Shown piece after piece: positions 1 through 64,000 of a stretch of DNA of 64,000 nt. Positions within the stretch are counted from its first letter, which is position 1, and each line of letters begins with the position of its first letter. Source of the stretch: Candidatus Saccharimonadota bacterium (GTDB taxonomy: Bacteria > Patescibacteriota > Saccharimonadia > Saccharimonadales > JAXHNE01); contig JAXHNE010000007.1 of assembly GCA_034520885.1 (NCBI GenBank), forward strand, positions 118,827 to 182,826. The letters are read 5' to 3'. A program made the position numbers and the translations under genes. The notes below the pieces were generated by a model. It was not told the DNA's origin. It ran no database searches and was given only the letters and a program-made list of their open reading frames with translations.

Positions 1-95
1 AGTCCGGCTCGCCGGAAGAACTTTTCAAAAAATACGGGCTGAGCGTACACCACATCATGATGGCCGCCCACCACGTCTACGATGCCAAGAAGTAA
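1..95 (+). CDS. 3' end of a CDS truncated by the window edge (product not assignable; ends ...EELFKKYGLSVHHIMMAAHHVYDAKK)
   Basis: Open frame from the window start to TAA at 93-95; too short to name. Confidence 0.35.
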   Translation, partial: SGSPEELFKKYGLSVHHIMMAAHHVYDAKK

Positions 96-280
96 GCACA
101 GCAGTATCTGCGGAGTGGTCTGTGAATGCTTGAGAAAAGTAATGCGCGGCATTCGTGGACTACGCTTACTTATCCCGGGTGCTAGTTGAGGGCGATGTTT
201 AGAGTAAAGTTTTGGTACGCAATGTTTTACTTTCTCTCAAAGTACTCTACAATTAAGTCATAAGAGGAATATAAAAGTAG

Positions 281-1318
281 ATGAACGAAAACGTACTAGA
301 AAATATCGCAAACCAAATGGTAGTTAATGGTAAAGGAATCTTAGCGGCTGATGAGAGTAGCAGCACTGCAGACAAGAGGTTCGAGGCCGTGGGTGTCGAA
401 AAAACAGAAGAAAACAGACGTCTATACCGTCAACTTCTTTTTACGACACCGAACGTCGGCGATTATTTATCGGGTGTAATCTTATACGATGAAACTTTTT
501 GGCAAATTACAGGCGATGGTCAGCCGTTCCCCAAGATTCTAGAGAAGAGCGGTATTCTGCCCGGGATCAAAGTTGATCAAAAGCTGACTGATCTTCCAGG
601 GTTCCCGGGCGAGAAAGTCAGTAAAGGCTTAGACACATTGCCGGAACGTATTACAAAGTATGCCGAGAATGGAGCTAAGTTTGCTAAGTGGCGATCGGTT
701 ATTACGATCGGTGAAGGTATCCCAACAATTCCGTGCATAGAAGCTAATGCCTATGTACTGGCCAGGTATGCACGGATATGCCAAGACGTAAACATCGTAC
801 CTATGGTTGAGCCAGAAGTTTTGCTAGAAGGCAGTCATACTATAGAGCAATGTGCTGAAGTGTTAGCTAAGACCTTAGATGTCTTGTTTGGCGCTATGAA
901 AGAGTTCAGGGTGCATCTGCCCGGAGCAATATTAAAGACCAGTATGGTTCTACCAGGGAACAAGTCAGGCCAACTAATTAACGCTGATCAGGTTGCTGAG
1001 TTAACGGGCAGTGTTCTGCGTGCATATGTACCAGCAGAGCTTGGTGGTGTTGTGTTTTTGAGTGGTGGTCAGTCATCTGCCGATGCAATGATAAATCTCA
1101 ATCGGATTGCTGGACGCGGTCCGTATCCTTGGGGTCTTACATTTTCATATTCTAGGGCGTTGCAAGGTCCTGTTCTGAAAGCTTGGGCTGCTGGTAACGG
1201 GGGGACTATAAATGTCTTTGTCGACCAGCTGCGATATGCAACAGCGGCGAGAGAAGGAAAGCTAGATGAAACCCACCTAAATATAGATGATCACGTAAGC
1301 GGAAGTCAGGATTTGTAA
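281..1318 (+). CDS. fba: fructose-bisphosphate aldolase, class I
   Basis: 345-aa ORF with N-terminal GKGILAADES motif and length typical of class I (Schiff-base) aldolases; TACAAT -10 and aagagga SD upstream. Confidence 0.85.
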   Translation: MNENVLENIANQMVVNGKGILAADESSSTADKRFEAVGVEKTEENRRLYRQLLFTTPNVGDYLSGVILYDETFWQITGDGQPFPKILEKSGILPGIKVDQKLTDLPGFPGEKVSKGLDTLPERITKYAENGAKFAKWRSVITIGEGIPTIPCIEANAYVLARYARICQDVNIVPMVEPEVLLEGSHTIEQCAEVLAKTLDVLFGAMKEFRVHLPGAILKTSMVLPGNKSGQLINADQVAELTGSVLRAYVPAELGGVVFLSGGQSSADAMINLNRIAGRGPYPWGLTFSYSRALQGPVLKAWAAGNGGTINVFVDQLRYATAAREGKLDETHLNIDDHVSGSQDL

Positions 1319-2292
1319 TGACAGATAAACCTAAATTCGTGAGCGTCGGAGCGGCTGTTCAGGACGTATTCCTAAGCAAAAGCGAAGCACTGGACCCAGT
1401 GCATGAAGATGACGGCTCCGACTATGCTGAACTTAAAATGGGTGGAAAAGCAGACGTTGACCAGATTAATTTTAGTACTGGTGGTGGAGCAACAAACGCC
1501 GCTGTGACATTTGCCAGACAAGGCTTAGATAGCTATTTTATGGGCTCAGTTGCTGATGATCCAGCTGGTAAAGCAGTGTTAGCTGATCTGAAACAAGAAA
1601 ATGTAAATGCCACCGTCACTAAGTCCGGGGATTATAATACAGGTTACTCCGTTATACTTTTAGCTAACAATGGCGAGCGAACCATCCTTACTTATCGCGG
1701 CGCATCAACTCATTATACTGTCGATAATTTTGATATGAATGAATTAGGGCATTTGGACTGGATGTATGTTTCAAGTGTGTCTGGGAGGATTGAGGTATTG
1801 AAAAAAATTTTCCCTCAAGCAAGATCGCACAACATTAAAATTGCATACAACCCAGGCAAGGCTGAACTGAAACAGGCTAATGACCTAAAGCCGCTACTCA
1901 AGGAGTTTGTAGATGTGCTGATCGTAAACAAAGAGGAAATGCAGCGATTAGTTGAGGGTGATACCCTTGAAGAACTTGCCGTAGCCGGGCTAGAGTTTAG
2001 CGACACCGTAATCGTGTCCGATGGTCCAAATGGTGTCGGCGCCACCGACGGCAAGACATATATTAGTGCGGGGATGTACGAGGACGTGCCAGTGCTTGAT
2101 CGGACTGGGGCTGGGGATGCCTTTGGGTCTGGCTTTGTTTCGCAAATCGCCCAGGGCAAATCTTTGCGCAGAGCCGTTACTTTTGCAAGCGCAAACTCTA
2201 CTTCGGTTGTGCAATATATAGGTGCCAAAGCCGGTATATTAAATTCTGACGCCAAAATCCACGAAATGCCAATAAAGGAAAAGGAATTATGA
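1318..2292 (+). CDS. PfkB-family carbohydrate kinase (substrate unknown)
   Basis: 324 aa; GGGATNAAV and DRTGAGDAFGSGF ribokinase/PfkB signatures; start overlaps fba stop (TAATG). Confidence 0.8.
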   Translation: MTDKPKFVSVGAAVQDVFLSKSEALDPVHEDDGSDYAELKMGGKADVDQINFSTGGGATNAAVTFARQGLDSYFMGSVADDPAGKAVLADLKQENVNATVTKSGDYNTGYSVILLANNGERTILTYRGASTHYTVDNFDMNELGHLDWMYVSSVSGRIEVLKKIFPQARSHNIKIAYNPGKAELKQANDLKPLLKEFVDVLIVNKEEMQRLVEGDTLEELAVAGLEFSDTVIVSDGPNGVGATDGKTYISAGMYEDVPVLDRTGAGDAFGSGFVSQIAQGKSLRRAVTFASANSTSVVQYIGAKAGILNSDAKIHEMPIKEKEL

Positions 2293-3284
2293 GCACACCA
2301 AAAATACTTTGTATAGGTGACATTATCACTGACGACTTTATAGAATTATCAGAAGATCACGCTGATGTCACAGAAGATGATAAAGGCTATAAACGAATTA
2401 GTTTTGAGTTAGGCGCCAAGCTACCATACGATAATTCTGTTACCGTTAAAGCTGTGGAGTGTAGTCCGAACGCCGCTGTTTCAATGGCGCGTCTTGGTCT
2501 TGACGCCAGATTGATGTCTTGGCTTGGTGATGACAAGCCTGGCCAAGAAATGATCGAGTACTTGAAGGGAGAAGGTGTTTCCACGGATGAACTAGTGGTT
2601 GAAGAAGGCATGAAGTCCAATTATCATTACGTGCTTCGGTATGGAGCAGACCGGACAAAATTTCAAAGATATGAAGATTACTCATATGAGTGGAAAGAAC
2701 CTTCCGTAAAACCTGACTGGCTGTATCTTGGGGTCTTGGGTGAAAAAACCTGGCCACTTCATGAGGAGATTTTGAAGTATCTAAAAGATAATCCAGATAT
2801 TAAATTAGCTTTTCAACCTGGCATGTATCACCTTGAGTGGGGGCCTGATAAGCTGGCTGATTTCTACAAACGAGCCGAGGTAGTTGTCATGAACCGTGAA
2901 GAGACTGCCCAGGTTACAGGTAAAGATCGACGTGATGTCACTGAACTCATTCATGGCCTACACGATCTAGGAACTACAATCGCTGTCGTGACAGACGGAC
3001 CAGAAGGAGCTTATGCGAGTGATGGTGAGAGAATAGTCTTTATGCCGATTTATCCAGACATCAAACCGCCGTTTGACCGAACTGGCGCGGGCGATGCTTT
3101 TGCTTCGACCTTGACTGCGGTCTTGGCTAGCGGTAAAAGTTTAGAAACAGCCTTGACGTGGGCGCCCATCAACAGTATGAACGTGTCACAGCACATGGGA
3201 GCACAAGAAGGTTTGCTTACAGAGCGTCAAATTGCTGAATTTCTTGAAAACGCGCCTCAAGAGTATAAGCCACGAAAAATCTAA
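2289..3284 (+). CDS. PfkB-family carbohydrate kinase (second paralog, substrate unknown)
   Basis: 331 aa; DRTGAGDAFAS motif; 4-nt ATGA overlap with the upstream kinase. Confidence 0.8.
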   Translation: MSTPKILCIGDIITDDFIELSEDHADVTEDDKGYKRISFELGAKLPYDNSVTVKAVECSPNAAVSMARLGLDARLMSWLGDDKPGQEMIEYLKGEGVSTDELVVEEGMKSNYHYVLRYGADRTKFQRYEDYSYEWKEPSVKPDWLYLGVLGEKTWPLHEEILKYLKDNPDIKLAFQPGMYHLEWGPDKLADFYKRAEVVVMNREETAQVTGKDRRDVTELIHGLHDLGTTIAVVTDGPEGAYASDGERIVFMPIYPDIKPPFDRTGAGDAFASTLTAVLASGKSLETALTWAPINSMNVSQHMGAQEGLLTERQIAEFLENAPQEYKPRKI

Positions 3285-3346
3285 GAGAAATGCGCTAAAC
3301 ATAAGCTGGTTTACATCAGTTTAAAATGCTATGCTGATGCATAAGT

Positions 3347-4591
3347 ATGTCAAAGTTGCTCTCCGAACTCCTTGAGGCACAGGAGCCGATGTTTTCCAAA
3401 GCCATTGACCGGCTGGAACGGGCCAGCGGCAACCAAAGCGCGGACTTGCGCCTCACCAGCGAAATTACTGGTAAAGTGCAGAGAAAATCCAAAGAACTGG
3501 GGCTCGACCCGCACGACTCCACGGGCAAGGAGCTATACCTCGCGCTTTTGTCTTTGGTGCGAAAGCATGACGGATTTTTGGCCAAAAAAATGGGCGTGGA
3601 CGATCCGGAGGACGTGCAAGCGGTCGTTAAAAAATTGGCGGCTTTTGCCAGAAAAATGGATATGCCCAAAAAAGTGTGGGTGCTCAAACACAGCGTTGCC
3701 AAGAAAATGCTTAAAAAAATGCCGCCCAAAAAGATTATGAACCACTTGGGGTATCGCTCCATTGACTCCATGATTAAACGCGAGAAAATTCCCGAAATCT
3801 TCGCGGCACTGCGTTTCGCGGAAGACGGTGAATGGCTCAATAAGTTCTTACAAACCTATAAAAAACTCAAACCGGCCGATTTCGAGGTACGCGATATCGA
3901 AATAGTCACCCTGGACAGCAAGAAGTGGGGCGGCATAACCGAACATTTCGTTCACAAAAAACGCCATAATCTGACACACCTAAAAGAACTGGGCGTCATC
4001 GCCATTTTGCCCATGCCCATGGAGCGCATGAAAGGCATTGTTATTACGGTGTTGCCGCTTCTTTTGCATTACGTGAACGAGGTGCGGCTATACAGCTCCT
4101 ACTTTAAATTACAGCAAGTCCGCCACGACTTCGGCGAAGTAGTCGTGGATACGCTCATTGCGGACCCCGATCACCACGCGGTGATGGCGGGCAATCATGT
4201 GCACTGGCGGATTATCCAGCGCTATTTTGGCAAGCTGGGAAACGAATCGCATCCGGAGATTTTCCAGCCGCACTTGCAGCCGGAGGATTTGCACTGGCGC
4301 AAGGCCGAAGAGGTGCTATATAGAATGGAACCGGCGCTGCATTTCTGGTATGATTTGGACTATGTCGGCGTCATGAAGGACGGCCGTCCGGTAACACTGA
4401 ACCTCATGGACGTGGCAATCAGCTACGTAAACGATTTGCCATACGAAAAGCGGGCGATTTACCACTTTCGTGAAAGCCTGTGGAATGAAATTTTCATCCG
4501 TTACATGGGGCAAAAAACGCTGGAGCAACAAGTATTAAAACAACTGGATAACGAAATGGTAGCGCCGGAACTTCTGGACGTCAGCCTATGA
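3347..4591 (+). CDS. hypothetical protein (414 aa, soluble, Lys-rich N-terminal third)
   Basis: Long uninterrupted ORF with coding-like composition; no motif I recognise. Confidence 0.6.
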   Translation: MSKLLSELLEAQEPMFSKAIDRLERASGNQSADLRLTSEITGKVQRKSKELGLDPHDSTGKELYLALLSLVRKHDGFLAKKMGVDDPEDVQAVVKKLAAFARKMDMPKKVWVLKHSVAKKMLKKMPPKKIMNHLGYRSIDSMIKREKIPEIFAALRFAEDGEWLNKFLQTYKKLKPADFEVRDIEIVTLDSKKWGGITEHFVHKKRHNLTHLKELGVIAILPMPMERMKGIVITVLPLLLHYVNEVRLYSSYFKLQQVRHDFGEVVVDTLIADPDHHAVMAGNHVHWRIIQRYFGKLGNESHPEIFQPHLQPEDLHWRKAEEVLYRMEPALHFWYDLDYVGVMKDGRPVTLNLMDVAISYVNDLPYEKRAIYHFRESLWNEIFIRYMGQKTLEQQVLKQLDNEMVAPELLDVSL

Positions 4592-4642
4592 AGGTGGGAA
4601 AATGAGTAAAACCAACGTATGTGAGCGAAAAACTCTTCATCA

Positions 4643-4670
4643 AGCTTTCAGCTTTCAGCTTTCAGCTTTT
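4643..4670. repeat. heptanucleotide tandem repeat (AGCTTTC x3 + AGCTTTT)
   Basis: Read directly; followed by a CGAACCgggGGTTCG hairpin. Confidence 0.9.
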
Positions 4671-4693
4671 AGCTACGAACCGGGGGTTCGTTG

Positions 4694-5263
4694 ATGTATC
4701 AAATATGCATATCGGGAGCGGCCAAAGGCAAAAGCGTGGAGGAAGGCCGCGAACTGGCCATTAAAGCCGGGAAAGCCGTGGCCGAAGCCGGACACAGTTT
4801 ACTGACCGGTGCCACAATCGGACTGCCCAACTACGCCGCGGAAGGCTACAAGAAAGCCGGCGGAAAAATGAGCGTAGGGATTAGTCCGGCGGCCAGCAAG
4901 ATTGAGCACGTGGCCAAATACCGTTTACCGACCGAAGCCTACGACACGATTTTATTTACCGGCTTGCACTACATCGGCCGGGACAGCTTATTGATTCAAT
5001 CCAGCGACGCGGTGATAAGTGTCGGCGGGCGCCTGGGGACACTACATGAGTTTACTATCGCCATGGAAACCGATACGCCGATTGGCTTTTTGCAGGGGGC
5101 CGGTGGTATCAGTACGCAGATAATGGATATTTTGCACGCCGCTGGACACCATGATTCTCCGAATGACTCGCTGGTATTCGCGGAAACGGGCCAAGAACTC
5201 GTCGCCAAACTAGTGGCCATCCTTAATAAATCCAACAAAAAATACGCCAAGTTATATAAGTAA
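4694..5263 (+). CDS. TIGR00725 / LOG-SLOG-like Rossmann-fold protein
   Basis: ICISGAAKG... N-terminus and GGRLGTLHEF motif typical of the LOG/DprA-like (SLOG) superfamily; ATG at 4694 directly follows TTG at 4691. Confidence 0.6.
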   Translation: MYQICISGAAKGKSVEEGRELAIKAGKAVAEAGHSLLTGATIGLPNYAAEGYKKAGGKMSVGISPAASKIEHVAKYRLPTEAYDTILFTGLHYIGRDSLLIQSSDAVISVGGRLGTLHEFTIAMETDTPIGFLQGAGGISTQIMDILHAAGHHDSPNDSLVFAETGQELVAKLVAILNKSNKKYAKLYK

Positions 5264-5272
5264 GGAAGCTAC

Positions 5273-5899
5273 GTGAAAACCGATAAACGCGTTCACAAAG
5301 TGGTCAGCACCGTCATATTGGTCATTGTCGTGGGCATTGTCGCCATGTTGTGGTATTTAAGTTCGGTCGAAGATAATATAACGCGCACCGATGTTCCGGA
5401 AATAACCGATACTTCCGAAACCGAAGTAACCGACTTCGCCTCGTGCGTGGAAGCCGGCAACCCGGTCATGGAAAGCTACCCGGAGCAATGTTCCGCGAAC
5501 GGGGTAACCTACGTGAACCCGGAGCAACGGCGGGAATCGGAAGCGCAAGCTCAGCCGAGCACCGGTATCATTAGCGGTGAAGCGGGCTACCCCAGTGAAA
5601 GGCTCCCCGAGGATTTGGAAATATGCCTTGAATCGGTCGAAACCAACGAAATCGTTGGCGAATGCCACGAAGTGAATGTCGCGGATTACTCAATCGAAGC
5701 GCCGGAAGGTACCTTTTACGTATTTGCCCGTACGCAAGATAGGCCGGATTACCGGGCTTACTACAACGAATTCGTGGAATGCGGTTTACGTGCCGACTGT
5801 CCGAAAAGCGGGCATCAGGCATTAATTGGGGTAGAGGTTACGTCCGGTGGAACGGTCGAAGGAGTCAATCCCAATGATTGGTACGACACCTCTCAGTAA
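5273..5899 (+). CDS. hypothetical membrane-anchored or secreted protein
   Basis: GTG start behind aaggaag SD; N-terminal hydrophobic helix VVSTVILVIVVGIVAMLWYL; Cys-containing acidic ectodomain. Confidence 0.55.
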   Translation: MKTDKRVHKVVSTVILVIVVGIVAMLWYLSSVEDNITRTDVPEITDTSETEVTDFASCVEAGNPVMESYPEQCSANGVTYVNPEQRRESEAQAQPSTGIISGEAGYPSERLPEDLEICLESVETNEIVGECHEVNVADYSIEAPEGTFYVFARTQDRPDYRAYYNEFVECGLRADCPKSGHQALIGVEVTSGGTVEGVNPNDWYDTSQ

Positions 5900-5917
5900 A
5901 ATTGCTACAATGGTGGG

Positions 5918-7882
5918 ATGAACCGCTTTCAGCTGAAGTCACAGTACGATCCGCAGGGTGATCAACCCCAAGCTATCGAAGCCCTGATTAAAGGGCTGGA
6001 TGCCAAACAAAAAGAGCAAACTTTGCTCGGGGTGACCGGTTCGGGCAAGACGTTCACTATGGCCAACGTGATCCAGTCCGTACAAAAGCCCACGCTGGTT
6101 TTATCGCATAACAAAACTTTGGCCGCACAGCTCTATAGTGAGTTCAAGCAGTTTTTCCCGGATAACGCGGTGCACTATTTCGTGAGTTACTTCGATTATT
6201 ATCAGCCGGAAGCTTACATTCCGCGCAGCGATACCTACATCGAAAAAGACAGCCAAATTAACGAGGAAATCGACCGCCTGCGCCATGCCGCCACCGACGC
6301 GTTGCTGTCTCGGCGGGACGTGATTATCGTGGCCAGTGTGAGCTGCATTTACGGTATCGGTTCCGTGGAAGATTACGACGGGTTGTCCATTCACCTGAAA
6401 AAGGGCGAACGCCGCGTGCGGGATAAATTCCTGCGGCAACTGACGGACATTCAATACCAACGCAACGATACCGACTTTCACCGCAGCACTTTTCGGGTAC
6501 GCGGCGACGTGGTGGATATTTTCCCCGCCGGCGAGGAAGCCGCTTACCGCGTGGAATTTTTCGGGGATGAAGTTGATCGGCTCACCCGGATCAACGCCTT
6601 GACCGGTGAGATTGAGGCCGACCAAAACGAACTGCGCATTTTCCCGGGCAGCCACTACGTGACCAGCCAGGACAAACTCAAGATTGCCCTGGGCCAAATC
6701 GAACACGAATTGCAAGAACGGCTCGCTCAGTTCAAACGTAATAATCAGTTACTGGAAGCCCAGCGGCTGGAGCAACGAACCCGTTTTGACCTGGAAATGC
6801 TGGAAGAAACCGGCTTCGTAAAAGGCATCGAAAACTACAGCCGCTACTTGACCAACCGCGAGCCCGGCGAGCAACCCGCCACGCTTTTGGATTACTTTCC
6901 GGATGATTACCTGATGTTCGTTGACGAATCACACATGACCATCCCGCAAGTGCGCGGCATGTACAATGGCGATCGCGCCCGCAAAGAAGTGCTAGTAGAA
7001 CACGGCTTTCGGCTGCCCAGCGCCCTGGATAACCGTCCGCTGCAATTCAGTGAATTCGAGCGCCATATCAATAATGTGGTGTACGTCAGCGCCACGCCGG
7101 CGGAATACGAATTAAGCCGCAGCGGTAAACCGATTGAGCAAGTCATTCGCCCCACCGGCCTGCTTGATCCGCCAATCGAAGTCCGGCCCATCAAAGGCCA
7201 AATTGACGATCTGATCGACGAAATAAAAGCCACCGTGGATAAGCGCCAGCGCGTGTTAGTGACCACGCTGACCAAACGCATGGCGGAGGACTTAACCGAA
7301 TATTTACAGGACGAAGACATCAAAGTCACGTACTTACACAGCGATATCGAGACGTTAGAGCGCACCGACATCCTGCGCGATCTGCGCCTGGGTACGTATG
7401 ACGTGGTGGTGGGGATCAACTTGCTGCGAGAAGGGCTGGACTTGCCGGAAGTTAGCCTGGTGGCCATTTTGGACGCCGACAAAGAAGGCTTCTTGCGCAG
7501 TGAGCAGGCACTGATCCAAACCGTCGGCCGCGCCGCCCGGCATCAGGAGGGCAGAGTAGTGATGTACGCCGACACCGTCACCAAAAGTATGCGGCGCACC
7601 ATGGACGAAACTACCCGCCGCCGGGAAATCCAAAAAGCTTACAACGACGAACACGGCATCACGCCCAAAGGCATCGCCAAAGCGGTGGAAAAAGGCTTGC
7701 GCCCCGACCTACCGGAAGAAGCCAAGACCGCCAAGCTGGATCTTAAAAAAGTACCCAAAGACGAATACAAACAGATCGTTAAGGACTTAAGCGCGCAAAT
7801 GGACTTGGCCAGCAAAAACCTGGAATTCGAAAAAGCCGCGGAGCTCAGAGACATTATTGCCGAAGTCAAGTCAAAACTCTGA
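5918..7882 (+). CDS. uvrB: excinuclease ABC subunit B
   Basis: 654 aa; Walker A GVTGSGKT, helicase motifs, C-terminal UVR motif; TACAAT 6 nt upstream of ATG. Confidence 0.95.
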
Positions 7883-7940
7883 CCCCGCCCGAAATTCTGA
7901 GTGGAGCAGTCCGCAACCGGATTGCGAAACGCCAAAATTT

Positions 7941-7988
7941 AAGGCGCGGGTAAGAGACATCATCAAAGAAGTCAAACCCAAGATGTAA
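7941..7988 (+). pseudogene. displaced duplicate of the uvrB 3' end (...KARVRDIIKEVKPKM*)
   Basis: Reads RVRDIIKEVKPKM-stop versus the true uvrB end [13 protein letters not shown]-stop; different frame, about 60 nt after the real stop. Confidence 0.45.
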
Positions 7989-8030
7989 TCATCAGCACCA
8001 ATCTGAAGTTTGAAACGGGAGACATACATT

Positions 8031-8074
8031 AACTCCGATTTAAATCGGAGTTAACTCGGAGTTCGGTGGTGTCG
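8031..8074 (+). repeat. palindromic 11-mer element, copy 1 (AACTCCGAtttaaaTCGGAGTTAACTCGGAGTTcggtggtgtcg)
   Basis: Read directly; shares core and 3' flank with six other copies. Confidence 0.9.
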
Positions 8075-8153
8075 TTCTTATTTAAGATGTTAAATGTCGG
8101 AGGCGGGGGTTATTTTTATTTGTCGTAGTAGTGGTGGGGGGCGGAAAAACAGG

Positions 8154-8182
8154 TTGACACAAACAAAGAAAAGTTGTAATAT
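8154..8182 (+). promoter_or_regulatory. sigma70-type promoter (TTGACA-17-TAATAT) for the 8190 cassette gene
   Basis: Consensus -35, 17-nt spacer, -10 ends 7 nt before ATG 8190. Confidence 0.6.
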
Positions 8183-8189
8183 GCAGCTT

Positions 8190-8945
8190 ATGAGTGAAGT
8201 ACTAAGAGGGCTTACTTTTACAGGTGGCGATCAAGCTGCTACAAATGCAGCCGCCGAAGCACCGTTTAGCGTAACTGAGCGCACCGACTTGGCGGTTGCG
8301 GCTTTCGGCTCTTTAGGCCAGATAGACAAGGCGCAACTGACCGAAGAAGTTGGCATGCACATGCAACAACTTCACGAAGGCCTTCACGGACAGTACGACA
8401 AAAACGACGTAGAGCCATTCATGTCGATTAACCTGTCTGATAGCTTTCCGCTTGCTGCGCTTGTGGTCGCGTTTGACAGACAGCAACAGGCAAAAACCTA
8501 CGTTTACGAACCATTTTGGAGTCAGTACAGCCCGGCGGAACTAAACAGCCGAAGTCTGGACAGTGCATCGGCACGTCAAGACATTACGGCTTCAGCCCGT
8601 GCTATGCTTACCGCCACTGATTACGAAGGTGAGTCTGGCCTGCGGTTTCCAAGCAAAAAAGGTAAAGATCAGTCCAATTTAGCTCAAGATCACGAACTAG
8701 TGAACCCAGCTGATTACATCATTCTGAATGCGCAACGACGCGAAGCCGGCGAGCCACTACTAGACACCCGAACCTTCACCCGTTTTGTGCAACTGGCTAT
8801 GAAGCCGGCTGGCGGGGCTGACGGCAGCACTTGGATTCCGGACGCGGGTTCCGGCCGCGGTCAGTTGAGCCTGCGCGGGGGGTCGTGCGACCATGCGATT
8901 CCGCACGCTGGTGTCCGTCTCTCGGTGGGGCGAAACCAGGCTTAA
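8190..8945 (+). CDS. hypothetical protein (cassette gene bracketed by palindromic elements)
   Basis: ORF 8094..8945; start moved to ATG 8190 because the consensus promoter lies inside the longer ORF; no recognisable domain. Confidence 0.5.
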   Translation: MSEVLRGLTFTGGDQAATNAAAEAPFSVTERTDLAVAAFGSLGQIDKAQLTEEVGMHMQQLHEGLHGQYDKNDVEPFMSINLSDSFPLAALVVAFDRQQQAKTYVYEPFWSQYSPAELNSRSLDSASARQDITASARAMLTATDYEGESGLRFPSKKGKDQSNLAQDHELVNPADYIILNAQRREAGEPLLDTRTFTRFVQLAMKPAGGADGSTWIPDAGSGRGQLSLRGGSCDHAIPHAGVRLSVGRNQA

Positions 8946-8996
8946 CACATTAACTTCGTACCCTCCCTCATTCCATAAAATTGTTTATTATAAAAA

Positions 8997-9053
8997 CGAA
9001 CTCCGAGTTAAATCGGAGTTAACTCGGAGTTAACTCGGAGTTCGGTAGTATTG
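8997..9053 (+). repeat. palindromic 11-mer element, copy 2 (one extra AACTCGGAGTT unit)
   Basis: cgAACTCCGAGTTAAATCGGAGTTAACTCGGAGTTAACTCGGAGTTcggtag read directly. Confidence 0.9.
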
Positions 9054-9144
9054 TTCGTTGGAGCATATTTGCTGGCGTTTTGTTCACGGATGACTTTATC
9101 GAACGGGGAAAAATACTAAGAAGCGGTGGAGGGTTAATTTTTCG

Positions 9145-10152
9145 CTAGGTTACGGATTGTGGTTGCGGATCGGATCGCAAATGATCAATGCAGGTTACAA
9201 TTTCATGCGCGAAAACGTAAGGGTCGGTAACCGGTCCGAGGTGATTGGCGTCAATAACTTTGGCGTAGTCGAACAACCCCCAAGAAGCTCTCACCGTCTC
9301 ATCCGCCGGGATTAACTGGTCACGATTGCCCAATATCGCCGCTAACTTAATATTATGTTCGCGCTTTAAGTATGCCAAATCCTGCCGATTATCACACGTT
9401 GCCGCCATGTAGCCGCGAATAACCGCCTGTGTGAGGTGTGGGAAAAAGTAATCAATTTCCGAGCGTATGGCATGGAGCGTACCTTTTTCGAATTTTAACC
9501 CGTCTTCGCGGTAAGCCGGCAATGCTTCATGGCGCAGGAACGGCCTAATTCGACCCAACATGCGCCACAAACTACGGCTATTTTCGCAGCCAACTCCTTC
9601 GACGTTGGTAATGGAAGCGACCATATCCGGTTTATGTAATGCCGTCGTGGTACTTGTGTGTAGTCCCAAGGAGTGCCCAGCAAGATCGAACTTTTCTACG
9701 TCAAGTTCCGGGTATTGGTCCGCATTGTCTTGCGTTTTGCGCATAACACCATACAGCGCTTTGCTGAGCAGAATTTCCGGATGCAGAAAATGATCTCTTC
9801 CAAAGCGTGAAGCGAACGACTGAAGCCCATACGGCTGCATGGATATCGCTGCCTTCCCGTGTTGCGCTAGTGCCGCTCGTAGCCCGTCGTATCCGAACTT
9901 CTTTGCTCCGTACCCGTTCACGATAGTCAACGGTCGTGAGTCTTCGATATTATCCGGATCGGCCGGAAACTCCAAAGTTGCCGGTACCAGGGTGCCACCA
10001 ATTTCCGCGGCAAGGTTGACTTTTTTGGTTTCCAACGAAAAACCCTCGCTGGCACGAGGGTTTATAGCTCTAAGTTGTGTTTCGTGGCCGCCGGATTCGG
10101 TGCCGACGGGCATCGGTTCGTGCGTTTCAAGATCTACTCTTTCAAGCGCCAC
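9145..10152 (-). CDS. alpha/beta hydrolase fold protein
   Basis: 335 aa; nucleophile elbow GHSLG (DLAGHSLGLH), C-terminal His region (DANHLGP). Confidence 0.7.
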   Translation of the reverse strand: MALERVDLETHEPMPVGTESGGHETQLRAINPRASEGFSLETKKVNLAAEIGGTLVPATLEFPADPDNIEDSRPLTIVNGYGAKKFGYDGLRAALAQHGKAAISMQPYGLQSFASRFGRDHFLHPEILLSKALYGVMRKTQDNADQYPELDVEKFDLAGHSLGLHTSTTTALHKPDMVASITNVEGVGCENSRSLWRMLGRIRPFLRHEALPAYREDGLKFEKGTLHAIRSEIDYFFPHLTQAVIRGYMAATCDNRQDLAYLKREHNIKLAAILGNRDQLIPADETVRASWGLFDYAKVIDANHLGPVTDPYVFAHEIVTCIDHLRSDPQPQSVT

Positions 10153-10355
10153 CTTTTATTTCCCATGTTTTACTTTGCATCTTAATGCTTATGGTACCCT
10201 CGTGTTCGGATTTTGTAAAGTTCATGAACTTACTTGGGGAAGCTCTTTCCCGCCACAACGCTTACCGGAGGCACGCTTCGTCCCCGAAAAGACCTCCGGA
10301 ATGGGTGGATAGAAACGTATCAACACCGCCACGGATGTTTGATATACTAAAAAGA

Positions 10356-10646
10356 ATGGCGAATCTGAGTAAAGACGATGTGCTAAAACTGGCGCAACTG
10401 GCCCGATTGGAGCTGAGTGACGCGGAAGTCGCGGCTTTCCAGGGAGAAATAAGTGACATTTTGGGCTACGTGGAGGCGCTGCAGTTGGTCGACGTGGACG
10501 GGCTGGAGCCTACCATTCAGGTCGGCGGGCTAAAAAATGCTACGCGTGAAGACGTCGTTAAACCGTACCAAGCCACGCCGGAGGATCTGCTAAAAATCGC
10601 GCCTTCAACCGACAAAACCTCACTAAAAGTGAAACGAGTATTATAA
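10356..10646 (+). CDS. gatC: Asp/Glu-tRNA amidotransferase subunit C
   Basis: MANLSKDDVLKLAQLARLELSDAE... typical GatC; internal ATG of ORF 10077..10646; TATACT 7 nt upstream. Confidence 0.9.
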   Translation: MANLSKDDVLKLAQLARLELSDAEVAAFQGEISDILGYVEALQLVDVDGLEPTIQVGGLKNATREDVVKPYQATPEDLLKIAPSTDKTSLKVKRVL

Positions 10647-10648
10647 TA

Positions 10649-12070
10649 ATGAGCGATTGGAAGGCGGTTGCCGACTGTGTTTTGGACGTCCAAAAACAAG
10701 TAACGTCGGCCACGGAATTGGTGCGAAAATCATTGGCCGCGATTGAGTCGGGCAAAGAATACCGGGCAATTATTTCGACCACCAAAGACCGCGCCTTAAA
10801 ACGAGCCAAAGAAATCGATGAGCGAATTGCCCAAGGCGACAAAGTTGGCAAGTTAGCCGGCGTGCCGTTCATTGCCAAGGATAATTTTTTAGTGTTCGGC
10901 GCGGAAACCACCGCGGGCAGCAATATGCTACGCGGGTTCGAGGCGCCCTACCAAGCCACCGCGATTAACCGGTTGGAAGAGCAGGGCGCGATTTGCGTGG
11001 CCAAAGCCAACCTGGACGCCTTCGCGCACGGATCGTCCACGGAAAACAGTGACTACATGACCACCAAAAACCCGCGCGATAAAACCCGCGTGCCCGGCGG
11101 CTCGTCCGGCGGTTCGGCCGCGGCGGTGATGTTGGATATGGCACCGTTCGCTTTGGGGAGCGATACCGGCGGTTCCATCCGTTTACCAGCATCGTTTACC
11201 GGTGCGGTCGGTTATAAGCCGACGCATGGAACCGTGTCGCGCAGCGGTGTGGTGGCCATGGCCAGCAGCACGGATGTGATCGGTCCGCTCACGCGCCGCG
11301 TGGAAGATGCGGCGTTGGTGCTTTCTTGCATGGCCGGAAAAGACGAACTGGACGGCACGACCATTGACAGCTCCATTACCGAAGAAGCCGAACTCACCGA
11401 CTTGAAAGGGCAGACCGTGGGCGTAGTCAAAGAATTCATGGGCGAAGGCGTGAATGACGGCGTTAAACGATCCGTACGAGCGGCGGTAGAAAAATTAAAA
11501 GACGCCGGCGTGAACGTCAAAGAAGTCAGCTTGCCTTCGCTCGACCTGGCGTTGGCTTGTTATTATGTTTTGGCACCGGCGGAAATCAGCAGTAACTTGA
11601 GCCGTTACGACGGACAGCGCTTTGAGTACAGCAGCCCGGGCGCCGCGAATTTGCACGAAAGTTACGTAAAATCCCGCAGCGAAGGATTCGGCGCGGAAGC
11701 CAAACGGCGGATCATGATCGGCACCTACGTGCTTTCCAGCGGTTACTACGATGCCTACTATCGCCGGGCGCAGCTGGTGCGCACCAAAATTATCAATGAG
11801 CTGGCCGAAACGTTCGAGGAAGTAGACTACCTGGTCGGTCCCGTCGCGCCGTCTACCGCTTTTAAGATCGGCGAAAACGCGAACGACCCGTTGCAAATGT
11901 ACTTGGCCGATATCATGACCGTTGGGCCGAGCCTGGCCGGTATCCCCGCGATTAGCCTTCCCGCGAAAGAAGCCGAGGGACTACCCGTGGGGTTGCACGT
12001 GATGGCCGCCAGGCAAAAAGATAATAAACTACTGTCGTTCGCTAAAACCATTGAGGAGGTCGTGACATGA
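10649..12070 (+). CDS. gatA: Asp/Glu-tRNA amidotransferase subunit A
   Basis: 473 aa amidase signature (GGSSGGSAAAV, GSDTGGSIR). Confidence 0.95.
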   Translation: MSDWKAVADCVLDVQKQVTSATELVRKSLAAIESGKEYRAIISTTKDRALKRAKEIDERIAQGDKVGKLAGVPFIAKDNFLVFGAETTAGSNMLRGFEAPYQATAINRLEEQGAICVAKANLDAFAHGSSTENSDYMTTKNPRDKTRVPGGSSGGSAAAVMLDMAPFALGSDTGGSIRLPASFTGAVGYKPTHGTVSRSGVVAMASSTDVIGPLTRRVEDAALVLSCMAGKDELDGTTIDSSITEEAELTDLKGQTVGVVKEFMGEGVNDGVKRSVRAAVEKLKDAGVNVKEVSLPSLDLALACYYVLAPAEISSNLSRYDGQRFEYSSPGAANLHESYVKSRSEGFGAEAKRRIMIGTYVLSSGYYDAYYRRAQLVRTKIINELAETFEEVDYLVGPVAPSTAFKIGENANDPLQMYLADIMTVGPSLAGIPAISLPAKEAEGLPVGLHVMAARQKDNKLLSFAKTIEEVVT

Positions 12071-12486
12071 CACCGGAAACCATAGTTGCCATTGCCGCCG
12101 GGAGCGTTATTGCCGTTTTCGTAGGTTTTTTGGCGTATAAAAAGTTGCCAAAGCGCCCTAAAAAGCAAAAGTACGTTGCTCGATGGCGGGAACTCCAAAG
12201 TCTTTGCAAGGACAAGTCTACCTGGCGTGACGCGGTGATTGCCGCGGACAAATTGCTGGACCGCGCGCTCAAGCAGCGAAAGTTCAAAGGGAAAACTCCC
12301 GGGGAGCGTTTGGTCTCCGCGCAAAAAAAGTTCAGCAAAAACGACCAAGTCTGGGACGCCCATAATTTGTACAAAAAACTTATCGCTAACGAAGAGCGTC
12401 AGCCCGGCGAGGAGGAAACCAAAAAAGCCCTGGCCAACTTCCGCCAAGCCCTAAGAGATCTCGGAGCCTTGCCCAGTGAAAAGTAA
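12067..12486 (+). CDS. hypothetical N-terminally anchored protein inserted between gatA and gatB
   Basis: 139 aa; ATGA overlap with gatA stop and 11-nt overlap with gatB start; one N-terminal TM helix, basic soluble tail. Confidence 0.6.
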   Translation: MTPETIVAIAAGSVIAVFVGFLAYKKLPKRPKKQKYVARWRELQSLCKDKSTWRDAVIAADKLLDRALKQRKFKGKTPGERLVSAQKKFSKNDQVWDAHNLYKKLIANEERQPGEEETKKALANFRQALRDLGALPSEK

Positions 12487-13930
12487 ATATACGGCCACCA
12501 TCGGAATCGAATGCCACGTGCAGTTGCACACCATGACCAAGCTGTTCGCCGCCGTGGCCAACGACGCCCGTGAAGCGGAGCCCAATACTTTGGTGAGCCA
12601 CATTTGCTTCGGCATGCCCGGGGCGTTGCCGGTGCTCAACGAAAAAGTGGTAGAACACGCCGCCCGGCTGGCGTTCGCTTTTAACGTGGAACCGCAACGC
12701 CATAGCTTTTTCGAGCGTAAACATTATTTTTACCCGGACTTACCCAAAGGTTATCAAATCACGCAGCTGGACAGCCCGATTATTAAAGGCGGAGAAGTGC
12801 GTATCACCGTGGACGGCGAACAAAAAACCGTCCGCTTAAACCGCGTACAGATCGAAGAAGACGCCGGTAAAAACACCCACCCCGCCGGTGCGGATTATTC
12901 ATTGGTGGATCTGAACCGGGCCGGCACGCCGCTGTTCGAGATCGTCTCCGAACCGGACATTCACACGCCGGCGGAAGCCAAGGCCTACGCCCGCGAACTG
13001 TACTTGCTGGTGCGCTACGGCGGGGTTTCCAACGCCGATTTGTATCACGGCAATATGCGTTTTGACGTTAACGTGTCCGTCAGCGACAGCGACAAGCTGG
13101 GAACACGCAGCGAAACCAAGAACCTAAATAGTTTCCGGAGCGTGGAAAAGGCCACGGAATACGAAATAAATCGCCAAATCGACTTGCTGGAGAAGGGCGA
13201 AAAGGTCATGCAGGAAACGCGCGGGTGGGACGACACTATGCAAAAAACCATTTCTCAGCGCAGCAAGGAAGAAGCTCACGATTATCGCTATTTCCCGGAT
13301 CCCGATTTGCCGCCGATTGAGCTTAGCGACTTGCAAATTCAAGACGCCGAACAAAGCCTGCCCACCATGCCCGGCGAGTGGCGTGAACGCTTAGCCGAAG
13401 CCGGAGTGGATAGCGGGCAAATCGAAACGCTCCTGGAGGCGGAACTGGAATACGAACTGGGCTACATGCAGCAAGTGGAAAAAGCGGCGGCCGAGGACGC
13501 CAAGCCGCTCGCCAACTTGCTCGTCAACGTGGAAGTGCCGCTGCGGCGCGACGACTCGGTGACCATCAACCTGGACAACGAAACCGTCAGGAAAGCGCTG
13601 TACGAAGCAACGCTGCGGCTTATAAATCAAAACAAGATAAGTTCTACCAACGCCAAGGCTCTTATAACCACCGTGCTGACTTCCGGCGCCGAGCCGAAAG
13701 ATATCGCCAAGTACGCCGAAGAGCAAGGACTACTGCAGGTATCCGACGAAGGCGAAATTGAGGCCATCGTGGAAAACGTGATCGCCCAAAACCAAGGCGC
13801 GGCGGACGACGTGCGCAACGGAGAAGCCAAAGCTATCGGCTTTTTGGTGGGGCAGGTCATGAAGGCCAGCAAAGGCAAGGCCAATCCGCAGCTGGCCAAG
13901 GATACGCTCCGCAAAAAACTCGAAGGCTAA
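12476..13930 (+). CDS. gatB: Asp/Glu-tRNA amidotransferase subunit B
   Basis: 484 aa; YTATIGIECHVQL N-terminus, C-terminal GatB/YqeY domain; GTG start. Confidence 0.95.
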   Translation: MKSKYTATIGIECHVQLHTMTKLFAAVANDAREAEPNTLVSHICFGMPGALPVLNEKVVEHAARLAFAFNVEPQRHSFFERKHYFYPDLPKGYQITQLDSPIIKGGEVRITVDGEQKTVRLNRVQIEEDAGKNTHPAGADYSLVDLNRAGTPLFEIVSEPDIHTPAEAKAYARELYLLVRYGGVSNADLYHGNMRFDVNVSVSDSDKLGTRSETKNLNSFRSVEKATEYEINRQIDLLEKGEKVMQETRGWDDTMQKTISQRSKEEAHDYRYFPDPDLPPIELSDLQIQDAEQSLPTMPGEWRERLAEAGVDSGQIETLLEAELEYELGYMQQVEKAAAEDAKPLANLLVNVEVPLRRDDSVTINLDNETVRKALYEATLRLINQNKISSTNAKALITTVLTSGAEPKDIAKYAEEQGLLQVSDEGEIEAIVENVIAQNQGAADDVRNGEAKAIGFLVGQVMKASKGKANPQLAKDTLRKKLEG

Positions 13931-13991
13931 ATACGACCCTTACAATTTTTTGGGCTGTTTCGGGTGGACGGGAGATGTTACAATAAAGGGT

Positions 13992-14255
13992 ATGGACGGA
14001 GCAGAACAAATTCTCGTTATTATCTTGTCGGCCTTTTTGGCGTTATTTTTGGTTTTGGCGATCATCGCGACCTACAAGTTCATTCAGGTACTAAATTCCT
14101 TGAAACGGATTTCCGAACACGCCGAGCACATCGCCGGCAAGGCGGAAACCATTAGCGATATATTCGCCTCGACCTCCGGGCCGCTCGCGGTGGGCAAACT
14201 ACTCTCGCATTTGGCCGAAACCGTATTTAAGCATAATAAGAAGGAGAAGAAGTAA
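13992..14255 (+). CDS. small membrane protein
   Basis: ORF 13950..14255; ATG 13992 lies 7 nt after TACAAT (13979-13984); one TM helix ILVIILSAFLALFLVLAIIA. Confidence 0.45.
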   Translation: MDGAEQILVIILSAFLALFLVLAIIATYKFIQVLNSLKRISEHAEHIAGKAETISDIFASTSGPLAVGKLLSHLAETVFKHNKKEKK

Positions 14256-14689
14256 TGGGAAAAAATTCCGGAAAATGGGCAATAGGAACCGTAGTAGCCG
14301 CTGCCGCGGGGTACGTAGGTGGCATACTGACCGCGCCGAAAAGCGGTAAGGAAACCCGCAAAGATATTAAAGATTCGGCCGCCAAAGCCAAGGCGGAAGC
14401 CGAAAAACGGCTCAAGGCCGCTCAGAAGGAATTAATTGAGTTAACCGATAAGGCCAAAGTCCAAAAAAGCAAGGTAAAAGCGCGCACCAAAACCGAGATT
14501 GAAAACGCCGTCAGCAAGGCGCAGACCGCCAAGAAGAAAGCCAGCGAAATGTTGAGCGCCGCGCATGAGGGCGAAGCCGATGACAAGGATTTGCAAAAGG
14601 CCATCGACGACGCCAATAAAGCCAGTGAACACCTAAAGAAATTTCTTTCCGATGCTCAAAAAGCCAACGATAAGTCCGGGAAAAAATAA
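14255..14689 (+). CDS. YtxH domain-containing protein
   Basis: N-terminal GxxxG-rich helix followed by APKSGKETRKDIKD and a long Lys/Ala/Glu helix, typical of YtxH. Confidence 0.75.
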   Translation: MGKNSGKWAIGTVVAAAAGYVGGILTAPKSGKETRKDIKDSAAKAKAEAEKRLKAAQKELIELTDKAKVQKSKVKARTKTEIENAVSKAQTAKKKASEMLSAAHEGEADDKDLQKAIDDANKASEHLKKFLSDAQKANDKSGKK

Positions 14690-14921
14690 CCAAAAAGACA
14701 TCGAGCGCGTCGGCCGGTTGCTCGGTTTCGTGTACGAAAGCAATTTCGTTAGCCGCTCGCGAATGTTGCGGCTCAGTTTTCTTCGTGGATTCCTGAGTGG
14801 TATCGGTGGGTTTTTCGGCGCGACACTCGGCGCCGGTATATTGTTGTGGGTGGCTTCACTATTGTTGGATGTGCCGCTAGTGGGATCGCTTATCGAAATG
14901 TTCCGCGACGTGTCGCGTTAG
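14652..14921 (+). CDS. small membrane protein (DUF5665-like)
   Basis: FLRGFLSGIGGFFGATLGAGILLW hydrophobic hairpin; start uncertain (overlaps the previous gene). Confidence 0.5.
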   Translation: MLKKPTISPGKNNQKDIERVGRLLGFVYESNFVSRSRMLRLSFLRGFLSGIGGFFGATLGAGILLWVASLLLDVPLVGSLIEMFRDVSR

Positions 14922-15017
14922 TATGGCTTTACTGAGCGCCCCGGCGCGTGCGTTGTAATTATAAGTCTCGAAATCAGGGCGCCGGCTAGGTAGAATGGAA
15001 AGCGTCAGGAGGGGTTT

Positions 15018-18000
15018 TTGAGCAAGCCAGAATTGCAACCATCGGATTTCGTTCATCTGCATAATCACACGCAGTACAGTTTGCTTGACGGGCTGACCAA
15101 AGTTCCGCATTTGATTGAATGGGTCAAGATGAACGGAATGCAATCGGTAGCCATCACCGATCACGGGACACTCTCGGGCGTGGTGGAGTTTTATAAGTCC
15201 GCCAAGCAGGATGATATTAACCCCGTTATCGGCATGGAAACGTACGTGGCGGCCCGTAAACACACCGATAAAGACCCCGGTAAAGATAAGCTGAACTACC
15301 ACTTGATTCTTTTGGCCATGAACCAGCGCGGGTACGAGAACTTGATGCGCCTTTCGACTATCGCCAACTTGGATGGCTTTTATTACAAACCGCGCGTCGA
15401 CCACGATTTATTACAGCGATACAACGAAGGCATTATCGCGCTTTCCGGCTGTATCGGCGGCGAAGTCGGGGACGCCTTGCGGCGCGACCAATATGATCAA
15501 GCCAAAAAAATCGCCACGGCGTATAAAAAGATTTTTGGCGATCGGTACTATATTGAATTGCAGGATCACGGGCACCCCGATCACCCCAGTAAATGGGATG
15601 AACAGGAAAAGGTTAATAAGGGCGCGCGAAAACTGGCTGAAGAGCTGGATATCAAGTGCGTGCTTACCGCGGACGCGCATTATTTGAAGCACGCCGACCA
15701 AGAAGCGCACGAAGTCTTGCTGTGCGTACAGACCGGATCATTCATGAGCGACGAAAAACGAATGTCATTAAAGGACTTTCATCTGCATGTCACCAAACCG
15801 GAGGAGTTGATCGCGCGGTGGCAGGGCGACTTCCCGGAAGCCATTACCAATACCAAAGAAGTGGCCGATCGTTGCCATGTGGAGCTGGAGCTCGGAAAAA
15901 TCTTTATTCCCAAGTTCGAAACGCCCAAAGGCGCCAGCGAAGAAAGCTATCTGAATAAACTGGTCTTTCAAGGGTTGGCGTGGCGCTACGGCGGGTACGC
16001 GCTGAGTGAGGTGAAAGATTTAAAGCTCGCCGAAGCCAAAGCCAAATTGCCGGGGGAGGTAATTGAGCGGGCGCAGTACGAACTGGGGATCATTAAGGAC
16101 ATGGGCTTTAGCGGTTACTTTTTGATCATCGCCGATTTCATAAACTGGGGCAAAGCCCAAGGGATCGTGTTCGGTCCGGGCCGTGGGTCGGCGGCGGGTT
16201 CGATTATCGCCTATGCGCTCAACATTACCGATCTGGATCCGCTTAAGTACGATTTGCTTTTTGAGCGATTTTTGAACCCCGACCGTGTGAGCATGCCGGA
16301 TATCGATATCGACATTCAGGATAACCGCCGGGACGAAGTAATCCAGTACTGCGTGGATAAATACGGGGAAGACAAGGTGGCCAATATCGTCACTTTCGGG
16401 CGTATGGCCGCCCGGAACGCGGTGCGTGACGTGGCACGCGTGTTGCAAGTGCCTTACGCCGAAGCCGACCGATTGGCCAAAATGATTCCGCCACCGGTTC
16501 AAGGAAAACACATACCACTGGAAAAATCACTCAAGGACGACAACGATTTGCGGGAAGAATACGAATCCAACGAAACCGCGCAGCGCGTGTTCGACTTGGC
16601 CGTACAGCTGGAAGGCACCATTCGCAGCCACGGCGTGCACGCCGCCGGCGTCGTGATCGCGCCCGACGACATCGTGAAGTTCGTGCCTTTGGAAATGGCC
16701 CAAAAGGGTGTGGTCTCCACCCAGTACCCCATGAATCCGGTGGAAGAACTGGGGCTGTTAAAGATGGATTTTTTGGGACTTTCCAACTTAACCATTATTA
16801 AAAACGCCCTAAGAATTATTCGCAAAGTGGAAGGCACGGACATAGATATCTCCCACGTTCCCTTGGACGATGAAAAAACTTACCAATTATTCCAAGACGG
16901 CGCGACGACCGGCGTGTTCCAGTTCGAATCCGCGGGGATGAAACGATATCTAAAAGAGCTGAAACCGTCGGTGTTCGATGATCTTATCGCCATGGTGTCG
17001 CTGTACCGTCCCGGCCCCATGCAGTTTATCGACACCTTTATCCGCCGCAAACACGGCGAGGAAAAGATTGAGTACTTCCACGATAAAATGAAGGACGCCC
17101 TGGAGAACACCTATGGCGTGTTGGTGTACCAGGAACAGGTGATGCAGATTGCCCGCGACATGTGCGGATTCAGTGGCGGCCAATCCGATACGCTCCGCAA
17201 AGCCATCGGTAAAAAAATCGCCGAGCTCATGGCCAAAATGAAAGAGGAGTTCATTGAAGGCGGGATCAAACATTCCGGCGCGACCCGCGAGCAGATGGAG
17301 CGGTTCTGGAAGCAACTGGAAGATTTTGCCGCGTACTGCTTTAACAAATCGCACGCCGCGTGTTACGCCCTGATTGCCTACCAGACGGCGTATCTAAAGG
17401 CGCATTACCCCAGCGCGTTCATGGCGGCGCTGATGACCAGCGATTTTGACGACACCGACCGTTTAGCGATTGAAATTACCGAGTGTACACACTTGGGAAT
17501 CGACGTGTTGTTGCCCGATGTCAACGAGTCGTTCGTGGAATTCGCGGTAGTGCCGGACACCAAGCAAATCCGTTTCGGTATGGCGGCCATTAAAAACGTC
17601 GGCCGTGGCGCGGTGGAGGAGATTCTGCGTGCCCGCCAAGACGGAAAGTTCGGCTCCTTGAGCGATTTCTTCGCCCGGGTAAATCCGCGGATCGTTAATA
17701 AAAAAGCCATTGAAAGCTTGGCCAGGGCCGGCGCCTTCAGCGAACTGGAAGAACGCGGTACGCTGCTTCATAACATCGACGTGGTGTTGGCCTACGCCCA
17801 GCGGCTACACAAGCAAAAGGCCATTGGCCAAACGGACTTATTCGGCGGCGGGGAGCAGACCGAACTCACGGGAGGCACGCTCCGCCTTGAGCAACCGCCG
17901 GTGCCGCCCATTCACACCGAACACCTAAAGTGGGAACGGGAGTTATTGGGTATTTACGTATCGGCGCATCCGCTAGAGGACTATCAAAAATTCCTGGCGG

Positions 18001-18641
18001 CCAAAACCGAACCGATTAGTTCGCTTAAGCCCGATGCCGATGGCTCGCGGGTGACGATCGGTGGCAGCGTCAACGAAGTACGGGAAATCACCACCAAAAA
18101 AGGACAACGAATGGCTTTCGTAAAAATTGCCGACACTACCGAGGAGACCGAGCTTTTGCTTTTCCCTAAAATTTACGAAGAAACCCGGCATTTGTGGGAG
18201 CACGACAAAATCGTGTTGGTAAAGGGGAAGCTATCGGCCACCGATAAGGACGGGCATCTGACCAGTGAGGTAAAGGTCATTGCCAACGATGCCCAAGAAA
18301 TCACGCTGGACCAAGCCAATCGCGAAGCCCGTAAAAAACCCCGTAAAAAGCCGGCAAAAAGCGCTGAAGCCACCGCGAAACCCGCGAAACCCGCGGTCGC
18401 GGCGACCCCCCCAGTCGATTCCAAGCTGTATTTACGTATCCCCTCCAGCCAAGATCAAAAGACGTTAATGGACATCAAGCGGGTCAGCGAGCGTTTTTCG
18501 GGCGATAGGGACGTGGTTTTGGTAATAGGCGATAACGGAGATCGGCAAGTGATTAAACTGCCGCAAAAAATAGATCATGGCGAATCGACGCGAAGTGCCT
18601 TCGTGGAGCTACTAGGCGAAGATAACGTTAAGCTTCACTAA
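15018..18641 (+). CDS. dnaE: DNA polymerase III alpha subunit
   Basis: 1207 aa; PHP domain HLHNHTQYSLLDG, polymerase core, OB fold; TTG start behind aggagggg SD. Confidence 0.95.
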   Translation: MSKPELQPSDFVHLHNHTQYSLLDGLTKVPHLIEWVKMNGMQSVAITDHGTLSGVVEFYKSAKQDDINPVIGMETYVAARKHTDKDPGKDKLNYHLILLAMNQRGYENLMRLSTIANLDGFYYKPRVDHDLLQRYNEGIIALSGCIGGEVGDALRRDQYDQAKKIATAYKKIFGDRYYIELQDHGHPDHPSKWDEQEKVNKGARKLAEELDIKCVLTADAHYLKHADQEAHEVLLCVQTGSFMSDEKRMSLKDFHLHVTKPEELIARWQGDFPEAITNTKEVADRCHVELELGKIFIPKFETPKGASEESYLNKLVFQGLAWRYGGYALSEVKDLKLAEAKAKLPGEVIERAQYELGIIKDMGFSGYFLIIADFINWGKAQGIVFGPGRGSAAGSIIAYALNITDLDPLKYDLLFERFLNPDRVSMPDIDIDIQDNRRDEVIQYCVDKYGEDKVANIVTFGRMAARNAVRDVARVLQVPYAEADRLAKMIPPPVQGKHIPLEKSLKDDNDLREEYESNETAQRVFDLAVQLEGTIRSHGVHAAGVVIAPDDIVKFVPLEMAQKGVVSTQYPMNPVEELGLLKMDFLGLSNLTIIKNALRIIRKVEGTDIDISHVPLDDEKTYQLFQDGATTGVFQFESAGMKRYLKELKPSVFDDLIAMVSLYRPGPMQFIDTFIRRKHGEEKIEYFHDKMKDALENTYGVLVYQEQVMQIARDMCGFSGGQSDTLRKAIGKKIAELMAKMKEEFIEGGIKHSGATREQMERFWKQLEDFAAYCFNKSHAACYALIAYQTAYLKAHYPSAFMAALMTSDFDDTDRLAIEITECTHLGIDVLLPDVNESFVEFAVVPDTKQIRFGMAAIKNVGRGAVEEILRARQDGKFGSLSDFFARVNPRIVNKKAIESLARAGAFSELEERGTLLHNIDVVLAYAQRLHKQKAIGQTDLFGGGEQTELTGGTLRLEQPPVPPIHTEHLKWERELLGIYVSAHPLEDYQKFLAAKTEPISSLKPDADGSRVTIGGSVNEVREITTKKGQRMAFVKIADTTEETELLLFPKIYEETRHLWEHDKIVLVKGKLSATDKDGHLTSEVKVIANDAQEITLDQANREARKKPRKKPAKSAEATAKPAKPAVAATPPVDSKLYLRIPSSQDQKTLMDIKRVSERFSGDRDVVLVIGDNGDRQVIKLPQKIDHGESTRSAFVELLGEDNVKLH

Positions 18642-19522
18642 CCAACGAAGCCGACCGATTGTAGCAGCAATACCCCGAGTATGATAATCGCCGTAAGGCT
18701 TAAGTCCAACACGGGGTGATGCATGACGAAATGTTCGCCGCTTCGCATAATTCGCTTGAGCCGCAAACCGTGGCGGGCGATCAGGAATCCGGCGGCCAGG
18801 CCGGTAGTTATACCGGCGGCCAAATTGATCCATTGGTTCCCAAGGCCGGCAGTGTTGGCGAATACCGAAATTGGTGTCCGTTCATTCGGCGGCGTACTCA
18901 AAGTCCCGGCCTCCCGGACGACGGGGCTGTCTTCGGTTCCCGGGGTCGCGTAAAAAGCCACGACGATGGTTTCCGGTCCACCGCCCAAATAATTATCGGC
19001 CTGGGTTATGCCGAATCCGACTTCCGTATAGGCCGGATCCAGCATGTTTTCACGGTGTGATTGGCTTTGCATCCACCCGCCAACCGTGGAGGAGTTGGTA
19101 GTAAACCCGTAGGCCAGGTTTTCTCCTGCCCGCTGGTAGGTGTAATCCGTTTCTTGCACGAAAACCCACGGTTCTTGGCCGTCCGGAGTTTCGTGCGACC
19201 AATAGTTACGCGTTTTCATGTCTTCGGCTTTGGCCTGGGCCGCTTGGTTTAAAAGCTGGTTCTGGGTGAGCGGATCGGCATTTTGCCGTTCGCGTTGCTC
19301 ATTGGTCGCCGATAGTAGACCCAAGTGATCGACATTGCTTTGGGCGGCCAGTACGCGCCCCAGTTGGCGGGGGTGGACGCTGCCCATTAACAGCACCACC
19401 AAGAGCATGACCAGCATGGGGATATACGGCCAGTACACTCTACGGAAAGAGTCGGTGTGTTTTTTGTGGTGACCGTGCCGCTTTTTATGATGAATGGCAG
19501 TCATCCGTTTTTGTTTTGCCAT
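18638..19522 (-). CDS. CAP (SCP/PR-1-like) domain membrane protein
   Basis: YWSHETPDG, GENLAYGF and HRENMLDPAYTEVG motifs; N- and C-terminal TM segments. Confidence 0.75.
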   Translation of the reverse strand: MAKQKRMTAIHHKKRHGHHKKHTDSFRRVYWPYIPMLVMLLVVLLMGSVHPRQLGRVLAAQSNVDHLGLLSATNEQRERQNADPLTQNQLLNQAAQAKAEDMKTRNYWSHETPDGQEPWVFVQETDYTYQRAGENLAYGFTTNSSTVGGWMQSQSHRENMLDPAYTEVGFGITQADNYLGGGPETIVVAFYATPGTEDSPVVREAGTLSTPPNERTPISVFANTAGLGNQWINLAAGITTGLAAGFLIARHGLRLKRIMRSGEHFVMHHPVLDLSLTAIIILGVLLLQSVGFVG

Positions 19523-19545
19523 AACGCTTTTGATTATACGATGTC

Positions 19546-20055
19546 TTAGTGAAATCTACAATGAAACAACGCCATGGCCGCGGCGTTTACCACGTTGTGC
19601 GATTCTTTTTTGCCGAGCATGGGGATTTCCAAAGTGACGTCGCACCGCGCCAGCAGGTCGGGATCGATGCCTTCCACTTCCCGCCCCAACACCAAACACA
19701 GGCGTTTCGGCGGGGAGAATCCGGCAAGCTCCACGGAATCGTCCGCCTGTTCCAGCCCGGCAAGAACGGTGCCCTCGGAACGCAAACGTTTTATAAGGGG
19801 CGCGGGATCTTCGTGAAACTCCCATGCCAGCGTGCTTTGGGCACCCAAAGCGGTTTTTTCAATTTGTTTTTGTAGTTTTTGGCGTATATGCGGTAAGCGG
19901 GGGTCTTCGGGACGAATGGGGTGCGGCGTGTACCCCGTGAGGTAAAGTGTGGCGACATTCAGCCCGTCACACAGCCGAAAAAGCGCTCCTATATTGTGGG
20001 CGCTCCTAATGTCGTGAGCCAAAACGAAAATTTCCCGTTCCACACGGCTAATCAT
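19546..20055 (-). CDS. TrmH/SpoU-family RNA 2'-O-methyltransferase
   Basis: 169 aa; SPOUT motifs (NIGALFR, LGREVEGI, IPMLGKKESHNVVNAAA). Confidence 0.8.
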   Translation of the reverse strand: MISRVEREIFVLAHDIRSAHNIGALFRLCDGLNVATLYLTGYTPHPIRPEDPRLPHIRQKLQKQIEKTALGAQSTLAWEFHEDPAPLIKRLRSEGTVLAGLEQADDSVELAGFSPPKRLCLVLGREVEGIDPDLLARCDVTLEIPMLGKKESHNVVNAAAMALFHCRFH

Positions 20056-20228
20056 AACAGATTATTTCCTTGTCGGTGCGCTTATGTTTAAATAGATACC
20101 AATGAGCCCCGCAGTAAGCCACAAAGTTGCTGCGCAAGCGACTCGTTATATGGAAGGGTAGTAATGATTGAAGTTCATGTTCAACAATCGATAACAGTGA
20201 GTAACGCTGCTTTGGGGGCTACGGCGGG

Positions 20229-21827
20229 ATGAGCCAAGACGCCCGTACCATTGAGGAGAACAGCACGCGCCGCCGGGCGACTATTCTGGGCTTGGAATAC
20301 CATAACACCGCCGGAACCGACAAACAGCTATATAAAGAGCTTATGACGTTCGAACAAATGCAGCAGATGCGCGTGGTGCCACTTTCCGCTAATAAACAAG
20401 CCATTAACTTCGGCGTTACCAATAATACCTCGCAGCAAACATTCGAAAAGCTGCGGCACACGTTTTTGGATCAGCGGCTACGTTTTTATCTGATTTCCGA
20501 CGCCGGATTCCGGGAATACATGAAACTGTACAACCCGCCAAAAAAAGTTGAGTACCATGACATCGAGATCAAAGGCGAGGATACCGAACAGATCATTAAA
20601 CGGGTGTCGGATACGCTCAATCAAGTCCGTGCCGATGATATGTTGGCGTACCTGGTGCAACAGGCCCATAAACTCGGTGCTTCGGATATTCACCTGGAAA
20701 ACCAGGAAGAAGAAGTCCGAATTCGGTTTCGTATTGACGGGGTGCTGCACCCGGTCGCCAGGTTGAGTAAAGAACGCTGCCGGCTGTTGATGTCGGCCAT
20801 TGCCAGCGCCGGTAATATTTCTACCGCGGCCGATGCCGCCCAACAAGGGCATATTCACCAAAAAGGCAAAATGGCCGATGGCGCGGACGTTGACGTTAAT
20901 GTTCGCCTGGAAACCGTCCCCACCATAAATGGCATGGACGCCGTGATGCGCCTGTTTAATATGGATGCCGAACGCTACAAGTTGGATCGCCTAGGGCTTT
21001 CCAGCGCGCAGCGTGAAGTGGTGGACGGTATTATCTCTCGTCCGAGTGGTTTGGTGCTGGCGGTCGGTCCGACGGGTTCGGGTAAAACTACCACGCTGTA
21101 TTCCATGCTCAACTCGCTGAATAGTGACGAACGTAAGATCATTACCATTGAAGACCCGGTAGAATTTCAGTTTCCCGGTGTAGTGCAACTGTCGGTTAAC
21201 TCCAAAAGTGGGCAGGAACAAGGTTTTGCCGAGCGCTTACGGGCGGTATTGCGGCTGGATCCGGATATCGTGATGGTCGGCGAAATTCGTGATATGGATA
21301 CCGCCAAAACCGCTTTGCAGGCCTCCTTGACCGGCCATTTGGTGTTATCCACGTTTCACGCTTCCTCCGCTGCCGCGGCGTTGACCCGGCTTTTGGACAT
21401 TATTGAAAGCAACCCGCTATATTTGTCGGCCATCCGGCTGGTCATGGCCCAGCGGCTGGTGCGTCGGCTGGATCCGGATACCAAGGTGGCTTACCAGCCT
21501 TCACAGGAGGAAATTGAGCTCATTCAGCAGGTATTTTCCACTCTACCGGAACGTATCGAACCGCCCGATCTGAGTAACTTGCAGCTGTATAAACCCGGTA
21601 GTTCGGCGGACAATCCTTTCGGGTATAAAGGGCAGGTGGCCATTCGCGAGCAGTTTACCGTGAACGATCACGTCCGAGAGATATTAAGCTCCCAAAAAGG
21701 TTTGAGCACCCAGGAAATCGAAAACGCCGCGGTACAAAGTGGCATGATTACCATGTTGCACGACGGTATGTTACAGGTAGTGAAGGGCGAGACCACGCTG
21801 GAAGAAGTCTACCGCGTCGTTGGCTAA
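20229..21827 (+). CDS. pilB: GspE/PilB-family type IV pilus / type II secretion ATPase
   Basis: 532 aa; Walker A GPTGSGKTTT, Asp box, Walker B and His box order typical of PilB/GspE. Confidence 0.9.
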   Translation: MSQDARTIEENSTRRRATILGLEYHNTAGTDKQLYKELMTFEQMQQMRVVPLSANKQAINFGVTNNTSQQTFEKLRHTFLDQRLRFYLISDAGFREYMKLYNPPKKVEYHDIEIKGEDTEQIIKRVSDTLNQVRADDMLAYLVQQAHKLGASDIHLENQEEEVRIRFRIDGVLHPVARLSKERCRLLMSAIASAGNISTAADAAQQGHIHQKGKMADGADVDVNVRLETVPTINGMDAVMRLFNMDAERYKLDRLGLSSAQREVVDGIISRPSGLVLAVGPTGSGKTTTLYSMLNSLNSDERKIITIEDPVEFQFPGVVQLSVNSKSGQEQGFAERLRAVLRLDPDIVMVGEIRDMDTAKTALQASLTGHLVLSTFHASSAAAALTRLLDIIESNPLYLSAIRLVMAQRLVRRLDPDTKVAYQPSQEEIELIQQVFSTLPERIEPPDLSNLQLYKPGSSADNPFGYKGQVAIREQFTVNDHVREILSSQKGLSTQEIENAAVQSGMITMLHDGMLQVVKGETTLEEVYRVVG

Positions 21828-21869
21828 AAGTTGATTGACACCGAAACTAGTAGTAAACTTTGCCCAAAT

Positions 21870-22226
21870 ATGAGTATCCGAATAACAGGTAAGTGTCACG
21901 AATGTGGCGAAGTTACGTTTTCACCAGACGATGTAAGGGCGTATAGGCACGAAGAGCAAGATGACGGCTGGTATGAGTTTAGGTGTAGCGCATCAGTCCA
22001 TTCAGCTAGTGAAGACTCAAGCCAATTCGTACAAAGGCCAGCTACGGGAAAGGTACTAGATCTTCTTGTTGGTTGCGGGGTAGATTTAGTGGTGATTACC
22101 CCTGTGTACGAAAGCCGGCCAAGTGACAGTACGCCGTACGAGAATGCAGACGATGCACTCATTGATCTTTACACGCTTGATGAAGGGGCGTTGTGGCAAA
22201 AAATCGAGAAAGCCAATATTAAATAA
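21870..22226 (+). CDS. hypothetical small protein with an N-terminal CxxC
   Basis: ORF 21831..22226; first ATG at 21870 (MSIRITGKCHECGEV...); no known domain. Confidence 0.4.
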   Translation: MSIRITGKCHECGEVTFSPDDVRAYRHEEQDDGWYEFRCSASVHSASEDSSQFVQRPATGKVLDLLVGCGVDLVVITPVYESRPSDSTPYENADDALIDLYTLDEGALWQKIEKANIK

Positions 22227-23358
22227 TTACTTTGGCGATTTCTGGGACTAACCGGTCGTCCAGCACGCTGGGGATGATTGTGCCGGGCGAAGGGTCGGCA
22301 ACCAGGGAGGCGATGGCTTTGGCCGCGGCGATTTTGTGCCGATCGGTGATGTTACGCACGTTGTTATCCAGCGCTCCCCGGAAAATCCCGGGAAAAGCCA
22401 GCGCGTTATTTACTTGATTGGGAAAATCGCTCCGACCGGTGGCGACCACCGCCGCGCCGGCTTTGTGCGCGACGTCGGGTAAAATTTCCGGTTCCGGATT
22501 GGCCATGGCAAAAATAATCGGGTCACGCGCCATGGTTTTAATCATTTCGGGTTTTACCAGATTGCCCTGGGAGACGCCGATAAAAATGTCGGCGTTTTCC
22601 ATGGCGTTAGCCAAATTACCATCGTTTTGCGTGACGATCACGTTTTCGTCCACCAGTTTTTGCTTGCTGGCATTTAAATCGGTTCGCTTCTTGTTGATGG
22701 TTCCTTTGCTATCTACCGCCTGAATAATGACTCGCGGGGCATACAGCTTGAGGAGTTTCATGATGGCCACGCCGGCGGCGCCCACGCCGCTGAATGTCAC
22801 CCGGCAGTCGTTCAGATCTTTGTCGACGATCCGTAAAGCATTTAGCAAGCCGGCGAGTACGACAATGGCGGTGCCGTGTTGATCATCGTGGAACACTGGC
22901 ATCGAAAGCTCTTTTTTAAGCCTATCCTCAATCACAAAACATTGCGGCGCGGCAATGTCTTCCAGATTAATACCGCCGAAACTCGGGGCGATAGCTTTAA
23001 CGGCGGCTACGATTTCATCCTCACTGTGTACATCCAAAATAATCGGTACGGCATCGATGTCAGCGAAGTGTTTAAACAACATGGCCTTGCCTTCCATGAC
23101 CGGAAGTGCGCCTTTGGGGCCGATGTCGCCCAGACCCAACACCGCGGAACCGTCACTAATCACCGCGACGTTGTTGTTTAGCCAGGTATACTCGCGCGCT
23201 TGCTCGGGGTGTTCGGCCACGAACGAAGAAACCGCGGCCACGCCGGGGGTGTAGTAAGTGCTAAGTTTTTCCTGGGAATCGAGCGGATCTTTGAGTGAAA
23301 GATAGATTTTTCCGCGCAAGTCCTTATGTTTTCGCAAAGCCAGTTTTTTATAATCCAT
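22219..23358 (-). CDS. NAD(P)-dependent malic enzyme (short form)
   Basis: Strong resemblance to bacterial malic enzymes (YYTPGVA, GLGDIGP, FSGVGAAG); start set to MDYKKLAL... Confidence 0.9.
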   Translation of the reverse strand: MDYKKLALRKHKDLRGKIYLSLKDPLDSQEKLSTYYTPGVAAVSSFVAEHPEQAREYTWLNNNVAVISDGSAVLGLGDIGPKGALPVMEGKAMLFKHFADIDAVPIILDVHSEDEIVAAVKAIAPSFGGINLEDIAAPQCFVIEDRLKKELSMPVFHDDQHGTAIVVLAGLLNALRIVDKDLNDCRVTFSGVGAAGVAIMKLLKLYAPRVIIQAVDSKGTINKKRTDLNASKQKLVDENVIVTQNDGNLANAMENADIFIGVSQGNLVKPEMIKTMARDPIIFAMANPEPEILPDVAHKAGAAVVATGRSDFPNQVNNALAFPGIFRGALDNNVRNITDRHKIAAAKAIASLVADPSPGTIIPSVLDDRLVPEIAKVII

Positions 23359-23416
23359 GGCAAATAGTGTAACCAGCCTCGCGGGCAAAAGCGAGCGTTT
23401 TTACGTCCCCGGATTG

Positions 23417-23590
23417 TTGCTTTTTTGTGGAAACTCCTGTAGAATCACTCAAGTTAAGCCCGGTAGTGAGCTTTCCGTGCTACTTCGTAGAACGGAAAAT
23501 CAATCTGGAAGTGAACTTGCTGTCAGGGCAAAATGTTAGGTAAATATTAAGATTTGGTCGTCTGACCAAAAGGAAAGTCTACTACCGGGT
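23417..23590 (+). promoter_or_regulatory. rplS promoter (TTGCTT-17-TAGAAT) plus ~140-nt structured leader
   Basis: CCCGGTAGT (23459-67) is complementary to ACTACCGGG (23581-89) abutting the ATG. Internal hairpins: TTCCGTGCTACttcGTAGaACGGAA and TTTGGTCgtctGACCAAA. Confidence 0.4.
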
Positions 23591-24112
23591 ATGGAGTCTT
23601 TAGTCCAAAAAATTGAAGCCAAGCACAAAAAAGCGCAGGTCGTGGACGTACGTTCCGGTGACACCGTTGAAGTGCATCAAAAAGTTCAGGAAGCCGGCAA
23701 AGAACGTATCCAGGTATTCAAAGGCACGGTGATTCGCGTGGATCGCAAAAACAGCCTGACCTCACGAATTCTGGTGCGTCGTATCGCCAGTGGCGTGGGC
23801 GTAGAAAAGAGCTTTTTGCTACACAGCCCGCTGGTTACCAAGATTGAAGTCACTAAGCGCAGTAAAGTGCGCCGTAATTACCTAACTTACATGCGTAAGC
23901 GAACCGGTCGCTCCGCCCGGCTCAACAGCCTTGATTTTGACCGCGAAGCGGTAAATACCGTACGCGACGAAGCCGCGGAAAAAGCCGAAGAAGAAGCAAA
24001 GGCCAAAGTCGCCGCCGAACACGAAGCCGTCGAAGCCAAAAAAGCCGAGGAAGAAAAGAAGCTCGAAGAAAAAGCCGATCAAGCCCTCAAAAACCGCGAA
24101 ACGGAAAGCTAG
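23591..24112 (+). CDS. rplS: 50S ribosomal protein L19 with a Lys/Glu/Ala-rich C-terminal extension
   Basis: VVDVRSGDTVEVHQKV...IQVFKGTVI core; about 55 extra C-terminal residues. Confidence 0.9.
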   Translation: MESLVQKIEAKHKKAQVVDVRSGDTVEVHQKVQEAGKERIQVFKGTVIRVDRKNSLTSRILVRRIASGVGVEKSFLLHSPLVTKIEVTKRSKVRRNYLTYMRKRTGRSARLNSLDFDREAVNTVRDEAAEKAEEEAKAKVAAEHEAVEAKKAEEEKKLEEKADQALKNRETES

Positions 24113-24147
24113 TTGTTAGTCCACAGTCATTCGTTTATAGTTTGAGT
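24113..24147. repeat. heptad-periodic tract (ttgttag tccacag tcattcg tttatag tttgagt)
   Basis: T-N4-AG pattern every 7 nt, directly after the rplS stop. Confidence 0.7.
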
Positions 24148-24510
24148 GTGGGTAAATCGTTTAAAGATCTGAAAGTTTGGCAAAAGTCCATTGATCTTGC
24201 AGAGTCAGTGTATAGACTGTGTGGTTCCTTGCCGAGTTCCGAGAAATATGGGCTATGCTTTCAAATGCAAAGGTGCGCTGTTTCTGTAGCGTCAAATATC
24301 GCCGAAGGCAGTAAGAGAAGAACCTCGAAAGATTTTCACCACTTCGTGTCCATATCTAAAGGCTCGACCGCTGAACTTGAAACCCAGCTAGTTATTGCGA
24401 ATAGAGTCCATGAACTTGACACCACGAACGTTATCCAAAGACTGATTGAAGTGCAAAAAATGCTAGAGAAGCTCGACCAAAGTTTATTAAGAACTAAGAC
24501 TAATGACTGA
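24142..24510 (+). CDS. four-helix-bundle protein (23S rRNA intervening-sequence protein family)
   Basis: FKDLKVWQKSIDLAESVY...ASNIAEGSKRRTSKDFHHFVSISKGSTAELETQL is characteristic of this family; start codon uncertain (TTG/GTG). Confidence 0.8.
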   Translation: MSVGKSFKDLKVWQKSIDLAESVYRLCGSLPSSEKYGLCFQMQRCAVSVASNIAEGSKRRTSKDFHHFVSISKGSTAELETQLVIANRVHELDTTNVIQRLIEVQKMLEKLDQSLLRTKTND

Positions 24511-24529
24511 TAACAAAAGACCAAAGACT
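24495..24529. repeat. heptad-periodic tract (taagact aatgact gataaca aaagacc aaagact)
   Basis: Spans the four-helix-bundle stop and the first codons of rnhB. Confidence 0.65.
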
Positions 24530-25084
24530 GTCATTGGGATTGATGAAGTCGGGCGCGGTGCTTGGGCGGGGCCGTTGCTTGTCGTCGCGGCTCGCCTGAC
24601 GGGCGAACTGCCTCAGGGCTTAATGGATTCCAAGCAACTCAGCAAACAAAAACGCGAAACCATATTCCGGCTTCTCCCTTCCAGCTTCCACTTCGGCGAA
24701 GGCTGGGTGGAGCCCGGCGAGATTGACGAGCTCGGACTGAGCGGAGCCATGCGTGTAGCCGTTGCCCGGGCACTATTGGCGCTGGGCGCGACGTTTGAGG
24801 AGCGGATTATTATGGACGGGAACGTAAATTACTGCCCGGCGGAATTTACCGCCGTGGAGGTTATTCCCAAAGCGGACGACTCACACGCCGAGGTTAGCGC
24901 GGCCAGTATTTACGCCAAAGTAGCGCGGGATAAGCACATGGTACGCGCCGCCCGGTTTTACCCGTTTTACGGGTTCGAACGCCACGTGGGCTACGGTACT
25001 GCCGTGCACAAATCGGCGCTTAAAGTGCACGGAATCAGTAAGCTGCACCGTAAAAGTTATAAACCGGTTGCCGCTTTTGCATGA
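24503..25084 (+). CDS. rnhB: ribonuclease HII
   Basis: IGIDEVGRGAWAGPL catalytic motif; 193 aa. Confidence 0.9.
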   Translation: MTDNKRPKTVIGIDEVGRGAWAGPLLVVAARLTGELPQGLMDSKQLSKQKRETIFRLLPSSFHFGEGWVEPGEIDELGLSGAMRVAVARALLALGATFEERIIMDGNVNYCPAEFTAVEVIPKADDSHAEVSAASIYAKVARDKHMVRAARFYPFYGFERHVGYGTAVHKSALKVHGISKLHRKSYKPVAAFA

Positions 25085-25425
25085 GTTCGACCACCAAAAC
25101 AATTGGTGATAGCGGGGAAGACCGGGCTTGTGAGTATTTACGCGGGCGCAAGTTTAAAATTATTGAACGTAATTGGCGCACCCGATATTGCGAAATTGAT
25201 ATCATTGCCAAAAAGAAGAAGCGCCTGTACTTCGTAGAAGTTAAAACCCGCAAATCATCGGACTTCGGCCGTGGCGAAGACTACGTGACCCCAAAGAAGT
25301 TGCAGCAAATGAAGTTCGCGGCGGAAGCGTGGGTAAACACCAACCAATGGAAAGGCGAGTACCAGCTGGCGGTCATCGGCATAACCGGAGAAGAACTGAA
25401 CTACGTGGAAGTGTTATATAACTAG
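25081..25425 (+). CDS. yraN: YraN-family (UPF0102) endonuclease-like protein
   Basis: GDSGEDRACEYLRGRKFKIIERNWRTRYCEIDIIA typical of UPF0102; ATGA overlap with rnhB. Confidence 0.85.
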   Translation: MSSTTKTIGDSGEDRACEYLRGRKFKIIERNWRTRYCEIDIIAKKKKRLYFVEVKTRKSSDFGRGEDYVTPKKLQQMKFAAEAWVNTNQWKGEYQLAVIGITGEELNYVEVLYN

Positions 25426-25520
25426 TTATATAACAGTTTATAGTTGTCAGTCTTCAGTTGTCCGTTCTCAGTCTTCAATCAGCAGATTACAGACAACAAA
25501 TCACGGATAACAATTCAAAA
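25426..25520. repeat. heptad-periodic tract (~13 units: tcagtct tcagttg tccgttc tcagtct tcaatca gcagatt acagaca ...)
   Basis: nCAGnnn recurs every 7 nt, directly after the yraN stop. Confidence 0.75.
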
Positions 25521-25549
25521 TATGAAAACTGCCGTCAAACGATTCAATA

Positions 25550-25591
25550 AATAATATTAGAATTAATACTAGAGTTAATTCTAGTATTATT
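25550..25591. other. AT-rich 17-bp inverted repeat (AATAATATTAGAATTAA-N8-TTAATTCTAGTATTATT)
   Basis: One mismatch; possible bidirectional terminator between yraN and the pepN 3' side. Confidence 0.5.
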
Positions 25592-25631
25592 GCTCTGCAA
25601 CGGGGGCGTAATGGCTGTAACTAGATGAATG

Positions 25632-25689
25632 GTATGTTTCGGCGCAAAGCTTCGCCTTTGCTTTCCCGACTATCATTTTGGTTCGGCAA
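25632..25689 (+). repeat. ~58-bp direct repeat, copy 1
   Basis: gtatgtttcggcgcaaagcttcgcctttgctttcccgactatcattttggttcggcaa; contains a GCAAAG/CTTTGC hairpin. Confidence 0.85.
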
Positions 25690-25753
25690 CATCGAAGCTG
25701 TCTGGTCAGCTTCACCCCCAGGCACTTTTTGCATGGTCAAAAAGTGCCCCAAA

Positions 25754-25814
25754 GTATGTTTTTTCGGAGCAAAGCTTCGCTTTTGCTTTCCCGACTATCT
25801 TTTTGGTTCGGCAA
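25754..25814 (+). repeat. ~58-bp direct repeat, copy 2
   Basis: gtatgttttttcggagcaaagcttcgcttttgctttcccgactatctttttggttcggcaa; near-identical to copy 1. Confidence 0.85.
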
Positions 25815-25841
25815 AAAGATAGACAAAAAGCCGACAGGCGG

Positions 25842-26006
25842 CTCCTCAAATCGTGACTGGCCGCCACCTCGGGCAAGCAGCGTGTCCATTGCGGGAACGA
25901 CCCTAAAGGGCTCGGCCTTGGCTGCTTTATCTAAAGCAGGCAGCCAAGACTGTCCTCGGACAACGATTCGCTGCTTGCCCGGGTGCCGTCCAATCAGTTT
26001 GAGGAG
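25842..26006. ncRNA. candidate rod-like structured RNA, or a long imperfect palindrome (identity and strand unknown)
   Basis: Nested perfect complementarities: CTCCTCAAA/TTTGAGGAG, CGGGCAAGCAGCG/CGCTGCTTGCCCG (13 bp), CTTGGCTGC/GCAGCCAAG, CTGCTTTA/TAAAGCAG. No ORF. Confidence 0.25.
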
Positions 26007-26047
26007 AGCCTGAGATCTCGCCACCTACTTTTTACTTATTACTTTCC

Positions 26048-26124
26048 CCATCTTCCATCTTCTATCTTCCAAATTCCATCTTCTAGCCGTTGCATTCAAT
26101 CCCCATTCCCCAATCTTCCATCTA
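26048..26124. repeat. heptad-periodic tract (ccatctt ccatctt ctatctt ccaaatt ccatctt ...)
   Basis: Read directly; lies just 3' of pepN (minus strand). Confidence 0.75.
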
Positions 26125-26191
26125 TCATGACGATCACCCCTCATCTATTATCTCTCACCTATGCGGCCTTGCCGCACCCATCTTCCAACTA

Positions 26192-28813
26192 CTACTTCCG
26201 GTTCTTGAAAAGAGTAAGCACTTCCTTGTAATCGCGGTCTTTCCAGGCGGATTGCCACTGTAGCATTTCCAGGCCTTGGTTGTAGGCGCGCTCGAATGAC
26301 GGGGACAGTTTGGGCTCAAAGAAGGCTTTGTATTCTTTGATGAACTCCTTGTCGCTGCGTACGCGGGCCACGTAAATCGGTATGCGGTAAAAGCTTAAGT
26401 CGCTTCCTAGGTTTTCTTCCAGCCAATCCCAATTGTCTTTTATCCACTGCCAGGTGATTTCCCGGGCGTGGCGGTTCATTAAACTGTAGGCCATCCAATA
26501 AGCCACGTCCTGCAAGCGCACGTCTTCGGATTTGATCATGCCCAGGGCGCGTTTTATCAATTTTTCCTGCCGGAAGCTGGTAAGTGCCGCGGCGATGGTG
26601 ACCTTTTCATCACTTAAGTGCGCGTTTCTGTGCAGTTCGACCAATTTGTCGAAGGTTTTTTCGTCACCCAAACGGGCTACGGTGCCGAAGACCACGCTGC
26701 GTAGATCGGAATCAATGGAGTTGCCCCGCTTGACCTGCTTGGAGTCCTGGGCGCGGCCGCGGCGGATATCGGCGCTGATGTCTTCCACGTCGTGCGCCTT
26801 TTTGAATAACGCTTTGGCGTGTTCCACGGTTTCCGGGTCGTCAACGTTGGCGGCAATCCCCAAAATGACCGGCCGGAGCAGGGAATCGAAGTGTGATTCG
26901 TCGTCTTTCTTTTCCCACCCCAGGCGTTCAAGCTCCTTAGCGACCAAATGCCGGACGAACGGTTTCATGGCCTCGCGAATTTCTTCCTCGTGCATAACCA
27001 AGCGTACGCTGCCCAACACGCCGGCGATAATGTCCCACACGGCGTAATCGGTTTCGTCCTCAAAGTGGGAGACAAACTCCAGGGCGTCGACGGTCGAAGT
27101 TTTGCCGGCTTTGGCGGTTTCGATAATATCGGCCAAAAGCCCCAAGCGGTCTTCGGGCGGGACGTGTCCTTTCTGGATTTGCGATCCGAGCCGCTGCATG
27201 TGCGAGCTATTGTAGCTGACACGGTAAAAACCGGCGCTGCCTTGGTTGATCAGAAAGTGATCGGGGTCTTTCAGGGTAAGCGCCAGTGACGCTTGGTCGA
27301 AGGTGGATTCTTCTTCGGTGGATTCAGTGGTTTGTAAGGCAATCGGCCACAGTTGCTCCCCGGGTTTTTCCGGCGGGTTGACGTAAAAACGCCGCTGCGT
27401 GATACGCGCCCGATTATTTTCGACCTCGGCGTTAACTAACGGGAAGCCGCTGGTGGACGTCCAGGCGTGCATAAAATCCATGACCGGCTTGCCGGAAATT
27501 TCTTCCAGCGCTCGCCATAAATCAACCGTATCGGTGTTGCCGTATTCGTGTTTTTTCAAATAGTGTTTGAGTCCGGCCCGGAAAGCCTCGGCGCCCAAGT
27601 AATCTTGCAGCATGTGAATAACGCTGGCACCTTTGCTGTAGCTGATGGTGTCGAAGATACTGCGGATTTCATCGGGATGTTTGATGGGCACTTCCACCGG
27701 GTGGGTGTGCTCCAGGGCATCCAGTTTGAGCGCTTGTTGTTGTTCGTCCACCAAAAATTGCGTCCAGACGTTCCATTCGGGGAAGATGTGATCCACCGCC
27801 AAAAATTCGATCCAGCTGGCAAATCCTTCGTTTAACCACAAATCCGTCCACCACCGCATGGTCACCAGGTTGCCAAACCACTGGTGTGCCAGCTCGTGGG
27901 CGATAACCATGGCCACGCGTTGTTTCATGGAAAGCGGAGAATGTTCTTCGTCGATCAATAAGGCTTGTTCACGGTAGGTAATGCAGCCCCAGTTTTCCAT
28001 GGCACCGCTGGCAAAGTCGGGCAAGGCAATGTGATCGCATTTTTCTAGCGGATAAGGAATGCCGAAATAATCTTCGTAAAAATCCAAGGCTTTGGTAGCG
28101 AAATCCAGGGCAAAATCGGTGAGCGCTACGTTACTTGCCGTGGCGTAAATGCGTACCTGGGTGCCGCTTTTGGACTTGCTTTGTTCGTAGCCCATTTCGC
28201 CGTAAATGAAGGCGAGTAAATAGGTGGACATGTGCGGGGTTTTCTCGAACGTCGTGGTCGTTAAGCCGTTCGTGGTGTCTTGTTTTTCGGGCGGCGTGTT
28301 GGACAGCACGGTTTCGCCTTCCGGCGTGGTGAGGGTCAACTGGAAGGTGGCTTTGGCTTCGGGCTCATCGATACAAGGGAAGACTTCCCGCGCGTAGTGG
28401 CTTTCGAACTGCGTGGCGATAAGCTTTTTTTGTTCGCCGTCGTGATTGAAAAAACAGGGGTAAATGCCATTCATTTGCCGGGTAATTTTTCCGGAAAACT
28501 CCAAACGAACGGTAACGTTGCCCGGATAAATGGTTTGGTCGGTGTGGAGCCGTACCTCATCGTAAGCTTTGTGAGCGTTGATGCGCGTGACCCGCAATTC
28601 TTGATCACCTTTTTTGTCATGGCGGGTGATAGTGGCTTTGGTTACTTTCAGGCCTTTTTGATGAAAGGTGAGCCGCTTTGTAGGCTGCCCGATCTTTTTC
28701 CCGCTAATAATCACGGTACCCTCAAAGCTCATTTTTTGTTTATCGGGGGAAAGCGACAGGACGTAGTGTTGCGGGGTAAACCGCTGGTTAAGTAACGTGA
28801 CGGATTTGCTCAT
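26192..28813 (-). CDS. pepN: M1-family aminopeptidase N
   Basis: GAMEN exopeptidase motif and HELAHQWFGN...WLNEGFA zinc site; start set to MSKSVTLLNQ (ATG 28813) inside ORF 26192..28921. Confidence 0.9.
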   Translation of the reverse strand: MSKSVTLLNQRFTPQHYVLSLSPDKQKMSFEGTVIISGKKIGQPTKRLTFHQKGLKVTKATITRHDKKGDQELRVTRINAHKAYDEVRLHTDQTIYPGNVTVRLEFSGKITRQMNGIYPCFFNHDGEQKKLIATQFESHYAREVFPCIDEPEAKATFQLTLTTPEGETVLSNTPPEKQDTTNGLTTTTFEKTPHMSTYLLAFIYGEMGYEQSKSKSGTQVRIYATASNVALTDFALDFATKALDFYEDYFGIPYPLEKCDHIALPDFASGAMENWGCITYREQALLIDEEHSPLSMKQRVAMVIAHELAHQWFGNLVTMRWWTDLWLNEGFASWIEFLAVDHIFPEWNVWTQFLVDEQQQALKLDALEHTHPVEVPIKHPDEIRSIFDTISYSKGASVIHMLQDYLGAEAFRAGLKHYLKKHEYGNTDTVDLWRALEEISGKPVMDFMHAWTSTSGFPLVNAEVENNRARITQRRFYVNPPEKPGEQLWPIALQTTESTEEESTFDQASLALTLKDPDHFLINQGSAGFYRVSYNSSHMQRLGSQIQKGHVPPEDRLGLLADIIETAKAGKTSTVDALEFVSHFEDETDYAVWDIIAGVLGSVRLVMHEEEIREAMKPFVRHLVAKELERLGWEKKDDESHFDSLLRPVILGIAANVDDPETVEHAKALFKKAHDVEDISADIRRGRAQDSKQVKRGNSIDSDLRSVVFGTVARLGDEKTFDKLVELHRNAHLSDEKVTIAAALTSFRQEKLIKRALGMIKSEDVRLQDVAYWMAYSLMNRHAREITWQWIKDNWDWLEENLGSDLSFYRIPIYVARVRSDKEFIKEYKAFFEPKLSPSFERAYNQGLEMLQWQSAWKDRDYKEVLTLFKNRK

Positions 28814-28950
28814 ATAAAAACTGATACCTTTATGATTTTTCCTACATTGTTTTCCGTCCGGAATACGCCTCCTTTCCATAAAGCAGGACGTATTACGGGC
28901 TCTTCCGTATGATTTTATCATGCTTTGGAGGTCCGTTGGGAGGGATTAGT

Positions 28951-29102
28951 CCCGTAGTGAGCCTCCGAGAAGCTGCCAAAGGCAGCTATACTTTGCTAAG
29001 AGCAAAGTGCTCGGAGATCTACTACGGGATAGATCCCGTCAGAAATAGGAAGCCCATGGGCTTCCGTAGGACACGGAGGCTTGTCCGAATTTCCTACGGG
29101 AT
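28951..29102 (+). other. two tandem ~70-78-nt modules with the same predicted fold (long P1 closing a junction with two hairpins)
   Basis: Module 1: CCCGTAGT...ACTACGGG enclosing CTCCGAG/CTCGGAG, GCTGCCaaaGGCAGC and CTTTGCTaagAGCAAAG. Module 2: ATCCCGT...ACGGGAT enclosing GGAAGCCCATGGGCTTCC and GGACA-N8-TGTCC. Confidence 0.3.
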
Positions 29103-29129
29103 TGACTTTAAGGGGGTTTGGATTATAAT
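29102..29129 (+). promoter_or_regulatory. near-consensus promoter TTGACT-16-TATAAT upstream of nusA
   Basis: Read directly; 260 nt upstream of the nusA ATG. Confidence 0.6.
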
Positions 29130-29139
29130 GGTGGGTGTT

Positions 29140-29172
29140 ATCCGGCCAAGCGAGGTCGGATTTTCTACTTTT
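29140..29172 (+). terminator. intrinsic-terminator-like hairpin with an interrupted U-tract in the nusA leader
   Basis: ATCCGGCC-aagcga-GGTCGGAT (8 bp, one G-U) followed by TTTTCTACTTTT. Confidence 0.5.
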
Positions 29173-29389
29173 AGGAAATTTAATAATTTAATTTTTACGA
29201 AAAACGTAAATAAGTAAGGGCTCGTTATGTGCTTGTGTCCAGTACAAGGCGTCGACGAGAAGCACACCGAGACGTATTGATATACGACGAGGGAGCATTG
29301 CAGGCGACAACGCAGTAATGGGCCAAGAGCGACAGCGGTATCACGGGCTTTGCGCGTGAACAGGCTGTCGCGGCACATAAGGAGACAAG

Positions 29390-30541
29390 ATGGATTTTAA
29401 GCAACTGGCCCAATCAATTAACTTAATCGCAGAGGAAAAAAACCTCCCCGAAGACCTCGTACAAAATATCGTGGAACAAGCGCTGGCCGCGGCTTATCGC
29501 CGTGACTATGGCGACCGTGAACAAGAAGTTCGCGCCACAATGAACCTAAACACCGGCGAAGTGACCGCTTACGTTATTAAAGACGTCGTGGATGACGTGG
29601 AGGACGAAAAAACGCAAATCACTTTGGCCGACGCCAAGAAGATCGATAAAAACGCCAAAGTCGGCGAAACGGTAGAAATCTCGCAAAAGGTCGAGGAGTT
29701 CGGCCGCGTGGCCGCGCAAACCGCCAAGCAAGTCATATTGCAGCGCCTTCGCGAATCGGAACGCGAGATCGTTATGGAAGAATACGAAGATAAGATCGGT
29801 ACGGTCATTAACGGTATTGTCTCCCGCGTGGAAGGCAACATCACTCGTATCGATCTGGGCAAAGCGCAGGGCATTATGCCCCGCAGTGAGCAAATTCAGG
29901 GCGAGCGGCATTTTCCCGGCCAACGCCTAAAAGTGTTTTTAAAAGACGTGGAGCGCGGATTCCGCGGCCCGCAACTGATTTTGTCCCGCGGGAATACCGA
30001 GTTCGTGGAGTGGCTGTTCCGTGCGGAAGTGCCGGAAATGGAAAATGACTCCGTGGAAATCAAGGGCATCGCCCGTGAAGCCGGCGTGCGCACCAAGTTG
30101 GCCGTACACAGTAGCGTTCCCGGCGTTGACCCGGTCGGTACCTTCGTGGGTGGACACGGCACGCGAGTAAACGCGGTGATGAGCGAAATCGGTGAACAAG
30201 AAAAGATCGATATCATCGTATGGGACGAACATCCCGAGGTATATATTACGAACGCCCTGAGTCCTACGAACGTGACGAGCGTCACGGTTGACGAAAAGGA
30301 GAAAAAGGCCAAAGTGATCGTCCCCGAAGATCAGCTAAGCATTGGTATTGGCCGCGGCGGGCAGAACGTACGCTTGGCCAGTAAGTTGACCGGCTACGAA
30401 ATTGACATTGCCGCCAAAGACGGCACTCCGGCCGAGGAAGCCAAAGGCACGGAAAGCAGCAAACCGGTCGTCCAAAAGCTCAAGAAGAAGAGCGAACTGG
30501 AAAGCTCACTCCTGGAAGCCATCGACGAACACGGCGAGTAG
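29390..30541 (+). CDS. nusA: transcription termination/antitermination factor NusA
   Basis: 383 aa; N-terminal domain, S1 and two KH domains (IGRGGQNVRLASKLTG); ggaga SD. Confidence 0.95.
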   Translation: MDFKQLAQSINLIAEEKNLPEDLVQNIVEQALAAAYRRDYGDREQEVRATMNLNTGEVTAYVIKDVVDDVEDEKTQITLADAKKIDKNAKVGETVEISQKVEEFGRVAAQTAKQVILQRLRESEREIVMEEYEDKIGTVINGIVSRVEGNITRIDLGKAQGIMPRSEQIQGERHFPGQRLKVFLKDVERGFRGPQLILSRGNTEFVEWLFRAEVPEMENDSVEIKGIAREAGVRTKLAVHSSVPGVDPVGTFVGGHGTRVNAVMSEIGEQEKIDIIVWDEHPEVYITNALSPTNVTSVTVDEKEKKAKVIVPEDQLSIGIGRGGQNVRLASKLTGYEIDIAAKDGTPAEEAKGTESSKPVVQKLKKKSELESSLLEAIDEHGE

Positions 30542-30544
30542 GCG

Positions 30545-30814
30545 GTGTCCTTTTCTTACGAGGAACCAAGTCTAGAAATGCTTGAAGAGCGGCAGCTGCT
30601 CCGCTTCAAGACATACAAACCCGAAGAAATCGAAGATGATTTGGCGTTTCTTGATGAGGCAACTAGAACTGATGCGTATTTTGAACCATATGCTGACGTA
30701 GGTGATACTTCAGAACTACTGCGAGCCGCAGCAAATCTTGCAATGTTTGCGGAAGCGGAAGAATATCGCAGACGAACCGGCAGCCTAGAACTACCAGGAT
30801 CAAGCTTAGATTAG
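30545..30814 (+). CDS. hypothetical acidic protein
   Basis: 89-aa ORF, GTG start 3 nt after the nusA stop; no YlxR (GRGAY) motif. Confidence 0.4.
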   Translation: MSFSYEEPSLEMLEERQLLRFKTYKPEEIEDDLAFLDEATRTDAYFEPYADVGDTSELLRAAANLAMFAEAEEYRRRTGSLELPGSSLD

Positions 30815-30958
30815 CATCCGAACAAGAGGGGTGTGGTGCGCTGCCGGTTTGCTGTCGGGTCGGATTATCGTGCCACTTGGCGTCGCGGCCATCATCCCGC
30901 TTAATTAACAATGAAAAAATAATGTTACAATCACGGTAAACATAAGCAAAGGTAATTT

Positions 30959-31531
30959 ATGGACGAAAACGCACAAAATCAACAAAACGACCAAAACGGC
31001 GATGCCGGACCACAACGGACTGATCCCCCACAACAGCCGCAACAACAGCCGCAGCAGCCACAGCCGCAGCAACCACCTCCACCACCGGCGAGCCCCACGA
31101 ACAATTCGCCACAGCAACAGCCCGGATTCGTGCGGCCACAACAGGCGCCGAGCCAACCCGCGCAACCCCAGCCGCAAGTATCACAGCAACCCAATGCGCA
31201 AGCGCAACCAATGCAGGGTAATGCGGTAGCGGCCGGGCAGAAAGACTACTTGGCAACATGGCTTCTTTCTTACTTTTTGGGCATATTCGGAGTGGATAGA
31301 TTCTACCTGGGTTACACCGGGCTTGGCGTACTGAAGTTGATTACTCTCGGCGGATGTGGCTTATGGGCATTGATCGATTGGGTTCTAGTGTTCGCCGGCG
31401 TCATGAAAGACAGTGAAGGACGACCGATGAAAGATCGCGAGAAGAACTTCAAGCTTACCGTGATTCTGTTTGTCGTATTCTCGGTACTCGGCATCTTTAG
31501 CTCTATTGTGAGCGGTATTACCAGCGCCTAA
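30959..31531 (+). CDS. TM2 domain protein with a Gln/Pro-rich N-terminal region
   Basis: C-terminal YFLGIFGVDRFYLGYTGLGVLKLITLGGCGLWALIDW is a typical TM2 domain; N-terminal (PQQ)n low complexity. Confidence 0.8.
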   Translation: MDENAQNQQNDQNGDAGPQRTDPPQQPQQQPQQPQPQQPPPPPASPTNNSPQQQPGFVRPQQAPSQPAQPQPQVSQQPNAQAQPMQGNAVAAGQKDYLATWLLSYFLGIFGVDRFYLGYTGLGVLKLITLGGCGLWALIDWVLVFAGVMKDSEGRPMKDREKNFKLTVILFVVFSVLGIFSSIVSGITSA

Positions 31532-31536
31532 AAATT

Positions 31537-31836
31537 ATGTGGAAACTGGCCAAGGAAGTTATCGGGCTACAAACCCCCCGAGGTAGAATGAGTGCTTTTT
31601 TATTGGCAAGTTTCGTAATTTTTTTCAGCCAATATCATTGGTTTGAAAACTTGTCGCTTTGGAAAAATCTTGGCTGGGAGTCCGCGCCATCCATTGGTCT
31701 TACCAGAGCCTATTGGCTTCTTTTGCATGGAGATGTCCAGGCGGCATGGGAACGAAATTGGTTAATATTCCCGGTTCTTTTGATATTGGCGATGATATTC
31801 ATGCGTGATTTATACAAAAGAGTAAGAGGTGAGTGA
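31537..31836 (+). CDS. small membrane protein, DUF2752-like
   Basis: 99 aa; GLTRAYWLLLHGDVQAAWERN resembles the DUF2752 core (without the CxxC); often paired with TM2 proteins. Confidence 0.5.
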   Translation: MWKLAKEVIGLQTPRGRMSAFLLASFVIFFSQYHWFENLSLWKNLGWESAPSIGLTRAYWLLLHGDVQAAWERNWLIFPVLLILAMIFMRDLYKRVRGE

Positions 31837-32093
31837 GTACTGGGGCAGGCTTGATCCGGGTCGAGCCTGCTAACCCCGCCTTATCGCACGGTATTTGCTA
31901 ACTACCTTGTAATTAGCACTCTTGACGGGCAGTCAAAAATGCTGAGCTTTATCACTGTCTGGCACACTGATTACCACCTATTGCGGTTCTTTTTCTTCCG
32001 GTTCAGCTCACTGTAGCAACAGCTACAGCTCACTCTAATCCTCAAAAAAATAACCACACTAGCCGGCACTCAGAATACCAGCCAGTAACAAAA

Positions 32094-32120
32094 CTAGCAC
32101 TCTTGACTGCCGAGTGCTAA
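32094..32120. promoter_or_regulatory. CIRCE (HrcA operator) overlapping the clpC promoter
   Basis: cTAGCACTC-ttgactgcc-GAGTGCTAA matches TTAGCACTC-N9-GAGTGCTAA at 17/18 positions; TTGACT (-35) sits in the spacer and TATAAT is at 32125-32130. Confidence 0.8.
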
Positions 32121-32207
32121 TTGGTATAATGGAGATGTGCTGAGAGCTAAAAGCGGAAAGCCATTAGTAAACAGCAACTAAGAGAGGGTGGTAGTGAAAT
32201 CTGATAA

Positions 32208-32239
32208 ACAGCTATAAGCTACCAGCTAAACGCTAAACC
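32208..32239. repeat. heptad-periodic tract (acagcta taagcta ccagcta aacgcta)
   Basis: Directly abuts the clpC ATG. Confidence 0.7.
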
Positions 32240-34753
32240 ATGATGCCGAATTCACCGGACTTTCAAGAATTCATCAATCATTTAACGGATAACGCTATCC
32301 AAAGCTTGAAGCATGCCGATGCTATCGCGCGAAGCTTTGGCAGTGCCTACGTGGGCACCGAGCATTTATTACTAGGAGTGTTGGCGCAGGATTCCAGTAT
32401 CGGCGCCAAACTATTAAGCGATCGCGGCGTTACGCTGGATCGTGCCCGGCTGGCACTGAACCTCACGCCCAAGACCATGGTGATTAACCTTGGCGCCAAA
32501 GGTTTGAGTGAAACCGCCAAACTGACGCTCAAAATGGCCTATGATGTCGCCCAGGACTACGATCAAGAATTCTGCGGTACGGAACACATTTTATACAGTA
32601 TTTTAACCCAGAAAAATGCCCGGGCGACCGTGCTGTTGCGCGATATGGACGTACAGGTCGACGCTCTGAATAACGAGCTGGAACAGTTCCTGAACAAACA
32701 ACAATACGACGGTATGCGCAAGGATGGCGGTAATACGTCTTCCAAACGCGGAAAACGCAACAAAAAGAAAACCGCCCTGGACTTTTTCGGTACCGACTTG
32801 ACCCAACAAGCGCGTGAGAAAAAGTTGGATCCCGTTGTCGGCCGGGAGGTGCAAATTCGCCGCATGATCACCATTTTGAATCGCCGGACTAAGAATAACC
32901 CCGTGCTTATCGGTGAACCGGGTGTAGGAAAAACCGCCATCGTGGAAGGCTTGGCTCAACGCATCGTGGCCGAGGACGTGCCGGACAGCTTGCTGGAAAA
33001 ACGCGTTATTTTACTGGACTTGGCCGGCATGATTGCCGGAACCAAGTACCGCGGTGAATTCGAAGAACGTCTTAAAAAAGTTATGGCCGAACTGGAAAAA
33101 GATGCCAATGCCATCGTGTTCATTGACGAGTTGCACTTAATCGTCGGTGCCGGAGCGGCGGAAGGCGCCATGGACGCCGGGAACATTTTGAAACCGGCTT
33201 TGGCGCGCGGAAAAATCCAAGTTATCGGCGCGACAACGACGGACGAATACACCAAGCACATCGAAAAGGACGCCGCGTTGGAGCGGCGCTTCCAGCCCAT
33301 CCAAGTTCCGGAAGCCACGGCCAAGGAAACGCTGGCTATCCTGAAAGGTTTGCGCAAACACTACGAAGAATTTCATAACGTAAAGCTGGACGATGAAGTA
33401 CTGGAAGATACCGTGGCCTTTGCCAAGCGCTATATCAATGATCGCTTTTTGCCCGACAAAGCCATTGATCTTTTGGACGAAACCAGTGCGCACCTTCGCG
33501 TGGACAAGGGCCGCACCCCGCCCGAACTGAGGAAATTGCAAAAAGATCTTAAATTAGTGAACTCCCGCATAGAAGACGCGGTGGACGCCGAAGATTACGA
33601 AAAAGCCGCCAAACACAAACAAAAGGCCAGCCAAATCGCCGAAAAAGTGAAGGACATGCAGGCCAAAGGCAAAGCCTCCAACAGCCTCACGGTCAAAAGT
33701 GACGACGTAGCCGATGTGGTCGCTCGTATCACCGGTATTCCCGTCTCCAAGATAATCAAAACCGAGGCCAAGTATTTGTTGGGGCTGGAAGACAGTCTTT
33801 CCAGGCACGTCATTGGCCAGGAAGAAGCCGTAAAGGTCGTATCCAAAGCGATCCGGCGAAACCGCGTGGGTATTAGCGCAGGGACGCGTCCTATCGGGTC
33901 GTTCATATTTTTGGGACCGACCGGTGTCGGTAAAACCGAACTTGCCCGCGTATTGGCTCGTGAGTTCTTTGGCAGCCAAGAAAATTTGGTAAAAATCGAT
34001 ATGAGTGAGTTCGGGGAACGGCATACGGCCGCTCGTTTGGTCGGCGCGCCGGCGGGGTATGTCGGGTACGACGAAGGCGGCCAGCTCACCGATAAAATTC
34101 GCCGCCAACCCTATAGCTTGGTTCTGTTCGACGAGATCGAAAAAGCCCATCCGGAAGTCTTTAATATGCTGCTACAAATTTTGGAAGACGGCGTTTTGGC
34201 CGATGCCAAAGGCCGCAAGATCGACTTCACCAACACGGTCGTAATTATGACCAGTAACTTGGGCGCCGATAAGCTCCAAAAAGAGGCCAACTTTGGTTTC
34301 GAAGCCGAGCGGCCGGAGGAGCTGGAAGATTTGAACGAACTGCACGAAGCCAATAAGCACAAAGTGCACGACGAACTCAAGAAGATGATGCGCCCCGAGC
34401 TACTAAACCGTATCGACAAGGTGGTGGTTTTCCGGGCACTGAACAAAAAGAGCCTAAAGAAAATCCTCGATCACCAAATTTCCGAGTTGCGCGACCGGCT
34501 TTTGAAACACGGAATCGGCGTACGGCTGACCAAAACGGCCAAGGAGTACTTGATGAAACACGGCTATGACGCCAAAAATGGAGCCCGCCCCATGCGCCGA
34601 TTAATCGAAGACACCATCGAGGATCACATCGCGCTGGAGCTGCTTTCCGAGAACTATCACCGGGGTGACGTCATACGCGTATCCGCCGGAAAAGACAAGC
34701 TGCGCTATAAGCCGATTCGGGAACCAAAATCGTCAAAAAAACTGGTAAAATAA
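32240..34753 (+). CDS. clpC: ClpC-type class I AAA+ chaperone/unfoldase
   Basis: 837 aa; Clp_N repeats, two Walker A sites (GEPGVGKT, GPTGVGKT), UVR-like linker (DAEDYEKAAKHKQKA). Confidence 0.9.
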   Translation: MMPNSPDFQEFINHLTDNAIQSLKHADAIARSFGSAYVGTEHLLLGVLAQDSSIGAKLLSDRGVTLDRARLALNLTPKTMVINLGAKGLSETAKLTLKMAYDVAQDYDQEFCGTEHILYSILTQKNARATVLLRDMDVQVDALNNELEQFLNKQQYDGMRKDGGNTSSKRGKRNKKKTALDFFGTDLTQQAREKKLDPVVGREVQIRRMITILNRRTKNNPVLIGEPGVGKTAIVEGLAQRIVAEDVPDSLLEKRVILLDLAGMIAGTKYRGEFEERLKKVMAELEKDANAIVFIDELHLIVGAGAAEGAMDAGNILKPALARGKIQVIGATTTDEYTKHIEKDAALERRFQPIQVPEATAKETLAILKGLRKHYEEFHNVKLDDEVLEDTVAFAKRYINDRFLPDKAIDLLDETSAHLRVDKGRTPPELRKLQKDLKLVNSRIEDAVDAEDYEKAAKHKQKASQIAEKVKDMQAKGKASNSLTVKSDDVADVVARITGIPVSKIIKTEAKYLLGLEDSLSRHVIGQEEAVKVVSKAIRRNRVGISAGTRPIGSFIFLGPTGVGKTELARVLAREFFGSQENLVKIDMSEFGERHTAARLVGAPAGYVGYDEGGQLTDKIRRQPYSLVLFDEIEKAHPEVFNMLLQILEDGVLADAKGRKIDFTNTVVIMTSNLGADKLQKEANFGFEAERPEELEDLNELHEANKHKVHDELKKMMRPELLNRIDKVVVFRALNKKSLKKILDHQISELRDRLLKHGIGVRLTKTAKEYLMKHGYDAKNGARPMRRLIEDTIEDHIALELLSENYHRGDVIRVSAGKDKLRYKPIREPKSSKKLVK

Positions 34754-34757
34754 TGGC

Positions 34758-35735
34758 ATGCACAATCTAAAGCGGTTCATATCGTCGGTTTTGCTTATCG
34801 CCTTGGTGGGCGGGGTATTGCTGGCGCTGTGGCACAAGCAGGATGTTTATGATTGGTATCGCTTGCGTGATTACGTGCCCTCGGCGGAAATTGAAGCTTT
34901 GGCGGAAAATACCGCCATGTCGGATTACGGCCGCAAGCTTTTTTACGTGCACGATCCGCGCCTGGAAGACAGGGAGACTTTTAATCGAACGTGCTCGCAT
35001 TTTGAACAAACTATCGTTTTGGGGTGCTATAAATCCCACCAATCCATTCACGTTTTTGACGTACAAGACGAACGCCTGGAAGGTATCGAAGAAGTCACCG
35101 CGGCCCATGAAATGCTGCACGCGGCCTATGACCGCCTGGACGACTCCGGCAAAAAGCGTATCGACCGCATGGTGGTATCTCATTATGAAAACGTCAAAAA
35201 AGATTTGCCGCGTATTCGTGACACGGTACTAACTTATATCGAATCCGATGATCACGGCCCCGAAGTGGTTAATAACGAACTACATTCCATTATGGGAACC
35301 GAGGTCCGTGAACTATCGCCGGAGCTGGAGGAGTACTACGGCCAGTACTTTGAAGATCGAACCCGTGTCGTCGAGCATGCGGAAGGGTACGCGCAAGTGT
35401 TCGTGGAGCAGCAGAATAAGATCGAAGACTTAAGAGGCCAAATTCAACAGCTGGAAACCAAACTGCAAGGCCGCCGCGCCGAGATTGAAAGTGAAGGCCA
35501 GTCACTCCAGGAAGAAGCCCGGCGCCTTACCGAGCTGCGAGCCAATGATCAAATCGAGGAATATAACGCCAGCGTACTTCCCTACAATCAACGGCTAGAC
35601 GCCTACCGTGTAAAAGCCGATCAGTTTAACGCGGACATTCGCCGCCTCAACGACCTCATCGAGCGGTTTAACGAACTGGCGGTAGAGCAAAAAGAGCTTA
35701 ACAATGCCCTGGATAGCAGCACCCCGAACCTATAG
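34758..35735 (+). CDS. hypothetical membrane-anchored protein with an HExxH motif and a C-terminal coiled coil
   Basis: N-terminal TM helix; TAAHEMLHAAY; heptad-rich C-terminal ~110 aa. Confidence 0.55.
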   Translation: MHNLKRFISSVLLIALVGGVLLALWHKQDVYDWYRLRDYVPSAEIEALAENTAMSDYGRKLFYVHDPRLEDRETFNRTCSHFEQTIVLGCYKSHQSIHVFDVQDERLEGIEEVTAAHEMLHAAYDRLDDSGKKRIDRMVVSHYENVKKDLPRIRDTVLTYIESDDHGPEVVNNELHSIMGTEVRELSPELEEYYGQYFEDRTRVVEHAEGYAQVFVEQQNKIEDLRGQIQQLETKLQGRRAEIESEGQSLQEEARRLTELRANDQIEEYNASVLPYNQRLDAYRVKADQFNADIRRLNDLIERFNELAVEQKELNNALDSSTPNL

Positions 35736-35771
35736 CCGGCGTACTCCCCACTGATCTGTTACACTGAATAT

Positions 35772-37121
35772 ATGGCTAAAAATAAAGTCCGATACGTGTG
35801 CGCGAACTGCGGAGCCGAGAGTCCGACCTGGAGCGGGAAGTGCATGCAGTGCCAGGAGTGGAACACCCTTGAAGAACAAGTGCGCGTCGAGCAGTTTTCC
35901 ACCGAAAACAAGTCTCGGCCGGGTTCTACCTTAAAGCCGGTCACTATCGGCAAGGCGGCCGCTACCGATAAAAAACGATTGGCAACCAAGTTTTCCGATG
36001 TCGATGGCGTACTGGGCGGCGGGTTCGTCTCCGGGAGCGTCAACTTGATTGCCGGGCAACCGGGAATCGGCAAAAGTACTTTACTGTTGCAGTTGGCTCA
36101 CGCGCTTTCCAAACAATGCAGCGTGCTGTACGTCAGCGGGGAAGAGTCCGAACATCAAATCGGCCTGCGGGCCGAGCGTTTGGGAGCGACGGGCAAAAAG
36201 CTACAACTGGCCACCAGCACCAACGCCAATGACATCGCCGCCACGCTCAGCCAGAATACCTTCGACATCGTAATAGTGGACTCGGTGCAAACGCTCAGTT
36301 GTAATGAAATAAGTTCCTCCGCGGGTACGGTCAGCCAAATATCCAACTCCACGCGCATCTTAACCGCCGCCGCCAAGGCGACGGATACCGCCCTGGTGTT
36401 GGTAGGACACGTCACTAAAGAAGGCTCCATAGCCGGCCCGAAGGTGCTCGAACACCTCGTGGACGTCGTATTACAGTTGGAAGGTGACCGCGTGGGCGGA
36501 TTTAAAGTGCTCCGGGCGGTAAAAAACCGCTACGGGTCGACCACCGAAGCCAGTATTTTCGAAATGAAAGACACCGGGCTTTCGCCGGTAAAAAATCCCA
36601 GCGCGGCATTACTTTCCGAACGCCAAGCGACGGACGGATCGATTATCCTGGCCACCTTGGAAGGAACACGGCCGCTTTTGGTGGAAGTGCAAGCCCTGGT
36701 CAACCCCACCAATTACGGCTACCCCAAACGCACGGCCAGTGGCATAGATTTGAACCGCGTGAACGTGCTCATCGCCATGCTGGAAAAACGCACCAAGCTG
36801 AACCTGAAAGAACAGGACATTTTTATAAACATCGTGGGCGGGATCCGTATTAGTGAACCGGCCGCTGACCTGGCAGTTTGCATGGCCATCGCGACGGCTG
36901 CGAAGGGAATGCAGCTCAAACAAAACGCCGTGGTGTTCGGTGAGGTCGGTTTGAGTGGCGAGGTCCGGCATGTACCACTCATTGAAAAGCGAATCGAAGA
37001 AGCCAAGAAACTGGGGTTCGAAGGTACTATCGGCCCGAAGCTAAAGGGCGGCAATACGGTACGTAAAACTCACACGGCAGTTGGTACTGTGCGTAGCGCG
37101 CTAAATACATTTCTCCAGTAA
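35772..37121 (+). CDS. radA: DNA repair protein RadA/Sms
   Basis: CANCGAESPTWSGKCMQCQEWNT zinc finger, Walker A GQPGIGKST, KNRYG motif, Lon-like C-terminus; TACACT 6 nt before ATG. Confidence 0.95.
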   Translation: MAKNKVRYVCANCGAESPTWSGKCMQCQEWNTLEEQVRVEQFSTENKSRPGSTLKPVTIGKAAATDKKRLATKFSDVDGVLGGGFVSGSVNLIAGQPGIGKSTLLLQLAHALSKQCSVLYVSGEESEHQIGLRAERLGATGKKLQLATSTNANDIAATLSQNTFDIVIVDSVQTLSCNEISSSAGTVSQISNSTRILTAAAKATDTALVLVGHVTKEGSIAGPKVLEHLVDVVLQLEGDRVGGFKVLRAVKNRYGSTTEASIFEMKDTGLSPVKNPSAALLSERQATDGSIILATLEGTRPLLVEVQALVNPTNYGYPKRTASGIDLNRVNVLIAMLEKRTKLNLKEQDIFINIVGGIRISEPAADLAVCMAIATAAKGMQLKQNAVVFGEVGLSGEVRHVPLIEKRIEEAKKLGFEGTIGPKLKGGNTVRKTHTAVGTVRSALNTFLQ

Positions 37122-37139
37122 GTAAATAGGTGCGAAAGT

Positions 37140-40100
37140 TTAAGTGTCGCTGTTGATAGTGACTGAGTCAGAACTATCTTCGTCCTCAACTCTAATAACG
37201 TATTCACCGGAGTCCGGAGGAATCACTACTTCACAATCTCGGCTGTTTGTCCCAGAGCAACCAGATACAGGAGTACCTCCATCGACAGTAACGTCGAATG
37301 GTCCGGATCCTCCCGACCAAAGCACGGTAACATTGCCGTTAGCGTCACCACTTGGTGCGGTAATGTTGATGCTTTCTACTTTCTTTTTGGCGGTAATGGC
37401 GGCAGTGTCGCTGCTTTGATACAACACGCTGTCCACGATTTCGGCGGTCATTTGTTTGGTGCCGGTAAAGTTCGGCGTATACGTAAAAGATGATTGTGTG
37501 CCACCACTGGAAACGCTCACCGACCTTACGGTTTTCCCGTTAATCTTGTAGTCGATTTTTCCGGGGAATTCGCTGCTGGAAAGCGGGTGGGTTCCTTGGC
37601 TGACCGTGGTGCTGATTTGCCACGAATTACCGCCGGTCTTGTTGGCGCTGAGCGATACGCCCGGTTTGGAATCCCCGCAATCGTGTACGTCGTCTTCCTC
37701 TTCGGTGTTGGCGCCTCCGGCTCCGCCGTCCACGAACGGATCACTGGAGAATGAAGACGCGCCTCCGCCGGAGACTCTCTCGCGTGCCAATGGCGGCGTA
37801 CAGTCGGTGGCCAGTTTTTTGGAAACTTTGTCGATGGTGACTTCTTTACGGGTGCCGGGGTTTTTGGCGTACCAGGACGGGTACAAATCGGTCGAGGGGC
37901 TGGGTTCAATCGATCCGACACCAACGTGATTGCGGACAATGTAGGCCGGTAGTTCTTGAATGCCTTCCGGGCGCGGCCGTTCTTTGGGCTCCAGATTGGT
38001 GTGCACGGCGTTCATCCACCCGGTAAGGATGGGCTGTGTCATGTTTTCCATGAATCCGGAAAGCTCGACTTCGCGGTTGTGGTACCCAACCCACGTTCCG
38101 GCGGCGTAGTAGGTGGAAAAGCCCATCATCCATCCGTCTTTACTGTCGTTGGTGGTACCGGTTTTCAGGGAGAAATTATGGCCTTGGAAGTCGTGTGATT
38201 TGCGGCTTAAGTAGCTGGCGCGGGGGTCGGACAGTATATCGGCCACAATGTAAGCGGCTTCCGGCCGTACGACTTGTTCGCCTTCTTCTTGCTCCCATTC
38301 GTAAATGGTGTTGTTGGAGGCGTCCGTCACTTTCAGCAAATAGCTTTGCGGTAAGGTTTTCCCGTTTCGTGAAATTGAGGCCAGACCGTGCACGTGCCGG
38401 TCAAGTTTTAGGTAGGCGCCGTCGCCGATCGCCGAGGACGCGTAGCATGGGGCGACATCCGTGAGTTGATCGTCGTGGTAACAATTGTAGCCGTTTTTGT
38501 AGACTTCCTCCGGTGCGCCGGGGTCGGCCATGAGTTTTTCGGCGGTTTCAATGGTGGTGTCAATGCCGGCGATTAACATGGCTTTCACGGCCGGGATGTT
38601 TCGTGAACCGCCCAGCGCGTAGCGCAGGGTAAGCGGGCCGGGTTCGCGGAAGTCATAATTCGTCAAGCAGTTTCCGCCCCGGCGAGCACCCGTGGTACAC
38701 GGGTAACCTTCCAGGGGAGTGACTTTGTCATACAATACCGATCCCGCGCCAAACTGATCAGTGTTATCGATCAGCGATACGTAATCGTACGGTTTAATAC
38801 TGGAACCGGGCGGGAGTTTTTCCCGGGCGTAGTTGTTTTGCCCGTACGTATCATTAGAAAAGTCCGTACCGCCGACTAGTGCCACCATCTGTCCGTTACG
38901 CACGTCTTCCGCGGCGAAGGCGATGGAGTCGCCGCCTTGTGCTCGCACCTGCGGCAAGCCTTCCTGGACTTGCTTCTCGGCTTCTTTTTGTAAGTCCATA
39001 TTCAAGGTGGTTCTGACTTTCCATCCGCCCACTTGCGCGGTATCGATGAACTTTTCTTGCAATTGTTCCTTGGCGGTGAGCACGAAATACGGTGCTTTTA
39101 TGCCGTGATATTTCGGCTGGCGTTTGACCAGTTTATCCAGGGTCTCGACTTCTTTGGCTTTATCACGCTCCTCTTCGGTTATGTAGCCCTGCTGAGCCAT
39201 CAAATCCAGCGTGTAGTGCTGCCGGCCGACAAGCTCCTCTTTATCGTAACGAGCTCCGTACGGTGAATAAATTGTCGGTGATTTCGGCATGGCCGCTAAA
39301 AATGCCGCTTCGTCATGAGTGACATCCTCGGCGGATTTTCCAAAGTAGTCTTGCGTGGCGGCTTCTACGCCATAGGTAATATCGCCGTACGGTGCGGTAT
39401 TTAGATAGCCGGTAAGAATTTCCTGCTTGCTATAACTACGCTCCAGTTCCACGGAAAGAATCAGCTCTTTTACTTTGCGCGTGTAGGTGCGTTCTTCCGT
39501 CCAGTTTTGGGTGAGTTTGACAAGCTGTTGTGTGATCGTAGAGCCACCTTGGGTCGTTCGCCCTCCGGCCAAGTTGCTATAAGCTGCCCGGGTGATGCCG
39601 CCGACGTCAAATCCGCCATGATTAAAGAAGTCCTGGTCTTCCAGGGCGATGGTCGCGTCTTTGATATCTTGGTCGATTTGCTCGTCTTCCACGGGAGTAC
39701 GCTTTACGGCGTCGTAGTCTTCCCACAGCAGAATCTCCCCGGTGCGGTCATAATACTGAATACTGCCGCCGATATTATTGCCGGAAATATCGCGTAAGTT
39801 AGGCAGGTCTTTACGGAAGTAGGCGAACAGGCCGACCAAAAACAAAAAGCCCACCACAATGGCGATACCACCCAGTTTGAGCGCCATCATCGCGCCTTCG
39901 CGGCTGAACCAATACCGATACATTCGCTTGGGGTGCAAACGGTAAAAGAATCGCTTTACCCGGCTTTTGGGCATTCCCGCCAAGCGCAAAGCTTTTTTGC
40001 GGGCGTTGGCGTCACGCCGCGCGTGGACTTTGTCCATAACGTTGCGGTGCAGCTTTATGGTCTGGCCGCTCTTGGTGGTGAATGTGCTCTTGGATTTACG

Positions 40101-40169
40101 CCCCTGTTTAGAGGCCTTTTTGGCCTTCGTGGTGGTGCGTTTTCGAGCACTCGATTTTTTCTTCGCCAT
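37140..40169 (-). CDS. bifunctional class A penicillin-binding protein (PBP1A family) with a long C-terminal extension
   Basis: Glycosyltransferase motifs (EDQDFFNHGGFD, GGSTITQQL), transpeptidase SxxK (GSSIKP); about 220 extra C-terminal residues. Confidence 0.9.
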   Translation of the reverse strand: MAKKKSSARKRTTTKAKKASKQGRKSKSTFTTKSGQTIKLHRNVMDKVHARRDANARKKALRLAGMPKSRVKRFFYRLHPKRMYRYWFSREGAMMALKLGGIAIVVGFLFLVGLFAYFRKDLPNLRDISGNNIGGSIQYYDRTGEILLWEDYDAVKRTPVEDEQIDQDIKDATIALEDQDFFNHGGFDVGGITRAAYSNLAGGRTTQGGSTITQQLVKLTQNWTEERTYTRKVKELILSVELERSYSKQEILTGYLNTAPYGDITYGVEAATQDYFGKSAEDVTHDEAAFLAAMPKSPTIYSPYGARYDKEELVGRQHYTLDLMAQQGYITEEERDKAKEVETLDKLVKRQPKYHGIKAPYFVLTAKEQLQEKFIDTAQVGGWKVRTTLNMDLQKEAEKQVQEGLPQVRAQGGDSIAFAAEDVRNGQMVALVGGTDFSNDTYGQNNYAREKLPPGSSIKPYDYVSLIDNTDQFGAGSVLYDKVTPLEGYPCTTGARRGGNCLTNYDFREPGPLTLRYALGGSRNIPAVKAMLIAGIDTTIETAEKLMADPGAPEEVYKNGYNCYHDDQLTDVAPCYASSAIGDGAYLKLDRHVHGLASISRNGKTLPQSYLLKVTDASNNTIYEWEQEEGEQVVRPEAAYIVADILSDPRASYLSRKSHDFQGHNFSLKTGTTNDSKDGWMMGFSTYYAAGTWVGYHNREVELSGFMENMTQPILTGWMNAVHTNLEPKERPRPEGIQELPAYIVRNHVGVGSIEPSPSTDLYPSWYAKNPGTRKEVTIDKVSKKLATDCTPPLARERVSGGGASSFSSDPFVDGGAGGANTEEEDDVHDCGDSKPGVSLSANKTGGNSWQISTTVSQGTHPLSSSEFPGKIDYKINGKTVRSVSVSSGGTQSSFTYTPNFTGTKQMTAEIVDSVLYQSSDTAAITAKKKVESINITAPSGDANGNVTVLWSGGSGPFDVTVDGGTPVSGCSGTNSRDCEVVIPPDSGEYVIRVEDEDSSDSVTINSDT

Positions 40170-40304
40170 TAGGTGGTTCTACCCGTATCCTTCCAAAACT
40201 CTACTAATTGAGATAAAACATCACTATTATAGCAAAAATAAGCGCTATACAAACAGATTTATTCGCCCATTTTCTTGAGGCATAGGTGGTGTATACTAAG
40301 TAGC

Positions 40305-41549
40305 ATGACATTATCCGAAGAACTGCGGTGGCGCGGTTTCGTCAACCAAACCACTTTTGATGATATTTCCCGGCTTGATAAGCAAACTTTTACCTTTTAC
40401 CTGGGTGTTGATCCCAGCGCGCCGTCCATGACTATCGGCAATTTGGCGACGGCGATAATGGCCAAGCATTTTGCCAAAGCCGGGCACAAGGCTTACCTAT
40501 TGGTCGGTGGCGCGACCGGTATGATCGGCGACCCGGACGGCAAAAAACGGGAACGCGACTTAAAAACGCTCCAAGAAATCGAAACCAACAAAAAAGCCAT
40601 CGCCGCCCAGTACGAAACATTATTCGACGGGATGCGGTTCGAGCTGGTGGATAACTACGACTGGTTTAAAGACGTTAATTATCTGGACTTTCTACGCGAT
40701 GTCGGCAAGCACGTGCCCGTGCGCCAGATGCTGGCCCGTGATTTCGTGCAAACCCGCCTGGCGGAAGACGGCGCCGGTATCAGTTACGCGGAATTCAGCT
40801 ACGTGCTGATCCAGGGGTACGACTTCGTGCATCTTAACCGTGAATACGGCGTGGATTTGCAGCTTTGTGGTTCCGATCAATGGGGTAACAGCATTGCCGG
40901 CGTGGATTTGATCCGCCGCATGAACGGCAACGAAGCGCACGTGTGGTCAACGCCGCTGGTTATCAACCAAGCAACGGGCAAGAAGTTCGGCAAAAGCGAG
41001 GGCGGCGCCGTGTGGCTGGACGAAAACGCTACCAGCGTTTACCAGTTTTACCAGTTTTGGCTGAACGTGGACGACGAAGGCGTGGAAGATTACATTAAAA
41101 TCTACACCGAACTGAACAAAGAAGAGGTCGACGACATCATGCGCACTTTCCGCGAAAACCCCGCCCAGCGCCACGCCCAGAAAACTCTGGCCTACGAAGT
41201 CACCAAAATCGTGCACGGCCAAGAAAACGCCGATGCCGTAATAAAAGTCACGGATTTGTTGTTTGGGGCGCAAAACGCCAATGAAATTAACGAACGCGAG
41301 CTAGAGCTGCTCAAACAAGAACTTCCGGTCGTTGAAAAGTCCGAAGGCGCTATGTTAACCGAGGTTTTAGTGGATGCCGAGATGATGGCCTCCAAAGGCG
41401 AAGCCCGCCGCATGCTGGCCCAGGGCGCCGTGAAAATAAACGGCGATAAAACGCTGGAAGACCGGGAGCTCACCGCTGACGACGCCAAGCTTTCCGGCCA
41501 CGTGCTTTTGCAGCGCGGGAAAAATGATTTCGCGCTCATAAAAATCTAG
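40305..41549 (+). CDS. tyrS: tyrosine--tRNA ligase
   Basis: HIGN-equivalent and KFGKS (KMSKS-class) motifs, C-terminal S4 domain; ATG 40305 lies 7 nt after TATACT. Confidence 0.95.
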   Translation: MTLSEELRWRGFVNQTTFDDISRLDKQTFTFYLGVDPSAPSMTIGNLATAIMAKHFAKAGHKAYLLVGGATGMIGDPDGKKRERDLKTLQEIETNKKAIAAQYETLFDGMRFELVDNYDWFKDVNYLDFLRDVGKHVPVRQMLARDFVQTRLAEDGAGISYAEFSYVLIQGYDFVHLNREYGVDLQLCGSDQWGNSIAGVDLIRRMNGNEAHVWSTPLVINQATGKKFGKSEGGAVWLDENATSVYQFYQFWLNVDDEGVEDYIKIYTELNKEEVDDIMRTFRENPAQRHAQKTLAYEVTKIVHGQENADAVIKVTDLLFGAQNANEINERELELLKQELPVVEKSEGAMLTEVLVDAEMMASKGEARRMLAQGAVKINGDKTLEDRELTADDAKLSGHVLLQRGKNDFALIKI

Positions 41550-41583
41550 GAAATAATAAAAACATCTGTATACTTACCCGTCG

Positions 41584-42378
41584 ATGACCAAAAAAACTAC
41601 AAAACCCGCCAAATCCGCCACCAAGAAAAAGGCCGCCGATCAGTACGACCGCGGCGATTATAATTACTTGCACTACTGGCGGGAGCGCGATTACGAGCAC
41701 GCCGCCGAAGAATTGGCCATAACACGCTTGCTAAAAGGAAAGCACTTCAAAACGGCGGTGGATATCGGGGGCGGTTACGGGCGGCTATGCGTCGCGTTGA
41801 GAGAGTACGCGGACGAAGTCACTTTGGCCGAGCCTTCCAAAAAACAACTGGAAATCGCCGAAGAATTCCTTAAAGACCACCCCAAGATTAAGTCGGTTCG
41901 CACCCAGGCCGACAAACTTACATTTGCCGACAAATCCTTTGACTTGATTACCATGATCCGCGTCATGCACCACCTGCCGGATCCTTCAAAAGAGTTCGCG
42001 GAACTGGAACGCGTCTTGGCGGATGAGGGCTATCTTATTTTAGAGGTCGCCAACTACGCCCACGGCCGAAACCGCGTAAAACACGCAATGCGGGGCAAAA
42101 AATTGCCGCTGGATCCCGTGGATATTCGCTCGCGAGAAAACCAGAATGATGACGAACCTGCATTCGTCAATCACAACCCCAAAACCGTTATCAAGCAACT
42201 GGCGCACGCCGGATTAAAGGTGGAAAAGACCTTATCGGTGAGTAACCTGCGCAGCCCGGGGCTTAAAAAAATCGTGCCCAAAAGCGCCATGCTCTCGGTG
42301 GAAAAATTCTTACAAAAACCCTTGGCCAAAACCTACTTCGGCCCCAGCGTGTTTTTCCTGGTGCGAAAAGCCCGGTAG
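41584..42378 (+). CDS. class I SAM-dependent methyltransferase
   Basis: VDIGGGYGRL motif I and downstream motif order typical of methyltransferase type 11. Confidence 0.8.
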   Translation: MTKKTTKPAKSATKKKAADQYDRGDYNYLHYWRERDYEHAAEELAITRLLKGKHFKTAVDIGGGYGRLCVALREYADEVTLAEPSKKQLEIAEEFLKDHPKIKSVRTQADKLTFADKSFDLITMIRVMHHLPDPSKEFAELERVLADEGYLILEVANYAHGRNRVKHAMRGKKLPLDPVDIRSRENQNDDEPAFVNHNPKTVIKQLAHAGLKVEKTLSVSNLRSPGLKKIVPKSAMLSVEKFLQKPLAKTYFGPSVFFLVRKAR

Positions 42379-42452
42379 TAGATTCCGCTGGCCAGCGGAC
42401 TCACTACCGGACTAAGCCCCGACGGTAGATTTCGCTAGCCAGCGAGTCTTGT
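42371..42452 (+). other. compound hairpin plus a 26-nt duplicate after the methyltransferase stop
   Basis: CCGGTAGT...ACTACCGG encloses CCGCTGG/CCAGCGG; GGTAGATTCCGCTGGCCAGCGGACTC recurs as GGTAGATTTCGCTAGCCAGCGAGTC. Confidence 0.6.
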
Positions 42453-42477
42453 AAGAGGTTTGAAAGCCGAAACCGGA

Positions 42478-42723
42478 CTAGGCGGTTTTGCGTTTTAAAA
42501 CGCCGATTTTTTTCTTTTGGTCTTTGAGCTGGCCGGAATGTTCGGTAACGACTGATTTAACTACTTTCATGTCTGATTTGAGTTCGTCTACGTCCGACTT
42601 GATTTCTTGAACGTTCTGTTTCATGGATGGAATATCTTCAACGTACTCACGGATTGCCTTAAGTTCATCCATCAAGGCTTCGCCGAGTACTTTGCGTCTG
42701 GAGTCGTCATCCATATCGTGCAT
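42478..42723 (-). CDS. hypothetical small coiled-coil protein
   Basis: 81 aa from ATG 42723 (MHDMDDDSRRK...); heptad-like KSDVDELKSDMKVVK; the longer ORF would run over the recG promoter. Confidence 0.45.
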   Translation of the reverse strand: MHDMDDDSRRKVLGEALMDELKAIREYVEDIPSMKQNVQEIKSDVDELKSDMKVVKSVVTEHSGQLKDQKKKIGVLKRKTA

Positions 42724-42811
42724 ATCGGTTGTTATTGTACAGCACCTATCGAGAACGAGTAAAACAATTGCAAATGTGGGCTTGCGAACTCGCTTGCTAT
42801 ACTTTGAGGGT

Positions 42812-44848
42812 ATGAGGCTGGATGATTCGGTTGAAAAACTCAAAGGCGTGGGGCCGCAGGTGGCCAAGAAGTTGAATATTCTTGGCGTGCGGACGGTGTT
42901 TGATTTGATTGATTATATTCCGCGGCGTTATGACGATTATTCCGACCTTCAAGACATCGCCCGGCTCAAACCCGGGCCGGTAAGCCTGAAAGCCGTGATC
43001 AAACAGGCCAAGGGGCGCTACGCCCGCCGTGGGCTGCACATCACCGAGGCCGTGGCCAGCGACGAAACCGGCAGCGTCAAACTAGTGTGGTTCAACCAGC
43101 CTTACCGCGCGGCGGCGCTCAAACCTGGAACAAAGTATTACGTTTCCGGCGAATTCGGGTTCAACTACAAACAACTGAGTATTACCAACCCCAGCGTGGA
43201 GTTGGCCAGTAGTTTTCCGGTCAACACCGCGCGGATTTTGCCGGTCTACCGCCAAACCAAGGGATTTACCTCCAAACAAATTCGTAAAGCGGTGTATGAA
43301 ACCCTGCCACTTATCAAAAAACTGCCCGAAACGCTGCCGCCGTGGCTCATAAAATCCCAAAAACTTATGGCGCGTAGCGACGCTTACGAAGCCTTGCACT
43401 TTCCCCGCAGCAGTGAAGAACTGGCCGAAGCCCGCCAACGCCTGGCATTCGAGGAAGTGTTCCGCCTGAGCCTTACCGGTTTGCTGGCAAAGCGGGAAAA
43501 TGAACGGGTCGACGCGGCTTCCATCCCGTTCGATGAAGCTTTGGCGCGAAAGTTCGTAAAACATTTGCCGTTTGACCTAACCGACGATCAACGCCGTGCC
43601 GTTTGGAAGGTGTATCAGGACATACAAAAGCACCGGCCCATGAACACGTTATTGGAAGGCGACGTCGGTTCCGGTAAAACCGTGGTCGCCGCCATGAGCG
43701 TTGCTATGGCCATGAAAGAAGACTACCAAACCGCTTTGATCGCTCCAACGGAACTACTGGCTCGCCAGCACGCTGATACGCTCACCGAGCTGCTGGAACC
43801 CTTGCGAATGGCCGATCGCGTGCAGCTGCTGGTGGGCGGCATGACATCCAAACAAAAACAAAACCTCAAAAACGCCATTCAAAAACGATCCGGCACGCTG
43901 CTTATCGGCACGCACGCGCTTTTGGAATCCGACGTACTACCCAAAAACTTGGCGCTAATCATCGTGGACGAACAACACCGTTTCGGCGTAGAGCAACGCA
44001 AAAAACTGATGAAAAAGTCCAAACAAGCCCCGCACGTGTTGTCCATGACCGCCACGCCGATTCCGCGCAGCCTGGCCTTGACACTCTACGGCGAAATGGA
44101 CGTCACCCTGCTACGTGAAAAACCCGGTGGGCGCGAACCCGTTGAAACGCGGCTAATACCGCCGACCGATCGCACCAAGTTGTACGGGGGAATTAACCAA
44201 CAGGTCCGGGACGGGCGGCAAGTGTTCGTAGTGTGCCCGCTCGTCAGTAAGTCCGATTCGCTTCCCGCCAAATCCGCGGAGGAAGTCTACGACACCCTCC
44301 GTAAAGGCGCGTTTAAAAACCGCCGCGTCGGGCTGCTGCACGGCAAAATGAAGCCGGAGGAAAAGGATCAAGTCATGCAAGACTTCGTGAAGCGAAAAAT
44401 CGACGTTTTGGTGTCCACCACGGTAATTGAGGTCGGCGTGGACGTGCCCAACGCCACCGTTATGCTGGTGGAGAACCCGGAGCGCTTCGGCTTGGCGCAG
44501 TTGCACCAGCTACGCGGGCGGGTCGGACGCGGCGAACATCAGGGGTATTGTTATTTGATGCTCAGCGATAGCCAGCAACCTTCGCGCCGGTTGCGCGCCA
44601 TTGCCGCCAGTAACGACGGCTTTAAACTGGCGGAGCTGGATCTGGACATCCGCGGCCCCGGTGCGATTTACGGCACGCTGCAACACGGCGCGCTGGATCT
44701 GCGTATCGCCAAGCTTACCGACGTGCGGCTGATCAAACGGGCGCGGCACGCGGCCGAAACCTTTATCGAAAAGGGCGAGAGTTTGCTAGACTACGAAGAG
44801 TTGCATAAACACATAACCGACTTGCAAAAAGTCACCCAACTGAACTAA
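42812..44848 (+). CDS. recG: ATP-dependent DNA helicase RecG
   Basis: Wedge/OB domain, GDVGSGKT, DEQHRFG, helicase C motifs; ATG 42812 lies 8 nt after TATACT. Confidence 0.95.
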   Translation: MRLDDSVEKLKGVGPQVAKKLNILGVRTVFDLIDYIPRRYDDYSDLQDIARLKPGPVSLKAVIKQAKGRYARRGLHITEAVASDETGSVKLVWFNQPYRAAALKPGTKYYVSGEFGFNYKQLSITNPSVELASSFPVNTARILPVYRQTKGFTSKQIRKAVYETLPLIKKLPETLPPWLIKSQKLMARSDAYEALHFPRSSEELAEARQRLAFEEVFRLSLTGLLAKRENERVDAASIPFDEALARKFVKHLPFDLTDDQRRAVWKVYQDIQKHRPMNTLLEGDVGSGKTVVAAMSVAMAMKEDYQTALIAPTELLARQHADTLTELLEPLRMADRVQLLVGGMTSKQKQNLKNAIQKRSGTLLIGTHALLESDVLPKNLALIIVDEQHRFGVEQRKKLMKKSKQAPHVLSMTATPIPRSLALTLYGEMDVTLLREKPGGREPVETRLIPPTDRTKLYGGINQQVRDGRQVFVVCPLVSKSDSLPAKSAEEVYDTLRKGAFKNRRVGLLHGKMKPEEKDQVMQDFVKRKIDVLVSTTVIEVGVDVPNATVMLVENPERFGLAQLHQLRGRVGRGEHQGYCYLMLSDSQQPSRRLRAIAASNDGFKLAELDLDIRGPGAIYGTLQHGALDLRIAKLTDVRLIKRARHAAETFIEKGESLLDYEELHKHITDLQKVTQLN

Positions 44849-44850
44849 AG

Positions 44851-44958
44851 AATGAGCAATGAAAATCGAGCAAAGAGCAATGAGTTATAAAAACCTGCCC
44901 CGCGGTAGACTTTCAACTTTCAACTTTCAACTTTCTACTCAGCGAGCGGAGCGAGCCT
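44851..44958. repeat. three consecutive heptad tracts (aatgagc-type x5; tttcaac x3 + tttctac; cagcgag/cggagcg)
   Basis: Fills nearly the whole recG-to-next-gene spacer. Confidence 0.8.
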
Positions 44959-44961
44959 AAC

Positions 44962-45819
44962 ATGTATTCCGGCAGCACCTTAACCAAATACTCCGGGCGC
45001 GTTATCGGCGCGCACCAAAAGTTCGACCGCGTAGCGCGCAAACAACTGGGGCGCTTACTTAAAAAACAAACGGATTTTCCGCCCGCCAAGCAAATTTTGC
45101 TATTCGAGGGTAAAAACGGCCCCGACGCCATCAAGCGAAAAAGCCCCGCGCAGCACGAACCGTGGCACTATTACAGCCCGTTCGACGAGGAAGATTCCCA
45201 GTTAATCGAACTGATAGAGGATCATTACGAGCAACTGGTGAGCCAGATCAAAAAGGGCAATCAAGAGAGAATAGCGTTCGAAGCCGCTTGGCTGGCGCAT
45301 GCACTGGTGGACGGCCTCACTCCGGCGCACCATTACCCGTACGAGGAAAAGCTCAGCGAAATCCGTGGGGAGGAAAAAGAAACCCGCACAACGGTCAGGG
45401 AAAAAATCATCCCCAAAGGAGTGACCAAACGCGACACGTTCAAAAAAAGCTGGAAAGTCTACGGGCCGAAAGGCCTCATGACCACGCACGGCTTGTTCGA
45501 AATGGGGATTGCCGCGATCATCGCGCCGCTGGGATTCGGCGAAGCACACCCCACCCGCGCCGATATTGAGCGCATGCTGGAAATCGGCCCGACCGAGTGG
45601 TTCAAACAAAGCTCGCGCGAAATCGCGGTACTGGACATGTACGAAAAGTACTACGACAAAGGCTGGACGACCCGCCTGGCCAACCAGGTACGCCACAAAC
45701 TGGCGCCGACCATCATTAAAACCGTTTCGCTTACCTGGTACAGCGCGCTTCATGATGCCGGAATCAAAGTGCTCGATGAGCCGGTTAAAGCGAAAGCCAA
45801 AAAACGAGGGCGTTCGTAA
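44962..45819 (+). CDS. hypothetical protein (weak resemblance to the zinc-dependent phospholipase C / P1-nuclease fold)
   Basis: 285 aa; His/Asp-rich AAWLAHALVDGLTPAHHYPYEEK; assignment tentative. Confidence 0.45.
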   Translation: MYSGSTLTKYSGRVIGAHQKFDRVARKQLGRLLKKQTDFPPAKQILLFEGKNGPDAIKRKSPAQHEPWHYYSPFDEEDSQLIELIEDHYEQLVSQIKKGNQERIAFEAAWLAHALVDGLTPAHHYPYEEKLSEIRGEEKETRTTVREKIIPKGVTKRDTFKKSWKVYGPKGLMTTHGLFEMGIAAIIAPLGFGEAHPTRADIERMLEIGPTEWFKQSSREIAVLDMYEKYYDKGWTTRLANQVRHKLAPTIIKTVSLTWYSALHDAGIKVLDEPVKAKAKKRGRS

Positions 45820-45844
45820 GTAGTTTTAAGGGAGTTTTAGCGGA

Positions 45845-46372
45845 ATGCGTATCACCAGCGGAAAACTAAAAGGCCGGCAATTCGACGCCCCGGGCGGGCA
45901 TAAAACCCACCCCATGAGCGAACGGCTCAAAACCGCTTTGTTCAACGTACTTGGCGATATAGAGGGGTTGAATGTGCTGGACGCCTTTGCCGGCAGCGGG
46001 GCTTTGGGGTTCGAGGCGCTCAGCCGCGGCGCCCACTCCGCGCTACTTTTGGACAGTGATCGGCGGGCGGCCGCGACGATACGGAAAAATATCGAAACAC
46101 TGGGTCTTTCTGAGCAATGCAAAGTCACGCAAGCTCCCGTCCCGGCGTGGTCGGAGCGCAACCAAGAGCAACGGTTCAACTTAATCTTCGCCGATCCGCC
46201 GTTCAATGACGTGCAAGGGCCGAGCCTGGCGGTGCTGGCCGGCCATTTGCTACCGACCGGATTGTTGGTAGTTAATTATCCCAAAGGGCAAGAACCGGCC
46301 GAGCTCAGCGAACTGCCGTTACTCAAGCAAACGACCCACGCCGGCGCCCAGCTTTTGTTCTATAAACCCTAG
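45845..46372 (+). CDS. rsmD: 16S rRNA (guanine966-N2)-methyltransferase RsmD
   Basis: RITSGKLKGR, DAFAGSGALGFEALSRGA and FADPPF motifs. Confidence 0.85.
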   Translation: MRITSGKLKGRQFDAPGGHKTHPMSERLKTALFNVLGDIEGLNVLDAFAGSGALGFEALSRGAHSALLLDSDRRAAATIRKNIETLGLSEQCKVTQAPVPAWSERNQEQRFNLIFADPPFNDVQGPSLAVLAGHLLPTGLLVVNYPKGQEPAELSELPLLKQTTHAGAQLLFYKP

Positions 46373-46498
46373 AATTTTGCCCGAAAACAGGGTAAAATAC
46401 GCTTCGTTCCTCACCCACATGCCGGAGTGGTAGAGTTGCCTGTCCTCCGAAGCCTCGGCGAAGGAGGGGTAGACATTTACCGGTAGTAAATTTTTGAT

Positions 46499-46583
46499 GG
46501 CGCGGTGGTGGAATTGGTAGACACGCTAGTTTTAGGAACTAGTATCGCGAGATGTGAGAGTTCGAGTCTCTCCCGCGCCACCA
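46499..46583 (+). tRNA. tRNA-Leu (anticodon TAG), type II with a long variable arm and encoded CCA
   Basis: Acceptor GGCGCGG/CCGCGCC, anticodon stem CTAGT/ACTAG with loop TTTAGGA, T-arm GAGAGTTCGAGTCTCTC, discriminator A + CCA. Confidence 0.9.
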
Positions 46584-46649
46584 AAACTTGACTACGGGAC
46601 ACGCTAGTCCAAAACCGTAAAAACCTTAAGATTCAAATCGCACTTTGAA

Positions 46650-46700
46650 CCGAACTCCGAGTTAAATCGGAGTTAACTCGGAGTTATGGTATGGTGTCGG
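46650..46700 (+). repeat. palindromic 11-mer element, copy 3
   Basis: ccgAACTCCGAGTTAAATCGGAGTTAACTCGGAGTTatggtatggtgtcgg, 67 nt after the tRNA-Leu. Confidence 0.9.
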
Positions 46701-46795
46701 TTTTTTGTTGGATAGTTTGCACAAAATTCAGGAGTGAAGGGGAATTCTCAGTATACGAACTAAAACAAGGGTCAGCATGTTAAAATACGGTTAAT

Positions 46796-49700
46796 ATGGC
46801 AAATTTGTTTGGTAAAAACAGGCTGAGTGAAAAAGCAGCCGAGATTAATACGGATGAGATTATCGATTTTATCGAGATCGTCAAAACATGGCACGCTGAT
46901 TGCCATGACGGTTCGCTCAAGAATGATAAAGAAACTTCTCGGGAACAGGAATACAATCAGTCCTTTTTCAAAAACATTCTCGGCTACAAAGAAAAACCAA
47001 CAGTCCCGTATAACTTTGAGCCAAAGGCGACAACAAAAACGGGCCACTTGCCAGATGCGGTCATCAGTTATACGGACAAGTCCAATGACATAGAAAATAT
47101 AGCTGCCGTTGTTGAGCTAAAAGGTGCATCGGTTGATCTAGATCGTCCGCAGCGTCGCGAGGGCAATATGAGCCCCGTACAGCAAGGTTTCAAATACAAA
47201 ACGCTATACCGTAACTGTCCATTCGTAGTCGTTAGTAACTTTTGGGAGTTTCGCTTGTATCACGACAACTTGCTCGACTACGAAGTCTGGACACTGGACG
47301 ATCTCGTTAACCCCGATGACGACTACATTCTGTTTAAAACTTGGTACACGCTACTAAAACGAGAAAATTTTACTGCCAAAAAAGGTGCCAGCAAGACAGA
47401 AGACCTACTGAGTGATATCCGCATTGAGCAGGAAGAAATAGGAAAAGATTTCTATAAAGTCTACAAAAAAGCAAGGCTTAGCTTACTCAGAGACATTATT
47501 GAGCAAAACCAAGTCAAACGAGGCGAAATAGACCTGGCTATAGAAAAAACGCAAAAAATCATTGATCGCATTGTTTTTGCTTGTTTTGCCGAAGACAGAG
47601 GATTGTTCCCGGATGATACTTTGCGCAGAGTTATAAAATCAGCGGATGAATCCGACTTTGATAGCTCGCTATGGTTTACGTTCAAGGCATTTTTTGAATC
47701 CGTTAATAGCGGTAGCGAGAAGTTAGGGATAGCGGACGGTTACAACGGCGGCCTGTTCGCACATGACGCAGAGCTAAATAACCTGAAGGTTGGCGATCGT
47801 CCTTTGCGCCAAATCGCAGAGCTTGGTGGGTACAATTTTGTTGAAGACCTGAGCGTTACCATTCTTGGTCATATTTTCGAACAGTCCATCAGTGACCTCG
47901 AAGAGATTAAAAACAAAGTCAATGAAAAACAAGGTCTAGACGCAATTCAGCAAAGTAGGCGCAAAAAAGACGGCATTTTCTACACGCCTGACTATATTGT
48001 CCGTTACATTGTCGACAACTCACTAGGGGCGTATCTACGTGAAGCAGAGGAACGGCTTAAAGACGAGTTCAGGCTTCACGGCGACATTAATGAAAAAAAT
48101 TATGAAAAACGCGAACGTCAAGCTTACGGTAAATACCAGGATTTCCTGCAAAACGTTAAAGTGTTAGATCCGGCGTGTGGTTCGGGCGCGTTCCTCGTGT
48201 ATGTGTTTGACTACCTGCTTGCAGAGAACAAGCGTGTGGCGAGCATTCTTGGCAATAGCCTGTTTAGCAGTGAAGATTATATAAAAGATATTTTACGCAA
48301 CAACATTTATGGCGTAGACCTTAATGAAGAATCAGTAGAGATAACTAAACTCTCACTATGGCTAAAATCCGCCCAAAAAGGTAAAAAACTTACCTCGTTG
48401 GACGACAACATAAAATGCGGTAACAGCCTTATAGACGACCCAGAAATCGCAAGCGACAAAGCTTTTGACTGGCAAAAAGAGTTTCCTAGTATTTTCGCAG
48501 ACGGCGGTTTTGATGTCGTTGTCGGGAATCCACCTTGGGTTTCACTAGGTGGAAAGCACGGTCAAAAAGTAAGTGACGATGAACTTAAATACTATATTGA
48601 GAAATACAACGGCAACACATACATGCCCAATCTGTTTGAATACTTCATAAATCTTGGCATCAATCTTTTGAGTACAGACGGTTATTTTGCGATGATTGTG
48701 CCAGATCGTTTTGGGATAAACGGTGTGTTTAACAAGTTACGTAAGCAAATATGGCAAAAGCATACCCTTGTTGAAGTCGTGTACAAGTGGGATTTTCCGT
48801 TTATCGTTACAGATACCATGACTTTTGTCATTAAAAAGCAAGTTGCGAACAAGCAAAAGGTGGCGATCAAGGCAAATCCAAAATCAGACTCAATATTCCT
48901 TACAAATAGCGAGATAGATGAAGATAGTTATGGGTTTAAGGCATTCAAATCAAAGCAGTCCAAAAAGCTTATTGATAAAATATTGGATGGCGGAGTTTCG
49001 TTATCGGAGGTTGCAAAAACCACTTCTGGTTTTGGTGGAAGATCAAAACTTATAACCATCAAAAGAGTGTCTCCAGAACAGAGAGAGATCTTGAAGGGTC
49101 AATCAATAGGACGTTATTTAGTCAAAGATAGGCTATATTTTGAATTTACTGACGAGAATGTAACCGGTAGAACGAGAGATGAAAATAAGTTAAGCGCAAG
49201 ACCAAAAGTACTACTCAGAAAAACTGGCTCGGAAATCATTGCCAGTTTCGACGACACTGGCGCATATCCAGAACAATCCCTTTACTTCCTATACTCATTT
49301 GCTGATAAAGTGCAGCCACTTTATATCTTGGCACTACTTAACTCAAGGTTAATAACTTGGCTTTTTAGAAATAACTACATAACTAACGCGGATAGTACTC
49401 CACAGCTAAAAAACATTGATTTAGATAAGTTTCCCATAGTAATTGCGGACAATAAAACGCAAGCGCAAATAGCAGAATTGGCGTCTGGCATAGTCGAAAA
49501 ATCAAAAACTTTGTACACGAACTCACAAAAACTAAATAGATTAGTGTCTGTGGAATTTTCTTTTGATAAGTTACCAGCCAAACTCAACAGATGGTGGACG
49601 CTTGACTTCGCAGACTTTGCAAATGCCTTAAAAGTTAAACTTTCGCTCCAGCAAAAAGACGAGCTTCTGCAACTCTTTGAAAAATACCGCACAGAATGTG

Positions 49701-49810
49701 CCGAACTCGACGCCCAAATCCAAAAAACCAATAACGAAATCGATCAACTAGTGTACAAACTTTACAACCTTACCCCCAAAGAGATACAGATTGTTGAAAC
49801 TGGAGCTTAA
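46796..49810 (+). CDS. type IIG/IIL restriction-modification enzyme (fused PD-ExK nuclease, N6-adenine methyltransferase and specificity domain; MmeI/Eco57I-like)
   Basis: 1004 aa; N-terminal LPDAV...VVELKG (PD-(D/E)xK), SAM motif VLDPACGSGAFLV, catalytic VVGNPPWV, C-terminal TaqI-like specificity region (LLNSRLITWLFRN). Confidence 0.85.
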   Translation: MANLFGKNRLSEKAAEINTDEIIDFIEIVKTWHADCHDGSLKNDKETSREQEYNQSFFKNILGYKEKPTVPYNFEPKATTKTGHLPDAVISYTDKSNDIENIAAVVELKGASVDLDRPQRREGNMSPVQQGFKYKTLYRNCPFVVVSNFWEFRLYHDNLLDYEVWTLDDLVNPDDDYILFKTWYTLLKRENFTAKKGASKTEDLLSDIRIEQEEIGKDFYKVYKKARLSLLRDIIEQNQVKRGEIDLAIEKTQKIIDRIVFACFAEDRGLFPDDTLRRVIKSADESDFDSSLWFTFKAFFESVNSGSEKLGIADGYNGGLFAHDAELNNLKVGDRPLRQIAELGGYNFVEDLSVTILGHIFEQSISDLEEIKNKVNEKQGLDAIQQSRRKKDGIFYTPDYIVRYIVDNSLGAYLREAEERLKDEFRLHGDINEKNYEKRERQAYGKYQDFLQNVKVLDPACGSGAFLVYVFDYLLAENKRVASILGNSLFSSEDYIKDILRNNIYGVDLNEESVEITKLSLWLKSAQKGKKLTSLDDNIKCGNSLIDDPEIASDKAFDWQKEFPSIFADGGFDVVVGNPPWVSLGGKHGQKVSDDELKYYIEKYNGNTYMPNLFEYFINLGINLLSTDGYFAMIVPDRFGINGVFNKLRKQIWQKHTLVEVVYKWDFPFIVTDTMTFVIKKQVANKQKVAIKANPKSDSIFLTNSEIDEDSYGFKAFKSKQSKKLIDKILDGGVSLSEVAKTTSGFGGRSKLITIKRVSPEQREILKGQSIGRYLVKDRLYFEFTDENVTGRTRDENKLSARPKVLLRKTGSEIIASFDDTGAYPEQSLYFLYSFADKVQPLYILALLNSRLITWLFRNNYITNADSTPQLKNIDLDKFPIVIADNKTQAQIAELASGIVEKSKTLYTNSQKLNRLVSVEFSFDKLPAKLNRWWTLDFADFANALKVKLSLQQKDELLQLFEKYRTECAELDAQIQKTNNEIDQLVYKLYNLTPKEIQIVETGA

Positions 49811-50661
49811 TGGACGGCTTATTTAACCATAGAGAGATAGCCGTAGGGCTGTGGTTAGCAGTACTTATAGTCTTTGCTGCTAGTAAAAAGGTAGTGCGCT
49901 CATCGTTTGTAGATGTTCTTAAAGCATTCTTCATGCCAAAAATAATCATACCGCTGTTACTGTCATTTGCGCCTATCTTGCTGGTAGTGTGGCTGTTGGC
50001 ATACTTCAATCTTTGGGACTTATCTGTACTTAAAGAGACAATCTACTGGGTTATTGGTACGGGAATAATAATGTTCGGTAAGTTTAATGATGTTAAAAAT
50101 GTAAAGACACTATACAAACAGACAGCAAAAGAAACTCTAGCGTTAGTGGTCTTGCTGGAGTTCGTTATTTGGCTTTACGTATTTCCTTTATGGGCTGAGT
50201 TGATATTAGTGCCGTTTGTAACCTTAATAGTACTACTGGCGACAGTTGCAAAGTATATGAAAACAGACGGTATAGGATTAACACGCAAAGTGCTAAATGG
50301 TATGCAAATATTCATTGGTCTACTTATACTACTATTCGCATTCATCGGCTTTACGAAAAACCCTGCATTGTTATTCACCTTTCAAAACCTAGAACTATTC
50401 TTATTGCCTATAATTTTGTCGTTGACCTACGCGCCGTCAGTGTACCTCATAGCGTTATACAGCAAGTATGAGTTGGTATTTAATCGCATCAATCACTATA
50501 TTTCGCCAGAAATCAAAGATAAACGGTCTATCAAGTTAGCTTGTATTAGACGCTGCGGTTTAAGCTTGCGCACAACTAGTGATATGACACGACACTTAGC
50601 GATTAACTTAACTAACGAGACAACAACCCCACAAGCCCTTAAATTGGTTCGTGATTTTTGA
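49810..50661 (+). CDS. hypothetical polytopic (~7 TM) membrane protein coupled to the RM gene
   Basis: 283 aa; start overlaps the RM stop (TAATG); same AT-rich composition; no known domain. Confidence 0.6.
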   Translation: MDGLFNHREIAVGLWLAVLIVFAASKKVVRSSFVDVLKAFFMPKIIIPLLLSFAPILLVVWLLAYFNLWDLSVLKETIYWVIGTGIIMFGKFNDVKNVKTLYKQTAKETLALVVLLEFVIWLYVFPLWAELILVPFVTLIVLLATVAKYMKTDGIGLTRKVLNGMQIFIGLLILLFAFIGFTKNPALLFTFQNLELFLLPIILSLTYAPSVYLIALYSKYELVFNRINHYISPEIKDKRSIKLACIRRCGLSLRTTSDMTRHLAINLTNETTTPQALKLVRDF

Positions 50662-50776
50662 CCCGAAACAAAAAGAAGCTTTGCTCGACACTAGCGCGTA
50701 GTGCGGCGCCTTTGCCATACCAGCGAAGCTCCAACACTTTTGTCTTTTATGACAGGCGAACCTTAAAAAACACATA

Positions 50777-50979
50777 GCTGAACCTTCAGGCGATAAAAGA
50801 AAAACTGCCCGGCTCAGACCAGTAAAAACATTAATTTACCAGCTTCTTCACCGAACTCCGAGTTAAATCGGAGTTAACTCGGAGTTCGGTGTCGTGTACG
50901 GATTTTCTTTAGTTGGTTTGCGCGAAAGTACAGAGTAGGGCGGGGTACCGCAATCCGGGGTTTAAAGCTCGCTACAATT
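50777..50979 (+). repeat. ~203-bp junction module L1 (contains palindromic element copy 4 at 50849-50891 and ends in TACAAT)
   Basis: Aligns along its whole length with 52831-53033, with scattered substitutions and one 1-nt indel. Confidence 0.9.
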
Positions 50980-51137
50980 ACCAAAAGCGGAGTCTAATAT
51001 AGTATGGGCGGATGCACTCATTTGACATTCGATCAGGACGGGTCTATTCTTACGGAAGGTGATATAAAATATGGGTCTTGCCCGGCAAAGTCTAAAAAAA
51101 GTCTCTCGTCAAAAAAACAACCAAAAGGGGTATCTCT

Positions 51138-52694
51138 ATGGCAAAGTCAAAAGCCAAAAGAACTAAAGCGTCACGTTCCAATAAAAAGAAAAAGCAATCA
51201 TTCGCCCAGAAATTCATGGGCCTCCCCAAAACGGTACTTTTCATTATTGCTTTTGGGCTGGTGGGAGTCGTTGGTCTTGTTATTGCAAGTGCCGGCCCGA
51301 ATTACAGTATGTCCCACAAACATTTAAATACGGAAAAATCAGTCAATGCCACAAAAGTTAAAGAAACCCGTGACAGCAAACGAAATGCAAAAGTAGTAGA
51401 AATAAAAAATAACTCAGAAGAGTCCGTTGCTAAAGCAACAATTTCACGCGACGTACCAGCAGGTACCTACGAAGTTTGTCTTATTGGTGTTGCTCAATCA
51501 GGTAGCCCAACGGGTACGTTCAGTGCGCGAGAATTTACTACCAGAACGGGTAATGATCTAGGGGTGACTACCTACACGGCAAAATCCGGAGGTGATTACG
51601 AAGAACTAGCATGTTTAAGTTTTGAGCATAAGGAAGGTGATAGCTCGCATTTGGCTCTATATGTCACTAACACGAATCCAGACACTTCGCTGAGGATAAG
51701 TGTCATCTCAGTAGAAGAGGTTGAAGGCAATGATACGGACGTGTCAATTGACGAGGAGCCAACTGATCCTCCGTCAACTGACCCCGGCGATTTGACTACC
51801 CTCTCGGGCTCACGGGCAATAAAGGCTTCATGCAATACGAAGGCACAGTACAATGGGACAAACCCACGCAATAACTTCCCAACGGATATTACGACCGGCC
51901 CGGAAGCCTCCGGCATCAACGAAGAGGCTTTACCAAGCTCAGGCCACTCCGGATCATGGACTATTTCACGAAACGGCGCAGTTGTTGACGGTGTTTTCCA
52001 TAACGGCAGTATTAATGTCAAAGCAGACAATGTAACAATAAAAAACAGTGTCATCTGCGGTAACTCAAGCATAATTGTTGACAACGATGGCAAAAACTTA
52101 CGTATTGAAAATTCAATAATTCGAGGCGAAGATAACGGTTCAGGTGACTGTGGTGCTGCTATAGCCCAAGGAAACTATAAAATGTACAACACAGAAGTAA
52201 CTTATTGTGCTGACGGTGGTAAGTTGAATGGTGTTGTCGAGATTTACAACTCATGGTTCCACGATTTTTTCACTAATCGCTACGGGAACGGAGGAGGTAC
52301 TCACAACGATACCTTACAGAAAAACAAAAACCCAAGTCTCGACCGGCTAATCGTTAAAGGCAATAGCATGTATCAAGACCCTTGTACCAGTAACCGACAC
52401 CTGCAAATGGGTGGACCGGATGAGTCAAGTCTCACGATTCCTTACTTAAGGTGGGAGGACAACTTTATGTATGGCATCAGAGGCTTCTATAAAGATGACA
52501 ACGTGCATGTAAGCGATGGTTTGATCTCTGGCAACACATTTGCAGGTAGTGCAACCAAAGGACCTTTCCCTACAGCTGGTTTATACAGCTGGGGTAATGG
52601 AACGCCAATACCGCGTAATGGAAATCTGTTCGAAAGTGGGCAAAATGCTGATGAAAATCCAAGTAGAAGTTCATATAACTGCACGAACATTTAA
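51138..52694 (+). CDS. membrane-anchored right-handed beta-helix (pectate-lyase/NosD-like repeat) surface protein
   Basis: Basic N-terminus + TM helix VLFIIAFGLVGVVGLVIA. C-terminal half has repeated N-x-(V/I)-x-I-x-N-(S/N) turns (VKADNVTIKNSVICGNSSIIVDNDGKNLRIENSIIRG). aagggg SD. Confidence 0.65.
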   Translation: MAKSKAKRTKASRSNKKKKQSFAQKFMGLPKTVLFIIAFGLVGVVGLVIASAGPNYSMSHKHLNTEKSVNATKVKETRDSKRNAKVVEIKNNSEESVAKATISRDVPAGTYEVCLIGVAQSGSPTGTFSAREFTTRTGNDLGVTTYTAKSGGDYEELACLSFEHKEGDSSHLALYVTNTNPDTSLRISVISVEEVEGNDTDVSIDEEPTDPPSTDPGDLTTLSGSRAIKASCNTKAQYNGTNPRNNFPTDITTGPEASGINEEALPSSGHSGSWTISRNGAVVDGVFHNGSINVKADNVTIKNSVICGNSSIIVDNDGKNLRIENSIIRGEDNGSGDCGAAIAQGNYKMYNTEVTYCADGGKLNGVVEIYNSWFHDFFTNRYGNGGGTHNDTLQKNKNPSLDRLIVKGNSMYQDPCTSNRHLQMGGPDESSLTIPYLRWEDNFMYGIRGFYKDDNVHVSDGLISGNTFAGSATKGPFPTAGLYSWGNGTPIPRNGNLFESGQNADENPSRSSYNCTNI

Positions 52695-52807
52695 ACTACA
52701 ATAAAGTTTTCATGAGTCGTTAATCTTGCATGGTTTACTGGGCTTAAGTAACCAAGAGTCATTAGAGATGCTTATATTGCGGCCAAAGTGCGTAAGCGTG
52801 AGTATAT

Positions 52808-52825
52808 GTTTTCCGTACGGAAAAC
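52808..52825. other. perfect 18-nt palindrome GTTTTCCGTACGGAAAAC after the beta-helix gene
   Basis: Read directly; terminator-like hairpin without a U-tract. Confidence 0.5.
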
Positions 52826-52830
52826 GCGTG

Positions 52831-53033
52831 GCTGAGCTTTCAGGCGATAAAAGAAAAACTGCCCGGCTCAGACCGGTAAAAACATCAATTTACGGACTTC
52901 TCTACGAACTCCGAGTTAAATCGGAGTTAACTCGGAGTTCGGTGTCGTGTACGGATTTTCTTTAGTTCGTTTGCGCGAAAGTGCAGAAGAGGGGCGGGGT
53001 ATTGCAATCCGGGGTTTAAAACCTGCTACAATT
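52831..53033 (+). repeat. ~203-bp junction module L2 (contains palindromic element copy 5 at 52905-52941 and ends in TACAAT)
   Basis: Direct repeat of L1; its TACAAT (53027-53032) sits 8 nt before ATG 53041. Confidence 0.9.
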
Positions 53034-53040
53034 TATGCAA

Positions 53041-53712
53041 ATGAGCGAAACACTTAGGAAAACGGAGAATCCCGAGCATTTCGATGTTCACCATGAAAAC
53101 GGTGAAGCTTTGATGTGCATGTCGAGCGAAGGCGAGTGCCGTGTCCTGGTAGAAATCATGTCGGGGTATACGCCCGAAGAACAGCAGCAGCTTACGGGCT
53201 CTACCACCGGCGCGCTTGAAGCCATTGATCGCTTTACGGACGGTAAAGCCGCGGATATTTTTACCGGTTTGCATATAAAAATTGGCGAGGACGTAACGGA
53301 AGGCGGAGCGAAAACAATCGCCGAGGAAAACCAAGTACTGCTCAGTGGTAGAAAAATGCTTTTGAGCATTGACGAAATGCGCCACGTAAGCGGAGCGTAC
53401 GGCAGCGAAGAGCTTACCGACTTTCCTGACGCACACCGACCTGGCGGCGCACTGGAATACACCCTGGTTCACGAAATAGGGCACGTTCTTGACGGCCAAA
53501 CCCAAGCCGGCGAACCGTACCACCGCGTTTCCGCCAAAGAAAGCCCTACGAAGTACGGACGCGAGTCCGACGAGTGGCACGACAATAAAAGCCACGAAAC
53601 GTTCGCGGAAGGCTTTGCGCACGCAGTTTACGACATGCCCATAAGCGAACCGCTGGAAACCGCCGTACGCGACACAATCAATACGAGGTTACAAGAAGTC
53701 ACCAAAACCTAA
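53041..53712 (+). CDS. HExxH zinc metallopeptidase-like protein (resembles the anthrax-lethal-factor / Pro-Pro-endopeptidase M34-type motif spacing)
   Basis: TLVHEIGHVLD followed ~45 aa later by HETFAEGFAHAV (third-ligand Glu context); no signal peptide; start moved from 53035 to 53041. Confidence 0.55.
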   Translation: MSETLRKTENPEHFDVHHENGEALMCMSSEGECRVLVEIMSGYTPEEQQQLTGSTTGALEAIDRFTDGKAADIFTGLHIKIGEDVTEGGAKTIAEENQVLLSGRKMLLSIDEMRHVSGAYGSEELTDFPDAHRPGGALEYTLVHEIGHVLDGQTQAGEPYHRVSAKESPTKYGRESDEWHDNKSHETFAEGFAHAVYDMPISEPLETAVRDTINTRLQEVTKT

Positions 53713-53755
53713 ACCAAATTTAAAATCTACGAGCGGAAAGAAATAACTAAAACTG

Positions 53756-54178
53756 CTAGAGTTCTTCTTTCCGCTCAGGCCACTCGTGATACGGATATAG
53801 TTCTCGTAACTTAACGGTTTTGTCGCTACTGATTATAACGTCAGCATCCAGACCATCCTCGAGTCTACTAAACATAAAGAGTCTACATGCACCGCACGGG
53901 GGCAAAACATAGACATCTTTTTGAGGATTATTATTCCAAACGGCGACAATCTTTTTTACTTTGTATTCTTTGTTAGTAAACATTTGAGCGATTGCGGTTC
54001 GTTCCGCGCAAGAGCCCACGCCAGAGCCATCGTCAACGCACGCCCCTTTGTAGATATTACCTTTGTCGGTGACTAGAGCCGACCCCACGTCGCCAATCCA
54101 GTCACCCTCAATCTCAATGGGATTAAGTACATCAACCGCTAGTTTTATCAGTTCTTTATTCGATATTTCATTATCCAT
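53756..54178 (-). CDS. cytidine / blasticidin-S deaminase-fold protein
   Basis: 140 aa; zinc motifs CAERTAI and PCGACR at the spacing typical of small tetrameric CDA/BSD enzymes. Confidence 0.8.
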   Translation of the reverse strand: MDNEISNKELIKLAVDVLNPIEIEGDWIGDVGSALVTDKGNIYKGACVDDGSGVGSCAERTAIAQMFTNKEYKVKKIVAVWNNNPQKDVYVLPPCGACRLFMFSRLEDGLDADVIISSDKTVKLRELYPYHEWPERKEEL

Positions 54179-54400
54179 ACTACAACTTTAACAGATTTAT
54201 CCATTTTACTCCGTTGTGTACGTTTCAGTAACTGCTACAGGGCAACACTCTAGGTCTTGTGAGATACCAGAGCTTAACCAAACTTAAAAGCCTACGTTAG
54301 TGAAGTCGGGCATGCTTCGGAGCCAAACCGCAGCTCTTTCTCCGTAACAGCAACCTCAAGCACTCAGGGTATATTTAGCTTTTCTTGTTATAGTAGGGAA

Positions 54401-54766
54401 GTGAACTTAAACGAAACCGATTTACGTGAACTGGAAAAGTTAGAGGAATCGCTTTGGGAGCGGAAAACGCGATTTGACAATGACTACATGAGAAGCGTTT
54501 TGGCCGATGACTTTTTGGAGTTTGGGCGTTCCGGGAAGGTTTACGACCTTGAAGAGTCGTTGTCGGCCCCCGACCAAGAAATCAAAGCAAAGCTACCTCT
54601 TAAAGACTTTTCAGTGCACCAAATTGACGAGACCGTAGCCTTGGTAACCTACGTGAGCCAAGTAGAGTATGACAGTTTAGAAGTTAGCAACCGAAGCTCT
54701 TTGTGGCAGAACACCGGCGAGGGCTGGAAACTCAAGTTTCATCAGGGCACTCCAGTAAATCCATAG
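54401..54766 (+). CDS. NTF2-like (DUF4440/SnoaL-type) protein
   Basis: 121 aa; LADDFLEFGRSGKVY...WKLKFHQGT pattern typical of DUF4440. Confidence 0.7.
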   Translation: MNLNETDLRELEKLEESLWERKTRFDNDYMRSVLADDFLEFGRSGKVYDLEESLSAPDQEIKAKLPLKDFSVHQIDETVALVTYVSQVEYDSLEVSNRSSLWQNTGEGWKLKFHQGTPVNP

Positions 54767-54831
54767 CCGTGTCTAGCTTTTGATCCCAAACAAATGACAA
54801 CTTCTCGCAGGGCATCCCCCTAAAAACAACC

Positions 54832-54870
54832 CACCGAACTCCGAGTTAAATCGGAGTTATGGCTTGTCGT
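54832..54870 (+). repeat. palindromic 11-mer element, copy 6 (short form)
   Basis: caccgAACTCCGAgttaaaTCGGAGTTatggcttgtcg, between convergent genes. Confidence 0.85.
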
Positions 54871-54896
54871 CAGGTCTGTTCGTTGGTTTTTGGGGT

Positions 54897-55583
54897 TCAG
54901 CCACTACTTAAGTGCTCGTGAATAATCTGCCAGTTGCCATCAATTCTTTGTAGAACATTAGTGCCACGACCTGTGTACACTGGTTGTTTGTTATTTACTT
55001 TGCCGTCTAAAGTAAAATCATATACGCATGCGGCGGTATCGTAGTCTCGCGCGAGCCACACAATGTTGTTTATCTTGTATATTCCATCCTGAATATTTTG
55101 GTAGATGCTCTCAAAGGCTTGCCGGATTGATTTGATACCGTGGTAGGTTCCATTCGTAAACCAAAAGACCGCGTCTTTGGCAATCATAGGGGCAACGTTC
55201 TCAAAATCACGTGAGTTGACCGCTTTCTCGTACGCTTGAAGAAGCGTGGTCAGTTCATTGTGAACCTCGGCGTCGCCGTTTGTAGTTATGGGTTCACCCT
55301 TTTTAATTGTTCGAGCGGCAACATCAGCCATTCTTTCTAAGTCCTGGTACGTATTGGCTTTATCTTCAGCGTGATTTACATAACGGCTTGGGCCTCGAAA
55401 CAAAAAGCGCTTGCCCCAAAATGAATGCACATAGGCGTGTTGGCTTTTCGGGAGCAGCTTAAAGTCTGCTTTGGTAATTTCGGTGAGCTCGTATGGCACT
55501 ACTACCTCGTCCTTTTTGAAGTCACGATTAGCTTGGACGCCTTTGCCTCGAAAACTGCCATTTCCGATACTTACGTTATCCAT
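54897..55583 (-). CDS. SET-domain / NTF2-like fusion protein
   Basis: N-terminal ~105 aa has SET features (GKGVQANRDFKKDEVVVPY, YVNHAEDKANT, IKKGEPIT); C-terminal ~115 aa is SnoaL/DUF4440-like (VFWFTNGTYHG...GNWQIIHEHLS). Confidence 0.6.
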   Translation of the reverse strand: MDNVSIGNGSFRGKGVQANRDFKKDEVVVPYELTEITKADFKLLPKSQHAYVHSFWGKRFLFRGPSRYVNHAEDKANTYQDLERMADVAARTIKKGEPITTNGDAEVHNELTTLLQAYEKAVNSRDFENVAPMIAKDAVFWFTNGTYHGIKSIRQAFESIYQNIQDGIYKINNIVWLARDYDTAACVYDFTLDGKVNNKQPVYTGRGTNVLQRIDGNWQIIHEHLSSG

Positions 55584-55676
55584 GCATAGAATTTTAACAG
55601 ATTTTACCTGTTAAAATTCTATGCTAGCGAGGCCTGGATTTATTTGAGCTGAACGAACTTTATCAAAAAGTATTGC

Positions 55677-55720
55677 ACCGAACTCCGAGTTAAATCGGAG
55701 TTATGGTATGGTGTCGGTGG
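55677..55720 (+). repeat. palindromic 11-mer element, copy 7 (short form)
   Basis: caccgAACTCCGAgttaaaTCGGAGTTatggtatggtgtcggtgg; its 3' flank is identical to copy 3. Confidence 0.85.
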
Positions 55721-55755
55721 GTTGGGGTATAAAAACCTTATGCTAAAACGAAAGG

Positions 55756-55947
55756 ATGAATCATATGGGCGCTCGAAAAATGGGTGAGCAACACATTCGC
55801 AGCCTCACGCAAAATAAAACGGGGACGTATCAGGTATCTTTGCCGATACGCGTGATACGGGAAATGGGCTGGCGTGAACGGCAAAAGCTCACCGTAACCC
55901 GCCAAGGTAAAAAACTAATAGTCCAAGACTGGAACCCCCAAACCTAG
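55756..55947 (+). CDS. AbrB/MazE/SpoVT-type DNA-binding protein (antitoxin-like)
   Basis: 63 aa; VSLPIRVIREMGWRERQKLTVTRQGKKLIVQDW swapped-hairpin pattern; the true start may be ATG 55765 (better SD spacing). Confidence 0.6.
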   Translation: MNHMGARKMGEQHIRSLTQNKTGTYQVSLPIRVIREMGWRERQKLTVTRQGKKLIVQDWNPQT

Positions 55948-55982
55948 TAGTTAGTAGATGGTATTTAGTACTTACTTGTTAA
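55948..55982. repeat. heptad-periodic tract (tagttag tagatgg tatttag tacttac ttgttaa)
   Basis: Directly after the AbrB-like stop. Confidence 0.7.
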
Positions 55983-56055
55983 GGGTGCTGTGAAGGTTCT
56001 ACGAAGGTTTTCGCTATTGCTTTTGTTATATAAATATCCGGTGTAATATTTATGC

Positions 56056-56649
56056 ATGTCAGCTGAAACGTTAAGATCTTTCGAATCAAGCGGAGAAGAG
56101 GTCTTTGATGAGCTAATGGTGGACTACTCTGAAGCAATGCATGATTATCAGAGAGCATTGCGCGGCTACATCATGCTTAGATATGAAGAAAATGTCTCGG
56201 CGCATACAACAAGACTCGAGGATATCGACTTAAACACACCCTATGCTCAGCAACCGGATCAGTTGGCAAGGGACGCACTAGCTGTGTGGATTCACACTGA
56301 AAAACTGAGTATGGCGCAAAGGGACTTGCATTCTATGGAAAGAGAGTGGGATCAGGAGCATAGAGATGATATTAGCGGCCTGCTTGGCAGAAAGGTCAAG
56401 GTAGCTGCAATCGATCCAGACAGGAGCTCTATCGGCACTAGCAAACTTAATGAATCTGGTGAGTACGATGGTCTTGGCCAGTGGCATGATACTGTTGCTG
56501 GTAGGCTTACGGGTCTTAATCTTGACCTCGACACGGGTGGTGGTGTAGTTGTAAAGAAACCTTTTAGCAAAAAACACTACAGTGCCTATCCATTGCTAAG
56601 TCCCAATACTGCATGTGAGCCACTGTATAAAATAGAGTTCTTGGATTAG
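56056..56649 (+). CDS. hypothetical protein
   Basis: 197-aa ORF, acidic N-terminal half; no recognisable motif. Confidence 0.45.
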   Translation: MSAETLRSFESSGEEVFDELMVDYSEAMHDYQRALRGYIMLRYEENVSAHTTRLEDIDLNTPYAQQPDQLARDALAVWIHTEKLSMAQRDLHSMEREWDQEHRDDISGLLGRKVKVAAIDPDRSSIGTSKLNESGEYDGLGQWHDTVAGRLTGLNLDLDTGGGVVVKKPFSKKHYSAYPLLSPNTACEPLYKIEFLD

Positions 56650-56807
56650 ATAAAAGTAAAATATGGCTGCTCACCAGGCTTCGTGAAGCTCGCGCCGAAA
56701 TTTAAAGTAAACAGGCAACTTCATGCCTTAACTGATATCCCAAAGTGCTGTCTTGGAAGCAATAAAAAACACTATTGCTTTGAACGGATTAACAACGGGT
56801 GTAAAAA

Positions 56808-57305
56808 TCAACTTCGGACGGAATCCTTGGCTTTAGCTTCACTGCTGCGTGCCCACTCGCGGTCTGTTCTTACGCTTTGCCAGTACAGAACTATACCCAT
56901 TCCAATCGTTCCCAACCCTGCCACTTGAGAAACTCTTCCAATCACATTAGAAGTGGTTGCGCTGCTTTCTTGCGCCTCAAGATCGTTCTCAGCAAATTCC
57001 AAGGCCCGAGCATGCCCAACAGATAGCTCAATGTCCTCACCTGCAGAAATAACGACGTCTCGACCTTCGTAGTCAGCTGTAAAGTGCCGGTCAGAGTCTT
57101 CAATAATTGCATTCCCAAGCACTAACATACCTAGGTCTTTTTGTTGTTGTTCGGTCAGCTCCGAATACTCTGCCACGTCGTCTCTCAACTCACGCGCATC
57201 TGTCACATATTCTGGGGTACCTCCACCTGCATTCTCACCGCCAAAATATACCATAAACCCGCCTATACCAACTACGCAAGCCGCAAGTTTTGATTCTATA
57301 GCCAT
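56808..57305 (-). CDS. hypothetical protein with N- and C-terminal TM helices
   Basis: 165-aa ORF; hydrophobic segments AACVVGIGGFMVYFG and VAGLGTIGMGIVLYW. Confidence 0.45.
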   Translation of the reverse strand: MAIESKLAACVVGIGGFMVYFGGENAGGGTPEYVTDARELRDDVAEYSELTEQQQKDLGMLVLGNAIIEDSDRHFTADYEGRDVVISAGEDIELSVGHARALEFAENDLEAQESSATTSNVIGRVSQVAGLGTIGMGIVLYWQSVRTDREWARSSEAKAKDSVRS

Positions 57306-57359
57306 ATTTACTCCTTATGTGAAGTAATTATACAGCATTTTCTGGCGAAAACTTGTTTC

Positions 57360-57407
57360 CAAGGAGGCTCCTTGGAAATACTAATAGTCCAAGACTGGGA
57401 AGCGTAG
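57360..57407 (+). pseudogene. remnant of a second AbrB-like gene 3' end (...QGGSLEILIVQDWEA*)
   Basis: The 18-nt ctaatagtccaagactgg is identical to 55915-55932; no upstream start or body. Confidence 0.45.
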
Positions 57408-57423
57408 CGGGCGCTACGCGCAT

Positions 57424-57486
57424 AGATGATAGATGATAGGTGATGGATGGAAGTTGGTAGTTGGAAGATAGTAGTTAGTAGATCGT
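57424..57486. repeat. heptad-periodic tract (~9 units: atagatg atagatg ataggtg atggatg gaagttg gtagttg gaagata gtagtta gtagatc)
   Basis: Read directly; its last 23 nt repeat 55945-55967. Confidence 0.8.
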
Positions 57487-57686
57487 ATTTAAAAAGTCGG
57501 GATTTAGTATTTTTTGTTTCTGAGGTGCCACCCAAGGGAAGTAAGTTATTGCTTAGTTCAAGTTCGACAGTTAGCCTAAAAAGGGGTAGAATATGCTGGC
57601 AATGACACACAATACTGACCTAAACTTGCATCTGCATATGTCGCCTCGTAGAGCCGGCTAGCTTTGCTTTTGTCTTTGATAAACAG

Positions 57687-57712
57687 CGCCCCGGCTCTCC
57701 GGGGCGTTTTTA
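57687..57712 (+). terminator. rho-independent terminator (CGCCCCGG-ctct-CCGGGGCG + TTTTT) just upstream of the hisS promoter
   Basis: 8-bp GC stem, tetraloop, T5 tract. Confidence 0.75.
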
Positions 57713-57743
57713 TTTATCAGAAACATACTATAATGGAGGAAAT

Positions 57744-59051
57744 ATGAGTTTATCCAAGCAACCAATTAAAGGCGCGCGGGATTTTTATCCGGAGGACATG
57801 CGCCAGCGCGAGTACATCTTTGCGGTATGGAAAGAGGTGTGCGAGCTATTCGGCTACGAAGCTTACGACGCGCCGATTTTGGAACCCACCGACTTGTATC
57901 TGACCAAAGGCAGCGAAGAAATCATTAACGAACAGACTTACAGTTTTAAAGATCGTGGTGATCGCAACCTTACCGTGCGCACCGAAATGACGCCCAGTGT
58001 CAGCCGTATGGTGGCGGCGCGGCGCCAAGAGTTGGCGTATCCGCTGCGGCTGTATTCCATTCCGCAGTGTTGGCGCTACGAGCGCATGCAACGCGGCCGC
58101 GGGCGGGAATTCTACCAGCTGAACGTGGATCTCTTTGGCGACGAATCGCTGAACGCCGAGGTAGAGATGATTGAAATTTCCGATACGGTTTTGCGTAAAT
58201 TCGGTGCCAAGCGTTCCATGTACGAAATCAAACTTAATAGCCGAAAACTGATCGATGGCTTTTTAACCGATGAACTCAAACTGGATAAAACCCAAGCCGA
58301 CACCATCCGCCGGCTGATTGACCGCATGCATAAAATGGCCACGCCCGCCTTTACCGCTCAGGTGGAAAACACCTTGAGTCCCACGCAACGGGACGATGGC
58401 GCGCTGGACAAGCTTTTGGCATTTTTAAAGGCCGATTCGCTTGAGCATTTGCCCGGCAGCGTGCGCTCGCATCAATCGGTGGATGACCTAAAACGGCTTA
58501 TGCGGGATCTGGAGGGTCTCAACATCACTAACGCGGTGTTCGACCCCACGCTGATGCGTGGATTCGATTACTACACCGACATTGCTTTTGAAGTGTTCGA
58601 CACCGATCCGCAAAACAATCGCTCCATGTTCGGCGGCGGCCGTTACGACGGGCTGGTGGGGGCGTTCGGTGTAGATCCGATACCGACGATCGGCTTTGCC
58701 ATGGGCGACATCACTTTGCAGAACTTTTTACGCTCGCATGGGCTTGCCAAGGAAATTCCTTCCACCACGGACGTGTACTTGTTTTCCGTGGGCGATACGG
58801 TTGATGAAACCATGGGCGTAGCCCGCGAACTGCGCGAAATGGGCGTGGGCGTAGCAACCGACGTGACCGATAGAAAACCGGCCAAAAAGATCAAAAACGC
58901 CGTAAAAATGGGCGTGCGTTACGCCTTGATCGTTGGCGAGGACGAGGTGCAAAACCGGCAGTACACCCTAAAAAACCTAAAATCCGGCACCGAAGGCAAG
59001 TACAGCACGCAACGAATCGTCAGTATCGTGGAAGATTACCGTGCGGGTTAA
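57744..59051 (+). CDS. hisS: histidine--tRNA ligase
   Basis: 435 aa; class II motifs (RYERMQRGRGREFYQ, GGGRYDGL); TATAAT and ggagg SD upstream. Confidence 0.95.
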   Translation: MSLSKQPIKGARDFYPEDMRQREYIFAVWKEVCELFGYEAYDAPILEPTDLYLTKGSEEIINEQTYSFKDRGDRNLTVRTEMTPSVSRMVAARRQELAYPLRLYSIPQCWRYERMQRGRGREFYQLNVDLFGDESLNAEVEMIEISDTVLRKFGAKRSMYEIKLNSRKLIDGFLTDELKLDKTQADTIRRLIDRMHKMATPAFTAQVENTLSPTQRDDGALDKLLAFLKADSLEHLPGSVRSHQSVDDLKRLMRDLEGLNITNAVFDPTLMRGFDYYTDIAFEVFDTDPQNNRSMFGGGRYDGLVGAFGVDPIPTIGFAMGDITLQNFLRSHGLAKEIPSTTDVYLFSVGDTVDETMGVARELREMGVGVATDVTDRKPAKKIKNAVKMGVRYALIVGEDEVQNRQYTLKNLKSGTEGKYSTQRIVSIVEDYRAG

Positions 59052-59082
59052 GTTTTTTGCGGAAGGCGGAGCTCCCGAGCTT

Positions 59083-59538
59083 ATGAAAGCCGCAAAAGAA
59101 TATGCTGCTATTTGGGGGCAAGATGGTCGGAAAATCATTAGCACGTTAGAGCGTATCACCGGGCTTACATTTACCGACCAAGAAATTGAGGCGACCGTTT
59201 TTGAAGGCATAAGCCAGTCGCACCCTTTGAAGCTACGGGCGAGCTACGAAATGGATACAAAGCGCAGCACCCTGGTTCACGAGCTCACCCATCGGCTGTG
59301 TACAAAAGAAAACACAAAGTTCGATGATCCGAATGGTGATCAGAATACCGAGGTACACAAAATCATATTTTTAGTTTTATATGATGCACTTACGGAACTT
59401 TACGGGGAGGAAATGGCGCAAAAAGAGGTCGAAACGACTAGCGGCTATTCCCAAAGTTATCGTGACGCGTGGGATTTTGTTCTTGGAATGAGTAAGCAAG
59501 AGCGGGCGCGAGTCTTTAAGAGCCTGCGCATAGCTTAG
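59083..59538 (+). CDS. hypothetical protein with an HExxH motif
   Basis: ORF 59041..59538; ATG 59083 avoids overlap with hisS; STLVHELTHRL. Confidence 0.45.
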   Translation: MKAAKEYAAIWGQDGRKIISTLERITGLTFTDQEIEATVFEGISQSHPLKLRASYEMDTKRSTLVHELTHRLCTKENTKFDDPNGDQNTEVHKIIFLVLYDALTELYGEEMAQKEVETTSGYSQSYRDAWDFVLGMSKQERARVFKSLRIA

Positions 59539-59897
59539 TTGGTAGACTTTAGTGTTCGGCCGTGTTTATCGTATTGGGTTGGTGGGCCGAATGGGATCTC
59601 ATCCACCTCTTTAAACGGGCAGTCGTCGTCGGTGTGAAAATCAGAAAAATGCAAAACTGAACTTCTAATTCCGCTTAGGGCTACCAGATATGGCTCGACT
59701 TGTTCTGGGGTAACGTGCATATCAAGTTCAATATTGTAAGCTCGGCCTGGTAGTGTAAAACCCTCGCCGTGGCAAGTCGGCTGCACGCTGATTGTATCGT
59801 CGTTGACCGCTAAACGGGCGAGCAGAAACGTGGCAGGTTTATGAAAGTCGGTTGTAACTGCATCGATATGTAGATACTTAATCTCCATGGTATGCAT
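59535..59897 (-). CDS. hypothetical protein
   Basis: 120-aa ORF; start may be the second ATG (59888). Confidence 0.4.
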   Translation of the reverse strand: MHTMEIKYLHIDAVTTDFHKPATFLLARLAVNDDTISVQPTCHGEGFTLPGRAYNIELDMHVTPEQVEPYLVALSGIRSSVLHFSDFHTDDDCPFKEVDEIPFGPPTQYDKHGRTLKSTN

Positions 59898-59960
59898 AGT
59901 ATACAGTACCTACAGATACAAGTTGCAAGAAATTGTAAAAACTGGTGTAATACACGTATT

Positions 59961-60599
59961 GTGGAACGAAAATTAGTATTCTTAAGTGGAGTAGGTAGCT
60001 CAAAATCATCTGGCGAGAATGTTGTTAATGCTGCTGTTAGTGAGGGGTGGGTTGATGATGGCGATGCTTATACCCCTCGGCAAGCCAAAAAAATGTCACC
60101 CGATAAACTTCGCCAGCGTATTCAGATTGGCGGCGTGCTGTGGACTCACTCGGCCGGTATTTTATACGTGCCTAGTGAAGTTAAAGTGCACGAAGCGGCA
60201 ATTTTTGCTGGCCCAGAAAAGCGTAGCGTGCCTCGGTTACTTAAAGGTTCAATGCAAAAAACCTGGGATCATATTTTTGCGGAAACCGACTATTCACGCC
60301 GTGAGCATCTTCGAGTTGCGGCGCACACCACTGCTTTTGCCTTGCGTGATGTGCTGAGTTTGCCCGAAATTGCCAAGTTCTCTACAACTGAGCACATTGC
60401 GGCAGCAACCCACGTAAATCCAGAAAATACCCGTGTTTTTAGTATGTCAGAAGACAGGTTCTTCCCTGGCAGCCACAACATTGCTGCCCCGGTTTTACGC
60501 AACCTTGGCTGTCATGTTCAGGAAATTGAGGGTGGTCACGACGATATGATGGTTGACCCTTCTGCGGTTCTTCAAGTTGCTGGCCTTGCCCAAAAGTAG
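59961..60599 (+). CDS. alpha/beta-hydrolase-like protein
   Basis: ORF 59892..60599; GTG 59961 lies ~8 nt after TTGCAA-N-TAATAC; KLVFLSGVGSS, WTHSAG elbow-like and GGHDDMM motifs. Confidence 0.45.
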   Translation: MERKLVFLSGVGSSKSSGENVVNAAVSEGWVDDGDAYTPRQAKKMSPDKLRQRIQIGGVLWTHSAGILYVPSEVKVHEAAIFAGPEKRSVPRLLKGSMQKTWDHIFAETDYSRREHLRVAAHTTAFALRDVLSLPEIAKFSTTEHIAAATHVNPENTRVFSMSEDRFFPGSHNIAAPVLRNLGCHVQEIEGGHDDMMVDPSAVLQVAGLAQK

Positions 60600-60662
60600 A
60601 AGCCTTTGAACCCGCACTACCTGGATATTTATTGTTTAATCTGTTAAAGTAACAGTCTATAG

Positions 60663-60797
60663 TCTTGCTGGCTATGTGTCACTTTAAAGCTACTTTACTA
60701 TGAGACACATAGAAATGAGTCTGATGCGCGTCGAAGAGAAAAGTATCTAAAAACGATTGCAGGGCGCCAGGCAATACGTAAAACGTTGCGTGAATAA
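60663..60797 (+). pseudogene. C-terminal remnant of a GIY-YIG family gene
   Basis: Stop-bounded frame reads ...VTLKLLYYETHRNESDARRREKYLKTIAGRQAIRKTLRE*, matching the conserved C-terminal third of small GIY-YIG proteins; no N-terminal GIY/YIG part. Confidence 0.45.
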
Positions 60798-60843
60798 TTA
60801 ACAGTTGGCAGGACTTAAGTCAACAGAAAGGCTACTACCGGGT

Positions 60844-62124
60844 ATGCAAGTAAAAATTACAGATAACTCAAATACCGAATCGGTGATGAGCGTCATCACC
60901 AAGCAAGAAGAATTAACGCCAATTAAAGATGCCGTGGTGCAAGCCATGGGCAAAAACGTGAAAGTCCAGGGCTTTCGCGATGGTAAGGCTCCGTTGAATC
61001 TGGTTGAAAAGCAGCTCGACCCGCAGCAACTGCAACAGACCTTCCTGGAAGAAGCCATTAACCAGATGTACCCGCAAGCCGTGCGCGAAAAGAAGCTCCG
61101 GCCGGTGGCCAACCCGGAGATCAAGATAAAAAAGTTCGTGCCGTTTACGGAGTTGGAGTTCGAGGCCACCATACCCGTGGTGCAAGAGGTCAAGTTGCCG
61201 AATTATAAGCAGATCAAGCTGAAAAAACCCGAGGAAAAGGTCGCCGCCAAAGAGGTAAACGACGTGGTAGAAAACCTACGTGAACGCCTGGGCGAAGAAA
61301 AGGACGTGACCCGCGCCGCCAAAAATGGCGATAAAGTATGGATTGACTTTACCGGCAAGGACGCCAAAGGCCAACCGGTAAAAGGCGCCGAAGGCGAAAA
61401 TTATCCCTTGATCTTGGGCAGCAACAGCTTTATTCCCGGGTTCGAAAAAGAGCTCGTGGGTGCCAAGGCGGGAGAGGAAAAATCTTTCACGCTGACTTTT
61501 CCCAAGGATTATGGCGTGACTTCCATGCGGAATAAAAAGGTTACCTTTGACGTAAAAGTCAGCAAAGTACAAGAGGTCATTAAGCCCGAGGCCAACGATG
61601 AGATGGCCAAAAAAGCCGGCCCGTTCGAAACCCTGGCGCAATTAAAGGACGACATTAAAAAACAACTGCAGCAGGAAAAAAATCGCCAGGCGGGCATGAA
61701 GTACGAATCCGACCTGGTGCGCAAAATTACCGAAAAAACGGAAGTGGAAATTCCCCAATTACTGATTGGCCAAACCGTGGACAAGCTGATCAACGAGCAA
61801 AAGCAAAACTTGACGCACCAAGGGCAAACCTGGAAGGAATTTTTAGAGCAACAGGGAAAAACCGAGGAAGAATATAAAAAATCCCTGGAGCCGACCGCCA
61901 AAGAACGCGTCAAAGCCAGCCTGGTGCTCAGTGAAGTGGCCGACAAAGAGGAGTTGGACGTCACGCCGGAAGAGCTGGAAACCCGCATCCAGGCACTAAA
62001 AGGCCAGTATCAGGATCAGCAAATGCAGGCCGATATGGACAAACCGGAAGTCCGGCGAGACATCGCCATGCGCATGCTAAGCGAAAAAACGGTGGCCAGG
62101 CTCGCGGAATACGCCCAGAAATGA
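60844..62124 (+). CDS. tig: trigger factor
   Basis: MQVKITDNSN... N-terminal ribosome-binding domain, FKBP-type PPIase (FIPGFEKELVGAKAGEEKSF), C-terminal arm domain; internal ATG of ORF 60805..62124. Confidence 0.9.
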   Translation: MQVKITDNSNTESVMSVITKQEELTPIKDAVVQAMGKNVKVQGFRDGKAPLNLVEKQLDPQQLQQTFLEEAINQMYPQAVREKKLRPVANPEIKIKKFVPFTELEFEATIPVVQEVKLPNYKQIKLKKPEEKVAAKEVNDVVENLRERLGEEKDVTRAAKNGDKVWIDFTGKDAKGQPVKGAEGENYPLILGSNSFIPGFEKELVGAKAGEEKSFTLTFPKDYGVTSMRNKKVTFDVKVSKVQEVIKPEANDEMAKKAGPFETLAQLKDDIKKQLQQEKNRQAGMKYESDLVRKITEKTEVEIPQLLIGQTVDKLINEQKQNLTHQGQTWKEFLEQQGKTEEEYKKSLEPTAKERVKASLVLSEVADKEELDVTPEELETRIQALKGQYQDQQMQADMDKPEVRRDIAMRMLSEKTVARLAEYAQK

Positions 62125-62393
62125 AAAAGAATCCCGAAAACGACTTAATAACACGTGAACCTTCGCGCATGGAACGGGTAGTCAGCCGTTTGGTTCGTCC
62201 GCTTATACAGCCAGTGGTGCGAATAAAAGAAACTGAAGCCGATGTGTTTGTTGACCCGCCAGCGCTCGAACAGCAGTTATCACCCCAAGAGCAAGAGCGA
62301 CTACGTGAAGTTGGCAAAGAGGCTTTTTTTGCAAGCCCCGCACTCGGTATGGCGGTTCACGTACGAAAAGAGCCGGACGAGACAAGGGAGTGA
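62121..62393 (+). CDS. hypothetical small protein
   Basis: 90-aa ORF overlapping the tig stop (ATGA). Confidence 0.4.
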   Translation: MKKNPENDLITREPSRMERVVSRLVRPLIQPVVRIKETEADVFVDPPALEQQLSPQEQERLREVGKEAFFASPALGMAVHVRKEPDETRE

Positions 62394-62394
62394 A

Positions 62395-62421
62395 TTAGCA
62401 CTCGTACTTGACGAGTGCTAA
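62395..62421. promoter_or_regulatory. CIRCE (HrcA operator), perfect consensus, overlapping the clpP promoter
   Basis: TTAGCACTC-gtacttgac-GAGTGCTAA; TTGACG (-35) spans the spacer/right-arm boundary; TAAAAT at 62431-62436 is 7 nt before ATG 62444. Confidence 0.85.
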
Positions 62422-62443
62422 TCGGCGTATTAAAATCCTTATT

Positions 62444-63055
62444 ATGAGCGATAAGCCATCAAGCGTTTTGATTCCGACCGTTATTGAACAGGAAGGCCGC
62501 ATGGAGCGTGCCTACGATATATATTCGCGGCTATTAAAAGACCGCATTATCTTTTTGGGCGATCAAGTCAACGAACACACCGCCAACTTAATCGTGGCCC
62601 AACTTTTATTTTTGGATAACCAGGATTCCGGGAAAGATATCAGCCTTTACATCAACAGCCCTGGCGGTAGTGTTTACGATGCCCTGGCGATTTATGACAC
62701 CATGAACTTCGTAAAAAGCGATATTAAAACCGTGGGTATCGGGGTGCAGGCTTCCGCCGCCGCGTTTTTACTGAGCTCCGGCACCAAAGGCAAGCGTATG
62801 CTTTTGCCGCACGCCACGGTGATGGTGCACCAGCCCTCCAGCGGTACGCGTGGGAAGGTGACCGATCAGGAAATTGATCTTCGCGAGTCTTTGCGCGTCA
62901 AAGGATTGTTGGAAAACATTATGGCCCAAAACACCGGCCAAACCGCCAAAACCATTCACCGGGACATGGAACGTGACAAATGGATGGACGCCGAAGAATC
63001 CGTCAAATACGGCATAGCCGACAAAGTCATCAAAACCCTCCCCACTAAAAAATAG
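62444..63055 (+). CDS. clpP: ATP-dependent Clp protease proteolytic subunit
   Basis: [12 protein letters not shown], catalytic Ser context ([11 protein letters not shown]) and His (VMVHQPS); internal ATG of ORF 62408..63055. Confidence 0.95.
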
Positions 63056-63103
63056 CTCAAAAACAACTCACTACTTAAAGGAACCCCCCGTCTAAGTTAA
63101 GTC

Positions 63104-63145
63104 AGTTGAAAGTAGTTAGTTAACAGTCAACAGCCAAAACCGCCT
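63104..63145. repeat. heptad-periodic tract (agttgaa agtagtt agttaac agtcaac agccaaa accgcct)
   Basis: Downstream of clpP. Confidence 0.7.
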
Positions 63146-63204
63146 GGAATTGTCTAAGCAGTTTTTGCATACTACTAGCTAATATTGTATAGTCTACTAT
63201 TAGA

Positions 63205-63654
63205 ATGAGTGAGTTTAGCTATCGTGGGCTTGAAGATTTAGATCTCTGGGACGAAGAAGATCACTTTCTGAGCGATTTATCGGATGCTAGGATGTTAGAG
63301 GAGGCTCGGAGCCTGGGCTTAGGGTACTTGTCAGACGAGCATGACGAACTGTTAGCCGAAGAAGCCGAGACTGACAAATTGTTTGAGGAAACTCTTGCAA
63401 AAATGAACCAGGCAGCAGATCCAATGTCATTTGACGTTTCCGTGCTGCCGGGTCTACTAGACAACTGGATGGGTGGACGCATGGATCCTGAAGTCGCTGA
63501 GCAACTAGCAACAGCGGCCAGAGAAGCCTGGCGTGAAACTTTCCAAGAAGTTGGCGAGTCACCAGACAAGCTCGATGCTTTTAATGATCAACAGGTTGTT
63601 GAAATGATGACAAGTTGGCTAAAATGGCAAAAAGGCGAGCATGACGGCGCCTGA
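63205..63654 (+). CDS. hypothetical acidic protein
   Basis: 149-aa ORF, very Asp/Glu-rich. Confidence 0.45.
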   Translation: MSEFSYRGLEDLDLWDEEDHFLSDLSDARMLEEARSLGLGYLSDEHDELLAEEAETDKLFEETLAKMNQAADPMSFDVSVLPGLLDNWMGGRMDPEVAEQLATAAREAWRETFQEVGESPDKLDAFNDQQVVEMMTSWLKWQKGEHDGA

Positions 63655-64000
63655 GCATGAACCGAGGTTTTTGGATACCGAGCTGGACGTGTGGTACGAC
63701 GACACGGAGCGTTTGACCAAGACGGTTGTTTATTCGGACTTTGACGGAGGATCTCCTGAAAACACCAATCACTTGTCCGACAGAACGCGGTATGTGGTGG
63801 CAGGAGAAGGTGTCATGACGATTTCCGGGGTAGAGATTGCGTTTACGGAGGGTGATGAAGTAATCGTGCCCAAAGGCGTTTCCTCGGTGGTAAAGGGTAA
63901 GGCCAGTATGATTACTACCTTTGAGCCGATTCTTGCTCCGCGTTTTGTTACTTTGGGGGATGAAAAGTTGTCGCGAAAAAATACAAAGTTACTTAAAAGT
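63641..64000 (+). CDS. 5' part of a CDS running off the window (cupin-like beta-barrel signature, tentative)
   Basis: ATG 63641 overlaps the previous stop by 14 nt; open to the window end; YVVAGEGVMTISGVEIAFTEGDEVIVPKG resembles a cupin motif. Confidence 0.4.
   Translation, partial: MTAPEHEPRFLDTELDVWYDDTERLTKTVVYSDFDGGSPENTNHLSDRTRYVVAGEGVMTISGVEIAFTEGDEVIVPKGVSSVVKGKASMITTFEPILAPRFVTLGDEKLSRKNTKLLKS

Follow-up and report, generated by a model that had tools for sequence, protein, structure and literature searches.

Heptanucleotide tandem arrays in the spacers of a Saccharimonadales genome, some of which may be arms of intervening-sequence-like selfish cassettes

The 23S rRNA intervening sequence (IVS) of Coxiella carries an ORF of the same family as the gene described here, preceded by two to three GACAGAT heptamers in strain-variable number; its bounding stem of 28 bp is cleaved by RNase III at the first of these repeats (PMC4990558). 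In CPR bacteria, too, rRNA insertions carry ORFs of the 23S_rRNA_IVP type (10.1101/2024.02.27.582315). Among heptamer repeats, TAACTGA units occur in marine Beggiatoaceae, cyanobacteria and Bacteroidetes in two to six copies directly before starts without a canonical ribosome-binding site, and their patchy distribution across phyla suggests horizontal spread (PMC4679880). The G-quadruplex-type heptamers GGGAATC and GGGGA(T/C)T, known from Xanthomonas and Nostoc, form intergenic arrays, sometimes as inverted pairs, with lengths that vary between close relatives (PMC4692102).

The window analysed here, a 64-kb stretch of a Saccharimonadales MAG, is 89% coding and contains 7.2 kb of non-coding DNA. 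Its assignment to a CPR bacterium in the initial annotation was upheld, as were the identities of rplS, rnhB, yraN/UPF0102, pepN/M1, recG, clpC and a MazE/AbrB-like ORF; the four-helix-bundle (4HB) protein encoded in the window is 99% identical, over 98% of the query, to protein MDZ7786166.1 of a Candidatus Saccharibacteria MAG, named 'four helix bundle protein' at NCBI.

Many spacers had been described as holding heptanucleotide-periodic tracts, and this periodicity is real. Base autocorrelation of the non-coding DNA gave z=5.5 at lag 7; the neighbouring lags 6 and 8 gave 0.6 and 0.2, and the multiples 14 and 21 gave 2.2 and 4.3, so the proposed comparison of period 7 with periods 6 and 8 leaves the claim standing. 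Local lag-7 tracts in spacers numbered 11 at a score of at least 8 and eight at a score of at least 10, against 0.49 and 0.12 in dinucleotide-type shuffles, and there were 0–2 tracts at each of the lags 5, 6, 8, 9, 10 and 13; 11 of the 14 lag-7 tracts of the whole window are non-coding, despite its high coding density. Tandem Repeats Finder returned indel-free period-7 arrays at 4643, 26026, 26048, 44909, 55945, 57422 and 57448, with match levels of 73–96%. In per-tract binomial tests, ten of the 12 named sub-tracts were individually significant (P from 4e-11 to 9e-4), while 'TnnnnAG' at 24113 taken alone gave P=0.13. 'CAGCGAG' at 44941 was discarded as a heptamer tract, its true period being 9. 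The sole other period that is not a multiple of three was 11, due to a separate dispersed palindromic element.

Supported tracts lie in eight spacers instead of the ten or more counted before, those at 25426 and 26048 sharing one spacer, and the arrays have 4–11 units, short of the 13 given as their upper limit. The statement that most tracts start directly after a stop codon holds only approximately, being exact for recG, the MazE-like ORF, pepN and rplS, with offsets of 8–10 nt at yraN and 49 nt at clpP; overall, placement varies from directly after stops to 20–250 nt before starts and divergent promoter regions. There are at least six unit families. Unit pairs matching in at least 6/7 positions make up 10% of the total, against 2.3% in a random-heptamer null, and mismatches are even across all seven columns in every array, so that the decay of the arrays looks neutral.

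The window has one 4HB gene, which forms a cassette between rplS and rnhB with a heptamer array on each side, the two arrays being inverted relative to each other; no other tracts are physically tied to such a gene:

24110–24141, + strand: T2, 5' arm of the 4HB cassette, a decayed array reading TAGTTGT TAGTCCA CAGTCAT TCGTTTA TAGT
24142–24510, + strand: 4HB gene, PF05635, 23S rRNA intervening-sequence protein family (Pfam E=6.8e-34)
24488–24528, + strand: T3, 3' arm of the cassette, inverted relative to T2, with the units TAAGAAC TAAGACT AATGACT GATAACA AAAGACC AAAGAC (P=2e-4)

T2 includes the rplS stop codon TAG (24110–24112) and a promoter-like TTGTTA-17-TATAGT. About 33 nt are near-identical to the sequence 5' of the most similar 4HB gene, a homologue with 63% identity present in two samples (L043 and L044) of another Saccharibacteria lineage; in L043 this flank is a clear TAGTNNN ×4 array, and T2 is read as a decayed array because of this homology. 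T3 is homologous to the 3' flank of the L043 gene; it overlaps both adjacent ORFs, containing the 4HB stop TGA (24508–24510) and the rnhB start ATG (24503), the latter without a Shine-Dalgarno (SD) sequence. The L043/L044 gene belongs to the same operon but is inserted between rnhB and yraN, with heptamer arrays on both sides, in a lineage with three tracts in 9.8 kb. In both cases the upstream gene stops within the 5' arm (rplS TAG in the window, rnhB TAG in L043), and ACTAATGACT in the 3' arm provides the ATG at which window rnhB (MTDN...) and L043 yraN (MTNN...) both begin; the N-terminal residues encoded from this ATG, in window rnhB MTDNKRPKT, are missing from relatives. Positions 24110–24120 can pair with 24499–24509, the closing stem having only 11 bp, G-U pairs included. 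The predicted arm duplex has a dG of -18.8, against -9.5 +/- 2.8 for shuffles (0.4% of them as good), and that of L043 one of -28.3 (0/500 shuffles as good). The arms close the 4HB ORF in the MFE folds of both lineages, and folds of the whole elements showed no extra stability over shuffles (z about 0).

Further tracts of the window resemble the 5' arm of the cassette (AGT type):

25433–25511, + strand: T4, 11 units just past the yraN stop (P=3e-9)
26026–26194, - strand: T5–T7 and proximal motifs, 3' of the pepN stop (Tandem Repeats Finder; CCATCTT P=3e-6)
55945–55981, + strand: T12, TAGTAGT TAGTAGA TGGTATT TAGTACT (P=5e-5)
57421–57487, + strand: T13, 9.4 units, AGATGAT... AGTTGGW... TAGTAGTTAGTAGATCG (P=4e-11; family D10)
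63104–63138, + strand: T14, AGTTGAA AGTAGTT AGTTAAC AGTCAAC AGCCAAA (P=1.5e-4)

T4 is composed of T4a (CAGTYKT) and the partly inverse T4b (CAGAYWA), a hairpin-like pair without an ORF (RNA fold z=-2.7). T4a is similar to the 5' arm, and GTTTATAGT, present twice in the window against 0.25 occurrences expected, and AGTTGTCAGT are common to T4 and this arm. Also similar to the 5' arm, both with an exact AGTAGTTAGT, are T12, whose initial unit supplies the stop of the MazE/AbrB-like ORF (55756–55947, Pfam MazE match slightly below cutoff), and T14, 49 nt past the clpP stop. T13 comes after the truncated 3' part of a MazE-like ORF and a GC hairpin, and it is paralogous to T12 as well as to the arrays beside pepN. 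In minus-strand order, the T5–T7 region, with AGTAGTTGGA at the pepN stop, reads TAG-TAGTTGGAAGATGG, a GC hairpin, CATAGGTGAGAGATAATAGATGA, (AGATGGA)n and (AAGTAAn)n. Alignment A4, which includes T12, places the AGT-type tracts (five further window tracts) in register with the 5' arm. AGTWGTTAGT occurs exactly four times in the window, always on the + strand and inside tracts; for the near-identical AGTAGTTRGW, 0.15 occurrences are expected by shuffling.

The remaining tracts carry AGC-type or AACTTTC units:

4643–4677, + strand: T1, (AGCTTTC) ×4.6, near-perfect, 96% matches (Tandem Repeats Finder), AGC family
32139–32161, + strand: T8, weak array, AGCTGAG AGCTAAA AGCGGAA (lag-7 score 8)
32208–32238, + strand: T9, (nnAGCTA) ×4.4 (P=5e-5)
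44851–44885, + strand: T10, (AATGAGC) ×5, 2 nt past the recG stop (P=9e-4)
44907–44941, + strand: T11, (AACTTTC) ×4.4, near-perfect, 95% matches (Tandem Repeats Finder; P=9e-8)

T1 (24/28 lag-7 matches, P=5e-10) ends about 17–20 nt 5' of the start of a SLOG/LDcluster4 gene, identified by Pfam match. T8, which has the same unit as T1 in the opposite orientation relative to transcription, lies in the clpC 5'UTR directly past the -10 box of a promoter (32103–32130) scoring 11/12; a CIRCE element is found upstream of clpC at 32094–32120, that is, at -145 versus -79 to -87 in relatives. T9 adjoins the conserved clpC start ATGATG, with an SD-like GAGGGTGG on its other side; the ClpC N-terminus is conserved, and relatives have an SD 7–10 nt before the ATG, where the window has none. 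The unit of T11, an array 22 nt 5' of the following start, is one base off that of T1, and the unit family of T10 recurs outside the window, 3 kb upstream, where GAGCAAA ×4 follows the GAPDH stop (L040, 6677–6706). T1, T8–T11 and the L040 tract have no sequence in common with the cassette arms and do not form inverted pairs.

Logan contigs of SRR26473340 matched the window at 100% over all compared stretches except L042, with a single mismatch outside the tracts; T1 (in L040), T3, T7, T10, T11 and T14 (in L039) are therefore exact in them, and the tracts are not assembly artefacts. Two contig ends fall on tracts, that of L001 (25441) inside T4 and the start of L041 (26096) inside the pepN-side region.

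In ten Saccharibacteria relatives we found one tract at a score of at least 10 in 166 kb, against nine in the 64 kb of the window, and tblastn detected no 4HB gene in the set of loci that includes these tract-poor relatives. The 4HB gene is missing at the rplS–rnhB junction of syntenic relatives. The syntenic L032 has a rplS–rnhB spacer of 61 nt versus 462 nt, without a 4HB gene and with a stem-loop plus T-run resembling an intrinsic terminator, and its yraN and pepN genes overlap where the window has a 766-nt spacer. Judging from these sequence comparisons, the tracts are a lineage-specific gain in expanded spacers, and are not typical of spacers in Saccharibacteria or CPR genomes at large, a possibility raised by the initial annotation. 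Within Saccharibacteria, the association between 4HB genes and heptamers compares two lineages with ten, at 10–20 kb sampled per lineage.

Outside this group, a tblastn search of 72,556 plasmids with the 4HB protein gave 28 records, almost all from cyanobacteria, plus Riemerella. Lag-7 arrays were present at both ends of the 4HB ORF in 13 of 15 plasmid loci (cyanobacteria and Bacteroidota). With 16 loci pooled, 28 of the 96 tracts lay within 130 nt of ORF ends, about 2.8 being expected, and the score of one flank against the reverse complement of the other beat all of some 300 control positions in 11 loci. The design of a 4HB gene with heptamer arms recurs in cyanobacteria and Bacteroidota and may account for the origin of such heptamer repeats, and the suspected link with selfish genes was borne out for four-helix-bundle genes; for GIY-YIG genes it was not, none being found among roughly 40 ORFs scanned. 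Inverted array pairs enclosed a 4HB gene in 13 cases and no ORF in another 13. As 68 of the 96 tracts in the cyanobacterial loci lie away from 4HB genes, the arrays could be a general genome property that 4HB elements share or exploit.

The explanation we favour, with modest confidence, is that the tracts are heptanucleotide tandem arrays of the cyanobacterial short tandem repeat (STRR) type, at least part of them being arms of IVS-like selfish cassettes. The autonomous form would be the PF05635 gene with its two inverted arms, inserted between rplS and rnhB and transcribed together with the host operon. The arms would then pair into a stem shutting off the 4HB ORF; since each arm is a tandem repeat, the two could anneal at any offset, and whole units could be gained or lost without abolishing the stem. 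If 23S rRNA IVSs are a guide, RNase III may cut this stem and so release the cassette RNA from the RNA on either side. The arms would also mend the damage of insertion, the upstream gene ending at the TAG of the 5' arm and the downstream gene starting at the ATG of the 3' arm. We infer that the cassette is mobile and that replication slippage lengthens and shortens its arrays while point mutations erode them; T4, T12, T13, T14 and the pepN-side arrays would be leftover ORF-less or solo arms. The AGC-type tracts may belong to the same system, although their origin is left unexplained by the cassette.

The alternative that survives best, possible if rather unlikely, is that these are ordinary heptanucleotide microsatellites, produced by slippage with a favoured 7-nt register wherever frameshifts are tolerated, without function or mobile origin: arrays would expand, decay and seed neighbours, and the 4HB cassette would carry them by chance. 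Reports for many bacteria rank heptanucleotides first in abundance among long simple sequence repeats (SSRs) and attribute them to polymerase slippage (Mrazek 2007, as cited in PMC4679880 and PMC4692102). Confinement to non-coding DNA, the coexistence of perfect (T1, T11) and degenerate arrays, adjoining compound arrays, mismatches uniform across columns, the many unit types and AGC-type tracts unlinked to the cassette all fit. However, slippage does not account for the recurrence of units at distant loci, which also have exact 10–23-mers and a flanking hairpin in common, nor for arm homology between lineages at different insertion sites, and inverted pairs around 4HB ORFs are far above chance. 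Moreover, L032 lacks tracts though it too encodes the DnaE replicative polymerase.

It is less probable, in our opinion decidedly so, that the tracts act in cis, as RNA or DNA, by recruiting a regulator that binds single strands periodically (a CsrA-like factor, a cold-shock protein or ribosomal protein S1) and tunes translation or transcript stability of adjacent genes, as proposed for TAACTGA in Beggiatoaceae and for Nostoc heptamers (PMC4679880; 10.1101/2022.06.06.494920). The clpC and rnhB starts at T9 and T3 without SD, the SD at clpC in relatives, the predicted lack of structure of most tracts (MFE 0 to -7) and an AG dinucleotide that is phase-locked on the sense strand in 11 of 16 sub-tracts, versus three on the antisense, would agree with it. 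Yet strong SD sequences precede only 27% of window genes and many look leaderless, so their absence at tract-borne starts is not special. The six or more unit families, the two orientations of the T1/T8 unit, the variable positions, the lack of any column conserved beyond random decay and the absence of tracts from orthologous spacers of relatives also speak against a common regulator. Phase variation, in which changes in unit number would switch neighbouring genes within the population, had been suggested as a function and is very improbable: heptamer number does vary before the S23p ORF of Coxiella (PMC4990558), and two of the eight known Logan contig ends fall on tracts that make up about 1% of the window, which could reflect read-level length heterogeneity, but the arrays are short and mostly degenerate, sit in UTRs or 3' flanks, so that gain or loss of 7 nt shifts no reading frame, adjoin housekeeping genes (clpC, rnhB, recG, pepN, clpP) rather than surface or restriction-modification genes, and are identical wherever both assemblies cover them.

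Compared with the described systems, the GGGAATC and GGGGA(T/C)T heptamers find a parallel in the GGGGAAT GGGGATT of T7 on the minus strand, whereas window units are mostly A/T-rich without G-runs, and no quadruplex is expected as four G-tracts never stand in succession. With the TAACTGA repeats, of which the window has no tandem, it shares arrays that in some cases adjoin start codons; there one unit dominates, and here only two of about 13 tracts adjoin a start. The long SSRs of the Mrazek et al. (2007) class are likewise over-represented at period 7 relative to 4–11, mainly intergenic and phylogenetically scattered; as summarized in PMC4679880 and PMC4692102, their description is purely statistical and mutational (slippage), without cassette linkage, inverted pairing or sequence common to loci. 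The comparison with cyanobacterial STRRs made by the initial annotation is apt, arrays bracketing 4HB genes in cyanobacterial plasmids as in the window: both consist of intergenic 7-nt units placed head to tail, comprise several unit families in one genome and may form hairpins when paired (PMC2670836; PMC4692102). Published STRR units were not found as arrays in the window, whose Saccharibacteria host has shorter (4–11 units versus up to 39 in L046), more degenerate and mostly single arrays rather than inverted pairs. Unlike the 23S rRNA IVSs with an S23p/4HB ORF (Coxiella, Leptospira, Brucella, Xanthomonas), the window element lies in a protein-coding operon, both its arms are heptamer arrays overlapping the stop and start codons of the neighbours, and its RNase III excision is proposed by analogy. 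It shares with them the PF05635 family, an ORF enclosed by complementary stem-forming ends, tandem heptamers directly 5' of the ORF, strain-variable in number in Coxiella (PMC4990558), and a sporadic distribution that looks horizontally acquired.

Genes in the window were set by a greedy longest-ORF rule and five dubious small ORFs overlying repeats were removed, leaving 7.2 kb of non-coding DNA in 29 spacers. Base autocorrelation of this DNA gave z=5.5 at lag 7 versus 0.6 at lag 6 and 0.2 at lag 8, with harmonics at lag 14 (z=2.2) and lag 21 (z=4.3), which upholds the excess of period 7 over periods 6 and 8 in intergenic DNA that the initial annotation had predicted. In a local match/mismatch scan of the spacers, 11 lag-7 tracts were observed against 0.49 in shuffled sequence (8 against 0.12 at a stricter score), while lags 5, 6, 8, 9, 10 and 13 yielded 0-2 tracts each. 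Period 11 was the only other non-3n signal, and its source is a separate dispersed palindromic element. Non-coding DNA makes up 11% of the window and holds 11 of its 14 lag-7 tracts. The period-7 tracts discussed here are listed below; arrays with 0% indels were reported by Tandem Repeats Finder at 4643, 26026, 26048, 44909, 55945, 57422 and 57448.

Period-7 tracts of the window and the gene enclosed by two of them
T1: 4643-4677
T2: 24110-24141, 5' arm of the four-helix-bundle (4HB) cassette
4HB gene (PF05635): 24142-24510
T3: 24488-24528, 3' arm of the 4HB cassette
T4: 25433-25511
T5-T7: 26026-26194, minus strand
T8: 32139-32161
T9: 32208-32238
T10: 44851-44885
T11: 44907-44941
T12: 55945-55981
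T13: 57421-57487
T14: 63104-63138

Ten of the twelve sub-tracts originally named are individually significant (P<1e-3), and the supported tracts are spread over eight spacers rather than the ten or more first claimed. The sub-tract given as 'CAGCGAG' has a period of 9, and the one at 24113 ('TnnnnAG') is not significant alone (P=0.13). Just upstream of the window, four GAGCAAA units follow the GAPDH stop (contig L040). Logan contigs of SRR26473340 match the window at 100% except for one mismatch in one contig (L042), and every tract that they cover is reproduced. Autocorrelation, shuffles, per-tract P values and the agreement of two assemblies rule out chance or artefact. The tracts have exact 7-nt head-to-tail units, occur above chance frequency and are mainly intergenic, as in heptanucleotide tandem arrays of the LSSR/STRR type, and are real arrays of the kind of the cyanobacterial short tandemly repeated repetitive heptamers (STRR).

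The ORF at 24142-24510, between rplS and rnhB, encodes a '23S rRNA intervening-sequence protein', also annotated as four-helix-bundle (PF05635; E=6.8e-34, 105 of 106 profile positions). To our knowledge this is a large family without known function. The host is a Saccharimonadales (Saccharibacteria) MAG, and the protein matches MDZ7786166.1, encoded on a 190-kb contig, at 99% over 98% of the query. Its closest homologue, 63% identical, belongs to another Saccharibacteria lineage found in two independent samples (L043 and L044), where it occupies the same operon but lies between rnhB and yraN. The L043 locus holds three heptamer tracts in 9.8 kb, two of them flanking the 4HB gene, and both flanks are homologous between the lineages (5' flank AAGTTGTTAGTCCAYAGTC..GTTTATAGT; 3' flank AACTAAG(G)ACTA..ACTAATGACTNAYAAC). 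The homology identifies the tract at 24113, insignificant by itself, as a decayed TAGTNNN array.

The two arms are mutually inverted (TAGT versus ACTA), and in MFE folds of both lineages they close the whole ORF in a stem, window positions 24110-24120 pairing with 24499-24509. The arm duplex has a dG of -18.8 in the window, versus -9.5 +/- 2.8 in shuffles, 0.4% of which were as good, and of -28.3 in L043, where none of 500 shuffles was as good. The TAG stop of the preceding host gene lies inside the 5' arm (rplS, 24110-24112, in the window; rnhB in L043), and the downstream host gene starts in both at the ATG of ACTAATGACT within the 3' arm. Since this ATG sits in the arm, RNase HII begins with MTDN in the window and YraN with MTNN in L043, residues missing from relatives, where M(K)GIGIDEVGRG forms the N-terminus. 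For rnhB the sole plausible start codon is the T3 ATG at 24503; the Logan gene call started downstream of the catalytic DEVGRG motif and so dropped it. The distribution of the gene is sporadic: it is absent from the rplS-rnhB junction in L032, a syntenic Saccharibacteria relative, in L033 and in L003-L009, and occupies the other junction in L043/L044. No Rfam match to rRNA was obtained in the window, which places the 4HB element outside any 23S rRNA helix, and no supporting evidence of target-site-duplication footprints was found.

A tblastn search with the window 4HB protein against 72,556 plasmids returned 28 records, almost all from cyanobacteria (Nostoc, Calothrix, Anabaena, Trichormus and others) together with Riemerella, and 15 loci were examined. 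The genes typically lie between operon partners: the ribonucleotide reductase beta and alpha genes, cas6 and cas4 (twice), cmr2 and cmr3, or an ABC secretion pair. Lag-7 arrays occur at both ends of the 4HB gene in 13 of the 15 loci, the downstream array being the reverse complement of the upstream one, as in the following pairs.

Inverted heptamer arms around 4HB genes of plasmids (upstream ... downstream)
(AGTAGGG)8 ... (TACTCCC)5
(AGGTGAC/AGGGAAC)39 ... (CTGTCAC)4
(TCAGGAG)n ... (CTGACTC)n
(AACAGGG)n ... (CTGTTCC)n
(GGTTTAA)3 ... (TAAACCT)8, Riemerella

Pooled over 16 loci, 28 of 96 tracts lie at most 130 nt from a 4HB end, against about 2.8 expected, and in 11 of the 16 the alignment of one flank with the reverse complement of the other was better than at all of some 300 control positions. 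Inverted array pairs enclose a 4HB gene in 13 cases and no ORF in another 13. An association of the tracts with four-helix-bundle or GIY-YIG selfish genes had been suggested; the former is supported by the inverted arrays that bracket 4HB genes in the window, in L043 and in plasmids, and the latter finds no counterpart, no GIY-YIG gene being present among the ORFs scanned. The PF05635 genes of the cyanobacterial plasmid loci L046, L048, L056 and L045, found inside CRISPR-Cas operons (cas6 and cas4 in two type I-D loci, cmr2 and cmr3 in a type III-B one) and between ribonucleotide reductase subunits, are an observation in their own right; reported associations of a 'CRISPR-linked 23S rRNA IVP' may reflect selfish insertion rather than function.

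Elsewhere in the window, T4, T12, T13, T14 and a motif at the pepN stop can be aligned with the cassette 5' arm in heptad register, and the four tracts share 9-10-mers with it. AGTWGTTAGT occurs exactly four times in the window, always on the plus strand and within tracts (0.15 expected by shuffling for the near-identical pattern AGTAGTTRGW), and GTTTATAGT occurs twice, in the 5' arm and in T4, against 0.25 expected. T4 is an inverted pair; T12-T14 lack an identified 3' partner arm, and none of the four tracts showed a target-site duplication. On these short sequence matches, the four tracts and the pepN-stop motif may be read as ORF-less or solo arm-like arrays, the four tracts being candidate non-autonomous (MITE-like) derivatives of the cassette. 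More generally, 10% of pairs of unit consensuses match at 6 or more of 7 positions, versus 2.3% expected for random heptamers, and exact 10-23-mers with a flanking GC hairpin are common to some loci (T13 with the pepN side, T12 with T13).

Several other features of the window were noted. A MazE/AbrB-like ORF of 63 aa (55756-55947) has a truncated second copy of its 3' end at 57353-57405 (..LIVQDW..), with related heptamer arrays after each. The yraN-pepN spacer contains a 53-nt direct repeat with small hairpins (25637-25689 and 25762-25814, 94% identical), a 12-nt AT-rich palindromic repeat (25552-25589) and an ORF without Pfam match (25678-26013); the repeats and the ORF may be gene or element debris. 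The palindromic element of 11-nt internal period, CACCGAACTCCGAGTTAA-ATCGGAG-TTAACTCGGAGTTCGGTG, forms an 18-bp perfect hairpin (dG about -30) and has no Rfam match.

Copies of the palindromic element in the window
8029-8063
8999-9042
46649-46693
50849-50891
52905-52944
54831-54860
55676-55704

It flanks single genes (e.g. 8094-8945, 51138-52694) and is also present in the 4HB-bearing relative L043 (about 2800-2835) and in L034-L038, five metagenome contigs of differing GC content; these short contigs, found through the element as a lineage marker, carry no tracts. It divides into cassette-like units a low-GC island (46499-55750; GC 0.40-0.46 versus about 0.52 elsewhere) that begins right after tRNA-Leu (46499-46583) and carries several ORFs lacking a Pfam match besides a restriction-modification gene of the MmeI/Eco57I type (46796-49810). 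A direct repeat of roughly 210 nt (50767-50979 and 52821-53033) flanks the gene at 51138-52694, and no integrase was seen in the window. At 30959-31531 lies a P/Q-rich low-complexity protein, with DNA repeats of period 9/12/15 at 31028-31076, to which the Logan call assigns a TM2 domain.

The idea that such arrays are a general feature of CPR or Saccharibacteria genomes has to be corrected, as ten related Saccharibacteria loci hold one tract in 166 kb at a score of at least 10, versus nine in the 64-kb window; in control loci from outside the Saccharibacteria, 395 kb yielded 11 tracts, for the most part A/T-rich and of low complexity. The tracts are confined to the lineage of the window and at least one other 4HB-bearing Saccharibacteria lineage. 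No close relative for a strain comparison was found in the collections: the closest RNase HII relatives are 67-73% identical, and exact-protein look-ups gave only the same sample. In L032 the gene order is dnaE-CAP-T2SSE-malic-rplS-rnhB-yraN-pepN-nusA-clpC-radA; its 61-nt rplS-rnhB spacer contains an apparent intrinsic terminator, a stem-loop with a T-run after it, and yraN and pepN overlap. The corresponding window spacers, in which tracts are located, measure 462 and 766 nt. Upstream of clpC, operator and promoter are conserved in the window and its relatives, which implies HrcA control.

Operator of clpC
32094-32130, CIRCE operator, TAGCACTC-N9-GAGTGCTAA, overlapping the clpC promoter; conserved upstream of clpC in L003, L004, L009 and L032

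The relatives have a Shine-Dalgarno (SD) sequence 7-10 nt ahead of the conserved clpC ATGATG, with CIRCE at -79 to -87, as opposed to -145 in the window. In the window leader T8 comes after the -10 box, and the stretch from the SD-like GAGGGTGG to the ATG is occupied by T9. The paucity of tracts in relatives, the short or overlapping spacers of L032 and the altered clpC leader indicate that the tracts are recent, lineage-specific additions.

We favour, with some reservation, the explanation that the tracts are arms and relics of IVS-like 4HB cassettes, the arrays expanding by slippage and decaying neutrally; processing by RNase III and mobility of the cassette would follow the precedent of rRNA IVSs. 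The main rival, slippage independent of any cassette, is possible, if less probable. Heptanucleotides are reported to outnumber other long simple-sequence repeats in many bacteria, with polymerase slippage proposed as their source (Mrazek 2007, as summarised in PMC4679880 and PMC4692102), and no link to the cassette could be demonstrated for T1, T8, T9, T10, T11 and the L040 tract (AGC/AACTTTC units). The AGCTAAA unit of T8 and T9 is also the arm unit of a Calothrix 4HB gene (L047), which is no more than suggestive, and the resemblance of T4 and T12-T14 to the 5' arm speaks for the cassette origin.

That the arrays are regulatory binding sites seems rather improbable. They are purine-rich on the sense strand, where AG is phase-locked more often than any other dinucleotide (11 of 16 sub-tracts), a weak candidate for a binding core, as the families are related by descent and a pooled test is not significant once phase choice is allowed for. 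Mismatches are evenly distributed over the seven columns within each array, so there is no sign of a conserved binding core, and the column analysis detected no positional constraint. Most tracts are predicted to be unstructured, T4, whose halves are partly inverse (z=-2.7), being the exception, and none has an Rfam match. A CtsR-type heptad operator near clpC/clpP was rejected (the clpC promoter carries the conserved CIRCE, T14 is on the downstream side of clpP, and the spacing does not fit), as were HutP- or TRAP-like UAG-N4 sites (no column is conserved and the diversity of the units is too great). A strong SD is found at 15 of the 56 window starts and many starts look leaderless, so the missing SD beside a tract is weak evidence of function. 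Many starts (e.g. 10649, 18638 on the minus strand, 35772, 46796, 53035, 54401, 56056, 63205) are preceded by a TATAAT-like box at a distance of about 5-12 nt, and leaderless mRNAs are suggested to be widespread in the host genome.

Phase variation, another function initially considered, is very improbable: although two of the eight known Logan contig ends, at 25441 (L001, inside T4) and 26096 (L041, T6/T7 junction), fall on tracts, which are about 1% of the sequence, and such breaks could stem from read-level heterogeneity in repeat length, no tract covered by both assemblies differs between them, and the neighbours are housekeeping genes, with the tracts in their UTRs or 3' flanks, not where they would switch surface, restriction-modification or virulence genes.

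Returning to the cassette origin, the window links heptamer repeats with PF05635, and plasmids of two other phyla show the same design. Were this link general, STRR-type repeats could be traced, in a testable way, to the arms and relics of IVS-like cassettes; a selfish gene would have a mechanism for sitting harmlessly inside an operon; and annotators would have a practical rule, inverted period-7 arrays in pairs pointing to such cassettes and to displaced start codons. A wider reading, which we regard as doubtful, holds that the STRR-type arrays of cyanobacteria, Bacteroidota and Saccharibacteria and the Coxiella rRNA IVS are the arms and ORF-less derivatives of a single, widely distributed class of mobile IVS-like cassettes, whose autonomous form encodes PF05635. 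The heptad period would be selected, as tandem arms could pair in any register and, 7 being 1 mod 3, TAG or TAATG units would offer stops or starts in all three frames, allowing the cassette to lodge between operon genes (rplS and rnhB, cas6 and cas4, cmr2 and cmr3, the ribonucleotide reductase pair) without killing them. Three-frame stop arrays fit the TAG-rich AGT family and the two Saccharibacteria cassettes; as a general rule they are retained as speculation only, T1, T11, the L040 tract and several cyanobacterial arms, such as TCAGGAG and AACAGGG, not fitting. On the wider reading, if true, a large orphan protein family would gain a function, and a repeat class that the literature covered here leaves unexplained would gain an origin.

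Comparison with known systems places the cassette near the IVSs. RNase III removes these from 23S rRNA with no subsequent ligation, and rRNA insertions of CPR bacteria include some with 23S_rRNA_IVP ORFs (10.1101/2024.02.27.582315). In Coxiella the S23p ORF is preceded by 2-3 strain-variable GACAGAT heptamers, and a 28-bp stem, cleaved by RNase III at the first repeat, encloses the IVS; such excision is demonstrated only for rRNA IVSs (PMC4990558). The window cassette resembles them in its PF05635 ORF, the complementary termini enclosing it and its sporadic distribution; IVS-type elements sit in a 23S rRNA helix, whereas this one lies between rplS and rnhB. The STRRs of cyanobacteria, to which no function has been assigned, are 7-bp repeats able to form hairpins (PMC2670836), and in the strict sense belong to cyanobacterial hosts, unlike the Saccharibacteria host here. 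The window contains no tandems of STRR1-3 units, nor of published Nostoc or Xanthomonas units, but 2-unit near-matches only, at T3, T7 and T14. The heptamers of Nostoc and the TAACTGA repeats of Beggiatoaceae have been proposed as translational or regulatory elements; TAACTGA tandems are absent from the window, and repeats of that type lie within a few nt of starts, whereas window tracts touch start codons only at T9 and T3. In the literature covered, which is incomplete, we found nothing on heptamers in Saccharibacteria or on a general link between PF05635 genes and heptamer arrays. IVS elements and STRR heptamers are thus known kinds; what is new is the location within an operon, the pair of heptamer arms from which the neighbours take their stop and start codons, and the cross-phylum association, which may explain the origin of heptamer repeats.

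Follow-up and report, generated by a model that had tools for sequence, protein, structure and literature searches.

What purpose is served by a palindromic repeat that recurs seven times, always in the same orientation, in the 64-kb stretch of DNA from an ultra-small bacterium (Saccharibacteria) analysed here (the window)? We analysed the make-up of the repeat, its genomic neighbours and its occurrence in other genomes. From these sequence comparisons, the repeats probably serve as operator, bound by a small AbrB/MazE/SpoVT-fold protein that acts on its own and whose gene lies in the same window. Our literature search found no earlier description of such arrays.

Tandem 11-bp units form symmetric arrays

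Each cluster consists of two to four tandem 11-bp units of the form AACTC[C/G]GAGTT, lies on the + strand and begins with a C-type unit (Table 1), in line with the copies, places and orientation that the original prediction had given. Scanning the window for the 11-mer with at most one mismatch returned 32 matches (0.99 expected), 32/32 within the seven clusters, and a degenerate 22-mer with at most three mismatches returned 13 (0.01 expected), again only in these clusters; the core block between 10 and 46 kb, rightly described as devoid of copies, holds none in the 22-mer scan. The two unit types, U (AACTCCGAGTT) and U' (AACTCGGAGTT), had been taken for a sequence and its reverse complement. 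The array itself stands, but each unit alone is a near-palindrome and the central base is the sole difference between the two. The layout is an 11-bp-periodic tandem array in which the central base switches once and which has a single overall dyad.

Table 1 Features of the window (coordinates are positions in the window)
Feature	Position	Strand	Context
Orphan array, 3 units (AACTCCGATTT AAATCGGAGTT AACTCGGAGTT)	8031-8063	+	Gene 8190-8945 has its -35 ~91 nt downstream
Orphan gene, 251 aa	8190-8945	+	Bracketed by two arrays; no Pfam family
Orphan array, 4 units (C-G-G-G)	8999-9042	+	Between convergent genes; tail cggTAGTAT
Accessory island between tRNA-Leu and hisS	46584-57743	.	40-46% GC vs ~52% in the core
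Orphan array, 3 units	46653-46685	+	70 nt after tRNA-Leu; first element of the low-GC island
Extended -10-like element aTGgTATGGT	46686-46695	+	4 nt past array 46653-46685 (sequence comparison)
Orphan array, 3 units	50854-50886	+	Centre of duplicated module 50767-50979
Orphan array, 3 units	52907-52939	+	Centre of duplicated module 52821-53033
Orphan array, 2 units	54837-54858	+	Between convergent genes; tail atggCTTGTC
Gene-linked array, 2 units (AACTCCGAGTT AAATCGGAGTT)	55681-55702	+	Proposed operator, adjoining the regulator gene
Extended -10 promoter element TGgTATGGT	55704-55712	+	4 nt after array 55681-55702
AbrB/MazE/SpoVT-fold DNA-binding protein gene, 60 aa (MGARKMGEQHIRSL...)	55765-55947	+	RBS AAAGGA at 55751-55756

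A single C/G switch is found in 45 of 46 mixed arrays, and compensatory base changes occur among arrays. Units 1 and 2 of array 8031-8063 form a perfect 22-bp palindrome via a compensatory T9/A3 change, and the array of locus L001 is a perfect 44-bp palindrome. The predicted hairpin folding was borne out for the window arrays, with minimum free energies of -23 to -39 kcal/mol (z -2.3 to -7.3); the strongest hairpin of the set is that of array 8999-9042 (-38.7 kcal/mol), and that of array 50854-50886 reaches 50849-50891 (caccg/cggtg). The one-switch preference and the compensatory changes fit a symmetric protein site and a single-strand hairpin equally well.

One array adjoins the promoter of an AbrB-fold protein gene

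The original prediction had missed that one array is, by its sequence context, a putative promoter-proximal site of an AbrB/MazE-family protein gene, an arrangement that recurs across lineages. In the window this gene starts ~60 nt downstream of array 55681-55702. NCBI names its product an AbrB/MazE/SpoVT DNA-binding protein. All 8 members of the regulator family match PF04014 (best 3e-6), with the window protein scoring 24.1 bits, slightly under the gathering cut-off of 24.7 bits. Its AF2 model (pLDDT 84) has beta-beta-alpha-beta-beta topology, and its best fold matches (probability 0.8-0.99) are AbrB-N, MazE, operator-bound VapB and SpoVT (1yfb, 2k1n, 1ub4, 3zvk, 5l6l, 2w1t), at an rmsd of 1.3-2.6 Å for AbrB-N, MazE and SpoVT and of about 3 Å for R. 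felis VapB. No conserved toxin partner was found downstream of the regulator gene, the neighbours across loci being tRNA, pcm and membrane genes.

The search of related CPR genomes that had been suggested did retrieve arrays. We compared the window island proteins by local tblastn with loci fetched only by DNA pattern. Homologues of the regulator, compared as a 63-aa ORF, directly adjoin the array at six independent loci (L003, L005, L011/L012, L036, L042 and L032/L035/L037), and the gene always points away from the array. Among all six-frame fragments, a profile search at E <= 1 turned up only one family member that does not adjoin an array, a distantly related L062 paralogue whose upstream palindrome is a different one. 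In the reciprocal, protein-first test (L052, L053, L056-L061 and L062), 4/4 homologue families, at 64, 57, 43 and 52% identity, carry an 11-bp-periodic array immediately upstream. A -10-like TAnnnT hexamer begins 4-7 nt past the last unit in 8/9 independent lineages, six to seven of the nine have TG at -15/-14, and this array-to--10 geometry is kept while the flanks are unrelated. Genomes typically contain one gene-linked array and several orphans (window 1+6, CAVVEW 1+4, JAGQNU 1+7, JBDTES 1+3, JACKGR 1+1). The box sequence is conserved in Saccharibacteria, Nomurabacteria and Paceibacterota MAGs but the flanks are not, as expected for a sequence that is read by a protein; the flank conservation noted earlier is real around the window arrays yet confined to their own genome, and the JAGQNU arrays likewise share flanks of their own.

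A model for operator and orphan arrays

We read the arrays as the operator of the regulator because its homologues recur beside arrays at the same -10 spacing. Each 11-bp unit would represent one box, with boxes one helical turn apart and a single dyad axis for the array; such phasing and symmetry suit dimers or tetramers of two-fold symmetry that bind cooperatively on one face of the duplex. At its own gene, the array would span roughly -17 to -40 and, as it ends 4 nt before the extended -10, bound regulator should shut off its own transcription. The same box sequence is present in the six other window arrays, which should therefore be bound by the same protein, and neighbouring accessory genes may come under its control.

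The surroundings of several orphans recall those of the regulator gene. Element 46686-46695 is identical to the extended -10 at the regulator gene and is followed by a diverged copy of the regulator 5'UTR and then by a type IIG restriction-modification gene (46796-49810). The copies formerly listed separately at 50849 and 52905 are indeed arrays, but both are centres of one ~210-nt duplicated module (88-94% identical), and they bracket an orphan 518-aa gene (51138-52694). The tail of array 54837-54858 reads as a degenerate promoter copy. Given these copies of the regulator promoter or 5'UTR, array 46653 and the more diverged 50854, 52907 and 54837 would be duplicated operator-promoter modules before or between recently acquired genes.

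Some observations speak against this model. For several orphan arrays the closest promoter or start is 90-330 nt away, and convergent gaps hold 5/22 orphan arrays in other genomes and 2/7 in the window; a purely promoter-regulatory regulon would predict depletion from such gaps, and its absence counts against an operator-only reading. Identical 33-mers are found at many loci in several species and cannot stem from point mutation, so that a copying mechanism is needed in addition to the operator.

Arrays in the window flank accessory DNA

The island between tRNA-Leu and hisS contains 5/7 arrays and is missing in two relatives: in L049 hisS comes directly after tRNA-Leu, in L050 no more than ~500 bp after it. 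Segment 7883-9144, which includes the orphan gene 8190-8945 with its own TTGACA-17-TAATAT promoter (8154-8182) and apparently leaderless start, is missing in L046 and L048, where uvrB abuts the next gene. At these syntenic sites, relatives lack both the accessory segments and the arrays. Within the window, arrays occupy 7/11 accessory intergenic gaps of at least 95 bp versus 0/12 core gaps (Fisher p = 0.0013). The idea that copies occur only at accessory junctions thus holds here but fails elsewhere: in other genomes most arrays are solitary, beside core or transporter genes, and neighbours include ftsA, ABC exporters, pilB, gtrA-like and MFS genes. Some have been retained between diverged genomes at orthologous sites: L014 and L043 both have one upstream of an ABC exporter, and L025 and L040 one next to a GtrA-family gene.

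Alternative explanations

It is possible, although unlikely, that the arrays are selfish hairpins of the REP/REPIN or MITE kind, copied by a trans-acting enzyme encoded elsewhere (e.g. a RAYT/IS200-type Y1 transposase), with the AbrB-like gene merely a frequent neighbour. The arrays are strictly intergenic and multi-copy, as are REPs, which are likewise short extragenic hairpin palindromes, sometimes clustered, with species-specific variants, and are also bound by host proteins. The genome-specific flanks, the shared 33-mers, the single-dyad, hairpin-capable sequence with its compensatory changes (the L001 palindrome among them) and a seemingly random distribution over convergent, tandem and divergent gaps point the same way; unit number differs (4 vs 7) between samples with identical regulator protein, and contigs frequently end inside an array. 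Nevertheless, the 148 ORFs located up to 3 kb from arrays in other genomes show no transposase or integrase enrichment and no family common to more than two, the shared ones not being transposases; the window island yielded no transposase, and viral contigs gave no array matches. At the loci examined, the REP hallmarks are missing: arrays have no GT[AG]G head, and no RAYT, whether bounded by inverted REPs or not, turned up in their neighbourhood. The unit is an 11-bp tandem module; a REP/RAYT reading is not supported. Retention at orthologous sites is left unexplained. So is the constant distance between array and -10 seen at the AbrB-like gene in 10+ lineages; such placement of one copy relative to the promoter of a gene for a DNA-binding protein sets the arrays apart from REPs. 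A selfish element could nonetheless supply the means by which orphans spread, partly complementing the operator model. In Neisseria, dRS3/NIME repeats and 'minimal mobile elements' are inverted repeats that mark strain-variable accessory spots, exchanged by homologous recombination in a competent host. A comparable role here, in which the array and its promoter flank would serve as homology shared between strains and species, with incoming DNA recombining at arrays in naturally competent hosts (RecA-dependent or by homology-facilitated illegitimate recombination) and acquired genes piling up between same-orientation arrays near the regulator gene, appears rather improbable. The likeness lies in short inverted repeats at intergenic accessory-gene sites of a naturally competent bacterium, a property ascribed to Saccharibacteria in PMC10633639. 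In comparison with relatives, the two regions bracketed by arrays are insertions. A 9-kb stretch that ends at the regulator gene contains five arrays in the same orientation, inter-array segments range from 39 to 53% GC, ~210-nt direct repeats flank the 518-aa gene, and the accessory-gap association in the window agrees. However, the proposed presence/absence comparison, which did show flanked DNA to be missing in relatives, found no strain pair differing by exactly one array-bounded segment (the sole same-strain contig, L028, ends before the island), 22-44 bp is short for efficient recombination, solitary arrays prevail in other genomes, and homologues of the window cassette proteins adjoin arrays in none of the fetched loci. 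dRS3 has no sequence relation to the arrays and is a phage/IS110 target, whereas no strain-level polymorphism was seen at the accessory sites here.

We consider it improbable that the hairpins are terminators or insulators that end or block transcripts at accessory gene borders, through RNA structure or a protein roadblock. Stable hairpins, T-rich and A-poor tails of the window copies, a weak terminator-like hairpin directly after array 54837-54858 and the location of 6/7 window copies 54-213 nt beyond the point where a + strand gene or tRNA ends would suit this function, and since the unit junction GTTAAC reads TAA on both strands, three to four units stop all frames. The bidirectional terminator once proposed is nevertheless contradicted: no U-tract adjoins the hairpins, a terminator scan called none of them while calling the textbook terminator 57685-57708, and the window does contain canonical terminators at other places. 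Over 46 arrays, downstream T (6.3 per 20 nt) and upstream A (6.2) are not enriched over the opposite bases (6.5 and 5.7). Divergent promoter regions hold one of the window copies and several copies in other genomes, and orientation relative to the upstream gene varies between genomes (reversed in L003 and L014). Integron-like attC sites, at which a site-specific tyrosine recombinase inserts circular cassettes, are the remotest of these alternatives. Same-orientation sites <4 kb apart separate short gene segments, the palindrome folds, and GTTAAAT, where two units meet, agrees with GTTRRRY, the attC R' consensus, but neither the island nor the surroundings of the small cassette hold an integrase or other recombinase, a RYYYAAC partner box and an extrahelical-base architecture are absent, cassettes are of mixed orientation with their own promoters, and arrays elsewhere are mostly solitary. 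We agree with the original prediction that this strictly intergenic, hairpin-capable repeat is not a CRISPR, an IS end or an attC; neither the canonical terminator nor the attC reading is supported.

Comparison with known systems

Members of the AbrB superfamily usually autoregulate via repeats or palindromes in their own promoters. The operator proposed here resembles such sites in position and in its repeated, palindromic elements, with autorepression the likely outcome, and the regulator shares the swapped-hairpin beta-barrel N-domain of AbrB/Abh/SpoVT and of the antitoxins MazE, VapB and PrlF. Its family differs in consisting of 57-64 aa, a DNA-binding domain with a basic N-terminal tail, without a C-terminal oligomerisation or toxin-binding domain and without a conserved downstream toxin gene. 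AbrB sites are loosely defined, in contrast to the 11-bp box sharply conserved across CPR phyla, whose copies are also dispersed as orphans.

MetJ binds two to five abutting short palindromic metboxes, one dimer per box, with cooperative neighbour contacts, a mode of action like that proposed for the arrays; it has a ribbon-helix-helix fold, an 8-bp box and a metabolic regulon only, as opposed to the AbrB fold and 11-bp box here. Controller (C) proteins and their C-boxes, with a small DNA-binding protein and tandem palindromic boxes before a restriction gene, recall array 46653 at the type IIG gene. They are helix-turn-helix proteins within the R-M operon, whereas the present regulator gene lies at a distance of 9 kb, and the majority of arrays have no R-M gene beside them. 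MraZ, also of the AbrB superfamily, is a cooperative repressor that acts upstream of its own promoter at three to four tandem boxes, each a 4-nt box with a 6-nt spacer (10-bp spacing; PMC12957436). These GTG(G/T) boxes precede the dcw operon and are likewise about one helical turn apart. MraZ comprises two fused AbrB-like domains, forms octamer/dodecamer rings and heads the cell-division cluster, unlike the present regulator, which has no conserved operon; its boxes are direct repeats, whereas those of the arrays are near-palindromes around one dyad.

Structure of the arrays

We searched both strands of the window for the 11-mer AACTCCGAGTT with at most one mismatch and obtained 32 matches where 0.99 are expected, all inside seven clusters. 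A degenerate two-unit pattern with up to three mismatches gave 13 matches (0.01 expected), only in those same clusters. The places and common orientation of the seven clusters in the original prediction are thereby confirmed, as is the lack of copies between 10 and 46 kb. The prediction had described a unit joined to its reverse complement; the copies are real, but the two forms, AACTC-C-GAGTT and AACTC-G-GAGTT (C-type and G-type), differ solely at the central base and each is itself a near-palindrome. Each array is therefore a tandem repeat with an exact 11-bp period, and a C-type unit leads in all seven. The arrays fold into the hairpins that had been described, with energies of -23 to -39 kcal/mol and z scores of -2.3 to -7.3. 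Rfam returned tRNA-Leu alone and no array match, both at the gathering threshold over the whole window and at E <= 1 over 46.4-56.1 kb.

A module of ~210 nt, 88-94% identical, is duplicated around copies 50849 and 52905, and copy 46650 shares ~35 nt upstream and ~110 nt downstream with both. Just upstream of the array, each ~210-nt module also carries a small terminator-like hairpin on the opposite strand (CCGGTCTGAGCCGG then GCAGTTTTTC).

Features of the window and their positions
Feature	Position	Strand	Remark
Array, 3 units	8031-8063	+	
Array, 4 units	8999-9042	+	
Array, 3 units	46653-46685	+	
Array, 3 units	50854-50886	+	
Array, 3 units	52907-52939	+	
Array, 2 units	54837-54858	+	
Array, 2 units	55681-55702	+	gene-linked
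-10 element aTGgTATGGT	55703-55712		regulator promoter
Regulator gene	55765-55947	+	60-aa protein MGARKMGEQ...DWNPQT (63-aa ORF)
Orphan gene after uvrB	8190-8945		
Promoter TTGACA-17-TAATAT	8154-8182		orphan gene after uvrB
Accessory island	46584-57743		tRNA-Leu to hisS
Module hairpins	50807-50822, 52861-52876	-	terminator-like
Textbook terminator	57685-57708		
Island-end direct repeat	55945-55967, 57469-57491		also 57455-57477
Core-block direct repeat	25637-25689, 25762-25814		53 nt

Arrays in other genomes

One scan of species-representative genomes with the two-unit pattern returned 27 loci, in at least seven Saccharibacteria MAGs, in Nomurabacteria and Paceibacterota MAGs and in two Bacteroidetes-binned contigs, so that the search of related CPR genomes originally proposed did find the element. 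A metagenome scan gave 17 short contigs with the array pattern, and viral contigs held zero exact matches of the 22-mer pattern. Copy number is 7 per 64 kb in the window and 4-8 loci per MAG. The arrays are intergenic with the exception of two doubtful ORF overlaps (L010, L017), and several species carry the exact 33-mer of the window, in one orientation or the other. Flanking sequence, which had been called conserved, is partly shared among the window copies, whereas between species the array is conserved and the flanks are not.

Both unit types occur in 46 of 55 tabulated arrays, and 45 of these 46 switch type exactly once (C..CG..G or G..GC..C), with the order C-G or G-C varying by lineage; among complete two-unit arrays, 13 of 15 are heterotypic. 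Variant units change in compensating pairs (T9 with A3; AAAGCGGAGTT with AACTCCGCTTT at locus L052), and the L001 array, whose outer units are diverged, forms a perfect palindrome of 44 bp. The single switch and the compensating changes point to one dyad across the whole array as the selected feature. Such a dyad would suit a symmetric protein complex bound to duplex DNA just as well as a hairpin of single-stranded DNA.

A Bacteroidales-binned contig (L022, 4727-4836) has ordinary Bacteroidales-type genes (Fe-ADH, cupin, NusB-type) and, a short way upstream of the Fe-alcohol-dehydrogenase gene, ten direct 11-mers (RMCTCCGAKTT), all of the C type. No AbrB-like gene lies nearby, and this tandem repeat probably matches the pattern by chance and is unrelated. 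Many short-read contigs begin or end inside arrays (L007, L009, L011, L012, L023, L031, L037-L039) and many contigs with the regulator gene measure only 0.5-1.5 kb; short-read assembly seems to fail at the perfect palindromes, which matters for the reconstruction of CPR genomes.

Linkage of the arrays to a small AbrB-like gene

We compared the proteins of the accessory island with all loci fetched from other genomes, which had been collected by DNA pattern alone. The sole island protein with homologues in these loci was the 63-aa MazE/AbrB-like ORF, which starts ~60 nt after the gene-linked array. Homologues directly adjoin an array in six independent loci (L003, L005, L011/L012, L036, L042 and L032/L035/L037) and always read away from it, and the other cassette proteins of the window have no homologues beside arrays in the fetched loci. 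A family profile run against all six-frame fragments of all loci found no member away from arrays apart from a second, distant AbrB-like paralogue in a Nomurabacteria MAG (L062, 3039-3212). This paralogue stands without an 11-mer array and has another palindrome upstream, TAATTACGTAATTA, as if there were one operator per paralogue.

In the reverse test the profile search came first and yielded 452 clusters, nearly all of 57-63 aa. An 11-bp-periodic array lies directly upstream of all four homologues that were looked up from among these (64, 57, 43 and 52% identical). These comprise L052, whose outer units are diverged yet self-complementary; L053, with four AAATC-type units; L056-L061, which encode an identical protein behind four or seven units depending on the sample; and the Nomurabacteria MAG L062. 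The difference between L056 (9884-9927, four units) and L057 (504-580, seven units) is a 33-bp, three-unit length polymorphism. On the CPR contig L058 (73-1354), a reverse transcriptase gene (RVT_1) and a bAvd-like gene beside trigger factor resemble a diversity-generating retroelement.

A -10-like TAnnnT hexamer begins 4-7 nt past the last unit in eight of nine independent lineages, mostly with a TG ahead of it at -15/-14 (aTGgTATGGT in the window; elsewhere cgTGcTATAAT, tgTGtTATGCT, cTGaTATACT, aTGtTAAAAT, cgTGtTAAGAT and tcagTGgTATAAT), and the regulator gene starts 35-82 nt past the array across lineages. The hexamer spacing places the array at about -17 to -40, or beyond, relative to an extended -10 promoter.

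The regulator is a stand-alone DNA-binding domain

All eight first members of the family matched PF04014 (best 3e-6); the window protein itself scored 24.1 bits, with the cut-off at 24.7. Searching the PDB by sequence with the protein profile gave chance matches only, and the protein could be placed only by its fold. The AlphaFold (AF2) model has a mean pLDDT of 84 and beta-beta-alpha-beta-beta topology, and among PDB folds it is matched best by the AbrB N-domain (free and DNA-bound), MazE, operator-DNA-bound VapB and SpoVT, with probabilities of 0.8-0.99. Over ~45 residues the rmsd is 1.3-2.6 A for AbrB-N, MazE and SpoVT and ~3 A for VapB of R. felis; the weak Foldseek E-values are to be expected with such a small domain. 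An exhaustive search found 502 representatives at E <= 1e-3, nearly all of 55-65 aa, corresponding to a family of about 500 clusters at 50% identity whose members are nearly all stand-alone proteins of ~60 aa. Viral contigs contained no relative.

The protein terminates directly after the DNA-binding domain. Its downstream neighbours vary by lineage (tRNA, PCMT, LMW phosphatase, GIY-YIG and membrane genes), and no downstream toxin gene is conserved across lineages. The variable neighbours and the missing C-terminal toxin-binding tail speak against the antitoxin of a type II toxin-antitoxin pair. MraZ proteins are marked by two tandem MraZ (UPF0040) domains and a position at the head of the dcw cluster; a single domain of ~45 residues in 57-64 aa and the lack of adjacent dcw genes exclude an MraZ regulon. 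The regulator is thus neither a classical antitoxin nor MraZ.

The arrays as probable operators

Proteins of the AbrB/MazE/SpoVT superfamily typically act on repeated or palindromic sites to repress the promoters of their own genes. Here, (i) a regulator with the swapped-hairpin (looped-hinge helix) fold is encoded beside the site, (ii) the site lies in or overlaps the predicted promoter of that regulator in eight of the nine lineages compared, and (iii) site and gene co-occur whether loci are collected from the DNA or from the protein side. On these grounds the arrays are probably binding sites of the ~60-aa protein, and they are best read as an autoregulatory operator of the known AbrB-superfamily type. 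The regulator would bind its own array cooperatively, with one box per helical turn and one dyad per array, and would repress its own promoter. The 11-bp period resembles the MraZ operator, in which four boxes lie one helical turn apart (PMC12957436). The arrays are unusual in three respects: the palindromic boxes are sharply conserved and phased at 11 bp, they are conserved across several CPR MAG lineages, and orphan copies are dispersed at the borders of acquired genes.

The six orphan arrays of the window, which have no regulator gene beside them, carry the same boxes and would be expected to be bound too. The array at 46653 is followed by the identical aTGgTATGGT, then by a diverged copy of the regulator 5'UTR and then by the restriction gene; at 54837 atgg is kept and the -10 lost, the tails at 50854 and 52907 are more diverged versions, and that at 8999 reads cggTAGTAT. 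Judged by these shared tails in the window and in the genome JAGQNU (L008 and L026 compared with L011/L012), orphan arrays appear to be duplicated operator-promoter modules; in other genomes, orphan copies share the array itself only. Decayed regulator pseudogenes after orphan arrays were considered, and an hmmsearch of all six-frame fragments found none at E <= 1.

We found no prior description of the element in the searchable literature, where the 11-mers occur only as chance strings in unrelated papers, and no literature linking Saccharibacteria or Patescibacteria to REP, RAYT, MITE or AbrB operators. The Patescibacteria (CPR) account for a large part of bacterial diversity, and to our knowledge almost nothing is known of their gene regulation. 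The analysis provides a concrete candidate regulator-operator pair for them, with a box, AACTC[C/G]GAGTT in 11-bp phase, defined sharply enough for additional target sites to be predicted from genome sequence. Short oligonucleotides and a synthetic protein of peptide size would suffice to test the pair, which is also open to study in those few Saccharibacteria that can be cultivated and transformed.

Genomic setting of the arrays

In the window, which comes from a Saccharibacteria MAG, five of the seven arrays lie in the 11-kb island between tRNA-Leu and hisS, which is low in GC (40-46% vs ~52%). It encodes a type IIG restriction-modification enzyme, a membrane protein, a deaminase, DUF4440 and SET-SnoaL proteins, the small MazE/AbrB-like ORF and several orphan genes. 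The remaining two arrays lie on either side of an orphan gene, between uvrB and a hydrolase gene. Relatives whose HisS is 73-79% identical lack both island and array: there, a canonical terminator and then hisS come after tRNA-Leu. In L046 and L048 (UvrB 85-86% identical) uvrB overlaps the following gene by 4 nt, a different small gene comes after uvrB in the relative L047, and none of the three has an array in 22 kb. Since relatives lack either array-bracketed region, both are accessory. Of the intergenic gaps of at least 95 bp in the window, 7 of the 11 in accessory DNA contain an array and 0 of the 12 in core DNA do (Fisher p = 0.0013, worked out from the counts); the association with accessory DNA that had been predicted holds within the window, but the prediction had missed the putative operator of the regulator.

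The orphan gene after uvrB has a textbook promoter from which transcription would begin at or next to the ATG, so its mRNA is apparently leaderless. The idea that the stretch 7883-8030 was once the 3' part of the downstream hydrolase gene was rejected, since the hydrolase ORF looks complete and the genes of relatives at this position are too diverged for comparison. Exact look-ups with uvrB and hisS gave no same-strain matches, and a look-up with RsmD gave one same-strain contig, which ends 32 nt before tRNA-Leu, i.e., just before the island.

Alternative explanations for the arrays and their spread

A terminator or insulator had been among the options raised. An intrinsic (Rho-independent) terminator is a G+C-rich hairpin with a U-tract directly behind it, in the orientation of the upstream gene. 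The canonical terminator did not hold up: a terminator scan called none of the array hairpins and did call the textbook terminator of the window, neither T nor A is enriched around 46 arrays, and array orientation relative to the upstream gene varies between genomes. Integron attC sites have the architecture R''(RYYYAAC)-L''...L'-R'(GTTRRRY) with extrahelical bases and accompany an IntI integrase, or a CALIN, with co-oriented promoterless cassettes. The arrays were rightly set apart from attC, as only GTTAAAT fits R', RYYYAAC and the R''/L'' architecture are missing, the window island has no integrase, and its cassettes are of mixed orientation with their own promoters. DNA uptake sequences (DUS/USS) occur at very high copy number, spread through and enriched in core genes; the 36 kb of core DNA in the window hold zero copies, and ~150 kb of relatives' core-region loci (L046-L050, L052, L053) hold the gene-linked site only, and this reading was rejected. 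Sites of the CRP-like, LexA (Cheo box) and parS kinds were also considered for the palindrome, which does not match them in spacing or in sequence.

That orphan arrays are real target sites of the regulator is favoured by two cases in which diverged genomes have kept an array at the orthologous place, one upstream of an ABC exporter (L014/L043) and the other next to a GtrA-family gene (L025/L040), and by the genes that orphan arrays face, often of transporter or envelope type (ABC, MFS, Na/Ca exchanger, GtrA, pilB, ftsA). A purely promoter-level regulon is disfavoured, since convergent gaps are not avoided (2/7 arrays in the window, 5/22 elsewhere), some arrays lie 90-330 nt from the nearest promoter, and 33-mers identical at many sites call for a copying mechanism. 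The copies may have spread in a REP/MITE-like manner: as in REP/REPIN elements they are extragenic imperfect palindromes that form hairpins and occur in many copies. REP/REPIN elements also have a conserved GT[AG]G head and a cognate Y1 (RAYT) transposase gene with inverted REPs on its flanks; here the head is absent, the island proteins include no transposase, and no family is common to more than two of 148 ORFs near arrays, none of the shared ones being a transposase. Alternatively, the arrays may act as recombination anchors for incoming DNA, and their place at the borders of acquired genes raises the question whether the operator spreads with foreign DNA or helps to capture it. A far-reaching form of this idea, which we regard as improbable, is that a mobile, self-similar landing pad, which captures foreign genes without an integrase, has arisen from the operator of one small AbrB-like repressor. 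Naturally competent Saccharibacteria would then capture genes by recombination at arrays, each gene arriving wired to the repressor through the copied operator-promoter module. If true, this would be an integrase-free system for capturing cassettes and silencing new genes such as the type IIG restriction enzyme.

Further repeats and the tRNA-Leu locus

At the hisS end of the island, a direct repeat, TAGTAGTTAGTAGAT(G/C)GTATTTA, flanks a segment of 1.5 kb that holds two orphan genes, and TATGTAGTTAGTAGATTTGAACC occurs directly after the tRNA-Leu terminator in the relative L049 (~9965-9990). They may stem from an att-like site that was duplicated in a separate insertion. A 250-nt gap in the core block holds a direct repeat of 53 nt whose copies are 94% identical and lie 125 nt apart; Rfam gave no match for it. 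Between RsmD and tRNA-Leu, L049 (9102-9818) and the related locus L050 (8334-9047) carry a gene of ~238 aa, annotated as OMP decarboxylase in L049, without a Pfam match in L050 and missing in the window (46373-46498). At the tRNA-Leu locus of L050 (9040-9800), partial tRNA-Leu copies are interleaved with GC-rich, structured-looking inserts of 100-200 nt, and ARAGORN calls one intact tRNA-Leu only.

Follow-up and report, generated by a model that had tools for sequence, protein, structure and literature searches.

The segment between tRNA-Leu(TAG) and hisS in a Saccharibacteria (TM7) MAG, examined within a 64,000-nt stretch of DNA (the window), carries an accessory island of about 11.1 kb, the largest filling seen at a site that our comparisons largely establish as a clade-wide gene-exchange hotspot conserved in position across Saccharimonadia. 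The evidence also largely shows that its DNA comprises at least five cassettes, set apart by a lineage-specific palindromic module (Table 1). We give about half of our confidence to the view that this mosaic island arose in a naturally competent lineage through recombination at its conserved flanks and at repeated junction modules.

Table 1. Features of the tRNA-Leu(TAG)-to-hisS segment and related elements, with positions in the window.
Feature	Position	Strand	Cassette	Evidence and remarks
Outside pair of palindromic element copies	8029..9046	+		Flank one 283-aa gene (8094-8945) in backbone-GC DNA
rsmD	45845..46372	+		Left conserved flank; Pfam Cons_hypoth95 8.5e-41; precedes the tRNA in 53 relatives
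tRNA-Leu(TAG)	46499..46583	+		Left anchor of variable segment; ARAGORN and Rfam
Accessory island (variable segment)	46584..57700	none		GC contrast; genes absent from 80 related loci; L002 homology resumes at ~57693
Junction module copy 1	46649..46726	+		Core 46653-46685, upstream of RM gene; hairpin -26 kcal/mol
Type IIG (MmeI-like) restriction-modification (RM) enzyme, 1004 aa	46796..49810	+	1	Pfam Eco57I, TaqI_C, MmeI_Mtase; PADLOC 4.5e-116
283-aa protein, seven hydrophobic segments (7-TM)	49810..50661	+	1	Hydropathy; start overlaps RM stop codon (ATGA)
Direct repeat A (junction module)	50767..50979	+		Palindrome 50849-50891; ends in TACAAT -10-like box; 18-bp stem, -31 kcal/mol
518-aa membrane-anchored protein, C-terminal right-handed beta-helix domain	51138..52694	+	2	TM segment 26-44
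Direct repeat B (second module copy)	52821..53033	+		Palindrome 52905-52944; ends 1 nt before next gene's ATG
225-aa protein with HEIGH (HExxH) motif	53035..53712	+	3	Motif; GC3 0.58, near backbone
Cytidine-deaminase-like protein, 140 aa	53756..54178	-	3	PF00383 28 bits (cut-off 25)
NTF2-like DUF4440 protein, 121 aa	54401..54766	+	3	PF14534 2.6e-11
Short palindromic element E4	54832..54862	+		31 nt identical to 55676-55706
SET domain and NTF2/SnoaL fusion, 228 aa	54897..55583	-	4	PF00856 32.5 bits, SnoaL_3, DUF4440; between E4 and E5
Short palindromic element E5	55676..55718	+		40-75 nt upstream of AbrB-like gene
AbrB/MazE/SpoVT-type small DNA-binding protein, 63 aa	55756..55947	+	5	PF04014 4.1e-5, 23.9 bits; NCBI name
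Two genes without family match, 197 aa (+) and 165 aa (-)	56056..57305	mixed	5	Bracketed by duplicated AbrB 3' end
Strong bidirectional terminator	57685..57718	+		Right edge; 10-bp stem, 8 GC pairs, T-run
hisS	57744..59051	+		Right conserved flank; Pfam tRNA-synt_His 2e-45; bait for 80 related loci
Second, minor variable low-GC stretch between hisS and tig	59041..60599	none		Three ORFs, GC3 0.40-0.49

The original prediction, made from the letters of the window, was that the DNA turns AT-richer after the tRNA gene, and the computed composition bears this out. GC content is 0.435 in 46584-57743 versus 0.516 elsewhere in the window, and no 11.16-kb window upstream of the island falls below 0.499. 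In 200-nt bins the left step, at 46600, takes GC from 0.54 down to 0.40, and the rise back comes at about 57800; the first base of the island directly follows the 3' end of the tRNA, which is the sole tRNA of the window. Island genes have a mean GC3 of 0.459, whereas the backbone averages 0.579 and the flanking core genes lie at 0.65-0.68 (Mann-Whitney p=0.0007). Within the island GC3 is heterogeneous (0.40-0.58), two genes having backbone-like values of 0.56-0.58. Equally low GC3 is found in non-island genes, namely the aldolase and PfkB kinases at 281-3284 and an ORF at 21831-22226, so that low GC3 by itself is no proof of transfer. Gene orientation is mixed, as had been noticed, with six genes on the forward and three on the reverse strand against 38 and 7 in the backbone.

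On the right side, homology to the nearest relative (L002) upstream of hisS begins only at about 57693-57700, and from this alignment we place the true edge of the island there and not at 57743. The conserved hisS promoter and RBS come after the terminator at this edge, and conservation with L002 extends onward from about 57700. An ORF at 57308-57610 looks spurious as a gene. In relatives the hisS-to-tig interval, where the second variable stretch lies, is 485 nt long at the median and reaches 3515 nt at most; one ORF of this stretch has a homologue in two relatives only.

Among the 80 related loci fetched via hisS, 53 related species representatives hold both flanking genes. The order recG-rsmD-tRNA-Leu...hisS-tig is kept in all 53, each with exactly one tRNA-Leu(TAG) in the rsmD-hisS gap. 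From rsmD to hisS the median distance is 2307 nt, and in 45 of them it exceeds 1 kb, compared with medians of 16-485 nt at neighbouring core junctions. The variation is almost entirely confined to the spacer from the tRNA 3' end to hisS, which measures 5-8032 nt and whose contents are unrelated; of the 160 gap ORFs, most share a cluster with no other. It is this combination of conserved flanks and unrelated contents that marks the site as a clade-wide hotspot. In the nearest relative (hisS 79% identical) just 246 nt separate the tRNA from hisS. The island proteins have no tblastn match in any of the 53 relatives and no homologue in the 80 loci, which supports the accessory status first proposed. 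There is no conspecific genome, and in a set of 15 billion proteins every island protein is a singleton at 90% identity. With gene content not conserved and GC not equal, the initial interpretation is supported overall.

The RM enzyme contains a PD...ELK nuclease motif and, from its homologues, is predicted to act as an anti-phage or anti-DNA barrier. Its closest homologues (80, 71, 68 and 67% identity) reside in other genomic contexts and lack the 7-TM partner, whose gene was not found beside RM homologues elsewhere and whose product has no family match. The 80%-identical homologue belongs to a 0.42-GC organism and has unrelated flanks; DNA homology to it begins 20 nt ahead of the ATG, ends just short of the stop codon and goes no further. 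The palindrome flanking that homologue differs from the element in the window, which argues that the elements are features of the host lineage and not part of the travelling unit.

The C-terminal 56% of the 518-aa protein matches homologues at 46-55% identity, several with PF13229 Beta_helix, whose sources include both a Saccharibacteria-like MAG and a non-CPR contig with a GC of 0.70; the protein is a candidate surface or polysaccharide-acting protein. The deaminase-like protein matches NCBIfam cytidine deaminase models at 1e-13, under their cut-offs, and is probably a nucleoside-salvage-type enzyme. Full-length SET-NTF2 fusions are represented by about a dozen of 1.84 billion representative proteins. 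By homology, the island would also supply small regulators; the 197-aa and 165-aa proteins have no family match. The labels given at first reading (RM, 7-TM, beta-helix, deaminase, DUF4440, SET with SnoaL) are upheld by these matches or, for the 7-TM protein, by hydropathy, the AbrB-like match falling just below the Pfam cut-off. The label 'peptidase' overstates what is a HEIGH motif in a protein with no Pfam, NCBIfam or PDB match, and the defence content amounts to one system, the RM enzyme.

The palindromic element occurs at 46651, 50852, 52905, 54837 and 55681, the five island copies previously reported. It is not exclusive to the island, as two further copies lie at 8029 and 8997, with 97-100% identity to island copies over 35-39 nt. 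Their location in backbone-GC DNA indicates that the element belongs to the recipient lineage. Its 11-mer AACTCSGAGTT occurs 12 times against 0.03 expected, and the element is absent from the 80 relatives' loci. The modules form 16-18-bp hairpins, and the long form has a -10-like box directly before the next gene. Over 79 nt, module copy 1 shares 83% identity with those at 50850 and 52905. Direct repeats A and B (214 nt, 89% identity) flank the 518-aa gene, and 31-nt identical repeats (E4/E5) flank the SET gene. The AbrB 3' end is also duplicated, 55910-55932 and 55945-55967 recurring at 57376-57398 and 57469-57491 (23 nt, 96% each) on the far side of the 197-aa and 165-aa genes.

Such direct repeats around single cassettes favour recombination at repeats. 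In the origin we prefer, the island would derive from several independent acquisitions, not from one element. For DNA taken up by competence, recombination would have used the tRNA gene on one side and the hisS promoter and gene on the other as conserved anchors. Within the island it would have used the repeated junction modules, where single-crossover or unequal recombination would have left the 214-nt, 31-nt and 23-nt direct repeats around individual cassettes. Saccharibacteria are naturally competent and integrate DNA via homology arms of about 1 kb (PMC10633639), and 27% of HGT hotspots are without any mobility protein, such hotspots being commoner in transformable species (PMC5635113). 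Against this origin, the nearest relative is only 79% identical in hisS, and across flanks so diverged classical homologous recombination would be inefficient if the donors were not far closer than that; the cassette-flanking repeats could also come from local promoter-region duplication or MITE-like insertion, without cassette movement.

The original prediction left two mechanisms open, decay of an old integration and cassette exchange by homologous or element-mediated routes, and both are kept alive here in sharper form. Decay is the main rival, to which we give a little over a quarter of our confidence: stacked integrative or phage-like elements would have entered at the tRNA-Leu(TAG) 3' end via a tyrosine integrase, newer ones pushing older ones towards hisS, with integrase, att repeats and structural genes later deleted and the cargo left. 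An island start exactly at the 3' end of a tRNA that serves as attB in the clade is as this origin predicts, and counts against the recombination reading. In 13 relatives the 3' part of the tRNA is duplicated exactly, as a direct repeat of 14-43 nt lying 60-565 nt downstream. The duplicates start at the anticodon loop or T-arm and in six extend to the CCA end; one of them (L073) bears the acceptor sequence of another lineage. Five IMG/VR contigs carry a copy of about 58 nt of the same tRNA part some 275 nt from a tyrosine integrase (PF00589 3.6e-26), adjoining a CHAP lysin. These att-like scars and integrase-bearing viral contigs identify tRNA-Leu(TAG) as an integration target in the clade, but the window itself is without such a scar. 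Neither its own nor the relatives' tRNA variant is repeated in it by exact k-mers, a 3-mismatch search or Smith-Waterman alignment (best score 22, shuffle mean 21.6), in agreement with the duplicate-free far side described at the outset. The window tRNA differs from every relative's in T-arm and acceptor, and its 3' end has no exact match in viral contigs. The island ORFs scanned contain no integrase, transposase or phage-like domain, again as first noted, and non-coding stretches of at most ~440-480 nt leave no space for a large pseudogene. The island has no similarity to phage and plasmid records, and its proteins are unmatched in the integrase-bearing contigs. In relatives, the att-bounded segments are tiny, the variable genes lying beyond them, and the 138 gap ORFs scanned gave 24 PHROG families but no recombinase, nor was there an integrase among the 25 of 65 Pfam families listed.

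The modules might themselves be the active principle, as targets of an integron-like or REP/RAYT-like recombinase encoded elsewhere, or as operators through which the island's AbrB-like regulator co-ordinates the cassettes, which we regard as improbable. One lies at every cassette boundary, three single-gene units lie between two direct copies, and the island is enriched in them (P=0.0025 by length, 0.037 by non-coding length). The E5-AbrB arrangement recurs before a 64%-identical AbrB homologue in a metagenome contig (L086), the element being conserved at 22 of 24 positions and the coding sequence about 68% identical, and one relative has an IS200-like Y1 transposase upstream of hisS. However, the palindrome beside the closest RM homologue is a different one, the scanned island ORFs include no recombinase, the AbrB link is supported by two genomes only, and the hairpins may simply be terminators. 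Unlike integrons, the island has no paired core sites, and its cassettes have their own promoters and mixed orientation. Still less probable is that there was no transfer, and that lineage-specific native genes, weakly expressed or selected, drifted towards AT. The low-GC3 genes at 281-3284, 21831-22226 and 59041-60599 and the two backbone-like island genes fit such drift, but composition steps inside 200 nt at both edges, the 0/53 occurrence at the site with a 246-nt spacer in the nearest relative, the RM homologue in a 0.42-GC organism and the variability of the site throughout the clade do not. Least probable of all, and very unlikely, is an assembly chimera in which the tRNA-Leu-to-hisS segment of a lower-GC relative was spliced in at the conserved tRNA and hisS promoter. 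Both edges do fall at interspecies-conserved sequence (the tRNA, and the 50 nt or so before hisS); neither junction is spanned in an independent short-read assembly from the same sample, which breaks off ahead of the tRNA and at the palindromes; and a 93%-identical hisS fragment lies on another NCBI contig (Candidatus Saccharibacteria), which, judging from the accession series, may be of the same MAG. A chimera would need two in-register mis-joins, however, and the lineage-specific element is shared by the island and backbone-GC DNA, while the window tRNA is unlike all relatives'.

Under the favoured recombination origin, the hotspot may first have been opened by tRNA-Leu-targeting integrases active in the clade, the present island being without recognisable derivatives of them. 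The hotspot is real yet fairly ordinary, with no mobility genes of its own. By homology of its contents, the island would represent strain-level accessory equipment of an epibiotic, reduced-genome bacterium.

The interval between tRNA-Leu(TAG), the sole tRNA of the window according to ARAGORN and Rfam, and hisS is, with high confidence, a horizontally assembled, non-self-mobile accessory island that fills a conserved hotspot. The sequence had been predicted to become AT-richer after this tRNA, and the computed GC content agrees (0.435 for the island vs 0.516 for the rest of the window). Upstream windows of 11.16 kb never fall below a GC of 0.499. In 200-nt bins GC drops from 0.54 to 0.40 at 46600 and rises again at about 57800, and the switch lies no more than 20-100 nt beyond the tRNA 3' end. 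Mean GC3 is 0.459 for island genes vs 0.579 for genes of the backbone, the part of the window outside the island (Mann-Whitney p=0.0007), and the flanking core genes recG, rsmD and hisS have values of 0.65-0.68. Within the island GC3 is uneven (most genes 0.40-0.47, the HExxH gene 0.58, the DUF4440 gene 0.56) and gene orientation is mixed, as predicted; the island is a mosaic, not one insert.

Just upstream of the hisS promoter, a promoter-like TCGACA-17-TAGAAT, a possible 22-codon ORF and a strong terminator could form a small transcript, with a weak, sub-threshold Rfam match (ncS54, E=0.08). Three ORFs between hisS and tig, one with a HELTH motif, are without a family match and have GC3 values of 0.40-0.49. 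Only L002, the locus of the nearest relative, and locus L020 have a homologue of one of these ORFs, so hisS lies between two variable stretches. Elsewhere in the window, genes for a class I fructose-bisphosphate aldolase and two PfkB-family kinases, with GC3 as low as in the island (0.40-0.42), may be another acquired block, and a 53-nt direct repeat (94% identity, 125 nt apart) is found in a locally lower-GC stretch without a clear gene.

To compare gene order, hisS was used as a query and returned 80 loci among the GTDB species representatives, nearly all with the label Saccharibacteria or Saccharimonadales. These relatives are MAGs, none of them conspecific with the window, and the comparison is between species and genera, the best hisS identity being 79% and the others at most 64%. 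The accessory status claimed in the original prediction was borne out by synteny: all 53 loci holding both rsmD and hisS keep the flanks in the order methyltransferase-recG-285aa-rsmD-tRNA-Leu(TAG)...hisS-tig-clpP, and the island genes are absent from them. The distance from the tRNA to hisS ranges from 5 to 8032 nt (median 1644 nt, above 1 kb in 37 of 53); at 11,160 nt that of the window is the largest measured, gaps above 10 kb in relatives being censored. Spacing from rsmD to hisS is 131-9249 nt (median 2307 nt), compared to medians of 16, 17, 61, 361 and 485 nt at control junctions of neighbouring core genes. The rsmD-to-tRNA spacing is bimodal, 22-200 nt or about 800-1000 nt, and the longer form usually contains a recurrent 240-aa gene.

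Searched by tblastn against the relatives' loci, the island proteins gave no match at all. Most of the 160 ORFs found between rsmD and hisS in relatives cluster with no other such ORF, and their domains are assorted (SPFH, SpoU, DinB, patatin, LD-carboxypeptidase, NUDIX, ParE, PIN, CdiA_C). No recombinase is among the 24 PHROG families matched by the 138 gap ORFs scanned, and the 25 Pfam families listed, out of 65, include no integrase. Conserved flanks around unrelated contents thus mark the site as a clade-wide hotspot 3' of the tRNA, and the island as accessory. A motif common to the window and the L002 spacer, TAGTTAGTAGAT, did not extend into a real alignment and was set aside. Three loci (L011, L042, L070) have no rsmD or tRNA-Leu upstream and no tRNA within 10 kb of hisS; type IV secretion genes are found there instead, encoding VirB2-like pilins, VirB4/TraG-like ATPases, a coupling protein, PrgI and a sortase, and one IS200-like Y1 transposase occurs among these three upstream of hisS.

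An island adjoining a tRNA raises the question of integrase-driven insertion. The predicted lack of an integrase or transposase held, in that no integrase, recombinase or transposase came up when the island ORFs were scanned with Pfam, NCBIfam and PADLOC; the non-coding stretches of the island do not exceed about 480 nt. A sensitive search for a tRNA 3' repeat at the far side was likewise negative in the window: exact k-mers and blastn-short gave no tRNA-derived repeat of at least 12 nt, none appeared with 3 mismatches using the window's own or the relatives' tRNA variants, and the Smith-Waterman score equalled the shuffle mean. The same search in relatives found 13 loci with an exact 14-43 nt duplicate of the tRNA-Leu(TAG) 3' part (L002, L006, L007, L010, L027, L036, L044, L050, L066, L071, L072 and L073, with L031 inverted), 60-565 nt downstream of the tRNA gene and without an integrase nearby. 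Six of the 13 reach the CCA end, two start in the anticodon loop and most others in the T-arm, the classic integrase crossover sublocations, and the duplicate of L073 carries the acceptor sequence of another lineage. These duplicates are att-like scars.

A 21-mer of the tRNA 3' end also occurs in five IMG/VR viral contigs of 17-37 kb, ending a tRNA 3' copy of about 58 nt that lies about 275 nt from a gene for a 315-aa tyrosine integrase (PF00589, 3.6e-26) and near a CHAP-domain gene. These contigs are candidate temperate phages of Saccharibacteria integrating at tRNA-Leu(TAG). Two of them (L101, L104) carry a complete tRNA-Leu(TAG) 1.7 kb away and inverted, for which we offer no explanation. 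Taken together, the att-like scars and the viral integrases with their tRNA copies indicate that integrase-bearing elements targeting tRNA-Leu(TAG) exist in the clade. The att-bounded remnants in relatives are tiny, with the variable genes beyond them. The tRNA 3' end of the window differs from those of relatives and has no viral match, and the island proteins have no match on the five integrase-bearing contigs.

The island is split into units by five copies of a palindromic element, E1 to E5 (Table). The original prediction placed these copies in the island, and all five are there, but the element is not confined to it, two more copies being found in the backbone. Its 11-mer unit, AACTCSGAGTT, has 12 matches vs 0.03 expected; all seven sites are intergenic and form hairpins with stems of 8-18 bp (-19 to -39 kcal/mol, z-scores down to -7.4).

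Coordinates of the island, its units and related features (window positions unless a locus or contig is named)
Feature	Position	Content or remark
tRNA-Leu(TAG)	46499-46583	
Island	46584-57743	
E1	46649-46726	then RM gene and 7-TM gene
7-TM gene	49810-50661	start overlaps RM stop codon
E2	within 50767-50979	then 518-aa gene
E3	within 52821-53033	then HExxH gene, deaminase gene (-), DUF4440 gene
E4	54832-54862	then SET-NTF2 gene (-)
SET-NTF2 gene	54897-55583	(-)
E5	55676-55718	then AbrB-like gene, 197-aa gene, 165-aa gene (-)
AbrB 3' segments, repeated	57376-57398, 57469-57491	
Right end		440-nt non-coding stretch, strong terminator 57685-57718, hisS promoter
Possible small transcript	57560-57718	
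ORFs between hisS and tig	59041-60599	
Aldolase and PfkB-family genes	281-3284	
Backbone element copies	8029, 8997	
Possible one-gene cassette	8029-9046	283-aa gene 8094-8945
53-nt direct repeat	25637-25689, 25762-25814	
tRNA 3' duplicates (examples)	L002:9902-9922, L036:5867-5892, L073:6906-6948	relatives
Viral sites	L101:2215-3493, L102:1378-2503, L103:8872-10151, L104:2168-3446, L105:1541-2819	IMG/VR
Palindrome around RM homologue	L099:1-30, L099:4480-4509	inverted copies
Element core and WhiB-like neighbour	L085:1250-1548	metagenome contig
Terminator-type hairpin	L094:7336-7357, L095:3475-3496	one IMG/VR phage contig

Direct repeats surround single cassettes. A 214-nt repeat (89% identity), holding E2 and E3, brackets the 518-aa gene; its final bases are TACAAT, and the gene that follows starts one to a few bases further on. 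E1 resembles this repeat over 79 nt at 83% identity. The SET gene is flanked by E4 and E5 as 31-nt identical direct repeats, and two 23-nt segments, one at the very 3' end of the AbrB gene and one just past it, are repeated so as to bracket the 197-aa and 165-aa genes. Boxes resembling -10 sequences stand directly upstream of cassette genes. Rfam searches with gathering and E-value thresholds found the tRNA only, with no riboswitch or sRNA in the island or a junction module (the element with its surroundings), and folding the two copies of the 214-nt repeat together revealed no covariation.

The two backbone copies flank a lone 283-aa gene just downstream of uvrB, at backbone GC, in what looks like a one-gene cassette bounded by direct copies. 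On L099, a contig with an 80% identical homologue of the island's restriction-modification (RM) gene, inverted copies of a GC-rich palindrome, GTCCGCCTGCCGAAAACGGCAGAGGCGTCG, are found at both ends, and this palindrome differs from the element of the window. As the RM gene of L099 is flanked by a different palindrome, the palindromes are features of the host lineage rather than baggage of a travelling gene, which agrees with the presence of the element in DNA of backbone GC around the lone 283-aa gene; it seems that, in related organisms, the borders of cassettes carry dispersed palindromes particular to the organism. Four short metagenome contigs with a GC of 0.39-0.42 contain the exact core of the element, in contexts that are unrelated. 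On one of these, L085, a gene for a WhiB-like small protein adjoins the element, with a large repeat-rich surface protein on the opposite side.

Metagenome contig L086 encodes an AbrB homologue (64% identical) with the element at the matching upstream position, its core conserved at 22 of 24 positions vs about 68% identity in the AbrB coding sequence. This amounts to no more than a hint of binding of the element by the AbrB-like protein, and as a homologue search with that protein returned itself only, the link rests on this one contig. A 165-kb IMG/VR phage contig (GC 0.31-0.33) that encodes DNA polymerase A, PNKP and ThyX has, at two sites, a hairpin of the same stem, AACTCCGA...TCGGAGTT. 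The element-like 22-mer was judged uninformative: it is a plain terminator-type hairpin, the contig is otherwise dissimilar to the window, and convergence on a terminator is the probable explanation.

Most of the gene labels first given to the island stood, although 'peptidase' corresponds to a HEIGH motif alone. The 1004-aa protein is a type IIG/MmeI-like RM enzyme (Eco57I, TaqI_C, MmeI_Mtase and MmeI_hel matches, a weak MmeI_N match, and PADLOC REase_MTase_IIG at 4.5e-116), with nuclease (motif PD...ELK present), spacer, N6A methyltransferase and specificity domain in one polypeptide. This is the layout of MmeI-family type IIG/IIL enzymes, in which a single chain of about 1000 aa joins an N-terminal PD-(D/E)XK motif and a helical spacer to a gamma-class N6-adenine methyltransferase and a TaqI-like specificity domain. 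The sequence match to MmeI itself (PDB 5hr4) is distant (9.7e-5), and RM activity is predicted. Its closest homologues (80, 71, 68 and 67% identical), several of them labelled Saccharibacteria, have contexts unrelated to the island: one is beside a ribonucleotide reductase gene, another in a cluster of defence genes that includes DruA and a ThiF/Bil-type system, and another with HARE-HTH, DUF2779 and a serine recombinase. None of these closest homologues has the 7-TM partner beside it, and at the DNA level the similarity to the 80% homologue begins 20 nt ahead of the ATG and goes no further than a point just short of the stop.

The 283-aa island protein has the seven hydrophobic segments predicted for it; it and the 283-aa protein of the backbone are not paralogues, their shared length being a coincidence, and no paralogues were found when the island proteins were compared with each other. 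The 518-aa protein has an N-terminal anchor, and homologues of its C-terminal domain carry PF13229 Beta_helix; those at 46-55% identity are in a Saccharibacteria-like MAG and in a non-CPR contig of 0.70 GC. Domain searches upheld the cytidine-deaminase-like, DUF4440, SET+SnoaL fusion and AbrB/MazE-type assignments. The SET and NTF2/SnoaL fusion is rare, with 467 matches at E<=1e-3 in 1.84 billion representative proteins, about a dozen of the top 150 covering both domains. No viral relatives of the 518-aa and SET proteins were found, and blastn of 50.6-57.8 kb against phage and plasmid collections gave no match. Reading the locus as a defence island was rejected, the RM enzyme being the sole PADLOC match and the other nine island proteins scanned having none.

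All island proteins are singletons at 90% identity. In NCBI the RM protein and its neighbours are found identical under locus tags U5L95_036xx in a 'Candidatus Saccharibacteria bacterium' MAG, on a contig of 189,958 bp; exact look-ups of hisS and the 197-aa protein gave no record. Those of rsmD and the RM gene returned the same sample only, on contigs broken at the tRNA or at palindromes. A 169-aa protein (P0160; NCBI MDZ7785504.1, on a 43.7-kb contig) is 93% identical to residues 192-328 of hisS and then diverges. NCBI attributes its contig to Candidatus Saccharibacteria. Judging by the accession series alone, it may be part of that same MAG, and the protein could be a hisS pseudogene fragment or come from a co-binned sister strain.

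Of the ways in which such an island could have formed, we favour stepwise recombination, at close to even confidence. Saccharibacteria have natural competence, and the DNA they take up is integrated by way of homology arms (PMC10633639). Such DNA would recombine at conserved anchors. These are the tRNA and a stretch of about 50 nt in the hisS promoter, the latter identical even in the 79% relative, and single-crossover or unequal recombination at junction modules would leave direct repeats around single cassettes. In the main rival account tRNA-targeted elements accreted and later lost integrase, att sites and structural genes. It has the att evidence at clade level in its favour, but the window holds no remnant whatever, and we consider it clearly less probable than stepwise recombination; the two processes are not mutually exclusive. 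Native drift towards AT, under which the low GC would have arisen in place, is less likely still, as is an assembly chimera.

An active role of the palindromes is again less likely than these two accounts. In its fullest form, an integrase-free cassette system would operate in a CPR bacterium with natural competence and have the promoter-bearing junction modules as its working parts, a reading that as a whole we regard as improbable. Rather than acting as passive terminators, the modules would each travel or rearrange with the cassette 3' of them, module-module recombination would add, delete and reorder cassettes behind tRNA-Leu, and the AbrB-like protein would bind the palindrome and control the whole array.

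Minimal mobile elements (MMEs) of Neisseria reportedly go back to Saunders and Snyder in 2002. Like the present locus, they are alternative cassettes between fixed conserved genes without a mobility gene, short dispersed repeats are common at their junctions, and exchange is proposed to occur via transformation and homologous recombination (PMC3787668). They differ in being one alternative unit, whereas several cassettes are found here, and in being defined by differences among closest relatives, while the window is without a close relative. The hotspots of Oliveira et al. (PMC5635113) also share much with this site: a fixed core-gene pair in many genomes, high turnover, unrelated contents, enrichment in defence and accessory genes, a tRNA flank, no integrase or transposase, and a naturally transformable host; those hotspots were compared among strains of one species, whereas the comparison here spans different species and genera within an uncultivated phylum. 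Hotspots without an integrase are frequent, and more so in species that can be transformed (PMC5635113). Here too the same conserved flanks enclose differing genes in a variable segment without integrase or transposase. The locus is ordinary in kind, a hotspot or genomic island without a new mechanism, and by analogy it would work like the integrase-free hotspots and the MMEs.

tRNA-associated islands offer a further parallel in their position at a tRNA 3' end, atypical composition, absence from relatives and accessory cargo, and here too there are att-type tRNA duplicates in relatives and matching integrase-bearing elements. Having neither integrase nor att repeat, the island of the window lacks two of the features that define a tRNA island of the integrase-mediated type; integrase-less derivatives of such islands we take to be CIME-like remnants. 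Integron cassette arrays, and CALINs, which are clusters of attC sites lacking an integrase, share with the island a series of short gene cassettes that imperfect palindromes set apart; the island has no integrase beside it. This class was rejected: there is no intI, the palindromes lack paired R''/R' core sites (CACCGAACTCCGAGTTAAATCGGAGTTAACTCGGAGTTCGGTG, read by eye, has one GTTAAAT and no inverse ATTTAAC), and the cassettes have their own promoters and point both ways instead of being co-oriented and mostly promoterless. The palindrome of the window, unlike that of integrons, lies 5' of genes and also at ordinary intergenic sites. In its make-up the element resembles REP/BIME and Correia-type repeats, being an imperfect palindrome of 23-45 nt with an 11-mer as its unit, intergenic, lineage-specific, able to form a stable hairpin, sometimes with promoter-like sequence, and prone to break short-read assemblies. 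REP-like repeats are also marked by a high copy number across the genome and an associated RAYT (Y1) transposase; no Y1/RAYT transposase was found among the ORFs scanned, a subset of those in the window, which is itself 64 kb of a 190-kb contig.

Saccharibacteria and other CPR bacteria have tiny genomes with a highly conserved gene order, and to our knowledge gene gain in them is poorly documented. The tRNA-Leu(TAG)/hisS interval is one defined place of gene-content turnover across the group, and it joins two kinds of evidence, integrase targeting in relatives and an integrase-free mosaic in the genome studied here. Its value is that it points to a defined site of gene exchange, which is also an attB, in a phylum with little-documented gene flow. 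For the engineering of Saccharibacteria, which can now be transformed, the site suggests itself as a candidate landing pad, and it is a place in which to seek strain-specific defence and host-interaction genes.
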